Of a DNA stretch of 64,000 bases, positions 1-64,000 are shown one piece after another (the stretch's first letter is position 1; each line of letters begins with the position of its first letter). The stretch covers positions 96,001-160,000 of the forward strand of contig JAAOZP010000017.1 of the NCBI GenBank assembly GCA_011605725.1. Direction: 5' to 3'. Under the pieces are notes generated by a model. It was given only the letters and a program-made list of their open reading frames with translations. It was not told where the DNA came from and ran no database searches. Source of the stretch: Nitrososphaerota archaeon (GTDB lineage Archaea > Thermoproteota > EX4484-205 > JAAOZP01). Both the position numbers and the translations under genes were made by a program.

Positions 1-4
1 AAGC

Positions 5-685
5 GTGGATTTCTCCGGAAAGCCTTTAAAAGTGGTGGCTGGCGGAGTAGCTTACGAGAGTCATGCAGTAATAATCGCGACTGGAGCCTCTCCGAAGGAG
101 CTTGGTGTAGAGGGGGAAGAAAGATTAAAGGGGAAAGGAGTTTCAAACTGTGCTGTCTGCGACGGTGCTTTCTTTAAAGATAAGACTGTTGTAGTCGTTG
201 GTGGCGGCGACTCCGCGATGGAGGAGGCAATCTTCCTGACTAAGTTTGCGAAGAAAGTTAAGGTTATTCATAGGAGAAGCGAGCTTAGAGCGTCAAAGAT
301 ACTGCAGGAAAGAGCATTTAGCAATCCAAAGATAGAATTCGTATGGAACAGCGTGGTGGAGGAGATTCTTGGAAAGGAGCATGTTGAAGGAGTAAGAGTG
401 AAAAGGGTTGACACTGGAGAGGTGTTTGAAATTAAGTGTGACGGTGTTTTCGTGTCGATAGGGTATAGGCCCAACACTGAACTTTTTAAAGGATGGGTAG
501 AGATGGATGAGAAAGGATATGTAGTTGCTAAAGATTTTACAGAGACCAGTGTCGAAGGAGTTTTCGTGGCCGGTGAAGCCAAGGACCACCGTTACCGCCA
601 GGCTATTACTGCAGCAGGTGAAGGATGCCAAGCGGCACTGGATGCAATAAAATACGTTGAAGATATTAAAAACCGTTCTAAATAG
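5..685 (+). CDS. trxB: Thioredoxin-disulfide reductase, 5'-truncated by the window edge
   Basis: IIATGA, redox motif CAVCDG, GGGDSAMEEA, HRR, TSVEGVFVAG, YRQAITAAGEG. Confidence 0.95.
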   Translation: MDFSGKPLKVVAGGVAYESHAVIIATGASPKELGVEGEERLKGKGVSNCAVCDGAFFKDKTVVVVGGGDSAMEEAIFLTKFAKKVKVIHRRSELRASKILQERAFSNPKIEFVWNSVVEEILGKEHVEGVRVKRVDTGEVFEIKCDGVFVSIGYRPNTELFKGWVEMDEKGYVVAKDFTETSVEGVFVAGEAKDHRYRQAITAAGEGCQAALDAIKYVEDIKNRSK

Positions 686-808
686 GGAGCGATGGGGCGC
701 GCTAAAAACACCCTGTTTCTCTTAAAGCGTTAGAAAAGCTGGGAGTCACCTTAGCCCTGTCTAAGAGGGAGGGAAAAGTTTAAACTTAAACGCTAACAAT
801 ACTCTATC

Positions 809-1825
809 GTGAAGGAGGCTGTTCTCTGGCATAAAGAAGGAGATAGATTAAGATGCGACTTATGTGGCAGACGTTGCCTAATAGCAGACGGGGCTTTAGG
901 CGTATGCCTCGTAAGGAAGAATATTGACGGGAAGCTTTACAGCCTGAACTATGGCAGGCTTGTAGCTCTACACGTTGACCCGATTGAGAAGAAGCCGTTG
1001 TTCCATTTTCAGCCTGGAAGCTTCACTTTCTCAATAGCCAGCGCCGGGTGTAACTTTGCATGCAGGTTTTGCGATAACTATGATATAAGCCAGGTTTATC
1101 GTGACAGGAAGCTGGAGCAGGTTCTTGGCGAGGAATATACTCCGGAGGATGTTGTTAACCAGGCTTTGTCAGAAGGCTGCAGGATAATAAGCTATACTTA
1201 CACTGAGCCAACAATATTCTTCGAGTTCGCCTACGATACTGCCAGGCTTGCTCACGAGAAGGGTATTAAGAATACTTTCGTCACTAACGGTTACATGACG
1301 CCTGAAGCCGTTAAAATGATTGCACCATACTTGGATGCCGCTACCGTGGATTTCAAGTGCTCAGGAGACCCTGACTGCTACAAGAAGATAATAGGCGTAC
1401 CAGATGTAGCGCCAATATATGAGTGTCTGATCGAGATGAAGAAGCAGAATATTTTCATCGAAATCACAAACCTAGTTATTCCAGGATTTGACGATGAAAT
1501 GTCTAGTTTTAAGAATCTAGTCAAACGGATTAGAGACAATCTTGGTGACGAAATCCCCATACATATACTCAGGTTCTTCCCGGCGTACAGGTTCTCAGAC
1601 ATTCCAGAAACACCACTAGAAAGTCTTAGAAAAACATATGAAATCGCTAGGAAAGAAGGAATGAAATTTGTTTATCTAGGGAATGTTCCGGGTCAGGGTG
1701 AGAATACTTACTGTCCGAGCTGCGGAGAGCTTTTGATCGAAAGATTCGGATTGATGATGAGCCGTAACAGGCTTAAAGGAGACAAATGTCCTAAATGCGG
1801 GACAAAAATACCTGTCGTCATATAA
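809..1825 (+). CDS. amrS: AmmeMemoRadiSam-system radical SAM enzyme (PFL-activating-enzyme-like)
   Basis: N-terminal CxxCxxxC..C, VDPIEKKPLFHF, CNFACRFC, SYTYTEP, C-terminal CPSC/CPKC; TATA-like AAAAGTTTAAA ~30 nt upstream. Confidence 0.9.
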   Translation: MKEAVLWHKEGDRLRCDLCGRRCLIADGALGVCLVRKNIDGKLYSLNYGRLVALHVDPIEKKPLFHFQPGSFTFSIASAGCNFACRFCDNYDISQVYRDRKLEQVLGEEYTPEDVVNQALSEGCRIISYTYTEPTIFFEFAYDTARLAHEKGIKNTFVTNGYMTPEAVKMIAPYLDAATVDFKCSGDPDCYKKIIGVPDVAPIYECLIEMKKQNIFIEITNLVIPGFDDEMSSFKNLVKRIRDNLGDEIPIHILRFFPAYRFSDIPETPLESLRKTYEIARKEGMKFVYLGNVPGQGENTYCPSCGELLIERFGLMMSRNRLKGDKCPKCGTKIPVVI

Positions 1826-1826
1826 T

Positions 1827-2477
1827 CTAGCTACTCGTAAATATGCCTCTTGATTCCAGGAGTTGTTTCACCCTCTTCTTTCTCGACAATTCCTCCCTTT
1901 CTATTTCCTCCAGCTTTGACATTATCTTCTTCCTCTGGAGAGAAAGACCCGGGATTAAAACATGATCCAATGCTTTAGACCTTATTTCTATCTTTTTAAG
2001 TTCCTTGGTTAAAAACCTCTGGCGAACAGAAAGGTTAACATAATGTATTAGAGTGGTTTTGAAAAACTCATGCATCAACTCTGAGACCTGGTCGAGACTC
2101 TCGCTCGTCTCGAAAGGAGAGTATCCTCTGTCCTCTATCTTCGGAAGGCTTTTAGAATAAGAGATCTTGGGCATTAAGACCCCCTTTAAATTGTCCCATG
2201 TAAGACCTACATCGTCCAGCCTAGTTGTGGCCGCTGCAGCCCTTTTTACAATGTCTTCACCAAGCTCTTCTTCAACCTTATCTAGAAGCCCGTATATTCT
2301 AGGTAATTCTGTGTTAATTTTTATCGCAATCCCTTTGAGCTCGTCTCTGTTTTTAAGAAGCTCTTGATTAAGCAGTTGATATCTTTGTTTCAGAATCCTC
2401 GAGCTTCTAAGAGCTACGTTGAGTAGCTTATTCAGCTTAATCAGTTCGTACCTCGTAGGTTTAAAGACTAGGCTCAT
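1827..2477 (-). CDS. atpD: A/V-type ATP synthase subunit D
   Basis: [34 protein letters not shown]; last gene of the ATPase operon. Confidence 0.9.
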
Positions 2478-3790
2478 TTTAGAACAGAAAGCACGTCTAA
2501 CCCGAGATTTAAGGTTTCATCTATGCTTCTCTCTTCGTAGGCTCCTTGATTGATAAACTTTCTTTCAAAAACCTCAGAGAATTTAACATACCTCCTCTCT
2601 TCAGCCGTTAGAGCATCTTCGCCGAGTATCGTTGAAAGCTCCTTATTTCTTAAGCCTTCAGCATACGCTGATAGAAGGCGCGTGTAAATCTCAAAATGGT
2701 CTTTCCTCGTATACCCTTCACCAACACCATCCTTCATTAACCTAGATAATGATGCTAGAACGTTCATAGGCGGATAAATCCCGGAAAGATGTAGACTTCT
2801 GTCTAGAACTATCTGACCCTCAGTTATGTATCCGGTTAAATCCGGTATAGGGTGAGTAATATCGTCGTCCGGCATACTTAATATCGGCATCTGCGTTAAG
2901 GAGCCGTTTTTCCCAGAAACTATTCCCGCCCTCTCATAAATGCTTGCTAAGTCAGTATACATATAACCAGGATACCCTCTTCTGCCAGGTATCTCTCCCC
3001 TAGCTAGGCTAGCTTCCCTTAATGCTTCACAATAGTTACTCATATCGCTCATTACAACTAGGACATGATACTCTTTTTCGAAGGCAAGATACTCCGCTAT
3101 GGTTAATGCGACCCTAGGAGCAATGATTCTTTCAATAGTTGAATCGCTTTGAAGATTCAATATGAACACTGTCCTATCCAACACATGTGCTCTCTCCAAC
3201 TCCACGCGGAAGAAATCTGCTTCCTCATAAGAAGCCCCAAGCGTCAGGAAAACAACCGCGAAGGATTCCTGTTTTTTCAGAAGCTTAGCCTGTCTAACTA
3301 TTTGGGAAACAATCGTGTTATGTGGTAGGCCATAGGCGCTGAAAACCGGCAGTTTCTGACCTCTTATCAGGGATGATAAACCATCTATGGCTGAGATCCC
3401 GGTTTGAATAAAATCCCTAGGGGGTGAACGCGTCACAGGGTTTATCGGGTAACCGTTTACATCAAACTTTTCGCCAAAAATATCCGGCCCACCGTCGATT
3501 GCGTTGCCCATACTGTTCAAAACTCTTCCGAAAACCTCTTCACTCACAGGGATTCTCAAAGTGTCTCCTGTAAATCTGACGTAGGATCTGCCTATTGAAA
3601 TTCCAGCTGTGCCCTGCATAACCTGAATAACAGCAGCCCTCCCTTCCACTCCTATCACCTGGCCGAGTCTAGTTTCACCATCGACATCTATTTCCACGAT
3701 CTCGTTCAGCTTCACGCCATGAACATTATCAACTATTATCAAAGGCCCATTTATTGCTACGATGCTCCTGTATTTTACTGGTTTAGCCAT
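2474..3790 (-). CDS. atpB: A/V-type ATP synthase subunit B
   Basis: [60 protein letters not shown]; start taken at ATG 3790. Confidence 0.97.
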
Positions 3791-5558
3791 ACTGAGCATT
3801 CACCGGTCTCTGCAGCTCTGAGAATTTTCCAATAATCCTTTCTTTAATCTGTGTCGCCGCATCAATCAACTTATCCAGAGGCAGACGCTTAAGCTCCAGT
3901 ATTTCCCTGTTTATATTTGGGTCAAGAGCCCTTTCTAAAGGAATGTTGTTTGAAACAGCTTCAAACAAATGTTCCCTGTAATAATCGATTACCTCGGCAA
4001 TCATAATGGTCTTTCTAGGATCCGAGTAAGCATCTTTTTCGTCGAGGGCGCTTTGCTTCAGAAAAGCCTCTCTAGTTAGTGTTGAGACCTCTATAACTGC
4101 TCTTTCACGATCACTTAGAGCACTAATCCCCATTAACCTTACTATTTGCATCAACTCGTCCTCCTCTCTTAAAATGCTTAACATATTTTCCCTGAGGATC
4201 TTCCATTTTTCGCTCACGTTCAACTCCCACCAGAAGGCGACGTTCTCCAGGTAAAGAGAGTAGCTTTGCAGCCAGTTTATAGCTGGGAAATGGCGTCTGT
4301 AAGCCAATTCTGAATCCAGAGCCCAGAATACTTTTACTGTTTGAAGAGTCTTCTGGGTAACAGGCTCGCTGAAGTCCCCGCCTGGTGGAGAAACCGCGCC
4401 CATTATCGTTAATGATCCTACCCTGCCGTTTAAAGTGGTGACCTTACCCGCTCTACTGTAGAAGCTTTGGAGACGTGAAGTAAGGTATGCGGGGAAACCT
4501 TCTTCCCCTGGAAGCTCTTCCATTCTTGAACTTAACTCTCTAAGGGCCTCAGCCCACCTGGACGTGGAGTCGGTGATTAAAACAACATTATAACCCATAT
4601 CCCTAAAATACTCGGCAAAAGTTATCCCTAGGAATATGCTTGACTCTCTGGCTGCAACAGGCATATTGCTAGTGTTGGCTATTATTATCGACCTCTCCAT
4701 TAACGGTCTACCGCTTCTCATATCAATCAGGCTCTTGTATTTCTCTAAAAGATCTGCCATTTCGTTACCTCTTTCCCCACAGCCGACATAAATCACCACA
4801 TCAGCGTCAACTTGCTTTGAAACCTGCTGTAGAGTCATCGTCTTACCTGAGCCGAATGGCCCGGGGATTGCTGCAGTACCTCCTTTAGCTATAGGAAACA
4901 TGAAATCTATGATCCTTACTCCAGTTATAAGCGGCTCATCAGGATCCAGTTTCTCCCTAAACGGCCTAGGAACTTTAACGGGCCATTCATGCGCCATCTT
5001 AACATCTAATACTTTTCCCTGAGAATCCTTAACCTCGGCTATCTTGTCAAGGATCGTGTAGTCTCCCTCGTTAGCCAAGTAAACCAGGTTCCCTCTAACA
5101 TTCGGGGGAACGAGAATCATATGCGTTAGTGATTTTGTCTCCTCAACCTTTCCAATCACCTCCCCTCCAAACACCTGGTTCGGAGGATTATCCACAGGTA
5201 TGAAACGCCATTTCTTCTCATGGTCAAGTCTTCTCGTACGCACACCCGCCTTAACGAATGAATCTGCCTGCTTAACAATTTCTTCAAGAGGCCTTTGCAG
5301 CCCATCGTATACTTGAGTCAACAAACCTGGACCAAGCTCGGCGGAAAGTAAACGACCTAGCGCTACAACCTTCTCCCCGTATCCGAGGCCACTAGTATCC
5401 TCATACACCTGTATGAAAACCCTGTTTACGCTAATTCTATTCACCTCACCTATTAAACCCTTTTCACCTATTAAGACAACTTCCCCCATGATAGGCGATG
5501 GAATGTCTTCAGCAATGACTACAAACCCCGAGACTTTTATAACCTTTCCTTCTCTCGT
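3783..5558 (-). CDS. atpA: A/V-type ATP synthase catalytic subunit A (probable ACG start at 5558; first ATG at 5489)
   Basis: P-loop [51 protein letters not shown]; the conserved N-terminus [15 protein letters not shown] continues upstream of ATG 5489. Confidence 0.96.
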
Positions 5559-5565
5559 TGTGTTT

Positions 5566-5775
5566 TCACCTCCTCCTGGGGATCCTAATTAGAATCGGTA
5601 GATCCTTATCATAATCGTAAGGATAGTATTCGTCCGCCACCAGGAAGACGCAAACATCTTTGCTTTCCTTAACTATTCTTAAAACATCCTCCCTGCTTGC
5701 TACTACCTTTCCCCTTATTCCCGCTAACGAGAAAGCAACCACTGTTCTCTCATCACCTAAAACTTCTATTTTCAT
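5566..5775 (-). CDS. atpF: A/V-type ATP synthase subunit F (short)
   Basis: MKIEVLGDERTVVAFSLAGI...PILIRIP; lies between C and A. Confidence 0.88.
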   Translation of the reverse strand: MKIEVLGDERTVVAFSLAGIRGKVVASREDVLRIVKESKDVCVFLVADEYYPYDYDKDLPILIRIPRRR

Positions 5776-5777
5776 TC

Positions 5778-6524
5778 TCAAACTACACCTCTTTTTCCAA
5801 TCATACATTCATGCGATACTATAAAGTCCATGAGTCCCGCGAACCCAGAATCATAGTTTTTACAAACACTACGATAGTAGTTTTGCAAGCTAATCCTATC
5901 TCTAACCCCATACAGTTCAAACATTCTTTCAGCCAGCTTCTGCTCGTTCATAAGGTCTTTAACAGACAGTAGCCCACATGGTATGAAGAATCTTTCAAAA
6001 TCCGAAACCCTCTTCAGGAGTCTTAGATTTAACAGATCCACCTTGACTGCTACGAGCATTTTAGCAAGCTCGTCGTCTGGCTTTTTGGGAAGAATGTTGC
6101 TAAACCATGAAAAGTAGAATTTATCAATGTTAGAGGCGAAATCGCTGTAACTAACAAGGTTTTCAAAATCCTCTCTCCTCATACCGTCGAAAGTATCTGA
6201 TAGAAGGCCCAGTAGTCCCGTTATGTCTCCATTGCTCACTATATCTAGCAATCTCTCTTTTCTAATCCTTATAAATGGTCTTGAGAATTCGTATCGAACA
6301 CCCCCAAGTATTTGTGCAATAGCATCCTTTATGTTTTCAAAATCATTTCTCAAAATCCACCATTCTACAAAGGGTCTCGCATCCTCCGGGAGGAAATCGA
6401 TCAGATTCAACAATCCAGAGTAAAGTATAGAAAGCCTCTCCCTTTCTCCTTCAGCTGAACGTAATCGAGTATCTAAAAAGGTTAACCTGGTTTCCACGTA
6501 GGAGTAATTACCAGTCTCCAGCAT
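5778..6524 (-). CDS. atpC: A/V-type ATP synthase subunit C (shortened, divergent)
   Basis: N-terminal YSYVETRL, DFENIK, KVDLLNL..L, FIPCG; operon position. Confidence 0.75.
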   Translation of the reverse strand: MLETGNYSYVETRLTFLDTRLRSAEGERERLSILYSGLLNLIDFLPEDARPFVEWWILRNDFENIKDAIAQILGGVRYEFSRPFIRIRKERLLDIVSNGDITGLLGLLSDTFDGMRREDFENLVSYSDFASNIDKFYFSWFSNILPKKPDDELAKMLVAVKVDLLNLRLLKRVSDFERFFIPCGLLSVKDLMNEQKLAERMFELYGVRDRISLQNYYRSVCKNYDSGFAGLMDFIVSHECMIGKRGVV

Positions 6525-7146
6525 TCAGATCACCAAAAATAAGATTATAAAGTTCTTCTCTTATTGTTTTATACTGAAGTTTAATTCTATTCTCAATTGT
6601 TTCATCAACTTCTTGAAGGCTGTCTCCAGAAACTATTACTACCCCACCTACGGTTGTTAAATCCGGAATTATCTTAAACCTTTTTCCATCGTAAGGCTTG
6701 ATGAGATGTTTAACTATCTTCTCGTCTCTTTTGTCGATATGAAGAATTATTTCTTCTCCGCTAACCATATCGAGAGCATTGGCTATGGCTTTCGATAGAA
6801 AAGCCTTATAACGCTCCTCTTGCTCCCTTATCTTTTGAAGAGCAGAAATAGCGGCGGAGATTATAGAGTCGATTAAGCTCCACACATGGTCATAAACTCT
6901 TTTCCTATACTCCATTTTTATTTTTATAAGTTCCTGCTCCTTAAACCTTTCTAAATCCTCTACTCCTTGCTTGATTAATTTTCTTTTTTTCTCTTCAGCA
7001 TTTTTCCTAGCGCGGGCAATAATTTCTTCAGCATTCCTCCTCGCTTCGCTAAGCATTTTTTCTCTAACTTCTTCAGCCTGTTCCAGTATTCTTCTCGAAA
7101 TATTTTCAGAAGCCTTTAAAGTCGTCAGAATACTTGAGTCGTTCAT
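6508..7146 (-). CDS. atpE: A/V-type ATP synthase subunit E
   Basis: Charged N-terminal coiled coil, C-terminal GGVVIVS..G...VDETIENRI. Confidence 0.88.
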   Translation of the reverse strand: MNDSSILTTLKASENISRRILEQAEEVREKMLSEARRNAEEIIARARKNAEEKKRKLIKQGVEDLERFKEQELIKIKMEYRKRVYDHVWSLIDSIISAAISALQKIREQEERYKAFLSKAIANALDMVSGEEIILHIDKRDEKIVKHLIKPYDGKRFKIIPDLTTVGGVVIVSGDSLQEVDETIENRIKLQYKTIREELYNLIFGDLNAGDW

Positions 7147-7481
7147 GCCTCCAGCACCCTTTTTATAACCAGTTCAACACTCTCGTTTCTCTTATCGTTA
7201 ATGATTTTTTCAAATCTTTTTAAAAAACTTTGAAGTTTCTCTTCACAAGATTTTCTATAGTTCTCGATTTCACTCTCAACCTTCTTCTCATATCTCTTAA
7301 CCTCTTCCTCCGCCTCTCTGTCGGCTTCAACTTCTATTTTAACAGCTTCTTCCTCAGCCTCCAGTATTATTTTATCAGCCTCCTTCTTAGCATGTTCAAT
7401 AATGCTCTTAGCCTTCTCCTCGATTTTCATCAGGTTCTCCAATTCTCTGTAAAAATCTTCCTCCCGAATAAAAGTTGTCAA
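7143..7481 (-). CDS. A/V-type ATP synthase peripheral stalk subunit H/G
   Basis: 112-aa E/K/A-rich coiled coil (IEEKAKSIIEHAKKEADKII) within the ATPase operon. Confidence 0.75.
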   Translation of the reverse strand: MTTFIREEDFYRELENLMKIEEKAKSIIEHAKKEADKIILEAEEEAVKIEVEADREAEEEVKRYEKKVESEIENYRKSCEEKLQSFLKRFEKIINDKRNESVELVIKRVLEA

Positions 7482-7482
7482 A

Positions 7483-8181
7483 CTAAAGCATCCCCACTCC
7501 TCTTAGAAGCAGGATTGCGACAAGCAGACCGTATATTGCTATGCTTTCAATCAAGACGACAAAGACGATACTTTTACCGAACGAGTCTTCATCCTTTAGG
7601 AGAGAGGAAATCGCCTTTGCACCTGTTTTACCTAAATAATAGCCAGAGCCACCAGTTATGCATACGACTATTGAGGATACTAATGAGGTGTATGCAGAGA
7701 CGCTGTCAACCTGATGAGGCACTCCAGCCCCACTAAGTAAGCCAACCCCTCTTATTATCACTATCGAGACCAGAAGACCATATATCACTATGCTTTCAGG
7801 TAAAACAGTAAATATCAAAGATTTTCCGAAAAGTTCCTCCCTCTCGCGTATAGCGCCTATGGCGGCTGAACCAGCGATCCCTATGCCTAAGCCTGAGAAT
7901 AAGCCGGTTAAGCCGACTGATAAACCTGATCCGAGTAAGGATATTGAGGTGTTGAAGTCATTCACATTGCTTCCATTCATTATTAGAAAGAGAGCTACTA
8001 GTAGGCCATAAATAACAGGTGTCTCAGCAAGAACAGTGAAAACCAAGGCTAACCCGAATCTCTCAGGCTTCTCCGCAATCATTCTTGAGCTTACTGAAGC
8101 AGTCATAGCAATACCGAGTATAGACCCTACTCCTGAAAAGCCGATAGCGGACAGCACGGAGATCAGCGTGAGTACATCCAT
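7483..8181 (-). CDS. atpK: A/V-type ATP synthase proteolipid subunit K/c with three hairpin repeats
   Basis: Three repeats of FG.(A/S)..F.VL.E(T/S)..IYGLLV. Confidence 0.93.
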   Translation of the reverse strand: MDVLTLISVLSAIGFSGVGSILGIAMTASVSSRMIAEKPERFGLALVFTVLAETPVIYGLLVALFLIMNGSNVNDFNTSISLLGSGLSVGLTGLFSGLGIGIAGSAAIGAIREREELFGKSLIFTVLPESIVIYGLLVSIVIIRGVGLLSGAGVPHQVDSVSAYTSLVSSIVVCITGGSGYYLGKTGAKAISSLLKDEDSFGKSIVFVVLIESIAIYGLLVAILLLRGVGML

Positions 8182-8206
8182 TTCACATAGCCTTCTATGT
8201 TTTTAA

Positions 8207-10048
8207 CTATGGGAATGACAATGGTTTAAAAACATTTCCCGTGGGCTCGAAAAACTTACTGAAAAACTCGACGAAATGAAGCCTTAAAGAATGGGCAAAC
8301 GCGATGAAACTCTCTATGAAAACTATGAAAAAGTGGGTTATTAACAGTATTATGCCGCCTGCCAGTAGGCCAAAGACCCCTCCTGAGAATAGTAATGGAG
8401 AAGCGAGAAGCGTGAATGCTCTCGATATTCCAGCATGAGATATGTTTATAGCGACTATCCTAGCGTATGAGACTACGTTGCTCACTAGCCTAGTAACCTC
8501 CATCAGATTTCTTGGATTAACTATCGTCAAGAGAATTAGGCCTGAGGCAGCGAATATTGAGCCGGAGTAAAGGTAGAAATCTCCATTCAAGTATTGTAAA
8601 TAGTACAGTAGGATTATGATTGAGCCGTGAAGTATCATGAGCCAAGCTAGTTTTTCTCCGAATGCGTTTTTCAACCTTTTCATTATAAGCTCGTTTACAA
8701 AGCCTATTGCAAGGCCTAACGTGAGCTGAATGACTCCGAGCAATATTGCTATTTGAAGGAAATACATCGGGTCTTCAAACCCGTTAAACCATATGACAGG
8801 TATTTTTATCGCATCACCCATGAATTCTCCTGTGAGAAATCCGAAGACTATTGAGGAAATGCTTATCGTAACCAGTATTTCGCTCAGCATCTTACCGTTA
8901 TGGCTTCTACTACCCAATCCCCGGTAGAGCAATAGCGAGAAGGTTAGAAGCAATATACCGTCGAAGACATCTGCAAACATTAATCCAAAGAATATCGCGT
9001 AAGTCAATGATAAAAACGGGGTTGGATCTATCTGCCTATAACCAGGTGCTCCGAACATTAGCATTATTGTTTCGAAGCTCCGGATAATCGGAGGGTTTTC
9101 AAAAGCGACCGGAGGATCATCCCATTTTTCAGGATCCTCGACTGAAAGCTCATAATTATATCCTTTTTTAAGCGTGGAAATAAGCTTCTCTAAATCTTTT
9201 TCTTTAACCCACCCTTCTAGATACGTGGAGGATCCTTTTCTGACGATTTTTTCTTTAGCCTCCAGTATTTCAATTCTTTTTAAAAGAACTTTTCTAAGTA
9301 AGAATATCTGTTGCTTCAGCGAGTTTACATCGACGATTTCCTCGATATCTTCAACCTCCTCGGTTTCAATCCCCTCCTTTTCCTCGGAAAGACTTGCAAC
9401 ACCGTAGCTGCTTAAAGCCCCCTCTAGGATTGAAAGGTTTTGAACAAGAGTAACGATCTTTACTTTGAAAACACCTTTTAAGACTCCGGATTCATTTAGT
9501 GAGACTAGACACTCCTTTCTAACAGACTCCGGTATTATTTCGATAAACCTATCTATGCTGCTCCTATTAATCCAGCCTTCCCATATGATCAGGTAGTCTG
9601 TCCTCCTGGTTCTTCTCAGCACGATAATGTTATTCTTCAATAGGGATGATATTCTTAGAGAAAGCTGTTTCTTTGTAGAAAGCTTCATCATTCTAAGTTT
9701 CTCTAATTTGTTAAGCTTATCCTCAGCATTGTTTAAAATACTTTGAGCATCAGCATAGATTTCATCCTCTTCCTCATCAGAAAATCCGATGCTGACGCCT
9801 CTTCCAACCAACTGGGCTATAATTCCTTCTTTAGGAAGCTTGTTCAATATAGTGTCACATCTTCTAACAAGGTTCAACAAGCCATTCTTCTCCACACTTA
9901 TATTAACATCTTTGTTAAATCCTGAGAGATTCTTTTCCACAGTCTTCACCTGTAATATCGCGAGCTTGCCTACTTCCCTTAGAAATCTATCTTCCTGCTC
10001 AGCGGGAAGCAGCAGTTTCACTTTCTTCATCCTAGCGGGCCTAAACAT
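8207..10048 (-). CDS. atpI: A/V-type ATP synthase subunit I/a
   Basis: MFRPARMKK, EGWV, PPVAFENP, IDPTP, FFGLMFAD, SYARIVA (essential Arg), HSLRLHFVEFFSKF. Confidence 0.95.
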   Translation of the reverse strand: MFRPARMKKVKLLLPAEQEDRFLREVGKLAILQVKTVEKNLSGFNKDVNISVEKNGLLNLVRRCDTILNKLPKEGIIAQLVGRGVSIGFSDEEEDEIYADAQSILNNAEDKLNKLEKLRMMKLSTKKQLSLRISSLLKNNIIVLRRTRRTDYLIIWEGWINRSSIDRFIEIIPESVRKECLVSLNESGVLKGVFKVKIVTLVQNLSILEGALSSYGVASLSEEKEGIETEEVEDIEEIVDVNSLKQQIFLLRKVLLKRIEILEAKEKIVRKGSSTYLEGWVKEKDLEKLISTLKKGYNYELSVEDPEKWDDPPVAFENPPIIRSFETIMLMFGAPGYRQIDPTPFLSLTYAIFFGLMFADVFDGILLLTFSLLLYRGLGSRSHNGKMLSEILVTISISSIVFGFLTGEFMGDAIKIPVIWFNGFEDPMYFLQIAILLGVIQLTLGLAIGFVNELIMKRLKNAFGEKLAWLMILHGSIIILLYYLQYLNGDFYLYSGSIFAASGLILLTIVNPRNLMEVTRLVSNVVSYARIVAINISHAGISRAFTLLASPLLFSGGVFGLLAGGIILLITHFFIVFIESFIAFAHSLRLHFVEFFSKFFEPTGNVFKPLSFP

Positions 10049-10163
10049 CCCGAGAGAATACGGGGACGAGTATTTAGGATTTTACGATGCTTCTTAAGGC
10101 TCTCCTTAAAAAAGGGACAACGATAACTATTAAATACCTTTCTAAGGGTTTCCTACTCTAGCC

Positions 10164-10958
10164 TTGGGGACAGTATGCGTCATCGGAGCCGGGAAAATGG
10201 GCAGCATGATAGTTAGAAGCATTGTTAAAACTGGTGATTATAGGGTGGTTGCGACCGACGTCGACCCCAGTAGACGGATGCTTGTTAAATCATACGGGGC
10301 GGAGGTTTTCGAAAGCAATAGGGATGCTGTGAAGAGTTCCAACGTAATTATTCTTGCTGTCAAGCCAAAGGATGTGCCGGTTGTGGTGACTGATATTAAG
10401 GACCTGATAAGCGGGAAACTCGTAATATCGATTGCTGCAGCAGTACCTTTAAACCGTATGGAGAGTATTGCTCCAGACGCCAGGTTCATCAGAGTAATGC
10501 CGAACATACTTATTGAAGCCGGCGAAGCGTTCATCGCGATATGCCCCGGCTCAAGAGCAACAGAAGAGGATTTTGAAACAGCTGTAAGAATCTTCGGGAG
10601 GATGGGTGAGGTGGCTAAGATTGATGAGAATCTGATGGATGTGTTAACAGGTTTCTCGGGAAGCGGCCCGGCCTATGTATTCACCATTATGGATGCTTTT
10701 GCCGACGCCGGCGTGAAGATCGGCCTGCCGAAGGAGCTCGCTCTAAGAATCGCTGCAAGAATGATGCTTGGCTCCGCTAAAATGGTGTTAGAAGGGAAGG
10801 GTAGGCCGATGGAGCTTAGAGACATGGTTGCCACTCCCGGGGGTACAACAATAATGGGGATTTACGAGCTGGAGAAAGGAGGCTTAAGGGCATTAATAAT
10901 GAATGCTGTAGAAGCAGCTGTTAAGAGAGCCAGGGAATTGTCAGAATCATTCTCCTGA
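10164..10958 (+). CDS. proC: Pyrroline-5-carboxylate reductase
   Basis: GAGKMG, LAVKP, IRVMPN, SGSGPAY, VATPGGTT. Confidence 0.95.
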   Translation: MGTVCVIGAGKMGSMIVRSIVKTGDYRVVATDVDPSRRMLVKSYGAEVFESNRDAVKSSNVIILAVKPKDVPVVVTDIKDLISGKLVISIAAAVPLNRMESIAPDARFIRVMPNILIEAGEAFIAICPGSRATEEDFETAVRIFGRMGEVAKIDENLMDVLTGFSGSGPAYVFTIMDAFADAGVKIGLPKELALRIAARMMLGSAKMVLEGKGRPMELRDMVATPGGTTIMGIYELEKGGLRALIMNAVEAAVKRARELSESFS

Positions 10959-10963
10959 ACCGA

Positions 10964-10997
10964 TTGCAAAGCTTGGAGGAACCGTTTGCAAGTTTTT
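10964..10997 (+). terminator. Possible proC terminator (imperfect inverted repeat followed by a T-run)
   Basis: TTGCAAA-N14-TTTGCAA then GTTTTT, just after the proC stop. Confidence 0.35.
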
Positions 10998-11050
10998 CGG
11001 AAAAATCCTTATATAAGTCCTTTCATCCGCAAGGTCTCAACCAACAAGAC

Positions 11051-12886
11051 ATGAGTGTCGAGAAGCCGTTGCTAGACTATGTTAATTCGCTTAAGCCTAG
11101 GAAGAGTTTTACGGAATCGGTTACAGCCTTCAAAAGGCTGATTAAATACCATAAGAAGTATCTTTCACTAATAGCCATTATTGTTGCTCTATCCTTCATA
11201 AGAGCCTACCTGTTCACCCTTGAACCCCTCTACACATCTCTAATAATAGACGATGTTGTTGTAAGCGGGAAGCACGAGCTGCTTACTGACTACATCATGG
11301 CGATACTGCTTGTCGGAATAGGTTTTGCGATTGTCAATTTTCTCATTAGCTATTTGAACGGTTTAACAGCACTGTATATTGTTCGAGACTTAAGGTTCGA
11401 ATATTATGCTTCTCTCCAAGCTAAATCTTTCAGCTTCTATGACACTGTCTCGGTCGGCGACCTTGTTTCAAGAGCCACGATGGATTTGCAGCCTGTTGAA
11501 GCCTTCCTTAGAACATGGGTTAGCACGGTTTTCAACGCGCTTTTCTCAATAATAGTGTTCTTCTCAGTTATGTACTCGATCAGCCCCTCGATGACCCTTA
11601 TCTCCCTAATACCTCTGCCCCTAATATTCTATTTTACAACCCGCCTATGGGTGGATACGATGCCGCTCTTCAGAATGATGCAGCTGATACTTGGCAGGCT
11701 TAGCTCCTACATTCAGCAGAACATCCTGGGCATGAAGACCATAAGGATATTTCGGAGGGAGAAGGATATGGTTGAAGGCTTCAAGAAAGCTGAACAGGTG
11801 TTTGTTAAAACTGCGATAACTGCCGGAAGAATCCAGTCTATCTATATGCCTCTTCCCGCAGCGATATTAACTCTTTCAATCGCGATAGTTTACGTTTACG
11901 CGACATACTCGATTTTCAACGCTGGAGCGGCGCTGACCGTTGGAAGCATAATTCTCTTTGCAAGATACATAACGCGTCTAAGCTTCCCGTTAAGGGATTT
12001 AAGCATGCTGCTCGGAAACTGGATCAACGCTTCAGCCGGGCTTGAGAGAGTCTTCGAAATAATGGATGCTCCAAAAGGTGTGGAGGACCTGCCTGATGCT
12101 GAAGAAATAACCATAAGAGAAGGCATTGTTGAGTTCAGGAACGTTACTTTCCAGTATGCCAATGGCAAGCCTGTTTTAAAAAACGTTAGTTTCAAGGTTA
12201 ACCCTGGGGAGAAGATCGCGATCCTAGGAGCCACGGGCTCAGGTAAATCAACCTTAGTCTACCTTATCCCAAGGTTTTACGACCCTGTTTCAGGAAGCAT
12301 ACTTATAGACGGTGTGAACATTAGAAGGTTTAAGCTGTCATCTTTAAGAAGACAGATAGGCATTGTTCCTCAGGATGTCTTCCTTTTCTCTGGAACCATT
12401 AGGGAAAACATTGCGTTCGGCAAGCCTGACGCCTCGATGGAGGAGATCGTGAAGGCTGCGGAGCTGGCGAAGATACGTGACTTCATAGAATCACTGCCAG
12501 ATGGCTACGATACTTTCGTCGGCGAAAGAGGGGTTACGCTTTCAGGAGGCCAGAGGCAGAGGATAACTATCGCGAGAGCAATACTTACGAACCCTAGGAT
12601 ACTGATAATGGACGATTCACTCTCATTCGTAGATTCTAAGACCGAGCAGGAAATACAGTCTGCGATCAACGAAGTTATGAAGGGCAGGACAACATTCATA
12701 ATTGCGCAGAGGCTTTCAACAATAAGGAATGCTGATAGAATAATGATTCTGGATGATGGAGAAATCGTCGAGTTTGGGACGCATGAAGAGCTTATGGCCA
12801 AAGACGGTGCCTACAGAAGGATTTACGAAACCCAGTTTCTTAGTAAAGGTTTGGAAATCGTTTCTGCGGAGGTGGGCAAGGAGTAA
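11051..12886 (+). CDS. ABC exporter half-transporter (TMD + NBD), MsbA/TM287-like
   Basis: TMD followed by GATGSGKS, LSGGQRQR and degenerate IMDDS/AQR; start placed at ATG 11051, downstream of TATA TTATATAA. Confidence 0.93.
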   Translation: MSVEKPLLDYVNSLKPRKSFTESVTAFKRLIKYHKKYLSLIAIIVALSFIRAYLFTLEPLYTSLIIDDVVVSGKHELLTDYIMAILLVGIGFAIVNFLISYLNGLTALYIVRDLRFEYYASLQAKSFSFYDTVSVGDLVSRATMDLQPVEAFLRTWVSTVFNALFSIIVFFSVMYSISPSMTLISLIPLPLIFYFTTRLWVDTMPLFRMMQLILGRLSSYIQQNILGMKTIRIFRREKDMVEGFKKAEQVFVKTAITAGRIQSIYMPLPAAILTLSIAIVYVYATYSIFNAGAALTVGSIILFARYITRLSFPLRDLSMLLGNWINASAGLERVFEIMDAPKGVEDLPDAEEITIREGIVEFRNVTFQYANGKPVLKNVSFKVNPGEKIAILGATGSGKSTLVYLIPRFYDPVSGSILIDGVNIRRFKLSSLRRQIGIVPQDVFLFSGTIRENIAFGKPDASMEEIVKAAELAKIRDFIESLPDGYDTFVGERGVTLSGGQRQRITIARAILTNPRILIMDDSLSFVDSKTEQEIQSAINEVMKGRTTFIIAQRLSTIRNADRIMILDDGEIVEFGTHEELMAKDGAYRRIYETQFLSKGLEIVSAEVGKE

Positions 12887-13947
12887 TGGCTGGACCTTGG
12901 CGCACATTCTCCTCAACACAGGAGGAGGAGAAAAAGAGAACTGTCCCAGACAGGATTCTTATTAAAAGGCTTTACCATTATATTAAACCCTTCAGGAGAA
13001 ACCTCGCTATCGCAATACTGGCTATAGTTTGCACCTCAATAACCGGGTTAGCATCTCCATACATGCATAAGATTGCGATCGACCAGATCATACAGACAGG
13101 GAATCTTTCAAACTTTCTCTGGTGGATACCGCTTTTCATCCTGGTTGTTCTATGCAATTTCTTCTTCCAATACGTTCAGATATTCCAGATGAGAATAATA
13201 GGTGAAAACGTTGTAGCAGCAATAAGGGATGATATCATGGAGAAGCTTCAATTCATCTCTTTAAGATACTTCTCCGAGGGGGAGATCGGTAGGATAATCT
13301 CCAGACCCATAAACGATGCGAACAACCTTAGAATATTTTTACGAATGGGTTTCACAAGCATACTTCTAGACACATCCTCAATACTGGGCACATTCATAAT
13401 CATGTTCATGCTGGATTTCGAACTTACAGTCATAGCTCTCGCCTTCATCCCAATAGCCATAATCATTGTTTGGCAGCTTGGAAGATACTCTAGGAGAGTC
13501 TACAGGAAAACCCTCTCGACGCTAGCGGGATTAACAGGCAGAATGCAGGAGGACCTGTCCGGAATAAAAATAATCCAAGCCTTCGTGCAGGAGGAAAGGA
13601 CCATGAGAAGGTTCGAGGAAACACAGGAGGAGAACGTTAAGGCAACTAAGAACGCGTTGAAAGTCTCCTCCGCCTACCAGCCTGTCGTAATAATGTTGAG
13701 AATACTTGGAACACTGGCTATCCTATGGTTCGGAACCCTTTTTATTGAGAGCGGCGCGATAACCATAGGCACGCTAGTAGCCTTCATAGAGTATCAGTTT
13801 TCATATTTCATGCCGCTCGTAGACCTGATAAACGTTGCAGACCAGTATAACTCTGCAATGGCTGCTGTCGAAAGACTATTCGATCTTATTGATGCTAAGG
13901 TTGAAGTTACAGAACCCCCGCCTGAAATAGCTGTTGAGCTGAAATGA
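12886..13947 (+). CDS. ABC exporter second subunit, transmembrane part (split gene)
   Basis: TM288-like TMD ending in AAVERLFDLID plus linker; the NBD continues in another frame. Confidence 0.85.
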   Translation: MAGPWRTFSSTQEEEKKRTVPDRILIKRLYHYIKPFRRNLAIAILAIVCTSITGLASPYMHKIAIDQIIQTGNLSNFLWWIPLFILVVLCNFFFQYVQIFQMRIIGENVVAAIRDDIMEKLQFISLRYFSEGEIGRIISRPINDANNLRIFLRMGFTSILLDTSSILGTFIIMFMLDFELTVIALAFIPIAIIIVWQLGRYSRRVYRKTLSTLAGLTGRMQEDLSGIKIIQAFVQEERTMRRFEETQEENVKATKNALKVSSAYQPVVIMLRILGTLAILWFGTLFIESGAITIGTLVAFIEYQFSYFMPLVDLINVADQYNSAMAAVERLFDLIDAKVEVTEPPPEIAVELK

Positions 13948-14687
13948 TAAGAGAAGTAAGGTTTGAAAACGTAACGTTCGGTTACGACCCGAAGCTCCCT
14001 GTCTTGAAAAACATCAGTTTCACACTTACGCGGGAAAAGAAGCTGGCTATAGTAGGACCCACGGGAGCAGGCAAGTCGACAATAATCAACCTGCTTGCGA
14101 GGTTTTACGATCCTAATGATGGAAGGATTCTTGTGAACGGCCATGATTTAAGGAGGATTCCAATCTCATCCTGGAGGGCTAGGCTGAGCATAGTTCTTCA
14201 AGACTCGTTCCTTTTCCCTATGAGCGTTAAGGAGAACATAAGGTTTGGAAAACCGGATGCTTCCGATGAAGAGGTAGTAGCCGCAGCCAAGGCTGTTGGA
14301 GCGCACGAGTTCATAGTTAAGCTTCCCAACGGGTATGATTACATGATTCAAGAAGGATCGTCAAACATCTCTATCGGTCAAAGACAGATGATAAGCTTTG
14401 CTAGAACCCTGCTGGTTAACCCGGAACTACTTGTTCTGGATGAGGCCACATCATCTGTAGACCCTTACACTGAGCTTATAATACAGAGGGCGTTAAGCAA
14501 ACTTCTAAGGGGGAGAATGGCGATCATAATAGCACACAGGCTTTCGACAATACGGCTTTGTGACGAAATAATAGTGATTAATGACGGTGTTATTGTTGAA
14601 AAAGGCACGCATGAGGAACTCATGCAGAAAGGCGGGTTATACAGCTCTTTCTACAGGCTTCAATACATAGAGGAGAAAGGTGTTTAA
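13944..14687 (+). CDS. ABC exporter second subunit, nucleotide-binding part (split gene)
   Basis: VRFENVTFGY, GPTGAGKS, ISIGQRQ, LDEATSSVD, IAHRLST. Confidence 0.88.
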   Translation: MIREVRFENVTFGYDPKLPVLKNISFTLTREKKLAIVGPTGAGKSTIINLLARFYDPNDGRILVNGHDLRRIPISSWRARLSIVLQDSFLFPMSVKENIRFGKPDASDEEVVAAAKAVGAHEFIVKLPNGYDYMIQEGSSNISIGQRQMISFARTLLVNPELLVLDEATSSVDPYTELIIQRALSKLLRGRMAIIIAHRLSTIRLCDEIIVINDGVIVEKGTHEELMQKGGLYSSFYRLQYIEEKGV

Positions 14688-14748
14688 CCATTCAGCGTCT
14701 GAAAAGTTTTAAAAAGGCATTTTAAAACCGTTTTAGCGGGGAGGCAGC

Positions 14749-16116
14749 TTGGCTGGAGTTAGGGAGGTTTCCGAATCTCTGCGGGAATGGGAGAGGATTG
14801 CGGCACACTCACACATAACCGGATTAGGCTTAGACGGGTTAAAGGCTAAGCCTGTCGGAGGCGGTATGGTTGGCCAGATTGAAGCAAGGGAAGCGGCAGG
14901 GCTTGTAGTAAGGCTGATAAAAAGCGGCAAGTTTGCGGGCAGAGCAGTCCTGCTTGCAGGTCCGCCTGGAACAGGAAAGACGGCGATAGCGACAGCAATA
15001 GCTAGAGAACTAGGTAGAGACGTCCCATTTGTTCCTCTAGCTGCAAGCGAAATATTCTCCACAGATATTAAGAAGACTGAGTTTCTAATGCAAACTCTTA
15101 GAAAGGCGATCGGCGCGAGAATACATGAAGTCAGAAAGATTTACGAGGGAGAGGTTAAGGAGATCTCGATAGAAAAAGCACCGCACCCGTACAATCCCTA
15201 TCAGCAGGTGCCTGCAGGAGCCACTATAAAAATCGCCACCACGGATGAGAGTAAAAGGCTTACTATGGATCAGAGCTTTGCAATCCAGTTGATACAGCAG
15301 GGCATAGAGACGGGCGATATTGTCCAAATAGACCCTGAGGGAGGGAGAATTGTTAAGCTAGGCAGGAGCAGGAGGAGTGTAGAGGAGAAGAAGGTTGATC
15401 TTTCCACTGTTCAAGTCATGGATGTCCCTAATGGAAACGTGCTTAAGGAGAAGGAGTTCGTCTACCCTGTTACGCTGCATGCTCTCGACATGGCTGCAAC
15501 TCGACGAGGCGGAGACATTTTCAGCATATTCTTTGGAGGCAGGGAGTCCAAGGAGATAGAGCCTGAAACCCGGAGGGAGGTTGACGAATACATAAAGACT
15601 CTTGTTCAGGAGGGCAGGTGTGAATTGTTACCCGGAGTGGTTTTCATAGACGAGTGCAGTATGCTTGACATAGAGACCTTCGCATTTCTAAACAGGGCAC
15701 TGGAACAGGACCTAGCCCCTATAATAATATTTGCAACAAACAGAGGATTCTCCACGGTGAGAGGTACAGACATTAGGGCTCCCCATGGGATGCCCCTAGA
15801 CCTTCTCGACAGGCTTCTGATAATCAACACAAAACCATACAGTAGAGACGAGATAAGGAAGATTCTTGAGATAAGGTCGGAGGCTGAGAAAATCCCGATA
15901 AGTAACGAGGCGCTTGAATATCTTACCGACATAGGTGTTAAAACAAGCCTAAGGTATGCTGTTCAGCTGATGGCTCCAGCATTTGAACTGGCTAGGGAGA
16001 GAAAGGCCAACAGGATAGAAAAGGATCATGTAAGCTATGTGGAGAAGCTGTTCGTCGACGTGAAGAAATCGGTTGAATATTTGAGGGAGTATGAAAAACA
16101 GTTTCTAGACCTGTGA
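14749..16116 (+). CDS. TIP49/RuvB-like AAA+ ATPase
   Basis: RIAAHSHITGLGL, GPPGTGKT, PGVVFIDEC, ATNRG, PHGMPLDLLDRLLI, SLRYAVQL. Confidence 0.95.
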   Translation: MAGVREVSESLREWERIAAHSHITGLGLDGLKAKPVGGGMVGQIEAREAAGLVVRLIKSGKFAGRAVLLAGPPGTGKTAIATAIARELGRDVPFVPLAASEIFSTDIKKTEFLMQTLRKAIGARIHEVRKIYEGEVKEISIEKAPHPYNPYQQVPAGATIKIATTDESKRLTMDQSFAIQLIQQGIETGDIVQIDPEGGRIVKLGRSRRSVEEKKVDLSTVQVMDVPNGNVLKEKEFVYPVTLHALDMAATRRGGDIFSIFFGGRESKEIEPETRREVDEYIKTLVQEGRCELLPGVVFIDECSMLDIETFAFLNRALEQDLAPIIIFATNRGFSTVRGTDIRAPHGMPLDLLDRLLIINTKPYSRDEIRKILEIRSEAEKIPISNEALEYLTDIGVKTSLRYAVQLMAPAFELARERKANRIEKDHVSYVEKLFVDVKKSVEYLREYEKQFLDL

Positions 16117-16140
16117 CATTAACGTTTTAGACCTGTCTCC

Positions 16141-16617
16141 ATGTCTCTCACCTGGATAGTGAATGAGACGGTTGCGGCTTCATCCATTGCGACGAGCCCG
16201 GAGGACGTCGACCACTGGTTAGAATCTGGTGTGAAGGCGGTTGTCATACTGGCTGAGTCTCACGAGATAGCCAGATATTGGGGTGATTCGAATAATTATT
16301 TCAAGTTTCTAAACGATAAGGGGTTTGAAATCCTACATAGCCCGATCAAGGATTTTCACGCTCCAACTTTAAGCCAGCTCGAGGAGCTGGTTGAATGGAT
16401 AGAGGCTAAAGTTAAGTCGGGAAAGCGTGTCCTAGTACATTGTCACGCAGGCATAGGCAGGACAGGGATGATTATAGCTGCATATCTTATCAAGAATGGC
16501 AGTACTATTGAGCAGGCGGTGAGGAAAGTTAAGAGTAGGATTCCTCTTGCCCTAGAGGTCGATGCCCAACTGTCGTTAGTATACGAGTATTACGAGAGGA
16601 GAAGAACAGCATGTTAA
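16141..16617 (+). CDS. Dual-specificity protein/tyrosine phosphatase
   Basis: CX5R motif VHCHAGIGRTG; PIKDFHAP acid loop. Confidence 0.92.
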   Translation: MSLTWIVNETVAASSIATSPEDVDHWLESGVKAVVILAESHEIARYWGDSNNYFKFLNDKGFEILHSPIKDFHAPTLSQLEELVEWIEAKVKSGKRVLVHCHAGIGRTGMIIAAYLIKNGSTIEQAVRKVKSRIPLALEVDAQLSLVYEYYERRRTAC

Positions 16618-16626
16618 TAGCTCAGG

Positions 16627-17898
16627 CTACTTTTCTTCAGTAAACTCTTTGATGAGTTCTTGAGCCCTGTCGAACCGTATCCTTTTCTCCCTAACCATTT
16701 GCTCCGCGACCTTATCTATCAGATCCCCTGTTGCCCCGGCTTGAATAGCGATGTTGCGCGCGTGAAGCCGCATATGACCCGCCTGAATCCCTTCGAGGGC
16801 TAAGGCTCTTAATGCTGCAAGGTTCTGAGCAAGCCCTACGGCACCCATTACCCTAGCCAGCTCCGTAGCGGTCTTAACACCCAGAATTTTAACGGCGATC
16901 CGGGCTACAGGATGAGTTTTAGTCGCACCGCCCACTAAGCCTACTGCCATAGGCATTTCCAGCGTACCAGCAAGGTCACCGTTCTCATCCTTCTCCCAGA
17001 TGCTTAAAGGCATATACCTGCCTGTTCTAGCCGCGTAAGCGTGTGCACCAGCTTCTATAGCCCTGTGATCCTGCCCAGTGGCCAAGGCAACTGCACACAC
17101 ACCGTTCATTATACCCTTATTGTGGGTTGCAGCTCTGTAAGGGTCGCTTGCTGCAAAGGCCCATGCTTTCACTATTGCGTCAACAGCATCCTCCCCGCCG
17201 ACTTCCTCCTTAGCAACTGTCGTCCTAGCCCTTACAAGCCTTTTATCAGCAAGGTTCGATATTATCCTTAAGTATACTTTCCCCCCGGTGATCCTCTCTA
17301 TCAAGGGTGCTACAGCCTCGCACATCGTGTTAACAGCGTTAGCGCCCATCGCGTCCCTCACATCTACAAGAAGATGGGTTATCACCATTGGGCCCACAGG
17401 ACTATCCACTACTCTAACTTCAACATCCTTGGCGCCTCCCCCAAACTTCACGAGGACAGGATCCTGCTCGTTCGCTAGCTTCAATATCTCATCTCTATGT
17501 TCAAGAATCTTCATTCTAGCAGTGTAAGGATTCGACACCTCAGTCAGTTGCACCTGTCCTATCATGATAGGATCCGTCGCATCCGTGAATATTCCTCCTC
17601 TAGCCCTAGTCATTTTAGCAGCATTGCTGGCCGCTGCGACAACCGAGGTTTCCTCAATAACCATGGGGACAATATACTCTTTTCCATCTATAAGGAAGTT
17701 GAGCGCAACCGAGAAAGGGTAGGCCATTGTCCCAATCACGTTTTCAACCATTTTATCAGCAATATCTAGGCTCAAATTACCATCCTTAGAGAGAAGCCTA
17801 GCCTCGTCCTCCGTCAATCCGGAGAACTCAACTATCCTGCTCAGCCTTTCTGCTAAGCTTAAATTGTAGAAACCAGGGATCCTGGATGTTCTAGCCAT
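16627..17898 (-). CDS. mvaA: HMG-CoA reductase, class II (MvaA type)
   Basis: ENVIG, EETSVVAAAS, DAMGANAVNT, RAATHNKGIMNG, GIQAGHMRLH. Confidence 0.95.
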   Translation of the reverse strand: MARTSRIPGFYNLSLAERLSRIVEFSGLTEDEARLLSKDGNLSLDIADKMVENVIGTMAYPFSVALNFLIDGKEYIVPMVIEETSVVAAASNAAKMTRARGGIFTDATDPIMIGQVQLTEVSNPYTARMKILEHRDEILKLANEQDPVLVKFGGGAKDVEVRVVDSPVGPMVITHLLVDVRDAMGANAVNTMCEAVAPLIERITGGKVYLRIISNLADKRLVRARTTVAKEEVGGEDAVDAIVKAWAFAASDPYRAATHNKGIMNGVCAVALATGQDHRAIEAGAHAYAARTGRYMPLSIWEKDENGDLAGTLEMPMAVGLVGGATKTHPVARIAVKILGVKTATELARVMGAVGLAQNLAALRALALEGIQAGHMRLHARNIAIQAGATGDLIDKVAEQMVREKRIRFDRAQELIKEFTEEK

Positions 17899-18014
17899 TG
17901 ATTTCTGCCGCTTTAGGAATTTTAAAAACGTTTTCCAGACATTAGCAAGGCTTCGACTTACGCCTTAAAATACTATAAACACTTAAAAGACAACGCCATG
18001 GCTACTTACTCAAC

Positions 18015-18329
18015 TTGGAAAGCAGAAGCTTCAGAAAGTTTTTAGAGGAAAAGTCAGCAAAAATCAAGGTTGAAAGGCAGGGGCAGAGAATCTCATGGGA
18101 TGAGGAAGTTAAGAAAGACAAACATTCCTTCACAGGATTCCTTGAATTTGCCTATTCAAACAGGGCTTCTGGAGACTATATATATCTAGATAGGAGTACT
18201 GCTTTCGACATCGTTGACAGGATTAACTGGATGGAAACAAGGATTAAGCGCCTTACTATCAGGCTTAAAATACTACTCCTGCTTCTAATCGCTTCTCTGC
18301 TAGCTGCCGTATGGGGATGGTTAACATGA
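18015..18329 (+). CDS. Small protein with a C-terminal membrane anchor, first gene of the MoxR operon
   Basis: Hydrophobic C-terminus ILLLLLIASLLAAVWGWLT; ATGA overlap with the MoxR gene. Confidence 0.65.
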   Translation: MESRSFRKFLEEKSAKIKVERQGQRISWDEEVKKDKHSFTGFLEFAYSNRASGDYIYLDRSTAFDIVDRINWMETRIKRLTIRLKILLLLLIASLLAAVWGWLT

Positions 18330-19531
18330 GCAGTAAAAGGCCACTCGTAGAAAAGCTTAGAGAAGAATTGTCCAGAAGGTTTATTGGCAATGATGAAGCA
18401 TTGTCAGCATTACTGTTAAACCTGCTTCACCGGAAGTCGACAACGCTGATAAGGGCTCCAAGGGGAACAGGTAAGTCAACACTAATGCTGCTCATCCTAA
18501 AAGGACTCTTCGGGGATGATTTTGTCGTTATCTCCGGAGCCTCTGAGGTGAAGAGGGGGGAGGTTGTCGGAAGGCTCCATATTCCTTCGCTTGAGAAGCG
18601 AGGCGTTGAGAAAGTCTTGTGGGCTAAGTTCGTACAGGCTCAGGGAAAGGGGATAGATGAGGTGAACAGGCTTAACCCTTACACTACTGCGAACGTATAT
18701 CATTTAATGCAGTTTGGAGAAGTATGGGCATATGGGCAAAAGTACACGGTTGAAGACTATACTCTTTTAGCTACTGAGAACCCTAGTGACGCAACTACTT
18801 TCGTACAGCCCCCGCCGTTCTACGACAGATTCGACATCACGATCTACCTTAATTCTCTCACCGTAAGCCAGAAATTTGCACTTCAAGAGTTGAACAACAA
18901 TTACGGCCACGACCTTGTAAGATCCATGCCACAAGTCATCGGGACAGAGGATCTGATGGAGATAAGGAGAGAAGTTGAGGAAACAGATGTTGAACCCGAA
19001 TTGATAGGTTTCATAAACACGCTCATTAGAGATTTTCAAGTGTGTGTCAGGGGGAAGGAACACAGCAACGTTCCGTTACCAGTCCTATGTGAGGGCTGCC
19101 ATTTCACCAGGTTTGTATGCAGCAGGGTGAAAGAACCGCCGAGCGAGAGGGCAACGCTCATCCTTCTTCAACTAGCTAAAGCCAAGAAATGGCTTGAGGG
19201 AAAGGTTGAAGAGAACGATATTGTTGAGATGGCTAAATGGGTCCTGATTCACAGGATGAGTTTCCTTAATCCTGAAAAGCCGTTGAAGGAAATCGGTGAG
19301 CTACTTGAAAGAGAAAAAGAAAGGATGTTTGAACGCGAGTCGAGGAAACAATGGTTTATACTGAACGAGCTTTACAGTAATTTCAGTCCAGGCCTATACA
19401 GGACTGCTAAAGAAATAGCTGCGGAAGACAATGTGTTTGCAGAAGAATTATTCTTCTTAGAGGAGAAATGGGTTAAAGAAGGAAAGATCAGCCGAGAGGA
19501 AACGTTGAAGGTAGGTCTCGGGATAGAGTAG
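18326..19531 (+). CDS. MoxR-like AAA+ ATPase
   Basis: Walker A APRGTGKS, Walker B IDEVNR, ATENP, YDRF, PSER. Confidence 0.85.
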   Translation: MSSKRPLVEKLREELSRRFIGNDEALSALLLNLLHRKSTTLIRAPRGTGKSTLMLLILKGLFGDDFVVISGASEVKRGEVVGRLHIPSLEKRGVEKVLWAKFVQAQGKGIDEVNRLNPYTTANVYHLMQFGEVWAYGQKYTVEDYTLLATENPSDATTFVQPPPFYDRFDITIYLNSLTVSQKFALQELNNNYGHDLVRSMPQVIGTEDLMEIRREVEETDVEPELIGFINTLIRDFQVCVRGKEHSNVPLPVLCEGCHFTRFVCSRVKEPPSERATLILLQLAKAKKWLEGKVEENDIVEMAKWVLIHRMSFLNPEKPLKEIGELLEREKERMFERESRKQWFILNELYSNFSPGLYRTAKEIAAEDNVFAEELFFLEEKWVKEGKISREETLKVGLGIE

Positions 19532-19535
19532 CAAA

Positions 19536-21245
19536 ATGGATGAAGAGGAAGTTAAAAGAATTTTCGCTCAGGTTAGGAGTGAACTTTACTTTCCGCCATG
19601 CGAATTAGAGATAAAGGATGATGGTGGAAATGATACTCCATTCTTCGTGGCAAATTCGAAAGTAAACATTTCGCTGAATGCAGTTCCGAAAAAGGTTGAT
19701 TACGGAAAATACCTCAGATCAGTTATAAGACATGAGATCGCCCACTTACACTACTGTCCTTACGACATTAGGACAGCCTATGAGCTTATTAGGGAAGCGT
19801 ATAAAGCATGTAAGGATTGGAACACTGCTTACTTCTCGCTCCTGCTATTTTCCGACTTAAACGTTGACTGCTTCTATCTTTTAAACAGGTTTGGCGAAAT
19901 ACCGTACCACGTCGACCAGTTCCTCGATTCGAATCAACGAGGAATCGGCAGGTATATTCAGGCAGCTTATAGACATGTCTTGAGAAAAAGCGGGCGAGAG
20001 TACGACTATAATGTTGAAAACGTATCCAGGCAAATCAGCATAGTGATGAGGTCTGAAAGAAACTGGTTCAACAAGGTGAGCCTGATAGCACTAATACTTT
20101 CCCTGAACAAGGTTAGGTTTGAAATACCTAGGCGCCTCGCCGGCCCAAGCATGAACATCCCTTTGAGGGAAGACCTTAGCAAGAACACTGTTGAGAAAAT
20201 CAGCGAGGTCCTTGGCGGGATAAAAAGTAGTGAGGAGGCCAGAAGGTTTTACGAATACTGGGTCAAATCAAGATTGAAAAACTCAGAGCTTGAAAAGGCT
20301 AAGAAAATATTTGAGAAAAAAGGGGTGAGAGAAGGCGAGAGAAAAAGCGGGAAGGGGAAAACTGAAAAAATAAGCCGTTCTAAACCCGAGGGTGGAAAAG
20401 AACCAAAGTTACCTACGAGCCTAAGCAAGCCATACTCAGGGTTAACTAGCAAAATGGTTGAAGAGCTTTTCTGGAAAGTATTCTGGTATAGGGCTAGGGC
20501 TATGAGAACGATGCTGATATATCTCGAGGAGGGAAGGAGGCCTGAGCCGAACCTGGCAATATCCAGTTACCCTATGGATTGGAATATTGAGGACGAGGTT
20601 GAAGACCTTGACCTAGAATCCAGCTTAGACGAGGGGAGGCTTCGAGTTGAAATAAATACAGTGAAATGGAGGAGCGAGATTAAGGGCAAGGGAAGCAACC
20701 TAACAATAAGCAATGTCCCTTCGAGCCTAGTTGTTTTAGACGCAAGCAGAAGTATGCAGGATGTGTTCGACAATGCTGCAACCTCAGCGTTTATAAACCT
20801 GCTTTCCGTAGAGAGGATAGGGGGTAAAACCGCCTCAATCACTTTTTCAACAGAATTCTACTCGGTTGACTGGAATGGTTCAACGCTTGAAAAGGAAGTA
20901 GCATTATCTCTTTACCTCGGAGGCATGACGATACTTCCTCTGAACGAGATCATGAGGCTCATCTCTGAAAGCGAGAACAGGGTTTTGATCAACATCATAA
21001 CAGACTGCGGCTGGCAGAACATTGAGGAGGCTCTTCCAATTCTAGAGCAAATAGTTAGAGAAGGCCATGGAGTTAAAATATTTTACCTGCATGGTGGGAA
21101 ATACCCGGAGAACGTGAAGATGGTGAGCAGGGTTGGTGGAATAAGGATTATTCCAGTAAAGGATCCTGAGACTGACTTGCAATATTTGGTTACTAAAGAA
21201 ACAAGCCAGGACTACGGGGGTTCTGTACTGGTTTTCAAAGCCTAG
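19536..21245 (+). CDS. HEXXH metallopeptidase-like domain + vWA (MIDAS) domain protein
   Basis: RHEIAH with downstream D; K/G-rich linker; LDASRSM, GGMT, IITD. Confidence 0.8.
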   Translation: MDEEEVKRIFAQVRSELYFPPCELEIKDDGGNDTPFFVANSKVNISLNAVPKKVDYGKYLRSVIRHEIAHLHYCPYDIRTAYELIREAYKACKDWNTAYFSLLLFSDLNVDCFYLLNRFGEIPYHVDQFLDSNQRGIGRYIQAAYRHVLRKSGREYDYNVENVSRQISIVMRSERNWFNKVSLIALILSLNKVRFEIPRRLAGPSMNIPLREDLSKNTVEKISEVLGGIKSSEEARRFYEYWVKSRLKNSELEKAKKIFEKKGVREGERKSGKGKTEKISRSKPEGGKEPKLPTSLSKPYSGLTSKMVEELFWKVFWYRARAMRTMLIYLEEGRRPEPNLAISSYPMDWNIEDEVEDLDLESSLDEGRLRVEINTVKWRSEIKGKGSNLTISNVPSSLVVLDASRSMQDVFDNAATSAFINLLSVERIGGKTASITFSTEFYSVDWNGSTLEKEVALSLYLGGMTILPLNEIMRLISESENRVLINIITDCGWQNIEEALPILEQIVREGHGVKIFYLHGGKYPENVKMVSRVGGIRIIPVKDPETDLQYLVTKETSQDYGGSVLVFKA

Positions 21246-21359
21246 TTTAAAACCTTTACTTAAACTGCAAGCAACACTCGCATTATTCAGGGTGTTCGTA
21301 TTTCTGGACACCTTATTCACACCAATACGGTTAAAAACAGCTTTTTAGAATGGCAGACC

Positions 21360-22199
21360 GTGGTTGAAATGGAGGCGTTCAACAGTAAATGGGTGCTAAT
21401 ACTCGGTTTAATTGCTGTTGTAACCACGGGTGTGAATCTTGCTCTATTGGCGAGAACATACCCCGTCCTCACCGGTCAATCGACCAGCCTCGAGGAATAC
21501 CGTTTTACGATTTCAGATAGCTCTGTTAAAAACTCCGGTATTCCTTCCCTGAACTATGGGCAGGCTGAGCAACAGGTGAAGACGATAAGCGTTACAGGCA
21601 CCGGTGTTGTTAAGGCTAAGCCCGACAGGGTGGTTATAAGCCTGAGCGTGGTCACGCAGGCGGATACTGCGGAGAAAGCAGTTTCAGAGAACACGGATAA
21701 AATGGACCGCGTTATAAAGGCTGTTAGAGCCATGGGAATTCTTGAGAACCAGACAGAAACATCAGCGTACAGCTTGAATCCCGTTTTTGAGTATCCTAGG
21801 GAGGGCTCGCCCCGGATAGTCGGCTACACGTGTAGCAACACGATCAGGGTTACGGTTAAGGATTTGAACAAGGTGGGAGGGGTAATTGATGCTGCGGTTT
21901 CGGCTGGTGCGAACCAGGTTTCATCCCTCCAATTCACGATCTCCGAGGAAGCGATGCGTCAACTCGGGCTGAACGCTCTAAGCCTTGCTGTGAAAGACGC
22001 CGCCTTAAAAGCCAGTACGATAGCTACTGCTGCCGGAGTAACGCTGATAGGCCCAGTTTCAATAAGCCTCTCCGGATACTCACCTTACGTTAGAAGCTAC
22101 GCTTTCGAATCCATTTCCGGAAGCTTCCAGACGCCAATACTTTCACCGGAGGAGGTCAGCATAACGGTTACTGTTTCAGCCGTTTATGAGTTCAAATAA
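21360..22199 (+). CDS. SIMPL/DUF541 (YggE-like) membrane-anchored protein
   Basis: TISVTGTGVVKAKPD, IDAAVSAGANQV; N-terminal TM. Confidence 0.9.
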   Translation: MVEMEAFNSKWVLILGLIAVVTTGVNLALLARTYPVLTGQSTSLEEYRFTISDSSVKNSGIPSLNYGQAEQQVKTISVTGTGVVKAKPDRVVISLSVVTQADTAEKAVSENTDKMDRVIKAVRAMGILENQTETSAYSLNPVFEYPREGSPRIVGYTCSNTIRVTVKDLNKVGGVIDAAVSAGANQVSSLQFTISEEAMRQLGLNALSLAVKDAALKASTIATAAGVTLIGPVSISLSGYSPYVRSYAFESISGSFQTPILSPEEVSITVTVSAVYEFK

Positions 22200-22241
22200 A
22201 AAGTTTAAGACCTTTTCAACACTTAATCAGCGTGCTGCTCG

Positions 22242-22706
22242 TTGAGCGAGGAGGAACTTGAGTATAAGCTGCGTGGAAAAACGCTTCAAGTCTATCTTTA
22301 CCTGATAAGGTCCGGCACAGATGAGAGCCATGGTGTTAGGGAGATTCAGAGGGCGCTTGGCTTCAAGAGTCCAAGCATAGCCTCATATCATCTTGAGAAG
22401 CTAAGGGAGCTCGGCCTCCTTGCAAAGGATGAGAATGGCGATTACCGTGTTGCTAAGGAAGTCAACGTAGGACTTTTGAAGCTCTATATTAAGATAGGTG
22501 AGCTCAGGCTACCGAGGTTCCTACTCTACGCGTGCCTCATAACCAGCATGGTGGTGACATACCTGCTGGCTTACCCTCAAACATTGAGCCCACATAATCT
22601 TTTTGCACTGCTGATAAGCATCTCCTCACTCGTAATACTATGGGGTGAAACCTTTCTGATTATAAGGGAAACAAGGTTTAAAAACAGGCGTCCCGAGAAA
22701 CGTTAA
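22242..22706 (+). CDS. Winged-HTH regulator with two C-terminal TM helices
   Basis: TLQVYLYL, GVREIQRALGFKSPSIASYHLEKLRELGL, then two hydrophobic segments. Confidence 0.8.
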   Translation: MSEEELEYKLRGKTLQVYLYLIRSGTDESHGVREIQRALGFKSPSIASYHLEKLRELGLLAKDENGDYRVAKEVNVGLLKLYIKIGELRLPRFLLYACLITSMVVTYLLAYPQTLSPHNLFALLISISSLVILWGETFLIIRETRFKNRRPEKR

Positions 22707-22879
22707 AGCTAGCATCAATATTAAAACTGCCTTAAGATGTTTTAAGAACCTTCGCTTCAACGCATCTTTAACAACTCCAGTAAACCATAGTGACAAGGCT
22801 TGATAACCCTATTGAGAAAAAGCCTGGATAAGGGTTGGCCTGAGAAAAGCTAAAAGCACCTCGTGTGTTTGAAAAAGAC

Positions 22880-23692
22880 ATGTGCAGGCTGCTGGGAGCA
22901 ATTTTCGCCGAAACCGGCAGTATCCAGCATCATTTTTTAAACTCGGAATGCTCGCTCTTTACTCAAGCGGTTAAAGGAAGGCAGTCGGACGGCTGGGGGA
23001 TAGGTTTCTACTCGCAGGGAAACAATCCAGTAATCTTCAAAAGCGATAAGCCTGTTTACGAAGACAAGGAGGAGTTTGAAAAGGCTGTTAAATCCACCAT
23101 GGGCAGAATAATCATCGCACACGTGAGAAAAGCCAGTAACCCTATGGGGTTAGCAAGGGAAATGCTCATATCACTCGAAAACTCTCAGCCTTTCAGTTAT
23201 TCTAACTATGTTTTAGCGCATAATGGCACGATTAACATACCTGACGAAGTTTCAAAGAGGCTGGGCCCCTACGCAAAACTGATAAAAGGGCGAAACGATA
23301 GTGAGGTATACTTTTATCTGCTGCTAAGTCTTATTGAGAAAGAGGGGGATGTGACCAATGCTTTCAAAAAAGTTGAGCACACGTTGATGAAAATCTTCCT
23401 GGAAGAGAAAGTTAGCAGGTTTGAAACCCCGTTCACCAGTTTGAATACAATATTCTCAGACGGAAACAGGCTCTACGCCTTCACAAGATACCTCTACAAC
23501 CCTGGCCCATCAATGTGCTACGGAGACGCACCAATATACGAGATGTGTTTTAAAATCAGTAGTGACCACATAGTAGTCGCGTCAGAGAAAACAGAGAGAG
23601 GCGACTGGGTTCCCTTGAAAAACAATAGTCTGCTCGTATGCTGGGTTGAAGGAGGAGAATTGAAACATAAAGTGCTTGATCTCAATGTTTAA
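22880..23692 (+). CDS. Class II glutamine amidotransferase (YafJ/EgtC-like Ntn hydrolase)
   Basis: MCRLLG, DGWG, AHVRKAS, HNGTI, DSE, VASE. Confidence 0.9.
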   Translation: MCRLLGAIFAETGSIQHHFLNSECSLFTQAVKGRQSDGWGIGFYSQGNNPVIFKSDKPVYEDKEEFEKAVKSTMGRIIIAHVRKASNPMGLAREMLISLENSQPFSYSNYVLAHNGTINIPDEVSKRLGPYAKLIKGRNDSEVYFYLLLSLIEKEGDVTNAFKKVEHTLMKIFLEEKVSRFETPFTSLNTIFSDGNRLYAFTRYLYNPGPSMCYGDAPIYEMCFKISSDHIVVASEKTERGDWVPLKNNSLLVCWVEGGELKHKVLDLNV

Positions 23693-23750
23693 AAAGAGTA
23701 TACACGGGAGCATGCGCCTTAACACGCATTGTTAGTTGAAAGATAGTGCG

Positions 23751-24794
23751 CTAAAAAAGAAAAGGCTTAGGAACAATCTTTCTCAGAAGCCTTAAAACCT
23801 CTCCACGCTTCCCTGCAAAAACATCTATATCGGAATCAGCGTAAGATATGAAGTAATCCTTGACTCTAACAGCCGGCTTAAAGTGGAGCTCAATCTCTCC
23901 GAAACAAAGATCTGAACCGGAATTGTAGGATTGAACACACCCTTTCGGACCATCTGGATCAGCCTTCGCAACGTCGAGACACTCCTCCTGGCTAACCGGG
24001 GCCATCATGGTACTCATAGATAAGAGGAAAACCTCATTCTTCCCGTGCTCCACATAATAAAGTATTCTTGAGCAGCCTGGTTGAGCAATATCTTCCGGAG
24101 CTATGCCCAGCTTATAGATAGCGGCTCCGTCTATTTTGAACGAAACATGGTCGCTGGAGACCTTTAACCTGTCTCCCGGTATTTTCCCGAAGTAGTGAAT
24201 AGGCTTAGCACCCCTGCGCGTAGGAATAATTACTGTGCCACTCCTACTCTCCCCGGGACGCACCTGTGTTAAAGACCAAAGGTTTATCCCGTTTTTCACC
24301 TGCCCCTTGGCCACCATAGCGTCCCTGACCCTAATCCAAACATGCTCTAAACCCCTTCTAACACGCGTGCCGTTAATGGAAAACCGTCTTGAAAAAGATA
24401 AGCGGATCCTAGTCTGACTCGCAAAATCCTCCAGCTCCGCCTCCCCCTCGAGGTCGACACTCTTCCCACTGGAGCTAACTATGGACCAGCTCCCAGGGTC
24501 GAGTGAAGACTGACATAGCCACTCTTCAAAGCTGTCAGGCTTTCTATAGTAGAACCTTCTCTCTGGAGAAACCCAAAGCCTATTTCCTCCGATATTCCAG
24601 TCTCTCCTACTGATTAAGTCGCTCAGGTTCTTCGCAACCCAGAACGGGTTCTGTCTTTCTCCGATGAAGACACCAAGTATCCTCGCACCGTACTCAGTCA
24701 CTAGTACCGACCCAGCTTCACTCTCCAGGGTCAACGTCTTGACGGAGCCCTCCAGAGCCTTAAGCAGCCCCTTCCTACGGTGAATTTCCAGCAA
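23751..24794 (-). CDS. Conserved hypothetical protein, galactose-mutarotase-like fold (DUF6786/DUF4380-like)
   Basis: YGARILG, WNIGGNRLWVSPE, QSYNSG, FGEIELH; start uncertain (TTG 24794 fits TATA spacing). Confidence 0.55.
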   Translation of the reverse strand: MLEIHRRKGLLKALEGSVKTLTLESEAGSVLVTEYGARILGVFIGERQNPFWVAKNLSDLISRRDWNIGGNRLWVSPERRFYYRKPDSFEEWLCQSSLDPGSWSIVSSSGKSVDLEGEAELEDFASQTRIRLSFSRRFSINGTRVRRGLEHVWIRVRDAMVAKGQVKNGINLWSLTQVRPGESRSGTVIIPTRRGAKPIHYFGKIPGDRLKVSSDHVSFKIDGAAIYKLGIAPEDIAQPGCSRILYYVEHGKNEVFLLSMSTMMAPVSQEECLDVAKADPDGPKGCVQSYNSGSDLCFGEIELHFKPAVRVKDYFISYADSDIDVFAGKRGEVLRLLRKIVPKPFLF

Positions 24795-24941
24795 CCCGAT
24801 GAGAAGATTCACAGGTAGAAAATAAGTTTTTTGCAACGGGAGATGAACCATACTTTAAAAGCGGCCTGTCTAACTTTTAGAACACTTTCCTAAGCCTGTT
24901 CCAAACAATAGTGATAAATACTGCTTTAAGGAGAGAGCATC

Positions 24942-25784
24942 GTGAGCATGAAGACATTTGTTTACCTACTGGCTCTAACAGCATTAATTCTTGCAGGAGC
25001 AGTAGGCACGGTGATGCTCAGGCTTCAAAAAGTACAGGAAAAAATCATGGAGCTAACTGTATCCGGCGGTTTCTGGGCAAGGATGGAGAAATTCGAGTTT
25101 TACGAGAACGGCAGCATTATTTATCGCGATCTTACTAGAAACATTGAGAATTCCACGTCAATACCTCATTCAACACTGATGGAGTTGATAGGAAGGATGA
25201 AACTCCTTCTTGAAGCGTATCCAGAAGGCTTGAAACTGGAACCCATGGGAGGAGCAGACTACTTCACATATAACCTGAGCATCTACAGTAACGGTAGGAC
25301 GACGACCTATTATTGGACAGATGTTAGTGAAGAACAGCCTGAGGAACTCTCTTACCTAGCTAGTCTACTGCATGGAATGAACAGTTTTGCAGCAGGCTAC
25401 TGGAAAATAGTTTTTTACCTTAAAACTGAAAAGCTGGCTTTTAACAAGGGTGAAACGTTAAAGATGTTTGCAGTAGCCATTAACCCCAGCCGGAGCGATT
25501 TTCAATACGCTTCTCCAACGCCCTGCTACCCGGATTTCAGGATTCAGCTACGAACCCCAAGCGGCGAGACTGTTGAACTCTTCCCGGTTGGTTATGATCC
25601 TAAAAAACGCTGTATTCAAGTTGTTCAAAACCGTACTTTAAAACCAGGCGACACGATTCAGTTAGAGTACAACTATACTTTCAGCGAGGAGGGCACTTAC
25701 GTTGTTGAAGCCTATTTTCCATATGCGGAATGGAGTGCAACAAGATACGTAAGCATGCTCATGATCACGGTGCACAGATTTTAA
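24942..25784 (+). CDS. Membrane-anchored/secreted protein with emfourin-like and BsuPI-like (Ig-fold) domains
   Basis: N-terminal signal anchor; VSGGF...GADYFTYNLSI; KTEKLAFNKGETL..AINPS...LKPGDT..GTYVV. Confidence 0.5.
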   Translation: MSMKTFVYLLALTALILAGAVGTVMLRLQKVQEKIMELTVSGGFWARMEKFEFYENGSIIYRDLTRNIENSTSIPHSTLMELIGRMKLLLEAYPEGLKLEPMGGADYFTYNLSIYSNGRTTTYYWTDVSEEQPEELSYLASLLHGMNSFAAGYWKIVFYLKTEKLAFNKGETLKMFAVAINPSRSDFQYASPTPCYPDFRIQLRTPSGETVELFPVGYDPKKRCIQVVQNRTLKPGDTIQLEYNYTFSEEGTYVVEAYFPYAEWSATRYVSMLMITVHRF

Positions 25785-26096
25785 TCCTCCAAGCTAATCT
25801 CCAATTCGGTTTAACGGGACACGACAGGGTTGCGCCGAGTATAGGAAGAGAAACCAGCGGTAAGCATAATGAGAATACTTGTTCATCATGGTGCTGCGAT
25901 GAATTAAACTGTTTAACACGCTCTTTAATCAGAGACCCTGCAACCAGTTTCTATAGGATCCTCTGGTCTACTATGGGTCTTGAAGCTTTCTGGAGAAGAA
26001 CGATACAGGTAGCGCCTGAAGAGGATTGCCAGTAAGCCTACGGGATTTAGATAAACGCTTGCACCGACAGGCTGGTGGTTTTAAAAATCTCAGGAA

Positions 26097-26576
26097 CTAC
26101 TTCTTAGCCAAGCAGGAGGCCAGTTTTGCTAGTCTCCGACCCATCCTTCTGCAGAGCTCCAGATCCTCTTCATCAGGTTTCCCAACGCAGGCCGCTCCGT
26201 AATGCTTATTCTCAGGGTCTCCCTGGATAATCATGCCGTGGACAAGTAGGGCTTGCAGTATTGACATGAGGGTTGTTTCAGCTCCTGTCGCGCTTCCCCC
26301 TGAGGATGTAAACGCGCCTCCAACCTTTCCCTCAAGCTTCCCATGTATCTTTACGGTTTCATCCAGCAGCCTCTTAACAGGAGCAGCCATCAACCCGTAA
26401 TACGTTGGAGACCCTATTATTATTACATCTGATTCGACCAGGTCTTTCAAAGAGGTGTTTTCAACTCGCTTAAGCTTAACGTTAACCCCCTTAATCTCCT
26501 TGGCTCCCTCTGCTATTGCTCTCGCCATTCTTTCCGTGTTCTTAGTTTTAGAATAGTATGTTACCAACACTCTCAT
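26097..26576 (-). CDS. Flavodoxin/WrbA-like NAD(P)H-dependent oxidoreductase
   Basis: YYSKTKNTERMA, GSPTYYG, GKVGGAFTSSGG. Confidence 0.9.
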   Translation of the reverse strand: MRVLVTYYSKTKNTERMARAIAEGAKEIKGVNVKLKRVENTSLKDLVESDVIIIGSPTYYGLMAAPVKRLLDETVKIHGKLEGKVGGAFTSSGGSATGAETTLMSILQALLVHGMIIQGDPENKHYGAACVGKPDEEDLELCRRMGRRLAKLASCLAKK

Positions 26577-26691
26577 TTCAACCAACCATTTAAGTATTGA
26601 ACCTGAAGATAAAAACTTTGCAGCGAACAACCCTACCTGTAACAGGTTAAGCTGGACGGGTGTCAGGATTAAACACTAGGGTTAAAACTGT

Positions 26692-28683
26692 TTATGTTTT
26701 AACTTGTGCTCTAGAGGAACCGTCTTCCTGAACACTCACCTCTATAATGTTTGAAGCCTCCTCCTCACAAATATCGTAGTGTGTTACGAGTATCATTTGA
26801 GAGAGCTGTTTGGAGGCTTCCCCTATGTAGCTTGCAACCTGGGGCAGGTTTTCCGAATCAATGCCGTAAGTAGGCTCATCAAGTATAAGAAGCGAATTCA
26901 AGCCTAGAGCATCAAGGAGCGCTAGGCGTATGGCTAGAGCAAGAATAGTTTGATGCCCTCCCCCAACTCTAGTTGCCGGAATAGGGTCGGTTAATCCTTT
27001 CGGATGCACTAAAACAGAATAATCCTCCGGGTTTATGATTATGGCGTCGTAAACATGCTGATCCGTCATAGCCCTATAGTATTCTAATGCTCGGAACTCT
27101 ATACGTTTTATCAGTTCCCTCCTCCTGGTTTCAACAGCCTGGTCGAAGAGTTGGGAAAGCCTGTGTGCGAGACCAGCCTTCTCAACCCTTCTTTTAAGCT
27201 CGTTCAGCAGCCTCCTATAGTCCTCTAATTTCTTACTGGTATCTGCTCTAATACTCTTCTTCTTCTCTAAAATCTTCTTCTTCTCAGCAAGCTCACTCCT
27301 CCTCCTGGCTAACTCCTCTGGCTGGAGGGGGAGCTGTTGGGCTAGCTTCAGCTTCAGTTCAGGATCCTCGTGGGTGAAAGGCAGTTCAAGGACTGTCAGT
27401 TTCTCCTTTATCATAGTCAAGGTTTCACTCCTTATTTTAACGAGGCTTTCAGCAGAATCCAAATATTCTTTTAGACGGTTTTTCAGGGCCCTCATCCTTG
27501 AGGACTCTACTTCAGCAGTGTTTATTTTTTCAACGAGTTTTTGAAGCTCAACGTTTTTCATCTCATAAGCCTTCCTCGCGTCAGCCTCTTCGAGACTGGC
27601 CTTGGCTAAAGAGTTGCGATCCTCTTCTAGAATCCTCTGGATTACTGCGGGTTGCAAGTCTTGTCCGCAAGTTGGGCATTTAGAAGCCCCGCTTCCAGCG
27701 AGAGACTCTCGCTCCCTTACTTGCTTCGCAAGGCTTTCAACACGGCTTTTCACGCTTAACCATTTCTCCATGGAGGCTTCAAGCTCCTTCTTCAAACTGT
27801 TTCTCGCTGCTTTCAGCGTTTCCAACTCCTTGTCGCATAGACTTGTTTTCTCCTCCAACTCCTTAATCGAAGAGACGCCTGCATTCTCAAGAAGCTCCTG
27901 GCTCTTTGAATAAATCTTCTTCAGCTCTTCCTCAACCTCCTCCCTCTTCCTAATGCAGTCGAGAAGCTCGGTTAACTCTGTTGATTCAGCCTTTTTCAAA
28001 AGGTTTTCAAGATCCTGAACCTCCTTATTCAAACGACCAATGTCTTCATCCATCTGTCTTAGGCTGGAATCAAGCTCCAATACTCGCTCCTCAAGATTCT
28101 GAAGCTCGGTTGCAACATCCTTCCCGTTAAACCTCTCGAGCTCTCTCCATGCTCCATCCAACTGTTCACGCAGCTCTCTCAAAAGAGTTATCCCCAGTAC
28201 TGAATCCATTTGTTCTTTCTGCGGCTCCAGTACCTCTGTTAACCTACCCTGCCTAATATACACCAGGTTGATAAACCTCCTTAAACTCATCCCGAGAAGT
28301 TCAGTAATCCTGCTCCTCAAGTCTTCCTCGCCCTCTAGAGACACGTTTCTACCGTTAACCCGGAGTAATCGTTCCCCTGTCCTGTAATCCCCGTTCCTGT
28401 CTAAACTGCCTCTCCTCTCAACCTCAACGATCTGGCCGTTAACCGGGCTTCTGAACCTTACGTAGACACTCATCTCGCCTGAACCCGGCAGCTTTGAAAC
28501 CAGTAGCTTCGGCCTAGCCTCCGGCACCTCGCCGAAAAGCGCGAACGTCAACGCGTTGAGCAAAGTAGTTTTACCCGTTGAATTCCTACCTTTTATGAGG
28601 TTAAGCCCGGCTGAGAAATCCAGTTGAACATTCCTGTAACGCTCCAGGTTTCGGAGTCTAAGCGTTTCGATTAAACCACTCAT
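26692..28683 (-). CDS. rad50: Rad50/SbcC-family ATPase
   Basis: Walker A GRNSTGKT, Q-loop YIRQG, zinc hook CPTCG, Walker B LLILDEPT, VTH. Confidence 0.88.
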   Translation of the reverse strand: MSGLIETLRLRNLERYRNVQLDFSAGLNLIKGRNSTGKTTLLNALTFALFGEVPEARPKLLVSKLPGSGEMSVYVRFRSPVNGQIVEVERRGSLDRNGDYRTGERLLRVNGRNVSLEGEEDLRSRITELLGMSLRRFINLVYIRQGRLTEVLEPQKEQMDSVLGITLLRELREQLDGAWRELERFNGKDVATELQNLEERVLELDSSLRQMDEDIGRLNKEVQDLENLLKKAESTELTELLDCIRKREEVEEELKKIYSKSQELLENAGVSSIKELEEKTSLCDKELETLKAARNSLKKELEASMEKWLSVKSRVESLAKQVRERESLAGSGASKCPTCGQDLQPAVIQRILEEDRNSLAKASLEEADARKAYEMKNVELQKLVEKINTAEVESSRMRALKNRLKEYLDSAESLVKIRSETLTMIKEKLTVLELPFTHEDPELKLKLAQQLPLQPEELARRRSELAEKKKILEKKKSIRADTSKKLEDYRRLLNELKRRVEKAGLAHRLSQLFDQAVETRRRELIKRIEFRALEYYRAMTDQHVYDAIIINPEDYSVLVHPKGLTDPIPATRVGGGHQTILALAIRLALLDALGLNSLLILDEPTYGIDSENLPQVASYIGEASKQLSQMILVTHYDICEEEASNIIEVSVQEDGSSRAQVKT

Positions 28684-28684
28684 T

Positions 28685-29944
28685 TCAACCACCTGCTTTC
28701 TCTAAAATCTGAATCCAGCGTTTTACGAATCTGCTCCTATCGGAATCCGTGAGAAGCCCTGTTCTCTGGCTTGCCTTTTCATCGAGAGTTATACTTAGCT
28801 CCTCCACGATCTTCATCGCTTCATCCGACGCTTCCCCGAGCGATTTCAAAATCTCCATCGCATAGTCGATACCACTGCCAAGTCTAGTGAAGACGGCTTT
28901 CTGCCTAACATCTTCAACACGATTAACCAAGTCGACATGCAGCAACCTGGTTGAAACGGTTTTCTTCACAATCTCCCTACGGAGACACATATCTATGTTA
29001 TGCGGATCATTCTCAGCGTATCCGCTTAAAACTATACGAAGCACCCCATCAATACCCCTTGTCTGAAGATCTGACGAGTAGGCTTCCATCTCGCGAACAG
29101 ACTGCTCGATGAACCATTCGCAAGGTTTCACCGCGCCTTTTGAATCCACTTTGACGTTGCGTATTTCATGCAGAGGCTTTATCGGTATGAACCTTACTCG
29201 TTCCCCTTCTAACACATAGACGCCGAAGGGACCTTCGTCAGACAGGTCAACCGCCTCAGTTGCACCAGGCGTTAGAAAAAGCGTCCCGTTATTTTCCATC
29301 GGGTTAGCCCTCTCATGATAGTGCCCGGCTAAAACAATATCGACCCCAAGCTCGTCGAAATCCCTTACAGTAAGACAGTTATGCGGCGGGACTCCCGGAG
29401 GAATCTCGTGATACCCCTGAATAAAATTGTGGATTACGAGAATCTTAATCCCTCCCCCTTTCTCAAACCCTCTCTGGATCATGTTCCTGATATTCTTAAA
29501 AACACGCGATATATACGGATGGTAAGGTAACCCTATCAACCGGATGCCGTTGAAAAAATAGGATTCCTCCTCCCCTCTTATCGCAGCCTCACCAACTACC
29601 TTAAGATATTTTGCTAGAGGATGCTTAACGAAATCTAGAGCATTATTGTCTATAGTACCATCATGGTTCCCCCTAACTAGGAAAATGGAAACTTCTCCAC
29701 CGTGTTCTCCGTGAAGGGAGTTAACTAGGCGCTGCAACTCTTCCTTAACGAAAACACTGTCCTCAGACACCATGCTCCGCTTCTCAAAAAGGTCTCCTGC
29801 ATGAACCACGCATTCTACCTCCTCCTCTATGAAAATATTAATGGCCTGAGTAAAGGCGTGGCGATAAGCGTTCCTCCTGAGATCACCGACCTCCCTAGGT
29901 ATGTTCCTACCTATATGGGTGTCAGAGAAAACCCCTATCTTCAT
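28685..29944 (-). CDS. mre11: Mre11/SbcD nuclease
   Basis: Phosphoesterase motifs DTH, GDLF, GNHD, H, GHYH. Confidence 0.9.
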   Translation of the reverse strand: MKIGVFSDTHIGRNIPREVGDLRRNAYRHAFTQAINIFIEEEVECVVHAGDLFEKRSMVSEDSVFVKEELQRLVNSLHGEHGGEVSIFLVRGNHDGTIDNNALDFVKHPLAKYLKVVGEAAIRGEEESYFFNGIRLIGLPYHPYISRVFKNIRNMIQRGFEKGGGIKILVIHNFIQGYHEIPPGVPPHNCLTVRDFDELGVDIVLAGHYHERANPMENNGTLFLTPGATEAVDLSDEGPFGVYVLEGERVRFIPIKPLHEIRNVKVDSKGAVKPCEWFIEQSVREMEAYSSDLQTRGIDGVLRIVLSGYAENDPHNIDMCLRREIVKKTVSTRLLHVDLVNRVEDVRQKAVFTRLGSGIDYAMEILKSLGEASDEAMKIVEELSITLDEKASQRTGLLTDSDRSRFVKRWIQILEKAGG

Positions 29945-29950
29945 CTTATC

Positions 29951-31507
29951 TCACCACTTGCCTTTTTCCCTCTGCTTAAGCTGCTCGTTAATCCTCTCCA
30001 TGATACTGCTCAGCTCAGGCGTTACGCCATGGTGAACCGTTCTCCTGTCCAAGGTTTTCACGTGTGCTGGAAGAGGTACGAAAGGCCCGACAAGCAAAGC
30101 CTCCCCCTGGTTTAGACCAGGAAGGTCTTCCACAAGCCTATGGTGAAAGCTTTCACTGGCATTCTCTATGACGTTCTGATCCTGCTGGTTAGTTATTCTC
30201 ATCACCGCGTAATTCCCTATGTTGCTCAATATGTCCGGCTCTATGTTTCTTGGGCGCTGGCTTATCAGAATTATGAAGAGGCCGAACTTGGCGCCCTCCC
30301 TTACCGCTGTAGATATGGTCCTGACAGCATATCCTCCGCTCTTCTCAGAAGCTATGCGGTGGGCCTCCTCAATAAATAGGAAAACAGGGGTAAAACTCTT
30401 CTCTTCACTCTTGCTTGAAACCTGGTGTCTGAACAAGGTGTCTACGATTATACTGGCATACGCGTCTTGAACCCTTGAACGCAACCCGTTTAGACAGATG
30501 ATGCTCAGCGTCTTAGGGGCCAGCAGCTCTGAGACACTCATCCCGGTTGGCGGGAGCGAAACCTCCTCACCCAGGTCTTCAAGCCTAGCGAGAAGACTCT
30601 CATACCTAACTCTGTCCTCCCCCTTAAGCACCGGCTTACCATTACCATCGGTTTCTTCCAGCTTGCTCCTGATTAAGCCAGTTATATCCCCCAGTCCGAA
30701 GGGACGTCTCTCCGATTTCAGCCTTCTCAAAATGTTTCTCAAAACAATTTTCTGCCTCTCCCCCAGAGTGGTTCCGAGAAGCGCGATTATAGCCTCATAC
30801 GTCAGCTGCTCAGGACTCAGCTGGAGCTCCCTCTGCTCAGCGGTCACGCCACGTACTTTCGGAGCTCCTGGTGGGTAGTAGACAACAATGTTGAAGTCCC
30901 CATGCCTACCGCCGTTAACAAGCCTATCCATCATAACGTAGTCAGCATGAATATCTATGACGACCACTGGGAAAGGCGTGTTCAAAAGAATCTCCTCGAT
31001 CAGCCTGCCGGCAAAATAGGATTTCCCAGCTCTAGTGGCTGCGAAAACTCCTAAATGAAACTGAAGATCCTGAAGATGTATAGGAACCTTAACCATGGGC
31101 CTGTTGAGAAGCATCGCCACGTACAACGGTATCCTCTTCTCTACTCCTGAAAAGAATGCTTGAAGAAGCTCGTCGTCAGCCCTATAGACGGGCGCGTTAG
31201 GGTCTGGAGCAACCTTCGGCCTCATGATCCGCCCATCCTTAAGATACCCCACCACCTCTGTTGAAACCAGCCTGTAGGAATAGGGTGACACCTGCTGCTC
31301 AGCAGCCAGCCTCTCCGTCGCAAGAGGGTTTTTAGAAGCCAAGCCAACGATCTCTGCTAAAACCCTAACCTTCTCAAGCCTTCCGTCATCAAAATTATTC
31401 ACCTCTACATAGACATAGTCGTGGAGAGCAACCGGATTATCTATACCTGTTTTAAAAACGAACCGGTATGGTGTGGACTCCTCTACTACTCTTCCCAGCG
31501 GCTCCAT
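29951..31507 (-). CDS. herA: HerA helicase/translocase
   Basis: HAS barrel N-terminus, ATRAGKS, DIHADY, IEEAH, REGAKFG, SQRP. Confidence 0.9.
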   Translation of the reverse strand: MEPLGRVVEESTPYRFVFKTGIDNPVALHDYVYVEVNNFDDGRLEKVRVLAEIVGLASKNPLATERLAAEQQVSPYSYRLVSTEVVGYLKDGRIMRPKVAPDPNAPVYRADDELLQAFFSGVEKRIPLYVAMLLNRPMVKVPIHLQDLQFHLGVFAATRAGKSYFAGRLIEEILLNTPFPVVVIDIHADYVMMDRLVNGGRHGDFNIVVYYPPGAPKVRGVTAEQRELQLSPEQLTYEAIIALLGTTLGERQKIVLRNILRRLKSERRPFGLGDITGLIRSKLEETDGNGKPVLKGEDRVRYESLLARLEDLGEEVSLPPTGMSVSELLAPKTLSIICLNGLRSRVQDAYASIIVDTLFRHQVSSKSEEKSFTPVFLFIEEAHRIASEKSGGYAVRTISTAVREGAKFGLFIILISQRPRNIEPDILSNIGNYAVMRITNQQDQNVIENASESFHHRLVEDLPGLNQGEALLVGPFVPLPAHVKTLDRRTVHHGVTPELSSIMERINEQLKQREKGKW

Positions 31508-32784
31508 CAGCATCCCCTCAATACAGCATCCCTAATGCTTCTCCTTCTAGGGCTTGCTTTAAAACCTCTTCTCCTCAGCTCTTCGACTACAACAGGCTCG
31601 TAAGCATACCTGTAGATGCTTCTACTAAGCCTAGCAATGGAGTCTACCTCAGCAAGCGGGTGTACAATATGAGGCTCATGCTGCAGCCTGTTTAACACGC
31701 CGAATATTTTTTTCGCTTTTTCAACACCTGAATCATCTATGAAAAAGTCTGCGGAAAGGCTTCCACCCGCGTCACTGTACCCGAGAATGTTTGAAGGGAT
31801 ATCTACCCTGTAAACTCTAGAGCTTAGACTAGGCCTCCAGAATGTTAACGCTACCGGAGGATTTGAGAAGTAGCTGTCAAGCGCTTCGAGAACCCCTTTC
31901 AACGCTTCATCACGTTTTAGACGCGACCTGAACCCTGAGTCCCACCAGCTTGTTGACCTAGTCTCCCCCGTTAGGAAAATAGTCTGCGGCGCAAGGAGAA
32001 GCGGTTTCGTGAAGCCTGGCCCAGGCGCTATCTCGCTATACACACCTTCATCTGAAAAATCCTGCTCCAACTCATTGAAACATGTTTCCAGCATCGAGTC
32101 TGAAGATAAACCCTTAACCTTCTCGCTTAAAACTTCCCGAATCCTCCTTATGCTTCTCCCTCTTGCTACGGAAGCAAGCCCAGGATCTAGGCTGTGAAGA
32201 ATATCAATCATTATCTTCGCCCTTAGGTAGCTGATGTCACTGTCCTTTGAAAGACCTATGACCATCCTTTCCCCGTCGACAAGCTTCAGCAGAAGAGTCA
32301 GCTCCTTAACGTAGCTTTCAAAAACCCTTGAAACAGCTTTTAAGCGGTCCCTATTGTGGAGAAAAGTCAGGTAGAGGCTTCCGTCGAAAATGCCGAGGAC
32401 CCTTCCATGCGACTGGAAGGCTTTTTCCAAAGCCCGCCTCAGCGTCCTAAGCTCTAGAGCCCTTAAAAACAGCTCTCTACCCTGAAGCCTATAGCCTGCT
32501 TCCACCCCTGCCTCCAGCAGGCTGACCGGCTCTCTCCCCCTCGAGTAAATATGCGCCACGGATCTAGCTACCCAGACAACCAAGCCTCCGGAGAAGCTGG
32601 ATTCACTGATGCTTCCATCGCAAGCCGCTACAGCTCCATCCGGCTCACATGCTTCATCATATGGACACCATTTTGAAAGATAGGAAGCCTTGAAGGGCGA
32701 CGAGTAGAAGCCCGGTGGGCTCAGCCTGCCTACTGATTCACGCAGCCCGCTTAGGAACATCTGGAAGAACTGCTCCTCAGCCAT
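31507..32784 (-). CDS. nurA: NurA nuclease
   Basis: ACDGS, LELR, FDGSL, GLSKDS, PLAEVD..AR; translationally coupled to herA. Confidence 0.85.
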   Translation of the reverse strand: MAEEQFFQMFLSGLRESVGRLSPPGFYSSPFKASYLSKWCPYDEACEPDGAVAACDGSISESSFSGGLVVWVARSVAHIYSRGREPVSLLEAGVEAGYRLQGRELFLRALELRTLRRALEKAFQSHGRVLGIFDGSLYLTFLHNRDRLKAVSRVFESYVKELTLLLKLVDGERMVIGLSKDSDISYLRAKIMIDILHSLDPGLASVARGRSIRRIREVLSEKVKGLSSDSMLETCFNELEQDFSDEGVYSEIAPGPGFTKPLLLAPQTIFLTGETRSTSWWDSGFRSRLKRDEALKGVLEALDSYFSNPPVALTFWRPSLSSRVYRVDIPSNILGYSDAGGSLSADFFIDDSGVEKAKKIFGVLNRLQHEPHIVHPLAEVDSIARLSRSIYRYAYEPVVVEELRRRGFKASPRRRSIRDAVLRGC

Positions 32785-32856
32785 CTGCTTGAAAACCGGC
32801 TCTAAGCCCTTATTATCCTTTCTATGCTGCCTTAACGGAAATAGTTTAAAGAATCT

Positions 32857-35160
32857 TTACTCTACTCGAACACTGCTGAAGAAGACTGTTCTAAAGCCTA
32901 TGGTTCTAGCTTCACCCGTAACCTTGAAACTGCCTCTAAGCCTTATGTCCTCTGAAGAAGCGCCGATAAAGACTTCGAATACACCTGGCTCAACCACCAG
33001 CCTCATATGCTCATCGTAGAAGGCGAGCTGCTCAGTGTAGAGCGTGAACTCAACCATCCTAGTCTCCCCTGGCTCAAGACTCAGCCTTTTGAAACCCTTA
33101 AGCTCCATCACCGGCCTAGTGACGCTTGCCACAGGATCCCTCACGTAAAGCTGAACAACCTCGTCGCCCTTCAAGCCACCAGTATTCCTAAGTTTAAAAC
33201 GTATTTTAACACTGCCTGTGGAACTGGCTTCCTGGGGCTCGATCTCGAGAGAACTGTATTCGAAGACCGTGTAGCTTAAACCATGGCCGAATGGGAACGC
33301 TGGCTTAGCATCCATCCCGACGTAGCTCCTGAACGATGAAGGCTTCCTGTTATAGTTCAGCGGAATCTGGCCAGCGTCCTTCGGGAAAGAAACTGGAAGC
33401 CTTCCACCCGGATTATAGTATCCGAAGAGGACGTCTGCAACAGCGTTACCTCCCTCTTCACCAGGGTACCATGCTTCAAGTATTGCTGAACAATTTTCAG
33501 CCATCCAGCCTAGGGAAATCGGCCTGCCGTTAACAAGCACAAGTATAACCGGTTTACCGGTTTTGCAGAGCTCCCTCACCAAATCCTCCTGGACCCCGGG
33601 CAGCCCCAGGGAAAACCTGTCACACCCCTCGCCGGAAACCCCTCTTTCAAACATTCCAGACTTTTCACCCATCACTGCTACCACCACATCCGACTCCAAG
33701 GCTGCTTTAACAGCTTCGCTAAACTCTTCTCTCGACCCCCCGGTGATGTCGCAGCCCTTAGCGTATTTCACCAATATTTTTCCTGAAGCCCTGCTCCTGA
33801 TGCCCTCAAGTATGCTGACCGTCCTAACCGCACCCTCCTTGAAAACCTCGTCGTAGCCAGGCGGCGGGTTAGCCATATCCATGTGAGCCGTGAAACTATA
33901 GTCCCCGTGTAGGTTCCTCTTGCTGTCGGCATTCGGACCTATGACTGCTATCGACTTAACTGTCTCCCGGATCGGGAGGACCCCGTTGTTCTTCAGGAGG
34001 ACGATCGACTCCCTCGCAGCCCTAAGGGCGAGAGCCCTATCCTCATCCCTGTCAAACTGGCTTTTAGCCTCCTCAGGGTTGACGTACGGGTTTTCGAAAA
34101 GGCCTAGTAGAAACTTGGCTCTTAAAACCCTTGAAACCGCCAGGTCTATAAGACCTTCAGAAACCCTGCCCTCTCTAACAGCCTGCAGCAGTGGCTCCCC
34201 GTAGCAGTCTACATGGGGAAGCTCAATATCAATCCCGGCTTGAAACGCCTGGACCGCAGCATCCTTAGCGTCCTTAGCAGTGTTGTGAAAGTTTTCAAGC
34301 ATCCTGATGGCGAAATAGTCTGAGACGACAAACCCTTGGAACCCCCATTCACCCCTGAGAATATCTGTGAGAAGCATTCTGGAGGAGGCGCAGGGAACCC
34401 CGTCTATCTCGTGGTAAGCGTTCATAACCGATAGGACCCCGGCAACCTTAACCGCGGCCTCAAAGGGAAACAGGAAAACCTCTCTCAGCTCCCTAGGGCC
34501 TGCGTGAACCGGGGCACAGTTCCTCCCGCCTTCTGGAAAACCGTGGGCTGCGAAATGCTTGACGGTTGCTATGACACCGTTCCTCAAATCCTCTCCCTGG
34601 AGGCCCTTAACGTAGGCAACCCCCATGCTTGCAACCAGGTATGGGTCCTCGCCATAGGTCTCCTCCGTCCTGCCCCATCTCGGGTCTCTCAGAACATCCA
34701 GAACAGGTGCAAGCCCCTGATGGGCTCCGGAAGCCCTAACCTGCCTCCTTATCACTGAAGCGACTTTTTCAACAAGCTCCGGATTCCACGTGCTTGCTAA
34801 GCCTATCGCCTGAGGGAACACTGTAGCCCCCATCGCTAGGAAGCCTGTTAAACACTCCTCGTGGACGATAGCAGGCACGTGAAGCCTAGTCTTCTCAACC
34901 AGGAACCTCTGGATCTCGTTGGCAATTCTAGCACCATCCCCGGGATTAACCCCTAGGGCTCCTGATAAGCGTGTTAACTCCCCTATGCCTTTTTTAAGCT
35001 CCTCCAGCTTTTCACGCGGCATAGCTGCCACTCCGAAAACCCTTGGCCAGACTGACTGGAGTTGAGCAAGCTTCTCCTCCAGCGTCATCCTTTTCAAAAG
35101 ATCCCTAACCCTGAGCTCAACAGGTGCTGATGAGTCAAGGTAAACAGGCTTATCCTCCAT
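32857..35160 (-). CDS. Glycoside hydrolase family 3 (beta-glucosidase/xylosidase), cytoplasmic
   Basis: MTLEEK, DPRWGRTEETYGEDP, KHF, VVSDY nucleophile, GEGCDR, FPFGHGLSYT, FnIII C-terminus. Confidence 0.96.
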   Translation of the reverse strand: MEDKPVYLDSSAPVELRVRDLLKRMTLEEKLAQLQSVWPRVFGVAAMPREKLEELKKGIGELTRLSGALGVNPGDGARIANEIQRFLVEKTRLHVPAIVHEECLTGFLAMGATVFPQAIGLASTWNPELVEKVASVIRRQVRASGAHQGLAPVLDVLRDPRWGRTEETYGEDPYLVASMGVAYVKGLQGEDLRNGVIATVKHFAAHGFPEGGRNCAPVHAGPRELREVFLFPFEAAVKVAGVLSVMNAYHEIDGVPCASSRMLLTDILRGEWGFQGFVVSDYFAIRMLENFHNTAKDAKDAAVQAFQAGIDIELPHVDCYGEPLLQAVREGRVSEGLIDLAVSRVLRAKFLLGLFENPYVNPEEAKSQFDRDEDRALALRAARESIVLLKNNGVLPIRETVKSIAVIGPNADSKRNLHGDYSFTAHMDMANPPPGYDEVFKEGAVRTVSILEGIRSRASGKILVKYAKGCDITGGSREEFSEAVKAALESDVVVAVMGEKSGMFERGVSGEGCDRFSLGLPGVQEDLVRELCKTGKPVILVLVNGRPISLGWMAENCSAILEAWYPGEEGGNAVADVLFGYYNPGGRLPVSFPKDAGQIPLNYNRKPSSFRSYVGMDAKPAFPFGHGLSYTVFEYSSLEIEPQEASSTGSVKIRFKLRNTGGLKGDEVVQLYVRDPVASVTRPVMELKGFKRLSLEPGETRMVEFTLYTEQLAFYDEHMRLVVEPGVFEVFIGASSEDIRLRGSFKVTGEARTIGFRTVFFSSVRVE

Positions 35161-35287
35161 CTTTACTCACAAATTAAGCCACTCTTCTTCAATATTTATG
35201 TTTTCAAGCCGTCGCCACCGCTTAAAGCAAAGAGTTGCGGCTTCAAATCGTTAGAATTAAAATTATTTAAGGCTGAGAAAGCGATTA

Positions 35288-35420
35288 TTGAAAGAGGGAA
35301 CAACGGCTAGAAGACTGACGGTCCCGGATATTGATAAATGCGTCGGATGCCAGCTCTACATGTTCAAGAAGGTTCGGAGAGGCATGGTTCTCCAGGTCAG
35401 CCATAAGCGTTCAATCAGAC
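35288..35420 (+). pseudogene. Remnant of a 4Fe-4S dicluster protein gene
   Basis: RRLTVPDIDKCVGCQLYMF, then after a frameshift SRRFGEAWFSRSAISVQS; third Cys lost; sequence breaks off at the convergent GH gene. Confidence 0.55.
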
Positions 35421-35423
35421 TTC

Positions 35424-36860
35424 TTACGGGCTACGCGTCATCCCACCCACATGCATGATCTCAGCCTTGAGATTGACGGAAGTAGCCCTCGTAACCAGAA
35501 TCACCCATGGCTCGTCATTTATGTTCACAAGGCCGAAATTACTGTTCTCACCATCGAACCTGCCCTGAGCAGGCTGGTCTGAATACTGAAACCAATGGTA
35601 GCCAACCACATATGGCTCGGAAAGAAGTTTTGCAACGTATTTCTCAAAACGCTCCGCCCTATCTTCCTGTGTCGCTAAAGGTGTTCCAGCACCCTTAGTG
35701 TTCGGCAGCCCCGAATCCCTTGCCTTAAAAGAAAACTCGGTGATAATGACTGGCAGACCAGTTAGACGGTTTATAGCCCTAAGGTCCTCTATGGGAGGCT
35801 CCCAACCATAGTTGTTTATCGAAACCACGTCAGTATAACCGACACATCCCTTTAAAACTTCATCCGGAGGCCTGAATGCGAACCTGCATCCCAAAATAAG
35901 GTGGTTCGGGTCATGTCTTCTTATCGCGTCATGACAAACCTTAAAATACCTTTTCGAAACGACCTCTAGGAAGCCAAGCCTATCCGAATCCAATGAGGCT
36001 CCGCCGGGAGGCTCGTAAACATTCAGGATATCCTCGAAAGAGTTGAAGCCCGTTCCCCATTTAGCGTTAAGCTCCCCTATGTTGCCGTACTTCTCCCTTA
36101 GATACTGGACTAGGGCTTTCTTACCCGGCGCATCTTTTTCAAGGGCAATATAGTCGTCGAAAAGATGCTTAGTAGACCTCCAGTCAGGCCCCCACCTCAA
36201 CTCATTATCTGTGAAGTAGCCTAAGAGATACGGGTCGTCCCTTCTTGAAGCACATATTTCCCCCGCCGCCTCATCAGCCACCTCCTCGAACCTTTTCGAG
36301 AAATAGTCCACAACCTTTCCGCTTAACCATTCTGACCCGGCTTTCGCAGCAATGTCAAGTATTATCGTGTATGGGATTTTAAGCCTGTAGAGCTCGCTGC
36401 TAGACCAGGCGCCTATAGTGTTGAAGCCATAGCTGCGAAGCCTCTCAACAGTGGCTTCAGCCCAAGACTCAGCATGCCCGTATTTCCCTAGAACAACCCT
36501 GTTGTACGGACTGTATCCTAGAGAGGGAGAGTAATCCCCGTCGAAGCTAACATGATTCACCCCTTTAGATATGAAGCCGTTTCCCTCAGGATCTATAATC
36601 CACCAGACGCCGTTAATCTTCTCAACGTGGAAGAAGCCTGTAGCTGTACCTTTAACACGCAACGTCCCACCGTAAGAATCATAGAAGAGGATTGATATAA
36701 GGCTTGCCAGGCTTTTAAAGCTTTCACTGTGTTCAGCGAGCTGACGGTTAAGCTCCCTGACTGATTGCATTGAAACGGATAGGTTGTAGAGTGAAAACGC
36801 TAGGATTATCAGCATGATTACGAGGAGCAGGCGCATCATCTTAAAACTCGACGTCATCAA
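35424..36860 (-). CDS. Membrane-anchored GH50/agarase-like clan GH-A glycoside hydrolase
   Basis: N-terminal TM + coiled coil; GFFHVEKINGVWWIIDPEG, FNTIGAWS, GYFTDNEL, ITEFSF, VGYHWFQYSDQP..GRFDGENSNFG. Confidence 0.8.
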   Translation of the reverse strand: MMTSSFKMMRLLLVIMLIILAFSLYNLSVSMQSVRELNRQLAEHSESFKSLASLISILFYDSYGGTLRVKGTATGFFHVEKINGVWWIIDPEGNGFISKGVNHVSFDGDYSPSLGYSPYNRVVLGKYGHAESWAEATVERLRSYGFNTIGAWSSSELYRLKIPYTIILDIAAKAGSEWLSGKVVDYFSKRFEEVADEAAGEICASRRDDPYLLGYFTDNELRWGPDWRSTKHLFDDYIALEKDAPGKKALVQYLREKYGNIGELNAKWGTGFNSFEDILNVYEPPGGASLDSDRLGFLEVVSKRYFKVCHDAIRRHDPNHLILGCRFAFRPPDEVLKGCVGYTDVVSINNYGWEPPIEDLRAINRLTGLPVIITEFSFKARDSGLPNTKGAGTPLATQEDRAERFEKYVAKLLSEPYVVGYHWFQYSDQPAQGRFDGENSNFGLVNINDEPWVILVTRATSVNLKAEIMHVGGMTRSP

Positions 36861-36928
36861 ACGGTCTTACGCCGCCGTTTTTAAAAACTTTCCGTCAGAC
36901 TTAACCAACTAATACGTGAAAAGGATTG

Positions 36929-36947
36929 TGAAAAAGATAAAAAAAAT
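36929..36947 (-). terminator. Oligo-T terminator after the OPT-like gene
   Basis: TTTTTTTTATCTTTTT on the minus strand just after the stop at 36953. Confidence 0.6.
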
Positions 36948-36952
36948 GGTTT

Positions 36953-39052
36953 TTACGGTTTGAACAGGGTTTGCATCTTCGGGAATACTACTCCAAGGTT
37001 CAGCAGCGCAGCGGGCAGCCACATGGCGCCGAAGCCCAGGATCCATCCTGCTACGATAGGCATAGCATACTCCTCATACCTCTTTATTCCAATAGTCCTG
37101 ATCACGACGAATTTTATTATTAACGCGATCAGCGAGGTGAGCCACATGTATGTCGGTATAGTCATGGATATGTAGAGCGCTGGAACGCTTATGAACCAGA
37201 AGAACGGAACCTTAAGCTTCAATATGTAGAGCACGAGCGCCAAAAGTATCCCAAGGCCATAGCATATTCCAAGAGAGTATTCTACTGTCAGCTCCGCCGG
37301 CCCAGCCCACCTGCCTCTATGGTAGTAGCCTGCAGCCATCCAGGGCCACCATGTGAACACACGGTCACTCAGCTGGTTGACACCGCCCTGCGTGTTGAAG
37401 ATGAAATAGGTGTCCAGCGGAACAAACACGAAAAGCAGCACAACCATGCCGATGATCAAAGCTATCAGGAAGTCCCTCATCCGCATCTTGAGCTCGTAGG
37501 CAAGCTTGTAAAGCGTTACTTGGAACCCGCCGGACAATGGGCCGAAGGAAACGTTCCAGTGGCCAGCGTTCGCCATATGCCTAGCTATCGTGAACCAGGC
37601 TGGGTCAGTCATAGGCGTGTCCCAAGTTACGGCGGTGGGCGCAGGCCACCCTCTTAGGGCTGACCCAACTACGTAAGTCGGGTCCCAGGCGGCGGGGCCA
37701 GCACCCCAGCCTGTTCCAACGTGCCAGAACACCTCCGCGTATACCCTAGCGTAGGTCACGTGGAAGACGAGTGCCCATAGTGGCACCAGGAGGGCGATCA
37801 ACGGGTCTGCTCCTTCAATCAGCATTAACGCGTACCATCCGAACGCGCCTATAAGTAGTAGCAATGGGATTGTTCTCATGGATAGACCCCTCTCCTCCCC
37901 TCCCTTCCACAGGGATGAGAAGACGCTTGCAAACCTCTTCCTCTGAGTGTAGAGGCACCATATCGCTATTCCAAGGCCCACGCCGGTTGAAGCAACATAC
38001 CTGTATGGGAAGGGCATCCATACTCCCGGGTATGATTCCCAAGGCCAAACGTACTCCATTCCAGCCTGGTATGCGACTATGCCCATGCTTACGCCTATGC
38101 CCTGGTAGAGCACGCCGAAGATGATCCAGCCGAGTATCAGGGTTATCAGAGCATCGTTAGGCATAACCAGTCCCACGGCTATCTGAGGTATGAAGAATAT
38201 TGCTGAAGCATATATCCCGGGCCAGAGCGCGGCGAGGAAAGGCAGGTTCACATTCTGCTCACCCCACCATGCGGACGCTGGGAACTCCGGCCAGAGCTCA
38301 GCTATCAAGGGCTGTATTCCGCTTATCATGCCTATTACGAACATGCCCCAGAAAATCTTTGAAGTTGGAACCTTGAAGTTGAAGAGCCTAGACTTGTTGG
38401 TAGTGGGATCAATCTCACCCGCTTCCCTGAACAGGTAGAGAGATGGAACAGCCAGCGGGAAGATTAGCCTCTCCTCCTCAACCCAGACCTTGCCGAATAC
38501 GAATGTCACGAAAATGCTTATGAAAGCGTAGAACATGTAGACTAGGCCCCAGTATATTATTGCGTTCATTATGTAGCCCCATGGAACAGTTTGCCCAGGA
38601 GCCTTACCGTTCATCAGCATCGTAGCAATCTCGAAGCGTACCGGCTCAGGAGCAATTACGACTGCTGGAACAGCCTTGCTCCAGTAGTCTCTCAAGGCGT
38701 CGATCGAGAACGCTTCGTAATCGCTTAGGGCACCGTACACGGGCATGCTTAAAGGATTATTATGGGCTGCGGCATGCATCGTAAGGTAGGAGTGCATCCC
38801 TAGGAATGAGATGACTGAGAATACGAAAACCAGCTCCTGCGGCGTCAGCCTCATCTTAGGATTGGCTCTCCCTAGGAGTTCAAATATCACGACTAAGTAC
38901 ACCATAGGTAGGATGAAGGTACCGAAAGTAGACGTCTTATCAGTATATAGGCCTACTACAACCGACATGTATGCGAAGAATATTGCGAGGGGGATGGAGA
39001 TGGCGAGTGATTTTGCTGTTAAACCTGTTCTCAGCTCTACTTCAGTAGCCAT
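36953..39052 (-). CDS. OPT-superfamily-like polytopic membrane protein (DUF6785/DUF6784-like)
   Basis: Many TM segments; GLTAKS, RLTPQEL, WVEEERLIFPLA. Confidence 0.7.
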   Translation of the reverse strand: MATEVELRTGLTAKSLAISIPLAIFFAYMSVVVGLYTDKTSTFGTFILPMVYLVVIFELLGRANPKMRLTPQELVFVFSVISFLGMHSYLTMHAAAHNNPLSMPVYGALSDYEAFSIDALRDYWSKAVPAVVIAPEPVRFEIATMLMNGKAPGQTVPWGYIMNAIIYWGLVYMFYAFISIFVTFVFGKVWVEEERLIFPLAVPSLYLFREAGEIDPTTNKSRLFNFKVPTSKIFWGMFVIGMISGIQPLIAELWPEFPASAWWGEQNVNLPFLAALWPGIYASAIFFIPQIAVGLVMPNDALITLILGWIIFGVLYQGIGVSMGIVAYQAGMEYVWPWESYPGVWMPFPYRYVASTGVGLGIAIWCLYTQRKRFASVFSSLWKGGEERGLSMRTIPLLLLIGAFGWYALMLIEGADPLIALLVPLWALVFHVTYARVYAEVFWHVGTGWGAGPAAWDPTYVVGSALRGWPAPTAVTWDTPMTDPAWFTIARHMANAGHWNVSFGPLSGGFQVTLYKLAYELKMRMRDFLIALIIGMVVLLFVFVPLDTYFIFNTQGGVNQLSDRVFTWWPWMAAGYYHRGRWAGPAELTVEYSLGICYGLGILLALVLYILKLKVPFFWFISVPALYISMTIPTYMWLTSLIALIIKFVVIRTIGIKRYEEYAMPIVAGWILGFGAMWLPAALLNLGVVFPKMQTLFKP

Positions 39053-39139
39053 AAGGTTTTCACCTTCGTTTAGTTATACATTTGCAAAATTTAAACTTTA
39101 CGCATGTAAACTTTGTTCCATAGAGCCAGACTTTAAAAA

Positions 39140-39155
39140 TGGGTTTGCAAACCCA
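39140..39155. promoter_or_regulatory. Perfect 16-bp palindrome, candidate operator
   Basis: TGGGTTTGCAAACCCA directly after the TATA-like CTTTAAAA in a divergent promoter region. Confidence 0.45.
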
Positions 39156-39198
39156 CGGATGAATATGCAACCCCTTCCACTCCCGAAGTTAGATTTAT

Positions 39199-39885
39199 TT
39201 GGCGAAAATTCAATGGCATAGGGTAATGTCGTGGGTTCAAAGCGTGAAGAGGGCTCTTGAAAAGTATGAAGTGTCTTTTGAGGAAACAGGCAGGGGAAAC
39301 CTTGTTGTAAAGCCCGTTGAAAACCCGCAGATAAAGCTGATTATCCTCGTGAGAAGGATGCAGTTCAGCTTTGAAAGGAAGTTTGAAATCACCGGTGTGC
39401 TTGAAATCCCTGAAGAAAGGCTTGAGAAACATGATAAGCGTCAGCTTTTAAGAAGGATGCTTTCAGAGTCTGTGGAACTGGAGTTGAAAGGCGTTTTGAG
39501 AAGAAGCGTGAAGGCCAGCAAGTGGAGTGGACTCGCATCACTAACCGGGATAAACATGCCCGAGGAGGAGGGTATTATGCGAGTCATCGGGACCAAGGAT
39601 TTTGAGGAACTGGTTAAGAGGGGGGGAGGCGACTTGATAGAAATCTTTCCATCCATCATACCGGTCGAACTGTTCGAAACATACTTGATGGCTTCAGACA
39701 GAGGGCTGATAACCAGCAGCCTTGTTAAAAAATACTTGGAGGATCCTCAATCCATATCTTGGATCGTGAGGATGCACATGCTGTATGGCCTCCAGTCTCC
39801 GGGAGTGGTTCAGAAAGCATTCCTCACCGTTGTCAACTTGCTTAAGAAAATAGAGGAGTATACTTACACTACGCTTTTGCCATAG
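39199..39885 (+). CDS. Hypothetical soluble protein inside the carbohydrate/transport locus
   Basis: 228-aa ORF with typical composition; its 3' end overlaps the convergent gene by 17 nt. Confidence 0.7.
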   Translation: MAKIQWHRVMSWVQSVKRALEKYEVSFEETGRGNLVVKPVENPQIKLIILVRRMQFSFERKFEITGVLEIPEERLEKHDKRQLLRRMLSESVELELKGVLRRSVKASKWSGLASLTGINMPEEEGIMRVIGTKDFEELVKRGGGDLIEIFPSIIPVELFETYLMASDRGLITSSLVKKYLEDPQSISWIVRMHMLYGLQSPGVVQKAFLTVVNLLKKIEEYTYTTLLP

Positions 39886-42800
39886 ATATGTAGCTTGCTT
39901 TCTCAGCCGCTGAGAAGGATCCCCACATTATCAGCTGTTTCCTCAACTCGTTTACAAACCTGTAGTTCGAAGTTACCCATGTGCTCTGCGGCCCGGTAAG
40001 CCTCTCCAGGTGAAGCACGACATCATATCTTTTCACCTCCTCGTTCAGCCTTGCAGCAATATCAACCCTTTGAGAAACACCTACTTCAAACGGTGAGAGG
40101 CTGACTGTCAAGCTTAACGATAGATCCTCGTAGTTCGGGGGCTGCAGCTCCTTAACCATGTGAACACCCTCTTTAACAGCTCCCGCACCAGAGAAATACT
40201 CGTGTAAATATGCTAGAAGCCCTCTTCCCTCCTCGATTGTCGAAACGCTGATGAGCAGAGGAATATCCCACTCGTTACCCTTAGGCTTAGTTTTAAACTT
40301 CCATCTCCTCTCAAGCGAGGGCGTGGCTACTTTCGAAGCCATGTAAGACGGGTATGCGGCTGCCGCTAGGGCTGACGCCATCGTTACCAAGGTTCCCAAT
40401 ATTGCGAATGCTGAGGCGAAGTTGAAAACGTGTTCAGAGGGTAGTATTCCGAGAAGCATGAATACCCTTGTCATGAAGTATCCAGCAATATACCCTACTA
40501 AAGCGCTTACTACCGCATAGACCAGAACCTCCGTCATGAAGAAAACGGTTACACCCATCGGGGATAGGCCGACGATGCTGAATATATGGACTTCCCTAAC
40601 ACGCTCCCTCAGACTGCCAAGTACTGTTGTAAATATGTTGAGCGCTCCAAGGATAACTATCATCCATATTATTTCCCACCCTCCCAGCAGCACTGTGGTG
40701 AAGGTTGAAAGCAGATACGGCTTTCCCTCATGGGAAACGTATATTGACAAGTCTAGGGAGTAGGCCAGCTCCTTAGCCAGGCTGAATACCTCTTCGAAAG
40801 ACATTTTCTCCTTCGGCACTAAGGCTATTGAAGCAATGTACCCCCCGATCATCAATGCCCTCTTGTACGGTATTATCATTGTTGTTGAAACACCGAGGTT
40901 TGGAGGAGAAGACCCGGCTTGAGCAGAGACAGCCATGTCCCTGCTTATTGTCGGGAAGAAACTCGGGTTAGCCGGGAAAATATTGTAGCCATCCGCCTCC
41001 TGTAGGAAATCAACCTCGTTTGAATCAATTATCCCGGTCACCGTGAACCTGATGCCTGAAACGTAAATAGTATCCCCTATTGTTACGCTCAAGTTAGTCG
41101 CCAGAGACCTGGATATCACCGCCTGATCAGCATCGTCGGAAAGCAGCCCACCCCTCACGATGCAGGTGCCCCTTACAATCCGGTTGAACTCCTCCACGGT
41201 CATCCCCATTATCGCAGGAATTCTCGAAGTGTTGGTTGCACTCCACACTCTGAAGGAGGTGGTCCATGCAGCCCTATCCACTGGACCGTAGATCCATACT
41301 CTCGGGAAAACATAGTATTTGTCTGCAGCGAATATTTTCGCAATATCTAGAATCTTGTCTGAAAGAATGTTCGGGGGAACACCTCTCCCCTGCTTTATTA
41401 GGATCTCATCCCTATAGGAGTTACACTCGTACCCATATCTGGTGACTGGCACAGTTACCCTCCCAGGCATCAGCGAGGTGAAGGAAGTCATGGCTATAAC
41501 CATAGTGATCAACGTTATGAAAACCAGTATTGCGCGGAAAGGCCTGCGACGCATATGTTCACTCCCTAGGGAGAAAGATATCATCGCCGTGTCAAGCCTG
41601 CTTACTTCAGCCCTGTGGACGCCGAGGACACGCTTCTCAATGCCTTTCCTAACCTCCTCGCTTATCGAAAGTATTATTATGAACACGATTAGGATGACGA
41701 TCAGTATTAGCGAGCCCATCATGCCCAGCGATATATTGCTCATTAGCCCGAATGCTGGATGCAGAATGCCGAATAAAGCTAGGAATATTGCTGAGAGAAC
41801 AGCGATTGCAACAATACGCCTTGAGCCGTGAGCCTTGATGACGAGCTTCTCAAGGAAGAAGGCGCCGAATATGACGAGGATAAACATGTAGAGGAGAGAC
41901 TTCGCCGAATCGTTTATCAAGGGCATGACTTCAACGGAGTAAGCTCTAACTGCGTATGCTCTTGCTAGAAGAGCGTAAGCATACATGCCGCTGTATTCCT
42001 TCCTAGCTAAACGCTTCTCAACCTCCTCTATGTATTTCCTAGCCTTGTTCAGCGTTTCATCCGCGCTTGGGCTCCCCATGTTTCTCTTAACCAGCTCAAG
42101 ATACCGGCCGTATGAAACGTAGTAAAGGTCTTTAGCAGTACTGAAAGTGGAGAAGCGGATCCTTTCCTTCTCCCCATAATTCACGTAGAAACCGCTTCCC
42201 TCCGTGTTTTCAAGCGAAGAATTCGTTAAAAGTATCCCAGTCGGGCTGGCGACTACGAACCTTATTCCAGGCTGAACCCAAACTATTGAAACAGGCTCCC
42301 AACCGTTAGAATAATACCCGTAGCTTATGGGCGGGCTTTTAGTAAGCATCTCAAACGAGGACACCATAACCGGTTGAGGCGGGCTCCTCCACATTTCGAA
42401 CGCGCCGGCCCTAGGGTCAATTATGCTGGGCGTCATTATGACGGTTGGGATTTCGAAATCCAACACCTCCATGGAAACAGCTTTAGCAATAACTACAGTA
42501 ACATTCTCGTAAGCGTGTAGGACAGTTATCTCAAGCGGGAAGTTCATCATGCCGAACTGTCCCAAGTCAGTAGCCATCGTGATAACGCCCTCCTCGTTGA
42601 AAACCCACCCTCTAGCGATCCATCTTGAGAATATTACTGCAGTCCCTCCTCCCCCGGCTGCGCCAGAAATAGGCACTCCATGGACGGTGAAAGACCCGTC
42701 CTCACCGCTTTTCATAACTATCCTGTTAAGCTTGTAGGTTGAAGTAACCAGTCTCACTTCAACCAGGGCACCGGGAACCCCGTCGTACCATCCTTTACTA

Positions 42801-44422
42801 TAGTTATAGATAACAACCCGGCCTTGAAGAGCAGCATACCCGGGGTATGCCCTCGTGTTGGAAAGCAGAAACCTTGTTGGCTTGATCGAGGCCCTATCTA
42901 TATTCCACTCCATCCGTAGAAGCCTGTCAACAATATGGAGGGCAAGTTGGAAGTATGGGTCTAAAACTTCTACATTAGCATAGCTCGAATCGTCAATGGG
43001 GGAGCCCACGTAAATCCTGTTTGAACGCCTGGTTGTTATGGAGAAAGCCGGTATACCTGCGATCGAAGCAGGCTCAGAATCCAGCATGAACGGTATCGGC
43101 TCAGTCCCTGAAAAAACGTTGTATTGGAAGAAGATGCTTACAAGCGAGGAGATGAATGTGCTTGACGAGGCTGAAACGTTAATGTTCGGCATTCTCCTCG
43201 CGAAGCCTCTGACTTCAGGCGTGTCAACTATACTCCCTATGGTTGTGCTAAACCATGAGAGCCTCAGCGGGAAGCCGCCGCTGTGTATGGCTGTCCCCCC
43301 GTAGGTTGAGTACTGGCTTGCGTGAAGAAGCTGAAGGCCGTCGGAGTCGCTCGCCATAAGGTCGAAATTTATGTTTCCGAGAATCGTTATCTTCCCACTG
43401 CTCACATCCCCTCTGAAAAAGTAGTCCTCGACAAACTCTCTCGAGCCGCTTAGCGCCTGCCAGTGTCCGGAGTAAAGCGTTACCCATACTGAATACCTAG
43501 GCGGGTTGGCCTTGAGGTGACGGGCATACTCGAGTAATAAAGCCAATGGTAACAGCTCAGTCTTGCTCGCCGACAAGCCTGGGACAACAGACCACGAGTC
43601 GAAATGTGCAGACAGTATGACGACCTCGTTAGGCGAAGCCGTGCCATTTATAAACCCAACTATGTTTTCAGCCTCAACCTCCCTCCAAGCCATTCGGGAA
43701 ACGATCCTAACCCGGGTGGCGGTTTTCAAAACATCCCAATCCTGCTTCTTAACGTAGACCCTCGTGAAACCCATGGGAGTATCTAGGAATTTAGCGTAGC
43801 ACTCCTGATAGGTTGTTTGCTCCGGCTCTATGAATATTACGGCCTCGGCTCCCAGGTTAACTGCTTTAAGCCAGTTATCCCGAGAATTAAACTCCATAGC
43901 AACTATGCTACCCTCCACATTCTTCCCATCTAACTCCTGCAAGTCGCCTCCCCCAGCGTAAATCAGGCTTCCAACTATCCCGCCGGACGGGGTTGGGCAA
44001 GGGTTAACACCGTTAGGATAAAGCGCGTAAGCGTTAAACCTGGCTTTAAAAGGCTCTAAAGCCTCGACATAGGTCTCCTCATCATAGGGCACCAGTACCT
44101 TATACTTGTGTTTCTGGGTCACTATCCCCACATCATTCTTAAGATAAGAGTAAAGGTATTCCAGCGTCTTGTAGTAGCCCGGGTAACCAGTCATCCTAGA
44201 ACCATAGGAAGACACTTCTGCCACAAACCTGTTCATCCAAGCCGTGTCTATCGGAAACAGTTCTTCGTCAGCTGAAACAGGACTTTTGAAAGCAGAATTC
44301 AAATCAGGCTTTAAAGATGTGTAGTATTGCTGCCCATAGATTGGTGGAACCTGTGTGACAGATATTAAGAGGATGGATAGGGAGAGAAGCAGTATCGACA
44401 TGATCTTAATCCTGCCAGCCAT
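39869..44422 (-). CDS. Large fusion: signal peptide, PA-domain/M28-like ectodomain (degenerate active site), Ig-like domain and MacB/FtsX-like permease modules
   Basis: GSRMTGYPG, PA domain (LIYAGGG..LDGKNVEGSIV..GAEAVIFI), SAHFDSW; RRPFRAILV; LRERVREVHIFSIVGLSP...FMTE. Confidence 0.85.
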   Translation of the reverse strand: MAGRIKIMSILLLSLSILLISVTQVPPIYGQQYYTSLKPDLNSAFKSPVSADEELFPIDTAWMNRFVAEVSSYGSRMTGYPGYYKTLEYLYSYLKNDVGIVTQKHKYKVLVPYDEETYVEALEPFKARFNAYALYPNGVNPCPTPSGGIVGSLIYAGGGDLQELDGKNVEGSIVAMEFNSRDNWLKAVNLGAEAVIFIEPEQTTYQECYAKFLDTPMGFTRVYVKKQDWDVLKTATRVRIVSRMAWREVEAENIVGFINGTASPNEVVILSAHFDSWSVVPGLSASKTELLPLALLLEYARHLKANPPRYSVWVTLYSGHWQALSGSREFVEDYFFRGDVSSGKITILGNINFDLMASDSDGLQLLHASQYSTYGGTAIHSGGFPLRLSWFSTTIGSIVDTPEVRGFARRMPNINVSASSSTFISSLVSIFFQYNVFSGTEPIPFMLDSEPASIAGIPAFSITTRRSNRIYVGSPIDDSSYANVEVLDPYFQLALHIVDRLLRMEWNIDRASIKPTRFLLSNTRAYPGYAALQGRVVIYNYSKGWYDGVPGALVEVRLVTSTYKLNRIVMKSGEDGSFTVHGVPISGAAGGGGTAVIFSRWIARGWVFNEEGVITMATDLGQFGMMNFPLEITVLHAYENVTVVIAKAVSMEVLDFEIPTVIMTPSIIDPRAGAFEMWRSPPQPVMVSSFEMLTKSPPISYGYYSNGWEPVSIVWVQPGIRFVVASPTGILLTNSSLENTEGSGFYVNYGEKERIRFSTFSTAKDLYYVSYGRYLELVKRNMGSPSADETLNKARKYIEEVEKRLARKEYSGMYAYALLARAYAVRAYSVEVMPLINDSAKSLLYMFILVIFGAFFLEKLVIKAHGSRRIVAIAVLSAIFLALFGILHPAFGLMSNISLGMMGSLILIVILIVFIIILSISEEVRKGIEKRVLGVHRAEVSRLDTAMISFSLGSEHMRRRPFRAILVFITLITMVIAMTSFTSLMPGRVTVPVTRYGYECNSYRDEILIKQGRGVPPNILSDKILDIAKIFAADKYYVFPRVWIYGPVDRAAWTTSFRVWSATNTSRIPAIMGMTVEEFNRIVRGTCIVRGGLLSDDADQAVISRSLATNLSVTIGDTIYVSGIRFTVTGIIDSNEVDFLQEADGYNIFPANPSFFPTISRDMAVSAQAGSSPPNLGVSTTMIIPYKRALMIGGYIASIALVPKEKMSFEEVFSLAKELAYSLDLSIYVSHEGKPYLLSTFTTVLLGGWEIIWMIVILGALNIFTTVLGSLRERVREVHIFSIVGLSPMGVTVFFMTEVLVYAVVSALVGYIAGYFMTRVFMLLGILPSEHVFNFASAFAILGTLVTMASALAAAAYPSYMASKVATPSLERRWKFKTKPKGNEWDIPLLISVSTIEEGRGLLAYLHEYFSGAGAVKEGVHMVKELQPPNYEDLSLSLTVSLSPFEVGVSQRVDIAARLNEEVKRYDVVLHLERLTGPQSTWVTSNYRFVNELRKQLIMWGSFSAAEKASYISMAKA

Positions 44423-44484
44423 GTCTTTTGTAAAAATGGAAGTAGACCGGCTTATAAGTTTTTAGCAAATTAAAAATTTTTATA

Positions 44485-46434
44485 TTGGAGCATCACGGTG
44501 GAAATCGAGGTGAAGGGCCCCTGACGGAAGCCTCGCAGGAATTTTCACCGGGATTGACTTGGAGAAGCATCCTAGCAATGATAATGGCTGCACTAATCTT
44601 CCTGCCCTCCTCAATATACTTATGGTTTGCAGTAGGATCCGGAGTGAGCACAGCCGCAACCTATGTGACAGCAATACTTTTCACAGCCTTAACACAGATT
44701 TACGGCAGGAGGCTTTCAAGACAGGAGCTTTTCATAATATATTCTATCGTAGGAGGAATAGGCGGAGCCATGCCCATGTACTACTGGCTTGTCTACAGGT
44801 CTTACTACGTTACTAATCCTTTAAGCCTAGAGTTCAAGCTTTTCAACACCCCATTAAGGGAATATGTTCCCACATGGATGTCTCCCCCAGCAACTTCAGT
44901 CGTCCACCAGCTGAGAACCCTGTTGCATCCAGACTGGTTTTTCGCCCTAGGCGTAAACCTTGCCTTCTCAATCCTGGGCCTGGCAGCAGAACTATCCATA
45001 GGCATACTGTTCTCCTACCTGTACGTGGTGGAGGAGCCTCTGCAATTCCCGTTCGCACAGATCGACACAGCCATGGTGAACACTCTGCACGACAGGAGGC
45101 CTCAGGACCTGCTTTACTTCATCCTGTCTCTAACGATTGGAGCAATATACGGCTTAATACTTTACCTGGCGCCTATGCTCATCGGCCCCCAGGCGCGTTT
45201 AATCCCATACCCCTGGGTTGACTTAACACCCTACACGCAGTTCTTCCTGCCTGGGGCTGTAATAGGCATAGCAACAGACCCGTTGAGCTTCCTCTACGGC
45301 ATGATCCTGCCTCCCTCGCTGACTTTCGCTATGCTCGTGGGGTCAGTAATCACATGGATCTTCGGAAACACTCTTACTCTAACAACCTTCAAAAGCTTCT
45401 CTCCCCAGTGGGTTGAGGAGTATTCACCAGGGATGGGAATATTCCTGATACTTCAGAGAGCAGGCTTAAGACTCTGGCTCTCCCTGTTCATGGGTCTATC
45501 CTTCGGCCTAGCGATCTATCTTTTAGCCGCGACAAGCAAGAAGATCCTTGCAGCTTTCAAAACACTTCCGAAAATAAGCAGGCTGAAGGGTGGGCCAGGA
45601 TATCCTTCACCAAGGATACTGCTCGCCACATTCTTCTGCTCCACCGTTTTAAGCGCACTGCTCTACAATATTCTCCTCCCGGATGTTCCATTGTGGCTCC
45701 CCATAATTGTTTCAGTAGGGTTCAGCTTCGTCCTAGCGTCTGTCGGCGCCAGGATTTATGGTGAACTCGGGCTGACCTTCTCCGCCGACTTCATATACAA
45801 CATGTGGAAAGCAGCCATATACTTCAGTCCCTACAATGGCTATGCTGGATGGATTTTCACACCCGCCATAGCGGGCTTCTCCACACCATACTTTGCAAAC
45901 TCCACAAAGGTGGCGTATGCGACTGGGACAAGACCCATGGACTATTTTAAGGCAGTCATAATATCATTCATACTGGTAACAACGTTCGGCCTTATATTTA
46001 CAGACTTCTTCTGGAGAATAGCTCCAATACCCTCCTACTTATTCCCATACGTGTACGGTATTTGGCCGAACTATGCCATCAGCGACTCGCTGTTTGCAAC
46101 CCGGCAGATACTCATAAAGCCGGACCAGATACTGATGGGAATGGGCATATCCATCGGCGTCAGTCTTGTTTCAATCCCGTTAAACAGGCTGGGAATACCG
46201 TTTAACCCGGTTGGGCTAGTCGGCGGAATGTACAGCACGCCACCCTACACGGTTATGCTGTTCCTAATGTCGCTTGTAAGCAAGTATTTAATGACGCGTA
46301 TACTCGGTCCGGAAAAATGGTTGTCAATAAGAGGCATTGTGCTAGCAGGATTTGCAGCAGGCATAGGTATTGTAGTAGCAATGGGAACCACGATCACTCT
46401 GGTTTCAAGAGCCTCATGGATATGGCCCTGGTAG
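44485..46434 (+). CDS. OPT-superfamily-like polytopic membrane transporter
   Basis: GLTWRS, RLSRQEL, YVVEEPLQFPFA; many TM helices; divergent from the M28-FtsX gene across 62 bp. Confidence 0.75.
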   Translation: MEHHGGNRGEGPLTEASQEFSPGLTWRSILAMIMAALIFLPSSIYLWFAVGSGVSTAATYVTAILFTALTQIYGRRLSRQELFIIYSIVGGIGGAMPMYYWLVYRSYYVTNPLSLEFKLFNTPLREYVPTWMSPPATSVVHQLRTLLHPDWFFALGVNLAFSILGLAAELSIGILFSYLYVVEEPLQFPFAQIDTAMVNTLHDRRPQDLLYFILSLTIGAIYGLILYLAPMLIGPQARLIPYPWVDLTPYTQFFLPGAVIGIATDPLSFLYGMILPPSLTFAMLVGSVITWIFGNTLTLTTFKSFSPQWVEEYSPGMGIFLILQRAGLRLWLSLFMGLSFGLAIYLLAATSKKILAAFKTLPKISRLKGGPGYPSPRILLATFFCSTVLSALLYNILLPDVPLWLPIIVSVGFSFVLASVGARIYGELGLTFSADFIYNMWKAAIYFSPYNGYAGWIFTPAIAGFSTPYFANSTKVAYATGTRPMDYFKAVIISFILVTTFGLIFTDFFWRIAPIPSYLFPYVYGIWPNYAISDSLFATRQILIKPDQILMGMGISIGVSLVSIPLNRLGIPFNPVGLVGGMYSTPPYTVMLFLMSLVSKYLMTRILGPEKWLSIRGIVLAGFAAGIGIVVAMGTTITLVSRASWIWPW

Positions 46435-46534
46435 AAAACAGTGTCTGAAAACTGGTTTCCCCCTAGGCTGTGTTTTCGAACATTCAGGCCTGAAACCTGC
46501 TCCCAGTTTTAAGACTTATATCTTCTTGACAAAG

Positions 46535-46548
46535 CCTGTTTAAACAGG
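46535..46548. promoter_or_regulatory. Perfect 14-bp palindrome abutting the start codon of the GH5-like gene
   Basis: CCTGTTTAAACAGG immediately before ATG 46549, downstream of TATA-like TTATAT. Confidence 0.4.
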
Positions 46549-49266
46549 ATGAAGAAAACATTTTTAATCCTGCTGACAATAGGCCTGATTGCTTCTCTAA
46601 TCTTACTCCAAAACCTATTTAAACCCGTGAAGCTTGAGGAACGAGTGTTTCCCTTCTATCTCCCCTGGGATGACAGTGAGCAGACTGTGATAAGTATGAG
46701 CAGTAGTCTCCCTAAGCCGGCTGGTAGCCTTGGACACGTTTACGTTGGGGAGGACGGACACCTATATGTTAACGGTGGAAGAGTGAGGTTTCTAGGAGTC
46801 AACATCTGCGGAGGAGCATGTTTCCCTGAGAAGGATGAGGCTGAGAGGATAGCCAGAAGGCTTGCTAAATTCGGGGTCAACGTGGTGCGTTTCCACCATA
46901 TGGATGCAAACTGGGAGGTTTTTAACATATTTGACAAGACCACTGGGGGTACACGTCGCCTAAACAAGGATGCGCTCGACAGGCTTGACTACTTTATTTC
47001 AAAGCTTAAGGAGAACGGCATATATGTTGACCTGAACCTGCTCGTGTCGAGAAGGTTTACTTCTGCAGACGGCTTACCTGGAGAAGTGGAGACGGTAGAC
47101 TGGAAGGACCAGCAGGTCCTCGGGTTTTTCCTCAAAGAGTTTGAAGAGCTTGAGAAAGAGTATGCTAGGCAACTCTTAACCCATTTAAACACCTATACTG
47201 GAATGACTTACGCTGAGGACCCTGCAGTGGCCTTCGTTGAAATAGTGAACGAGCAGGGGCTTATTCATTCTTGGCTTGGCGGCGTTATCGACAGGCTTCC
47301 AAACTTTTTTAAAAACAGGCTTCAGGAGAAGTGGAACGCCTATTTGAGTTCGAAATACTTGTCTGACGAGGAGTTTAGAAAGGCGTGGAGGGTTGAAGCA
47401 GACCCGGGAGCTCAGGCCGAGGTTCTGAGAAACGGCTGCTTCGAAAATGGTTTGGAGGGATGGGTAGTTGAGGTTCATAACGGTGCGCAAGCATCCGGAA
47501 GAGTAGTTGAGGAAAACGGGGGAAGGATTCTGGAGATAAAGGTTACGAGACCCGGTTCAGAAAGCTGGCATGTGCAGTTCAACCAGCCTGGTTTAAGAAT
47601 CAGGGAGGGTGAAAACTATCTTGTCAGGTTTAGGGCTAAGGCTGATAAAACGGTTAGCGTAAGCGTGAGCCTAGTTCAGGCGCACGAGCCATGGAGGCTA
47701 GTTTCGCAAAGGGTTGAAGTATCGCTGACAACAGAGTGGAAGGAGTACGAGGTGGCTCTAGTTGCGTCAGAGTCAGAGGATAATGCTAGGCTAGACGTTT
47801 CAGGGCTCGGCGGGAACATAGCAACCTACCTTTTCTCCTGCTTCTCCATGAGGCTTTTCAGCGGGTACGGGCCGATGGAGGATGAGAGTGTTGAAAAGGC
47901 GAACGTTAGGATACTGACGCTTGCCGAATACGGCTTAAGGACGAGTGCAGCCAGGAGAGACTGGGCTGAATTCCTGTACATCACGGAGGAAGAGTTTTTC
48001 ACGGAGATGTGCAGATTCGTTAAAGATGAGCTCGGTGTGAAAGCCCTGGTGATAGGTACTGTAGTTGGGTGCAGCACGCCGAACATAATGTCTAAGCTCG
48101 ACATTGTAGACACGCATGCCTACTGGAATCATCCCTCCTTCCCAGGAACTCCCTGGGACCCTAGCAACTGGTACGTGGTTAACGAGCCGATGGTTAACAA
48201 CCCTCAGCGAAGCACTATAGTAAGCCTGGCTGTTAAGAGGGTTGTGAACAAGCCTCACTTCGTCACCGAATACAATCATCCTGCTCCGAACATGTATGAT
48301 TCTGAAACAGTCGTAACGCTAGCAGCGTATGCTGCACTGCAAGACTGGGATGGAATCTTCCTTTTCGACTACGGAAGCCGTGGCGACTGGGACTCTCGAA
48401 GGATAAGAGGGTTTTTCGATATTGACCAGCATCCCGTTAAAATGGCGAGCATGATAGCTGCGCACATGATATTCTTGAGAGGCGATGTTAGGCCTGCTGA
48501 ACAGCTTGTTTCCGTAAGGCTCGGTAGACAGGACGAAATAAACCTGATAGCGGCGGGAAAGGTTTACGCTTGGGCGCTGCCGGACGGTGGCCATATGGGT
48601 TTAAACCCATTGGTCTCCCTCACGCATAGAATAGCCGTCAGCCTCGAGGAGGAAGATTCTCGCGAGACTGGTTCCAGTGTTTCCGGGCCTGTCTACCGCT
48701 CTGACACCGAGGAGATCACTTGGGACACGTCTGAGTCTGGAAGAGGCATCATCACAATAAATACTTCGAGAAGCATAGCTGCCGTAGGCTTCACCGGGGG
48801 CAGGAGCCTAGACTTCGGAGAACTCGTTATCGAACCGGGTGAAACGCTTCTAGAAGGCTGGAGCCTCATAACAGTCTCAGTGCTGGAGGGAGAAAGCTTC
48901 GATTCCTGGAGGAGGCTGCTGGTGATAGCTGCCGGCTACGTTACTAACACTGGGATGAGGCTCCGCACGTATGAGGGGAACACAGCCTTATTAACTTGGA
49001 GACTAAACGGTTTAGCCGGTGTGAAAACAGCTGTGGAGCCCATAACCTGCGGCACTAACTGGGGTTCGGCCCCAACGCTAGTGGAGGGGGCTAGGGCAAC
49101 GCTGAAGATTAGAACGGACGGAGAAATAGAAGTATGGGCATTAGATAGCGTGGGAAAAAGAATAAAACGGGTTCAGGTTTCTAGTGAGGGACAGTATAAA
49201 GTTTTTTCAATCGGCCCCGATTTCCAAACCATCTGGTATGAGATAGCTCAATCCGAAACCGGTTAA
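46549..49266 (+). CDS. Secreted/anchored clan GH-A (GH5-like) glycoside hydrolase with an inserted CBM4/9-like module
   Basis: Signal anchor; RFLGVN, VRFHHMD, EIVNE (acid/base), VTEYN (nucleophile); LRNGCFENGLEGW...WHVQFNQ CBM. Confidence 0.82.
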   Translation: MKKTFLILLTIGLIASLILLQNLFKPVKLEERVFPFYLPWDDSEQTVISMSSSLPKPAGSLGHVYVGEDGHLYVNGGRVRFLGVNICGGACFPEKDEAERIARRLAKFGVNVVRFHHMDANWEVFNIFDKTTGGTRRLNKDALDRLDYFISKLKENGIYVDLNLLVSRRFTSADGLPGEVETVDWKDQQVLGFFLKEFEELEKEYARQLLTHLNTYTGMTYAEDPAVAFVEIVNEQGLIHSWLGGVIDRLPNFFKNRLQEKWNAYLSSKYLSDEEFRKAWRVEADPGAQAEVLRNGCFENGLEGWVVEVHNGAQASGRVVEENGGRILEIKVTRPGSESWHVQFNQPGLRIREGENYLVRFRAKADKTVSVSVSLVQAHEPWRLVSQRVEVSLTTEWKEYEVALVASESEDNARLDVSGLGGNIATYLFSCFSMRLFSGYGPMEDESVEKANVRILTLAEYGLRTSAARRDWAEFLYITEEEFFTEMCRFVKDELGVKALVIGTVVGCSTPNIMSKLDIVDTHAYWNHPSFPGTPWDPSNWYVVNEPMVNNPQRSTIVSLAVKRVVNKPHFVTEYNHPAPNMYDSETVVTLAAYAALQDWDGIFLFDYGSRGDWDSRRIRGFFDIDQHPVKMASMIAAHMIFLRGDVRPAEQLVSVRLGRQDEINLIAAGKVYAWALPDGGHMGLNPLVSLTHRIAVSLEEEDSRETGSSVSGPVYRSDTEEITWDTSESGRGIITINTSRSIAAVGFTGGRSLDFGELVIEPGETLLEGWSLITVSVLEGESFDSWRRLLVIAAGYVTNTGMRLRTYEGNTALLTWRLNGLAGVKTAVEPITCGTNWGSAPTLVEGARATLKIRTDGEIEVWALDSVGKRIKRVQVSSEGQYKVFSIGPDFQTIWYEIAQSETG

Positions 49267-49339
49267 CGATACTTTAAACGAAGAGGTTGAGGGCAGTGGA
49301 GTGATAAGTTCTTATGCTACTTGCCAGACAAATAGTTTT

Positions 49340-50134
49340 ATGACACTGGAGGTGAAGAGGCTTAGCACAGGGGTTGAGGGGCTGGACTCCCTGCTTCAAG
49401 GCGGAATACCGGAAGGGTTCTTCATCGCCGTCACCGGGGAACCAGGGTGTGGAAAAACAATACTCTCCATACATTTCATAAATAAGGGTGTTGAAGAGGG
49501 GGATAAGTGTATCTATGTCACAACCGAGGAGAGTAGGGAGTCGATAGTTAGACAGGCATCACAGTTTAAAATGGATTTCCAGAAGAGGATTGAAGAGGGC
49601 AAGATGATAATAATCGACGCCCTAATGGGTAGAGCAGACAAGTGGAGCCTGCAGAGCCTAGACATGGAGGCCCTCGTATCCAAGATAATAGAGGCTAAGA
49701 AGGAGCTTGGATACGGTAGGGCTAGGATCGTCATCGACAGTCTTTCAGCATTCTGGCTGGACAAGCCTGCAATGGCTAGGAGGTACAGCTACTATGTTAA
49801 GAAGGTTCTCTCCAAGTGGAATTTCACGATACTTGCTGTTAGCCAGTATGCGATAACCACTGCTGAGAGCTTCGGCTTCGGCGTAGAACACATAGCAGAC
49901 GGAATAATAAGGTTCAGAAGGCTTTTGAGAGGCGGAGAGTTGAAAAGATTCATCGTCATCGAGAAGATGAGGCAGACGGACCACAGCAGGTATCTGCATG
50001 AGATCGACATTAAACCAGGCGTAGGCCTGGTGGTTCTGGGTAGGGTTGAGAAAAGGGTTGAAGACTATAAGCTTCCCTCAGAAGTCATGAGGAAAATAGT
50101 TGAAGCGAGAAAAGAGGCTGAGAAAGAACTATGA
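49340..50134 (+). CDS. Single-domain KaiC-like ATPase
   Basis: RLSTGVEGLD, GEPGCGKT, TTEES, VIDS, VEHIADGII, EKMRQT. Confidence 0.92.
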   Translation: MTLEVKRLSTGVEGLDSLLQGGIPEGFFIAVTGEPGCGKTILSIHFINKGVEEGDKCIYVTTEESRESIVRQASQFKMDFQKRIEEGKMIIIDALMGRADKWSLQSLDMEALVSKIIEAKKELGYGRARIVIDSLSAFWLDKPAMARRYSYYVKKVLSKWNFTILAVSQYAITTAESFGFGVEHIADGIIRFRRLLRGGELKRFIVIEKMRQTDHSRYLHEIDIKPGVGLVVLGRVEKRVEDYKLPSEVMRKIVEARKEAEKEL

Positions 50135-51045
50135 GCCCCAGGATTCCTCTAGAACATTATGGAAAGCCTGAAGTAAGGAGAGAACTGGCTGATTATTGTA
50201 AGGGGCGCTGGATCGCCATCCACTGTGAAAAAATTAGAGAAAACAGTATGCGCATGATGATCAGGTATGAGAAAGGAAGACCATTAACCATAGGTTCCGA
50301 TTCAGAAGTAGCATTGTTAATCGAACGCTACAAACAGTACAGGCCGAGAGCCTTCTACGCTACACCCCACATATATTCCAAGCTTGAAACCAGGGAGGAT
50401 ATTCTGGATAGGAGTAACATTGTTTATTCTTCTCCCGTGTGGGATATAGATTCTAAGGATGGAGACTGGAGGAAAGTAGTTGGTAAAGCCCTGGAAATAG
50501 TCAGCCTGCTGGATAAGCTTGGGGTAGTTAAATCCGTCTTCGTAAAGTGGAGCGGCCGGGGTGCTCACGTCCACGTCAACCCTTTCTGCTTCACTGCTGA
50601 CATCAGGAGGAAAATAGAGCCGATTGACATAGCGTATTCAGTAACCTGTTTCATCGCCAATAGGCTTGAGCCTACAGAGGGACTCGTTGTCGAGAATCGG
50701 ATAGACATCCAGAGGGTTTTCACCATACCCTTATCTCTGCACAGGATTCTAGACCGTGTAGCAGTATGCATACCTCCTGAGAAACTGGAGGAGTTTGACA
50801 TAAGCTGGACGAACCCGGAGAATTATGTCCACTTTCCCGAATCCTGGAGACGATTTTCAGAAGGAGAGGGGGATGAGCTGGCTAGAACAGCTTTCGACTC
50901 AATAGGTCCTTACGTAGCTGGTAGACACAGGAGCCGGAGGCATAAGCGGCTTGACGACGAAATACTAGAGACGATGGAGAAACTTAGCCGCAGTATTCAG
51001 GAGGATACGTCTCTAAACAGCCATTTGAAAAACCCGCGGGTTTAG
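50131..51045 (+). CDS. Archaeo-eukaryotic primase (AEP) superfamily protein
   Basis: Motif I WDID, motif II WSGRGAHVH, motif III-like IDIQRVFTIPLSLH; ATGA overlap with the KaiC-like gene. Confidence 0.7.
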   Translation: MSPRIPLEHYGKPEVRRELADYCKGRWIAIHCEKIRENSMRMMIRYEKGRPLTIGSDSEVALLIERYKQYRPRAFYATPHIYSKLETREDILDRSNIVYSSPVWDIDSKDGDWRKVVGKALEIVSLLDKLGVVKSVFVKWSGRGAHVHVNPFCFTADIRRKIEPIDIAYSVTCFIANRLEPTEGLVVENRIDIQRVFTIPLSLHRILDRVAVCIPPEKLEEFDISWTNPENYVHFPESWRRFSEGEGDELARTAFDSIGPYVAGRHRSRRHKRLDDEILETMEKLSRSIQEDTSLNSHLKNPRV

Positions 51046-51130
51046 GAAATAAGGTATCAGAACCGGCTAGAACTTTGAAAAGCAGAGGATAATTGATAAG
51101 CCAACAGGTTGGAAAGGAAAGAGAACATGC

Positions 51131-51454
51131 TTATTGTTTTTTAAGTTCCGTGTTCATCCATTCCAAGTAGCTTCTGTTCCCGGAAACTATTTGCATCACA
51201 ATAATCTCTGGAACCTCGTACGAATGATTTTCTCTAATAGTTTTCTCAAGTTCTTCATACAAGTCCTCTCTACTCTTGATTATGCATAACCATTCTTCTG
51301 CCTTCTCAACCCTCCCTTTCCACCAGTATAGGCTCGATACTGGACCCACTACTTGAACACATCCTGCCAGTCTCCTTTCCAACAGTATTCTTGCAATCTT
51401 CTCAGCATCCTCCCTTTTCCCTGTCGTCGTGAAAACCTGAATATACATGTCCAT
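51131..51454 (-). CDS. cutA: Divalent-cation tolerance protein CutA
   Basis: LAGCVQ, SLYWWKG, HSYEVPEII, YLEW. Confidence 0.95.
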   Translation of the reverse strand: MDMYIQVFTTTGKREDAEKIARILLERRLAGCVQVVGPVSSLYWWKGRVEKAEEWLCIIKSREDLYEELEKTIRENHSYEVPEIIVMQIVSGNRSYLEWMNTELKKQ

Positions 51455-51514
51455 GAAGCAAGTCAGCCAGAGCCCTTTAAGAATTTTACAGTAAACAGGG
51501 TTGAAGCCTTTAAC

Positions 51515-51943
51515 TCAGACAGCCCTTAGAAGTCTCAGACCCGTCGCCACGTCTGGAACCCGGTTGAACGAGACCCCCGTAATCTCTGCCACCACTATTT
51601 CCGCAAGATAAAGTATTCGGCTTCCCGGCTCTAAGTGCCCCCCGTAAGTACCCTTACCATTGGAGACAGAGATATGCGCATGAAGCCTACCGTCAGCTAT
51701 CACGCCACTTACCGAGTTTATTTCTAAAGGACCATCCATGTCAACATACTCCTCCTCAGGCGGAAGCTTCTCGGAAGTAACCCTGTGAATGCGACAGTTT
51801 TCAAGAGTACCTATTGCAGAGAGTATGACGCCGTTTGTAACATGGTTGCTCCGGGCGCTGGTTTCAATCGTTTCTAAAAGATCCTCGCCACGGTCCCCTC
51901 TCAACACGATAATTCTCCCTAATCCTGCCTCCCAGGAGTCCAT
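51515..51943 (-). CDS. PPC/DUF296 domain protein
   Basis: GEDLL, SAIGTL, HAHIS, GGHL. Confidence 0.9.
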   Translation of the reverse strand: MDSWEAGLGRIIVLRGDRGEDLLETIETSARSNHVTNGVILSAIGTLENCRIHRVTSEKLPPEEEYVDMDGPLEINSVSGVIADGRLHAHISVSNGKGTYGGHLEPGSRILYLAEIVVAEITGVSFNRVPDVATGLRLLRAV

Positions 51944-51953
51944 CTTTAACCTC

Positions 51954-52661
51954 CTAAAGCCTTATGCCAAACTTCTCTAAATAAGGCTTCTGGTTAGCAC
52001 GGTCCTCTTGAAACTGCCGCAGCGCTCTCTCCGAAACCGCTTCAACCAGCTCTCTTGGGACGACTACCACTCCGTCATCGTCACCCATCACGAAGTCCCC
52101 GGGCTCCACAGGCACGTTCCCAACAGTAACAGGTACGTTAACGTCCTCAGGCCTCAGGATAAGCCTCCCCACAGTCTCAGTGCGACCTACCCCCCTGCAG
52201 AAAACAGGAAACCTTTCCCTCCTTATTTCAGCTACATCCCTGCAACCACCATCTATCACTAGCCCAGCTATGCCCCTGTCCCTTGCGATTAAAGCGATGT
52301 AAGAACCCCAGAAGCCAACCCTAGTGTAGCCGCCGGCGTCTGCAACAAGGACATGACCAGGCTCAGCCAACCTCAGGAAGAGCTCAGCATTGTTTCTATC
52401 CCTATACCATTCAGAGGCATAGTGATCATATTCCTCAGGCGACATGCTTGGTATTGGCTCCCTTGCCTTAACCAGCCTTATCGTCAGCGCGACGCCTACC
52501 ATCTTTACGTCGTTGAAGAGAGGCCTTATCTCCTCCGACATTATTGTAGAATCATGAACATTATACCTGTCTAACGCGTCTATGACGTCCGCGGTACGCA
52601 CCTCTGCTAGACGTTTTAAAAGCTCTCTATCCTCATCGGAAACCAGACCCCTGGCTTTCAT
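51954..52661 (-). CDS. RraA/HMG-aldolase family protein
   Basis: VIDAL, FWGS, GLVIDGGCRD, FPVF, PGDFVMGDDDGVVVVP. Confidence 0.9.
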   Translation of the reverse strand: MKARGLVSDEDRELLKRLAEVRTADVIDALDRYNVHDSTIMSEEIRPLFNDVKMVGVALTIRLVKAREPIPSMSPEEYDHYASEWYRDRNNAELFLRLAEPGHVLVADAGGYTRVGFWGSYIALIARDRGIAGLVIDGGCRDVAEIRRERFPVFCRGVGRTETVGRLILRPEDVNVPVTVGNVPVEPGDFVMGDDDGVVVVPRELVEAVSERALRQFQEDRANQKPYLEKFGIRL

Positions 52662-52769
52662 TCCAAACCGTCAAGAACCCTACTCGTGTAACCACTAATA
52701 AGTCTATCCGATTAACCTTTGAATGCTTAACCATGGAAAAGCTTATCCCATCGCCGTCAACTATGAAGC

Positions 52770-53795
52770 ATGATGCCAAGAGGCATGCTTCACTTGCCTA
52801 AGCCGGTTTCAGCCGGCATAATCCTCTCCTATAAGTGTAGCAGCACGTGTAAACACTGCATGTACGCTTGCTCCCCGAAGTGGAGGGCTGACTGGCCTAC
52901 TGAGAGAAGCATCGAGCTGATCCTTAGAAAGTTGGCTTCAAGCATTAAGCCCAGCCCAAAAGGCTGTGAAAACGTCAGCCTGAACCATGGGCTGCATTTT
53001 ACTGGAGGAGAGCCGTTTCTGAATTTTCAGCTTCTTCTGAAAGCGGTTATGATTGCGGATGAGCTTAGAATCCCGTCGATATTCGTCGAAACAAATTGCT
53101 TCTGGTGTGTTGACGATGAACAGGTTAGAGAGAAGTTTACGGCTCTAAAACAGGCCGGGTTAAAAGGGATACTGGTCAGTGTAAATCCTTTCATACTTGA
53201 GCAGGTTCCCTTCGAAAGAACTCAGAGAGCCATTAAGATAGGCAGGGAGATATTCGGAGGGAACACGATGATATACCAGGAAACGTATTACCACCGGTTT
53301 AAGAGCCTCCGTATAAGTGATACTCTAACTCTGGACCAGTATCTGGAGAGAGACGCGTGGGCACTGCGCTTCTCCGAGCTTCTTCCAATGGGGAGGGCTT
53401 GCTACAGGCTTAAACACTTTTTTGCGAAATATCCAGCTAAAGCCTTCTTCGACGAATCATGCATATCGGAGCTGACTAGAAGCTGGCATGTTCACGTTGA
53501 CAACTATTTCAACTATGTGGCAGGGTATTGTGGGGGAATATCCCTCGGGGACGCGAGAGACCTGGATGCTTTAACCAGCGGGGTAGACCTTCAGGATAAG
53601 CCCGTATTGAATTCGCTTGTCGAAAGCCTTGGGAGGCTTTACGAGTTTGCAGTCAGGGAGTTCAACTATAGGGAGAGGGAGGAGGGATATGTTTCCAAGT
53701 GCCATCTTTGCGTGGACATAAGAAGACACATAGTTGAGCAGACAGATGAGTTTAAGGAGCTTCAGCCGAGAGAACTATATTTTAATCTAGAGTAG
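52770..53795 (+). CDS. Radical SAM protein of unknown function
   Basis: CSSTCKHC, FTGGEPF, VETN, C-terminal CHLC. Confidence 0.88.
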   Translation: MMPRGMLHLPKPVSAGIILSYKCSSTCKHCMYACSPKWRADWPTERSIELILRKLASSIKPSPKGCENVSLNHGLHFTGGEPFLNFQLLLKAVMIADELRIPSIFVETNCFWCVDDEQVREKFTALKQAGLKGILVSVNPFILEQVPFERTQRAIKIGREIFGGNTMIYQETYYHRFKSLRISDTLTLDQYLERDAWALRFSELLPMGRACYRLKHFFAKYPAKAFFDESCISELTRSWHVHVDNYFNYVAGYCGGISLGDARDLDALTSGVDLQDKPVLNSLVESLGRLYEFAVREFNYREREEGYVSKCHLCVDIRRHIVEQTDEFKELQPRELYFNLE

Positions 53796-53922
53796 CGACT
53801 AGCCTATCTTAAAGTAATCATGGCGTAAAATAAAAAAGTTAATAGCGCGGCTAAAAACACTGCTGTCGTCGAAAACAACGATTAAACTTTTAAAGAGTGT
53901 TAAAGGCACATGGAATTGAAAA

Positions 53923-54138
53923 ATGGGAGGCGGAGCTATTCCTTTAGCTAAGAGAAGAAAAGGCATTACACCATACTGGAGGCGAGCGAGAGGGTTTTCA
54001 CTTGGAGAATTAAAAGAAGCCGGCCTGACCGTTGACCAGGCTAGAAAGCTTGGGCTAACTATAGATCTTAGGAGGAATTCTAAGCATGATGAGAATGTTA
54101 AGAGGCTTAGGGAGCTCCTGGGCCTTAAACCCGCGTAG
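53923..54138 (+). CDS. rpl13e: 50S ribosomal protein eL13
   Basis: RGFSLGELKEAGL...ARKLGLTIDLRRNS.H.ENV..L. Confidence 0.92.
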   Translation: MGGGAIPLAKRRKGITPYWRRARGFSLGELKEAGLTVDQARKLGLTIDLRRNSKHDENVKRLRELLGLKPA

Positions 54139-54148
54139 CGCAAATTAT

Positions 54149-54952
54149 TCAAATTTTTCTCTCCAAGATTCTCCGCTTGCTTAAGGTGGCTATACGCTCA
54201 TAGCCAAAAGCCTTCACGTAGCTTATTAAAGAATCGTAAGCGTAGTCTATTTCTTCAACGGAATGCGCGTCAGTACCCAGCGTCAAAGGTATTTCTAGTT
54301 CACGAGCCTTCCTCATGATTCTGTGTGAGGGATATATTGAGTTAACCGGTTGTCTTAAGCCTCTTGAAGACGCTTCAATACACATTTCATGCTGTTTAAC
54401 AAGGTTTAACACTTTCTGCTCATCCATGGAACCATCGCCAGGGTTAAACCCCCATATTCTCACTATGTCGATGTGACCAATAACGTGGAAAAGACCTGTC
54501 TCTACAGCTTTACTGACGAGACGCATATACTTGGAGTAAAAAACGTTGAAACCGTTACTCCCTATCTCCCTTTCCACCAGGATTCTATGCTTAGGAGAAT
54601 CGATGCAAATCCCCCCGACAAAGTGCACGCTGCCCATTATAAAGTCGAAGTCATAACTGTCCAAAACGTTCTCTAAAAACCTCTCGTTTCCAGGAATGTA
54701 ATCAACCTCCAGCCCGAGCCTCACAGCCAGCCTGCCCCCATACTTTTCACGAGCCATCTCAGCTTCTTTAACATAGTTTTCAAGCTTAAGCCAGTCTAAA
54801 GAGTGAGCAGTCGAAGAACCGTCTGGGAAAACAGTCAAATGATCAGTGAAAGCGATTTCCTCAAAGCCTTTGCGAATCGCTGCCTCACAATAGTCAAGCA
54901 TGCTGGATGAACCATCGCTAAACATGGTGTGAATATGATAGTTGATTCTCAC
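54149..54952 (-). CDS. PHP-family histidinol-phosphatase (HisJ-like)
   Basis: YHIHT.FSDG, FTDH, GLEVDY, GSVH, GHID, GTDAH. Confidence 0.85.
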   Translation of the reverse strand: MRINYHIHTMFSDGSSSMLDYCEAAIRKGFEEIAFTDHLTVFPDGSSTAHSLDWLKLENYVKEAEMAREKYGGRLAVRLGLEVDYIPGNERFLENVLDSYDFDFIMGSVHFVGGICIDSPKHRILVEREIGSNGFNVFYSKYMRLVSKAVETGLFHVIGHIDIVRIWGFNPGDGSMDEQKVLNLVKQHEMCIEASSRGLRQPVNSIYPSHRIMRKARELEIPLTLGTDAHSVEEIDYAYDSLISYVKAFGYERIATLSKRRILERKI

Positions 54953-55018
54953 AGACGGCTTAACTCTCCCCCATTTTTAAAAATTATGCTAGGATGAAGC
55001 CTGAAGACCATGTTGCTT

Positions 55019-55732
55019 TTAAAGGTAGCCTCTTTCCCTCGCCTCCTCCAGTATTGCAACCGTCGAAGACGTCCCTATCCTCGCTGCACCAAGCTGTTTA
55101 AGCCTCAGCAGGTCGTCAAGCGTACGGATTCGACCTGCCGCCTTTATCTGAATCTCCGGGATACACTCCCTACGCATCAGAATAACGTCACTATCAACAG
55201 CACCTCTATACATGTATGTTCCATCGGGTTGCTTGACGAAACCGTATCCTGTAGATGTTTTAACGAACGCTACACGGTGCTTATTGCACACGTGGCACAG
55301 CTTTACCTTGCAGTCATCCGTAAGATAGTCGTTTTCAAAAATCACTTTAACTATAGCACCTTTTTCAACAGCAGTATCGTTAACCGCTTTAATCTCCCTT
55401 GAAACATAATCCCAGTCGCCGCTTAAAACCTTCCCAATGTTTACTACGAAGTCTATTTCAGTGGCACCGTCTTCACAAGCCTTCTCAGTCTCCATCACCT
55501 TTATTTCCGTATTGCTGCTACCATGGGGAAAACCAACCACGGTGCAGACAGCCACGCTCGAGCCTGAAAGCATCTCTTTCGCAAGCCTAACTGCATAAGG
55601 CTTAATGCATACTGCAGCAACATTATATTTTTTAGCCACTAGACACCCCGCCTTAAGATCCTCGTCCGTGAGAGTAGGATGGAGAAGCGAGTGGTCAATC
55701 ATCCTCGAAATGGATTCGAGCGACTTAACCAT
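55019..55732 (-). CDS. deoC: Deoxyribose-phosphate aldolase
   Basis: IDHSLL, VVGFPHG, EIDFV, KVIFE, FVKTSTG, IKAAG, RIGTS. Confidence 0.95.
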   Translation of the reverse strand: MVKSLESISRMIDHSLLHPTLTDEDLKAGCLVAKKYNVAAVCIKPYAVRLAKEMLSGSSVAVCTVVGFPHGSSNTEIKVMETEKACEDGATEIDFVVNIGKVLSGDWDYVSREIKAVNDTAVEKGAIVKVIFENDYLTDDCKVKLCHVCNKHRVAFVKTSTGYGFVKQPDGTYMYRGAVDSDVILMRRECIPEIQIKAAGRIRTLDDLLRLKQLGAARIGTSSTVAILEEARERGYL

Positions 55733-55979
55733 CGGTAACTTTAACAATATTCAAGGCACAATATAAGCATATCTTAAGACAATTCAAACTTACTATTCGC
55801 TGGTTTCTAACCGTCCCTCTTCCCCAACTCTATTCATCCGCATACGTGCTGCGGCTTGAATCTGGATTGTGGAAACTCACGTAACGTGATTACCCTGCGG
55901 GAACACGGATTGCAAGCTTGAAATGCGAGCCGGCTTTAAATAATCATTCGTATCTGGTGTTATTGGAGGTGAAGGAAAT

Positions 55980-56096
55980 ATGGTTTGGAGGAAAAGAAAC
56001 GGGGAAAAGAAGATTGACTGGGAGGAGGTTGCGAAAGATCTTCGAGCAGACATTCCCCCCAGAGACCGCCGACATGTGAGAGTCTGCTTCAAGTAG
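55980..56096 (+). CDS. Small 38-aa ORF not in the supplied track
   Basis: TATA TTTAAATA, SD GGAGGTGA 7 nt before ATG; MVWRKRNGEKKIDWEEVAKDLRADIPPRDRRHVRVCFK. Confidence 0.5.
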   Translation: MVWRKRNGEKKIDWEEVAKDLRADIPPRDRRHVRVCFK

Positions 56097-56222
56097 ACCC
56101 AACTCTAATTCATGGTTCACTTTTTCTTATTTTAAAAATCTCCTTACTTGCATGTCTTGAAAACAAGTCTACTTTAAAAATCCTCTTAAAACTTATAAGA
56201 GTGTCGGGAGACTACGCTCTAG

Positions 56223-59200
56223 ATGTTTAAACATGGACTATTGATGATTTTTTCCACCCTCTTACTCGTAACGATGACGACAGTTTGTGAGAAACCCCTC
56301 TCAGCGCAAGTTAGCTACGTTAACTACACCATTGTTTTAAACGTCGAAGTATTGTTCGACCAGCCTCCGCAAAAAACCGTTAATTTCACCATGTGGCTTG
56401 GGCAATACGGTTTTTCATGGAGCATGAATCAAACAGGCAGCTTAACTCAGAAGCGTGAAATAAGTTTAGATGCATACATAGCGCAGAATCAGCGTCTACT
56501 TCTTCCCTACAGCATCTTGTTACATACTGATTCGTGTCTCCAGCTAAACAGGCTGGCAGTTATGACTGACTACTATGGCACTGTTCAGAGCTGGAGCGTA
56601 AGGCTTCTTGACAGGAACTATACTTACTATATTGACCAGCTTAGGTGGAGCAGCACATACCGATTTGAATCCAGCGTAGATTCTATACTGGATTACCGTG
56701 TAAACAACACGGGTAGAATAATCAACATCCGCTTTACACTGAGGGCAAGCTTAGCCAAGCTTTACAAGCTTGACCTAACACCTTTTCAAAGGCTTGACAC
56801 TAGACTCCTGTTCGAAGAGCCCACGGGGACTCACATAGGTTTTTTCGAGAATGGAAGCCGCTTTCTAATAGTACGCATTAATGCAGATAACTTGAAGCTT
56901 TCGGGCAGATATTTGCTTGAGCTCCACACACTTGAATCAAGCCCGATACGGATCGTATTCCCGTTCCAAATGAACTTGAACTTGAACAGGGAAACCCTTA
57001 AAATCGGGCCAGTAATTTTCAGAGCGCTTTTCAACTCGACTGATAACCTGATTAGAGCTTCAGATGAGTTTCTGAGTGAAACGAGGATTTACGCTCCAGA
57101 CATATCTTCAAAGCTTCAACAGGCAAGATCATACTTAAACGATGTTAGACAAGTAAACCTGGAGGGACTTACGAATATTTTTCCACTTGAGGGAGCTATT
57201 AATCTGGTTTGCGAAGCCAGCAGCAGCATCGGTATGCTAGTCTTATCATCGGGGATGCTGATCGTCCCGATCGTGCTGACTATAATTCTAATAGCGGGTG
57301 CAGTTGTCTCGCACCTAATATTCAACGGAAGCAGGAAATTGACGATTATTCTCTTCATGCTCTTCTCATTGATAGCTTTCGGACTTCACCCAGGTTTAAG
57401 ACTAATACTCTTCTCAACAAAGCCGAAAGCATTGATAGACCTTTGGTCCGTTTCAAACCTCACGTATGGAATACCATTCCAACTTCTTCCACTCGCATCA
57501 ATCACCATAAGCATTATACTTTTGCTTTTGACGGCGCGACTAATGCTCAGGTATTCGGGAACAGCCACGATCCATAGCCTGGCTGCATCAACCGCGGTTA
57601 GAATGCTTAAAAGCAGGAGGCTTAGAGGCGCCCTAGTAATACTTACCGTTTCAACAATAGCGATGGCAACTGTCCCAGCCATAACTCTGAAAACGGTCGT
57701 GCCACTCGTAACCTCGTTTCAAGAAGCCCGGGACGGGGAAGGAAAGATTTTTTTCTCAAAAACTTGGCTGGCGAGAGTAGTGGAATCAACTCCTGCAGGC
57801 ACTTTTGAGGAAAAGTATAACGGGCTGTTTTTAATGAGTCTTGAGGAGGCTGCTTTCTACGCGGGGAAACTTGGGATGTTGGAATACACGCCGATATGCA
57901 TAGCTTTCTGCAAACTCGGGCCTTTGCAAACAGGATCTTCCTCAAGCAGGTTAAACCTTACCGGGCCGGGTGGAATAAACATCACTATTCCAGTGGAGTC
58001 GGACAACCAAGAGCTAGGAGGCTTAATAATATTTGTGAACCTCACCTTCATGAGAAATCATCTGGGATTAAACTTTTCAGGAGATTTTAAAAACGGCATT
58101 CTAGTTGACAAGGAGTATTTGAAGAAACAGTTTTTCCCAAGCCAGTTAAACGTGATGGGTTTAAATCTGAATGTCACAGGAGTATTCGACAAATCTACTC
58201 TAAAAATGCCGGATGGAGAAGGATTGGAGAACTATCTTAGAGGCAGACCACTCTTCGTAGGGACCATTAGCTGGGATGCTGTGCAAACGCCGATTAAATT
58301 GTCAAACGATAATTTTTTAACTGAGGGCAACAGGATGCTCATCATATCAAGCCCGGTGATTGGGCTGGTTGATATTGGGACTGTGAAGAACCTTCCCGTT
58401 TTTAAAAGAGTCGTAGCCTTTATAGGAACCTATCCTGATGCCAGGCTTTTTGAAATAGAGAACTATTTGAAGACTCTAGTCTCGTCTCATAAGATTTGGC
58501 TCAGCCGTGCCATAACCACTGGCGGATCAGGAATCTCTATTGACTTTGTCTCCTCTTACTCGGCAATCATTAGTAAAGGCTCGCAGCTTGAAACCATTCA
58601 GCTCGGAACCCCGCTTGTAATGGCTCTAGGCAGTTGGGAATCCATTCTCATGATGATACTCATAGGCTCCCTCATCATTCTAAACGCGATGTTAAATTCA
58701 ATATACGAACGGAGAAAGGAATCAGTAATAATGTCCAGCCTAGGGGCATCCCCAAGCTTCATAACCTATCTGTTTTTAACGGAAGGATTGATAATAGGGG
58801 TAATGGGAGGCTGCTTGGGATATGTTGCCGGCTATGTCTGGGCATATTCAATAGGTGCTAGCAGTCCTGAAATATTTACTGAGCTGTATAGTCTAACCCC
58901 CCTGCTGCTGGTTTTCGTAATTGCAATCCTGGTTACGGGCATTGGTTCAGCCTTTCCTGCGAAGGAGGCAATTCTCAAAATAGTCCCGAGTAAAATCATG
59001 CTTGTCAGGGGGGAAATCGCCATCAAAACCGAGAGGGATGGTTCTAAAAGAGCATCTACACCTATCCGGCTAAAAAGGGATCATTTGGAACAATTCTCCT
59101 CACACGTAATAAACATGGCGCAGTCCCATTCCTACTCTCTCTACGGTATTATAATCCACTCCTATGAGAAGGAGGAGGACGGAGTGAGGCTGAAACTAAG

Positions 59201-59441
59201 CTATAGGGCGATTTCCGGCCTTTCTGAAAGGACAGCGGATTACGACGTGGAGATTAAGTATGTTCCTGACAGAAGCTTCTACAATGTTGAGTTGATTGTT
59301 AAGAATATCGAGAGAAGCTCGTATGCATATGTAGAGTATAAAGCGTTAATGAAGTCGATGCTTTATGAGCTGCGTGACGAGCTTTTGAAGATTACTGTTT
59401 CAGAGCAGTGGACATCCGGCAAAAAGGAGAATACGTTGTAA
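56223..59441 (+). CDS. Large MacB/FtsX-like permease with an N-terminal ectodomain
   Basis: Signal peptide; KSRRLRGALV; SIYERRKESVIMSSLGASP...FLTEG; same layout as the C-terminal half of 39869..44422. Confidence 0.8.
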   Translation: MFKHGLLMIFSTLLLVTMTTVCEKPLSAQVSYVNYTIVLNVEVLFDQPPQKTVNFTMWLGQYGFSWSMNQTGSLTQKREISLDAYIAQNQRLLLPYSILLHTDSCLQLNRLAVMTDYYGTVQSWSVRLLDRNYTYYIDQLRWSSTYRFESSVDSILDYRVNNTGRIINIRFTLRASLAKLYKLDLTPFQRLDTRLLFEEPTGTHIGFFENGSRFLIVRINADNLKLSGRYLLELHTLESSPIRIVFPFQMNLNLNRETLKIGPVIFRALFNSTDNLIRASDEFLSETRIYAPDISSKLQQARSYLNDVRQVNLEGLTNIFPLEGAINLVCEASSSIGMLVLSSGMLIVPIVLTIILIAGAVVSHLIFNGSRKLTIILFMLFSLIAFGLHPGLRLILFSTKPKALIDLWSVSNLTYGIPFQLLPLASITISIILLLLTARLMLRYSGTATIHSLAASTAVRMLKSRRLRGALVILTVSTIAMATVPAITLKTVVPLVTSFQEARDGEGKIFFSKTWLARVVESTPAGTFEEKYNGLFLMSLEEAAFYAGKLGMLEYTPICIAFCKLGPLQTGSSSSRLNLTGPGGINITIPVESDNQELGGLIIFVNLTFMRNHLGLNFSGDFKNGILVDKEYLKKQFFPSQLNVMGLNLNVTGVFDKSTLKMPDGEGLENYLRGRPLFVGTISWDAVQTPIKLSNDNFLTEGNRMLIISSPVIGLVDIGTVKNLPVFKRVVAFIGTYPDARLFEIENYLKTLVSSHKIWLSRAITTGGSGISIDFVSSYSAIISKGSQLETIQLGTPLVMALGSWESILMMILIGSLIILNAMLNSIYERRKESVIMSSLGASPSFITYLFLTEGLIIGVMGGCLGYVAGYVWAYSIGASSPEIFTELYSLTPLLLVFVIAILVTGIGSAFPAKEAILKIVPSKIMLVRGEIAIKTERDGSKRASTPIRLKRDHLEQFSSHVINMAQSHSYSLYGIIIHSYEKEEDGVRLKLSYRAISGLSERTADYDVEIKYVPDRSFYNVELIVKNIERSSYAYVEYKALMKSMLYELRDELLKITVSEQWTSGKKENTL

Positions 59442-59474
59442 AAATTTTTAAGCTGAACCTTCTACAGACTACTG

Positions 59475-59813
59475 ATGACCATAACCTGGTATCCCATTGT
59501 TTTTCCAGATCGTTGCGACGGTTGCAGAGAATTAGATAGGCCGAAATGCATAGAATTCTGCCCCCATGATGTTTTCGCATTAGCAGGTAATAAAGCGGTG
59601 GTTGCAAACCCGCAGAACTGCGTCGAGGGCTGCATAGCCTGCATGCCGCTTTGCCCCAAGAAGGCAATAGAGTTCCCGAGGCATCAGGGGTTTAGAAGAG
59701 CTGAAGGATCCTGGTCAAAGGGTTTGAAGAAAGTGGTGTGCAAGAAATGCGGCAGGAGCTTCTGGACTAATGAGGACAGGGAGCTCTGCTGGGAATGTAG
59801 CAGCCTAAAGTAG
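59475..59813 (+). CDS. 4Fe-4S dicluster ferredoxin with a C-terminal zinc ribbon
   Basis: CDGC......KCIEFCP, CVEGCIACMPLCP; CKKC...CWEC. Confidence 0.85.
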   Translation: MTITWYPIVFPDRCDGCRELDRPKCIEFCPHDVFALAGNKAVVANPQNCVEGCIACMPLCPKKAIEFPRHQGFRRAEGSWSKGLKKVVCKKCGRSFWTNEDRELCWECSSLK

Positions 59814-59977
59814 TGTCCACGTGTTAAACGGAAAAACCGGATTTCGTGCGCTAAAAGGGATTTCATTTTTCAAAGATAAAACTTATAAACAGAGAATATT
59901 ACTGCCTCCCGTAGGATCGTTTAACTGGTGGTCAATGGGAGTTGTTGTTTGAAATTCAGGAGCGCTCGAACAGCAAA

Positions 59978-60916
59978 CTATTTCGTAGAAAGTAAGACGG
60001 CTCCGCTTGGCTCGAACTCCCATTTCTTCAAGTATCCCGAGGACTCGGCTATTTTTTCAGAGAAGGAAACTATGTCGCTCATCCACGGCATCGCTTCCTT
60101 CGGAAGCCTCGACTGGCTTTCCCCAACCCACTCGTAAGCCTTAACTTCAACGTAATCAGGGCTAGCGATATTTATTAGCCTAGCATAACCCTCCGCATCG
60201 CTATCGTTAACACCCTTAACCATTGTTATTCTGAGCACACGCTTAACACCATTTAGGCTGGGCAACAACTCTAGCGACCTTAACAGTCTCTGCCAAGCAT
60301 CCTTAACCAAGGGTCTCGCAACCATTTTGAAAATCGTCTCGTTAGGGGCTTGAATACTGATGTAAAGCTGGTTTGGAAGAGGGTTGAGGATTTCTAAAAC
60401 CTCGGGCATGCTGCCGTTAGTTACAAGGTATGTCACCATGCTTCTCTTGCGAGCCTCGCCTATCAGATCACCCAGCCTAGGGTACAGGGTTGGCTCACCA
60501 GTGAGACTAAAGGTCACCATGGATGGTTTTAGAGCCTCTTCGAAAACCTTGGGATCAACCATCTGATTTGCCTTATAGCCTATTAGGAGGAGCCTCCTCA
60601 TCCTAATGGCTTCCTCAATAATGTAAGCGGGATCGTCTAACTCAGAAACTTGAGCGGGATACTCTTGCCAAACATACCCGGGCCTGTCTCCAGAGTGGAT
60701 TCTCCAGCAGTAGGTGCACCTGTAGTTACAACCTAGGAAGGGAGTCATCTGCATGCACCTGTGGCTCTGAACATTCTTATACCAGAGCTCCTTGTAGCAA
60801 CTCCGCCCCCGGGTTAATCTCTGTCTAGTCCAGTAGCAAACCTTAACGGCGGAGTGTCTACCGACTACCCTGTACTGTTGCTTCTCAAGCAGGCTCTTAA
60901 CGTTTAACGGGAGCAT
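59978..60916 (-). CDS. taw1: 4-demethylwyosine (imG-14) synthase Taw1/TYW1
   Basis: HSAVKVCYW, CYKE..Y, SHRCMQMTP, CNYRCTYCWR, SLTGEPTLYP, VEVKAY. Confidence 0.95.
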   Translation of the reverse strand: MLPLNVKSLLEKQQYRVVGRHSAVKVCYWTRQRLTRGRSCYKELWYKNVQSHRCMQMTPFLGCNYRCTYCWRIHSGDRPGYVWQEYPAQVSELDDPAYIIEEAIRMRRLLLIGYKANQMVDPKVFEEALKPSMVTFSLTGEPTLYPRLGDLIGEARKRSMVTYLVTNGSMPEVLEILNPLPNQLYISIQAPNETIFKMVARPLVKDAWQRLLRSLELLPSLNGVKRVLRITMVKGVNDSDAEGYARLINIASPDYVEVKAYEWVGESQSRLPKEAMPWMSDIVSFSEKIAESSGYLKKWEFEPSGAVLLSTK

Positions 60917-61474
60917 TAGTACTCGGATTAGTAGCTCGGATGGTGATTTAAGAATTTGGGATCCTCGAAACAGCCTCCCTCGGCGCACGTGCTCGTGCTA
61001 AATACTCGCTTACCAGCAGGTAAACACTCGTTTACTCCAGGTAGGCATTTGCTTCCCATGTGTATTTGAACGGCTTAAGCTTCGAGAAAGGGATTGCTTA
61101 GCCAAGCCAGGCCCCGTTGAGAACTCGCTTGCTCGGCGAGTGCCAAGGCCCTCAGGTATGGTTATCGTCACCGTAGTTGACTTAGTGTGCTGTGCGTCCT
61201 GGGTTTATCAGCCTTGATGTGAAGGTCGCCCGTCCCGCCATACCAAGCCCTTTTATTCGGGAAGTAGGTAGCGTGTGCTAGGAGTGTTTAGCAAGACTAA
61301 GAGCATGTTGCCTAACATTACGACTACTTTTCCAACTGGCTTCTAAATCCTAAAAACACGGGGTTTCTTAGAATACATCCAATAAAAAGGATCTAAACGA
61401 TTTTCACATGATGGCAGTGGCTTGATAGCTATTTTAAACAGGTTGCGTTGAAGGTATTTAGCGGTAAAATTTAA

Positions 61475-61490
61475 ATGCACGTATGTGTAT
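61475..61490. promoter_or_regulatory. Candidate VapBC autoregulatory operator
   Basis: Imperfect inverted repeat ATGCAC-GTAT-GTGTAT between TATA (TTTAAAT) and the vapB start. Confidence 0.35.
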
Positions 61491-61499
61491 GCATATTTC

Positions 61500-61730
61500 A
61501 TGGGTCACAAGACCATCACTATCTCAGACGAAGCGTACAAAGCATTATCCCGTCTTAAACGTGGCAAGGAATCGTTCACAGACGTGATACTGAAACTGGC
61601 CAGGGGGAGAGTGGAGGGCACCCTTTTAGACTACGTGAGGTCGCTTGAGCAGGATGAGGAGTTTGCAGAGATAATGGAAGACGTGGTAAGGGAGAGAAGG
61701 AGAATCAGATTGAGAACGCCCAGAGTGTAG
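61500..61730 (+). CDS. vapB: Antitoxin, archaeal VapB (DUF217-like)
   Basis: KTITISDEAYKAL..LK..KESFTDVILKL; directly upstream of a PIN toxin. Confidence 0.88.
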   Translation: MGHKTITISDEAYKALSRLKRGKESFTDVILKLARGRVEGTLLDYVRSLEQDEEFAEIMEDVVRERRRIRLRTPRV

Positions 61731-61740
61731 GTGTACCCAA

Positions 61741-62136
61741 ATGGTTTGCTTAGATACGAGTTTCATAATTGCCCTTATAAGACGTGACCAAAAAGCGGAG
61801 AGGAAGCTGGAGGAGTATGTGAGCAGTGGGGCAAGGCTTTCGACGACGCCTATAACAGCGTGTGAACTGTTTAAAGGGGCCTATAGGTCGAAGAAGAGAG
61901 ATGCCGAGGTTAGGAAAGTCAGGGAGATACTGAAACGCCTAGACATGTTGGATTTCTCTATAGATTCCTGCGAAAGGTATGGTAAGCTTGTGAATGATCT
62001 TGAATCTGCAGGAACGCCGATCGGCGATCTGGACGCCATCATAGCGAGCCTAGCCCTAACTCATAACGAGCCCGTAGTAACAGCTGATAAGGACCACTTT
62101 GAAAGGGTTTCAGGCCTCATAGTTGAATCATGGTGA
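61741..62136 (+). CDS. vapC: VapC PIN-domain toxin
   Basis: LDTSFII, ELF.G, IGDLDAIIA, VTADKDHF. Confidence 0.92.
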   Translation: MVCLDTSFIIALIRRDQKAERKLEEYVSSGARLSTTPITACELFKGAYRSKKRDAEVRKVREILKRLDMLDFSIDSCERYGKLVNDLESAGTPIGDLDAIIASLALTHNEPVVTADKDHFERVSGLIVESW

Positions 62137-62150
62137 ATTCAGCTCGAGCC

Positions 62151-62783
62151 TCATGAGCCTAGTATTATTGAAACCGCTTCGTCTAGGCTCTTCACTGTGA
62201 AATCCGCGTTCTCGCAGCGGGTACCCCTCCTCGAAACAAGTATGAATCGCATTCCCGCGCTCTTAGCCGACTCGCAGTCGAAACAAGTATCTCCAACCGC
62301 GAAACACTCCTGAGGCTTAACCTTCAAGAGTTCAGCCGCCTTCAGGAAAACGTCTGGCGCCGGTTTTCTTCTGACAACAATATCTGAGCCTACGAGCACG
62401 TCGAACATTTTTAAAACTCCCAGGAGAGAAAGGTACTTCTTGAGCCTCCTCGTGGTCTGGGAGCTTGCAACCGCCGTTTTAACACCTCTCTCCCTAAGTA
62501 TTTTCAAAGATGGTTCCACATCTTCAAAAAGCCTTATTTTACCAATATATTCAGCGTCATATATCTCGTCTTTAAGCCTCCTTAGCTCTTCAGCCTTAGC
62601 CTCGTCTCCTCCAGTGATTTTAAGAGAGATCTCCGGCCCGGCGAGCCCAACATACTCCTCAACATCCTTAGGGTCAATCCGTATCCCCATAAGGCTAGCC
62701 GCCCTAGCCCATGCTTCAGAAAGCAAGCCGACCGTATTAACGATTGTCCCGTCAAAATCAAGTACTACTGCTTTAATCGTCAA
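62151..62783 (-). CDS. HAD-family phosphatase (beta-phosphoglucomutase/Gph-like)
   Basis: DFDGT, ASS, KPAPD, VGDT..D. Confidence 0.9.
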   Translation of the reverse strand: MTIKAVVLDFDGTIVNTVGLLSEAWARAASLMGIRIDPKDVEEYVGLAGPEISLKITGGDEAKAEELRRLKDEIYDAEYIGKIRLFEDVEPSLKILRERGVKTAVASSQTTRRLKKYLSLLGVLKMFDVLVGSDIVVRRKPAPDVFLKAAELLKVKPQECFAVGDTCFDCESAKSAGMRFILVSRRGTRCENADFTVKSLDEAVSIILGS

Positions 62784-62913
62784 AGCCTCATAGATACGTT
62801 AAACCATTTTTAAAAACTTTACTTTCATCTCATCAAATACTAAAAGCTATTTTTTATCTCTATGTTTATATAAGATCAAGCGCGTGCTCAGCACGAGGGG
62901 GCTGATAAGTGTC

Positions 62914-63130
62914 TTACGCCATCCCTCCATGACTTTTTCCCCTATCTAACTCTTCAGGGTATCTGAACTCCTTTTCCTTAACCATTATCTTCAATCTCTT
63001 TACGTAATGGTGATCAGTTCCTTTAAACCTTATAGAACCTTGATAAAGAGAATAGGGAGGCTCAAAAACCATCATAACCATGTAGTAGTCAAAAGTACTG
63101 TTTCAGTCGTCAGGATTGCGTAGGCAGTGT
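62914..63130 (-). pseudogene. Possible degraded adenine-methyltransferase-like fragment
   Basis: Reads HCLRNPDD*NSTFDYYMVMMVFEPPYSLYQ, resembling the FD..vfDPPY motif IV context; 55-aa ORF 62914..63081. Confidence 0.25.
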
Positions 63131-63239
63131 TGGGAATGGTTTTAAACTTTCCATTATCCATAGCGCATACTTGGGCTAGACTATATTTTGTGCGAAGAAT
63201 GGATTATGAACCGGGGGCCTCTATGGAAGCTAAGGAATG

Positions 63240-63998
63240 TCACCATTCCGTTAACTTCTTGACTGTCTCCTCGTCGAGTCTCTTAACCATCTCTAAGACA
63301 AGCCTGACAGCATTCCTAACGTCGCTGAGACTCATTATTGAAGCTGCTGAGTGAATATGCCGCGTTGGAACTCCGATGACTAGACTGGGGCAGCCAACCT
63401 TATGAATGTGAATCCTGCCCGCGTCAGTCCCTCCTCTCGCCACAAGTGAAAGCTGGTACGGGATATTGTTCTCCTCCGCAACTCTTATCGCCAGATTCTT
63501 TAAGTTTTGATTTGGTATCATTGAAGCATCCATTGCGACTATCGAGGGGCCTTTCCCAATCTTGGTTTGAGCCTGTCCAGGAGGTATCCCCGGAACGTCG
63601 CCAGCAATATCTACTTCAAGCACGATGGCTACGTCAGGATCCACCAGGCTCGCGATCGTTGTAGCTCCTCTGAGACCAACTTCCTCCATGACTGTTGCTG
63701 CACCATACACGGTGTTAGGATGCTGAACATTCTCTGTTCTCAGCCTTCTCACAACCTCCATCGCTATCGTAGCCCCAACCCTGTCGTCGAAAGCCTTGCC
63801 CATCGCAACCTCGCCACCCTTCATAAGGGTGAAGAAGGAGCATGGTACCACCGGGTCGCCTACTCTAACACCCATGTTCTTAGCTTCGTCTGCCGAGGAA
63901 GCACCTATATCGATGAACATGTTGTCCTTCGTTATCACTTTGCCGGCCTCCTCGGGCGGTATTAGGTGGGGAGGTTTCGCAGCTATAACCCCGTTTAA
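63240..63998 (-). CDS. M42 family aminopeptidase (TET-like), 5'-truncated by the window edge
   Basis: FIDIGA, GKAFDDRVG, EEVGLRGA, GGTDAG, PTRHIHS. Confidence 0.93.
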   Translation of the reverse strand, partial: LNGVIAAKPPHLIPPEEAGKVITKDNMFIDIGASSADEAKNMGVRVGDPVVPCSFFTLMKGGEVAMGKAFDDRVGATIAMEVVRRLRTENVQHPNTVYGAATVMEEVGLRGATTIASLVDPDVAIVLEVDIAGDVPGIPPGQAQTKIGKGPSIVAMDASMIPNQNLKNLAIRVAEENNIPYQLSLVARGGTDAGRIHIHKVGCPSLVIGVPTRHIHSAASIMSLSDVRNAVRLVLEMVKRLDEETVKKLTEW

Positions 63999-64000
63999 AT

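Follow-up and report, generated by a model that had tools for sequence, protein, structure and literature searches.

Gene organization of the locus

The window analysed is a 64,000-nucleotide stretch of DNA from a hot-spring, Brockarchaeota-like archaeon, in which a three-gene membrane cassette (OPT-A, giant and OPT-B) lies among genes encoding sugar-cutting enzymes. The features between positions 32857 and 49266 are listed with the evidence for each:

32857-35160, minus strand: GH3 exo-glycosidase, 767 aa (Pfam Glyco_hydro_3 N- and C-terminal domains, Fn3-like)
35424-36860, minus strand: GH50-like clan GH-A hydrolase, 478 aa (phmmer matches to GH50 beta-agarases)
36953-39052, minus strand: OPT-A, polytopic DUF6785 protein, 699 aa (Pfam DUF6785)
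39199-39885, plus strand: conserved soluble protein, 228 aa (homologues at the same position elsewhere)
39869-44422, minus strand: giant receptor-FtsX protein, 1517 aa (Pfam Peptidase_M28, MacB_PCD and FtsX)
44423-44484, no strand: AT-rich divergent intergenic region between giant and OPT-B, 62 bp (read directly from the sequence)
44485-46434, plus strand: OPT-B, polytopic divergent OPT/YSL protein, 649 aa (Pfam OPT matches in the family, AF2 fold)
46549-49266, plus strand: CBM4-containing, GH5-like enzyme, 905 aa (Pfam CBM_4_9, weak Cellulase match)

A sequence-only reading of this DNA had claimed these coordinates and this gene order, and the genes were found where it placed them. Its cytoplasmic GH3 enzyme is borne out by the Pfam Glyco_hydro_3 match and by a hydrophilic N-terminus without a signal peptide, which predicts a cytoplasmic location; the closest solved structure is the beta-xylosidase 7zb3 (E 2e-269), and the gene is retained in orthologous Brockarchaeota loci. 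The product of the adjacent gene, described as a surface-anchored GH50-like clan GH-A hydrolase, matches the beta-agarases 4bq2 and 5z6p (phmmer, E 9e-54), carries a hydrophobic N-terminus (anchor or signal) that predicts an extracellular location, and has counterparts in seven related loci. At the opposite end of the locus, the 905-aa protein had been read as a GH5-like enzyme with a CBM4/9 domain. The domain is present (Pfam CBM_4_9, E 4.8e-14) and resembles the CBM4 of the T. maritima laminarinase (1gui, E 6.5e-12), and an N-terminal anchor predicts an extracellular enzyme, whereas the GH5 part is weakly matched, both by Pfam Cellulase and by GH5 mannanases (at best E 1.8e-5). This gene is present in nine related loci.

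The earlier gene inventory overlooked the 228-aa gene, which is convergent with the giant gene and shares 17 bp with its 3′ end. In a Thermofilaceae locus, L032, the equivalent position is occupied by a homologue (30% identity, E 2e-32), and 14 of 39 related loci have a counterpart. The protein has no Pfam match, and an Atlas look-up lead to DUF3156 was set aside as weak and of low recognition.

The 62-bp gap reported between the divergent giant and OPT genes was confirmed; it contains a TTTATA-like element, and the OPT-B start may instead be the GTG at 44509. The same divergent arrangement is seen again in L032, L046 and many of the loci L049-L083. A promoter and terminator scan, made with bacterial models on an archaeal host, gave counts no higher than shuffle level. 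In agreement with the earlier reading, no gene for a sugar-binding protein (including a sugar ABC binding protein), MalF/G permease or MFS carrier was found within 32857-49266, nor was any ABC ATPase gene, and the Pfam families of SusC (TonB-dependent transporter) and SusD have no match among the genes of the stretch. A KaiC gene and the 304-aa gene that follows it were considered as parts of the system and dropped, since the latter is unrelated to the 304-aa gene upstream of the C5 cassette copy (E 0.32).

The OPT-like proteins

OPT-A matches Pfam DUF6785 (E 4.6e-20, 72.1 bits against a gathering cut-off of 25). It has four to five paralogues, which stand at the head of each cassette, and the C2 paralogue matches DUF6784; these two families (PF20581 for DUF6785 and PF20580 for DUF6784) have no described function and are not mentioned in the literature searched. 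Neither OPT-A nor OPT-B matches Pfam OPT (PF03169) directly, even at E ≤ 10, NCBIfam likewise gives no match to OPT, and a PDB sequence search with the family profiles of both returned nothing useful. Within the OPT-B family, 11 of 33 members do match Pfam OPT (best E 2.4e-12). Profile-profile comparison of OPT-A with the OPT-B family using hhalign gives a 99.9% probability (E 1.2e-34, 583 columns), by which the two proteins are distant, full-length paralogues. The AF2 model of OPT-B (pLDDT 85.5) superposes over its full length on barley YS1 (7wst, 7wsr; Foldseek E 2.5e-11, probability 1.00, TM 0.64-0.69) at a sequence identity of 14-15%; YS1 is the sole OPT-family match of the model, and subsequent matches are unrelated (TM < 0.2). 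Judged by its homologues, the profile comparison and the predicted OPT-B fold, the pair belongs to the OPT superfamily, as the description of two OPT-like proteins had proposed.

Characterised OPT-family members (TC 2.A.67) are proton-coupled importers whose known cargoes are oligopeptides or metal chelates rather than sugars. The cassette proteins differ from this OPT/YSL group in that they always occur as an A/B pair together with a giant FtsX protein, and their gene context is one of glycosidases.

Architecture of the giant FtsX protein

The giant protein comprises a signal anchor, an ectodomain of ~800 aa, three extra TM helices, a type VII ABC membrane core and a cytoplasmic tail of ~140 aa. 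Three domains were delimited:

43328-43666, minus strand: pseudo-M28 peptidase-like domain, residues 253-365 (alignment to NAALADL1, 4twe)
40307-41611, minus strand: MacB/LolC/FtsX-type core with periplasmic Porter/Sabre-like domain, residues ~938-1372 (fold matches)
39911-40294, minus strand: C-terminal cytoplasmic alpha/beta domain, residues ~1377-1504 (family conservation)

The protein had been described as a PA/M28-Ig-MacB/FtsX fusion. Its M28, MacB_PCD (Pfam E 2e-7) and FtsX (E 2e-10) components stand, while the PA domain falls below the Pfam cut-off (E 0.047) and is weakly supported, and the Ig domain has no Pfam support.

The M28 domain bears a weak similarity to NAALADL1 (E 0.0018), in an alignment that keeps the HxD motif but replaces the bridging Asp and substitutes His-Trp for the Glu-Glu pair. 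In agreement with the earlier label of pseudo-peptidase, both Glu residues are gone in 44 of the 48 aligned family members (35 having His plus an aromatic residue), and in the remaining four a single Glu survives, at the second position of the pair. Because the co-catalytic zinc ligands and catalytic Glu are not retained as a set, the domain is classified as M28-fold and not as a peptidase, and the loss of metal-binding and catalytic residues suggests that it is probably a binding module. In this it resembles the non-catalytic M28B-fold receptors such as the transferrin receptor, whose catalytic relatives are GCPII and NAALADL1; it differs in being fused to an ABC-type membrane domain and in its marginal PA domain.

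In the AF2 model of residues 830-1517 (pLDDT 82), the core has the four TM helices of FtsX, TM1 and TM2 being separated by an extracytoplasmic domain, and a short helix between TM2 and TM3 occupies the position of a coupling helix. Its fold matches MacB, LolC, YtrF, FtsX and HrtB (Z 12-15), with FtsEX-EnvC, YtrEF and YbbAP included. By VIA-align, the best scores are Z 15.0 to YtrF (9o9x) and Z 14.1 to MacB (5nik), and the MacB periplasmic domain 3ftj is matched at Z 13.1 (rmsd 3.5 Å, 185 residues); Foldseek matches MacB 5gko at E 2e-12. The four-helix core and its Porter/Sabre-type domain are thus features shared with type VII ABC systems (MacB of MacAB-TolC, LolCDE, FtsEX, YtrEF, HrtBA, BceAB and YbbAP), from which the giant differs in its large pseudo-peptidase ectodomain, the N-terminal position of its extra helices and its conserved cytoplasmic tail.

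The C-terminal domain has no Pfam match, and its middling fold matches to KA1, TBP-like and START/Aha1-like domains (Z 8-9) are of a generic alpha/beta kind, from which no function was drawn. A 700-aa module of the giant that includes this domain matches 1763 clusters at E ≤ 1e-30. The family, which numbers at least 1,763 clusters at 50% identity, is found widely among archaea and extends to bacteria.

The cassette as a conserved unit

Five collinear copies of the cassette are present in the genome, on C5, C13, C3, C2 and C7, the last being the locus described here, and the eight-gene locus as a whole is retained across Brockarchaeota MAGs down to 59-79% protein identity. The OPT-A/giant/OPT-B trio was also found in Thermofilaceae (L032), a Thermoproteota MAG (L046), a metagenome contig (L043), a Sumerlaeota bacterium (L034) and two metagenome operons (L035 and L044). 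The co-occurrence of the three membrane genes, which the earlier reading had made a test of its proposal, was upheld in a survey of 39 OPT-B loci in other archaea, found with a narrow alignment: the giant is adjacent in 34, the other five are truncated within 450 bp of a contig end, and OPT-A lies within 10 kb in 28. Among 121 Thermoproteota genomes sampled, giants were found in 36 and OPT-B in 32, all of them among those 36.

Trees of OPT-A, the giant and OPT-B are congruent (patristic r 0.97, 0.93 and 0.91; Mantel p ≤ 0.0005; 21 cassettes), and since this congruence extends across the paralogous cassettes of one genome it favours a specific partnership. The genes of any operon inherited as a block would also be expected to co-occur and to give congruent trees, so neither observation proves that the proteins are in physical contact. 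The cassette very probably acts as a single functional unit. That the three membrane genes merely adjoin one another with no shared function, in what would be a cluster of hydrolases and miscellaneous transporters, is already disfavoured and we consider it extremely improbable: the order of the genes is maintained between archaeal orders and extends to bacteria, one genome holds five paralogous copies, phyletic overlap is near-perfect and the trees agree, against which stand solitary OPT-A homologues, beside GH57 genes (L001) or beside KaiC and DUF6786 (L002), and a genome (G098) whose best giant is ~700 kb from its OPT-A/OPT-B pair, with a weak FtsX-like match ~4 kb from OPT-A.

The same data bear on the proposal that the giant and a common motor work as FtsEX or YbbAP do, performing mechanical or regulatory work outside the membrane, for example to activate or position hydrolases at the cell surface or to remodel the S-layer or envelope. 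On this view the OPT-like proteins would act as scaffolds, or would be carriers that are co-regulated but unrelated, and the giant itself would import nothing. According to reviews, the characterised type VII ABC systems all act by mechanotransmission on partners outside the cytoplasm and do not import, and the fold matches to FtsEX-EnvC, YtrEF and YbbAP, the anchored extracellular glycoside hydrolases encoded next door, and the roughly half of the genome's giant FtsX proteins that are without an OPT neighbour are consistent with such a role. However, M28-type giants are almost invariably paired with OPT-B (34 of 39 loci, 32 of 36 genomes), the three trees agree across paralogous cassettes, and extracellular glycoside hydrolases are not conserved cassette partners outside Brockarchaeota, all of which argues that this proposal is unlikely to be correct.

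A candidate ATP motor in trans

The sequence-only reading had taken the three membrane proteins for a multi-subunit oligosaccharide importer. The cassette is probably not self-contained: the giant has a type VII core, and the probable remaining components, a short FtsX protein and ATPases, are encoded elsewhere and were missed. Their identification comes from operons in which they sit beside the giant. In metagenome operon L035 the order is ABC, short FtsX, ABC, giant, OPT-B, OPT-A, and in L044 it is GH2, OPT-A, OPT-A, two small genes, FtsX, ABC, giant, OPT-B, ABC, while in the complete genome G046 a distance of 3 kb separates OPT-B and the giant from the genes for the short FtsX and two ATPases. 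The candidate counterparts in the present genome are:

C10 57025-57720, strand not given: short FtsX candidate, 231 aa (38% identity to its operon counterpart)
C10 57728-58462, strand not given: MacB-type ATPase candidate (57% identity to its operon counterpart)

The short FtsX has no ectodomain and is encoded once in the genome; the motifs of the ATPase are intact, and a paralogue 61% identical to it is encoded on C11. Across the sampled Thermoproteota, a short FtsX occurs in 34 of 36 giant-bearing genomes versus 3 of 85 genomes without giants. Apparent stop codons in G071, G023 and G081 had suggested short-FtsX pseudogenes, a possibility that was rejected because the open frames fall little short of the matches in length, which places the stops in the upstream extension of the alignment.

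The ATP motor is probably supplied in trans here and in cis elsewhere. By analogy with L035 and L044 we infer that the giant would form a heterodimer with the 231-aa FtsX and would pair with one or two MacB-type ATPases, and the C10 motor, together with the C11 paralogue, would be common to the five cassettes and to other giant FtsX proteins. MacB-type ATPases and a second FtsX subunit encoded beside the giant (L035, L044, G046) would be a further likeness to type VII ABC systems. The cassette differs from these in the minimal size of its likely FtsX partner, in a motor encoded in trans and apparently common to many paralogues, and in its constant pairing with two OPT-fold proteins. We know of no characterised type VII ABC system with OPT-fold partners.

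Glycan context and alternative substrates

All five cassette copies in the genome flank glycoside hydrolase or phosphorylase genes. GH130 and GHL10 genes lie immediately downstream of the C5 and C3 copies, respectively, GH38 neighbours the C2 copy, and the C13 copy is flanked by glycosylasparaginase, GH38, a GH42-like gene and an S9-like hydrolase, while the C7 copy has the GH3, GH50-like and CBM4/GH5-like genes described above and no peptidase. In other lineages the neighbours include GH2 within the operon (L044), NamZ, GH4 and SASA (L036), GH1 (L046) and an AXE1/GCE esterase (L043). The claimed CAZyme linkage thus stands for all five genome copies and for several other lineages but fails in Thermofilaceae, whose orthologues have no CAZyme neighbours, and in the genome-wide count it is modest, with 4 of 13 GH3, GH38 and GH130 genes within 10 kb of a cassette, against ~6% of the genome, a biased count giving weak support since these families were picked after being seen near cassettes.

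The missing CAZymes in Thermofilaceae are among the points in favour of a cassette that imports peptides, glycopeptides or another non-sugar nutrient, its OPT pair retaining the substrate class usual for the family, its M28-derived ectodomain binding a peptide or glycopeptide, and the glycosidases serving the scavenging of glycoproteins and not of polysaccharides. OPT superfamily membership, an ectodomain from an aminopeptidase fold akin to GCPII/NAALADL1, an M20 peptidase near L046, and enzymes of an N-glycan type (glycosylasparaginase, GH38 and S9-like hydrolase at C13, GH130 at C5, GH38 at C2) point the same way. Against this are the enzymes of the C7 locus, which are typical of polysaccharide attack, the GH2 gene inside the L044 operon, NamZ and GH4 at L036, and a giant paralogue whose ectodomain is GH2-like, and we regard import of this kind as rather unlikely.

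The gene next to that GH2-type giant encodes undecaprenyl-diphosphatase (BacA), and other loci have polysaccharide export or glycosyltransferase genes nearby: Wzy_C and Wza-like (Poly_export/SLBB) genes beside L034, and a PMT-family glycosyltransferase between the cassette genes of L033. These would fit a cassette that serves surface or exopolysaccharide assembly by exporting or flipping glycans or lipid-linked oligosaccharides. Such a function appears highly improbable, however, as the neighbours are mostly catabolic and cytoplasmic (GH3, GH130 phosphorylase, GH38, GH1, GH4, sugar kinase, GFO_IDH or xylose-isomerase-like) and characterised OPT-family members import.

A proposed glycan-uptake system

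Glycan uptake is plausible, and the term oligosaccharide importer is drawn from gene context; whether the substrate is a glycan and the direction import is, in our judgement, an evenly balanced matter. The known substrates of the OPT family and the extracytoplasmic work of type VII systems count against import of glycans. The genome encodes many conventional ABC ATPases, so sugar uptake does not depend on the cassette system.

The logic of the locus is that of Bacteroidota PULs (SusC/SusD) and of Gram-positive and archaeal sugar ABC loci, with anchored endo-type enzymes, a candidate surface receptor, a transport module and a cytoplasmic exo-enzyme, and with a separate CAZyme set for each cassette paralogue. 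The component folds are entirely different, however, and the locus is without a TonB-dependent SusC, SusD, a solute-binding protein or a MalF/G permease. Since the host archaeon has no outer membrane, the likeness to SusCD is limited to this logic and is a functional analogy at best. The best explanation overall, to which we give about half of our confidence, is a glycan-uptake locus of the polysaccharide-utilisation type, in which OPT-A, the giant and OPT-B form one copy of the conserved and uncharacterised cassette, with a motor in trans.

In such a locus, the anchored GH50-like and CBM4/GH5-like enzymes would cleave a beta-linked polymer outside the cell, and the pseudo-peptidase ectodomain would capture the resulting oligosaccharide, or possibly a glycopeptide. 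ATP-driven mechanotransmission would then pass the ligand to the OPT-A/OPT-B pair, which would conduct it across the membrane, and the cytoplasmic GH3 would complete its breakdown. A more specific and more tentative model, held at clearly less than even confidence, is a hybrid uptake machine in which interchangeable receptor cassettes, each made up of a giant FtsX, whose dead-enzyme ectodomain would be specific for its substrate, and a heteromeric pair of OPT-fold channels, plug into one common type VII ABC motor (short FtsX and ATPases) that feeds glycans into the OPT-fold conduits.

Significance

The earlier suggestion that the system is not previously characterised agrees with the literature on DUF6785/DUF6784, FtsX with OPT, Thermofilum OPT and Brockarchaeota, in which no prior account of the cassette was found. 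The cassette is of large size, is present in multiple copies and is conserved in both archaea and bacteria. Existing annotations of its proteins are limited to M28 peptidase, FtsX permease, DUF6785 and hypothetical. To our knowledge, the uptake of complex glycans in archaea and many uncultured bacteria is known only for ABC systems with solute-binding proteins. If the cassette is an importer, it would be the first link of a mechanotransmission (type VII) ABC engine with OPT-fold carriers, the first sugar-related role in the OPT superfamily, and an example of a single ATP motor for many substrate-specific receptor modules. DUF6785 and DUF6784 gain a testable function, and an importer would alter how carbohydrate uptake is scored in metabolic reconstructions of Brockarchaeota, Thermofilaceae, Bathyarchaeia and related MAGs.

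Gene Content and Context of the Locus

The stretch at 32857-49266 contains eight genes, not seven, including the following features:

32857-35160, minus strand: GH3, cytoplasmic, without a signal peptide; closest solved relative is beta-xylosidase 7zb3 (E 2e-269)
35424-36860, minus strand: GH50-like hydrolase with an N-terminal anchor (E 9e-54 against beta-agarase 4bq2)
36953-39052, minus strand: OPT-A, 699 aa, DUF6785
39199-39885, plus strand: gene for a soluble 228-aa protein, convergent with the giant gene, 3′ ends overlapping
39869-44422, minus strand: giant protein, 1517 aa; Pfam Peptidase_M28, MacB_PCD and FtsX
44485-46434, plus strand: OPT-B, 649-aa polytopic protein
46549-49266, plus strand: anchored CBM4/GH5-like protein, 905 aa; the CBM4 resembles the T. 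maritima laminarinase module and the GH5 match is weak

The sequence-only reading had correctly listed the GH3, GH50-like and CBM4/GH5-like genes and the three membrane genes, but overlooked the 228-aa gene on the plus strand; the 62-bp divergent gap it described between the giant and OPT-B genes is present and AT-rich. The 228-aa gene is found in 14 related loci, limited to this cassette orthogroup, and its product may have an accessory or regulatory role in the cytoplasm.

The locus is flanked by a NurA-HerA-Mre11-Rad50 operon on one side and a KaiC-like ATPase on the other. The former, a complete archaeal double-strand-break repair operon (26692-32784, minus strand) directly upstream, is syntenic with Brockarchaeota MAG L002; the genes for the latter (277 aa) and for a 304-aa protein without a Pfam match are translationally coupled (49301-51045, plus strand), a pair that also adjoins a solitary DUF6785 gene in L002. 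The closest public relatives are hot-spring Brockarchaeota MAGs (95% identity), and all eight genes are conserved among Brockarchaeota MAGs at protein identities down to 59-79%.

The Membrane Genes Form a Recurrent Cassette

The 2.2-Mb source genome carries five copies of the cassette (contigs C5, C13, C3 and C2, and the window) in the order OPT-A, giant, OPT-B, which is rearranged in the window. Outside the source genome, the trio is present in Thermofilaceae, further Thermoproteota, a Sumerlaeota bacterium and two metagenome operons, with a looser version on a Nitrososphaerota-labelled contig (L033), where an FtsX-only giant lies approximately 2 kb from the OPT pair. Thermofilum-type genomes of family f10 have the cassette too. 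Among 39 OPT-B loci from archaeal assemblies, surveyed at one genome per species, the giant adjoins OPT-B in 34, whereas in the remaining five the contig ends less than 450 bp away, and OPT-A lies within 10 kb of OPT-B in 28. Giants were present in 36 of the 121 genomes sampled from the phylum, and the 32 genomes with OPT-B all belong to that set. The OPT-A, giant and OPT-B sequences of 21 cassettes give congruent maximum-likelihood trees (patristic-distance r 0.97, 0.93 and 0.91; Mantel p ≤ 0.0005), and in each of the three trees the five source-genome copies are divided between the same two deep clades. This recurrence, adjacency and congruence indicate, at the sequence level, that the cassette duplicates and diverges as one unit, although physical contact is not thereby proven. 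That the genes are unrelated neighbours, a reading to be set against these counts and trees, is highly improbable.

OPT-A and OPT-B

Neither OPT-A nor OPT-B of the window matches Pfam OPT directly. OPT-B homologues that share 33-42% identity carry the annotation OPT/YSL, and Pfam OPT recognises 11 of 33 OPT-B family members. The AlphaFold model of OPT-B (pLDDT 85.5) matches barley Yellow Stripe 1 along its entire length (E 2.5e-11, TM 0.64-0.69), with no other solved fold close to the model, and hhalign aligns the OPT-A and OPT-B families over 583 columns (probability 99.9%, E 1.2e-34). On these three lines of evidence the two proteins are divergent OPT-superfamily paralogues, in agreement with their initial description as OPT-like.

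The OPT-B start is uncertain, TTG 44485 or GTG 44509 (region 44485-44580). In databases several homologues appear with 618 aa, 31 residues fewer; the start chosen for them drops the family-wide conserved GLTWR motif, and such public gene calls therefore look truncated. Solitary OPT-A genes without a giant or OPT-B also occur: a Thermofilaceae MAG has one next to three GH57 genes (L001:5472-12109), and a Brockarchaeota MAG has one next to a DUF6786 gene (L002:10001-14192).

The Giant Protein

Residues ~938-1372 of the giant are predicted to adopt the type VII ABC membrane domain fold with a periplasmic Porter/Sabre-like domain. This core aligns with YtrF (VIA-align Z 15.0), MacB (14.1; Foldseek E 2e-12) and the MacB periplasmic domain (13.1, rmsd 3.5 Å), and is preceded by three extra TM helices and followed by a conserved ~140-aa cytoplasmic alpha/beta domain. 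Of the PA-M28-Ig ectodomain proposed earlier (residues ~30-830), the M28-like part stands, PA is only marginally detectable and the Ig domain lacks support. The M28-like domain retains HxD but lacks the bridging Asp, and has His-Trp in place of the catalytic/metal-binding Glu-Glu pair; both Glu are lost in 44 of 48 aligned family members, 35 of those 44 having His plus an aromatic residue. By its sequence this domain is a pseudo-peptidase, as had been claimed. The C-terminal 700-aa module matches 1,763 clusters (50% identity) at E ≤ 1e-30, and the giants make up a large family without any characterised member.

About ten giant FtsX proteins are encoded in the source genome. A second in the window (1072 aa; 56223-59441, plus strand), to which Pfam assigns an FtsX domain only, has an ectodomain unlike the M28 type and no OPT-like neighbour. 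A 1791-aa paralogue (C3 148594-153969; L040:2595-7970, minus strand) has a GH2 sugar-binding and GH2 Ig-like ectodomain and adjoins BacA undecaprenyl-diphosphatase. A PqqD-like domain is fused to the distant giant P0112 (1916 aa; L035:10001-15751) and in the source genome a free PqqD-like gene (C5 9371-9940) precedes the C5 cassette by 4.5 kb, a hint that the system uses PqqD-fold proteins as accessories.

A Candidate ATP Motor

A type VII membrane domain requires an ABC ATPase, and no ABC ATPase gene lies within 32857-49266. Metagenome operon L035 is ordered ABC, short FtsX (219 aa), ABC, giant, OPT-B, OPT-A; the self-contained operon L044 comprises GH2, OPT-A, OPT-A, two small genes, FtsX, ABC, giant, OPT-B and ABC, with overlapping junctions. 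In the complete genome G046, a short FtsX and two ATPases lie 3 kb from OPT-B and giant, and in L070, L072 and L033 a distance of 5-7 kb separates the orthologous ATPase from OPT-B. The best motor matches in the source genome, on contig C10, are a 231-aa FtsX that lacks an ectodomain (38% identity) and an adjacent 244-aa ATPase (57%) with intact Walker A, signature, Walker B and H-loop motifs; contig C11 encodes a further ATPase 61% identical to it. Short FtsX occurs in 34 of 36 giant-bearing genomes against 3 of 85 others, and in 11 of 12 families with giants against 0 of 19 without, statistics that are overstated by kinship of the genomes. From these cis motors, source-genome matches and co-occurrence, we infer that one candidate motor would act in trans, common to the five cassettes and five further giant FtsX proteins.

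Glycan Association and Proposed Function

Each source-genome copy has its own CAZyme set: GH3, GH50-like and CBM4/GH5-like in the window, GH130 at C5, glycosylasparaginase, GH38 and GH42-like at C13, GHL10 at C3 and GH38 at C2. Cassette neighbours in other, independent lineages include GH2, NamZ/GH4/SASA, GH1 and an acetyl-xylan/glucuronoyl esterase. The GH2-like ectodomain of one giant paralogue and the whole-locus conservation in Brockarchaeota also favour a glycan link. Brockarchaeota have been described as rich in extracellular CAZymes, in an account that does not discuss transporters (PMC8065059). However, Thermofilaceae orthologues of the window cassette have no CAZyme neighbours, and only 4 of 13 source-genome GH3, GH38 and GH130 genes, a count biased by the choice of families, lie near a cassette. 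The CAZyme association thus holds for all five source-genome copies and independent lineages, but not for the Thermofilaceae orthologues.

The most likely reading, given moderate confidence, is a machine that captures and takes up glycans with the help of ATP. Its four parts would be extracellular enzymes, a pseudo-peptidase receptor carried on a mechanotransmitting FtsX, an OPT-A/OPT-B conduit, and the cytoplasmic GH3. The OPT proteins characterised so far transport peptides or chelates, which counts against glycan cargo; peptide or glycopeptide import by the cassette, to be weighed against the CAZyme neighbours, is unlikely. We know of no characterised type VII system that imports, a further point against glycan uptake; an FtsEX-like extracytoplasmic regulator, to be weighed against the recurring OPT partners, is also unlikely and ranks after peptide import. 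Some cassette loci adjoin polysaccharide export or glycosyltransferase genes, again counting against uptake, and glycan export, set beside the same CAZyme sets, is improbable. The original observation is confirmed and its interpretation upheld in part: the cassette, OPT kinship and pseudo-peptidase stand, but the stretch lacks an ATPase and not every cassette has CAZyme neighbours. No description of DUF6785/DUF6784 or any FtsX-OPT system was found in the literature; a fold assignment for both DUF6785 and DUF6784 follows from the kinship of OPT-A and OPT-B.
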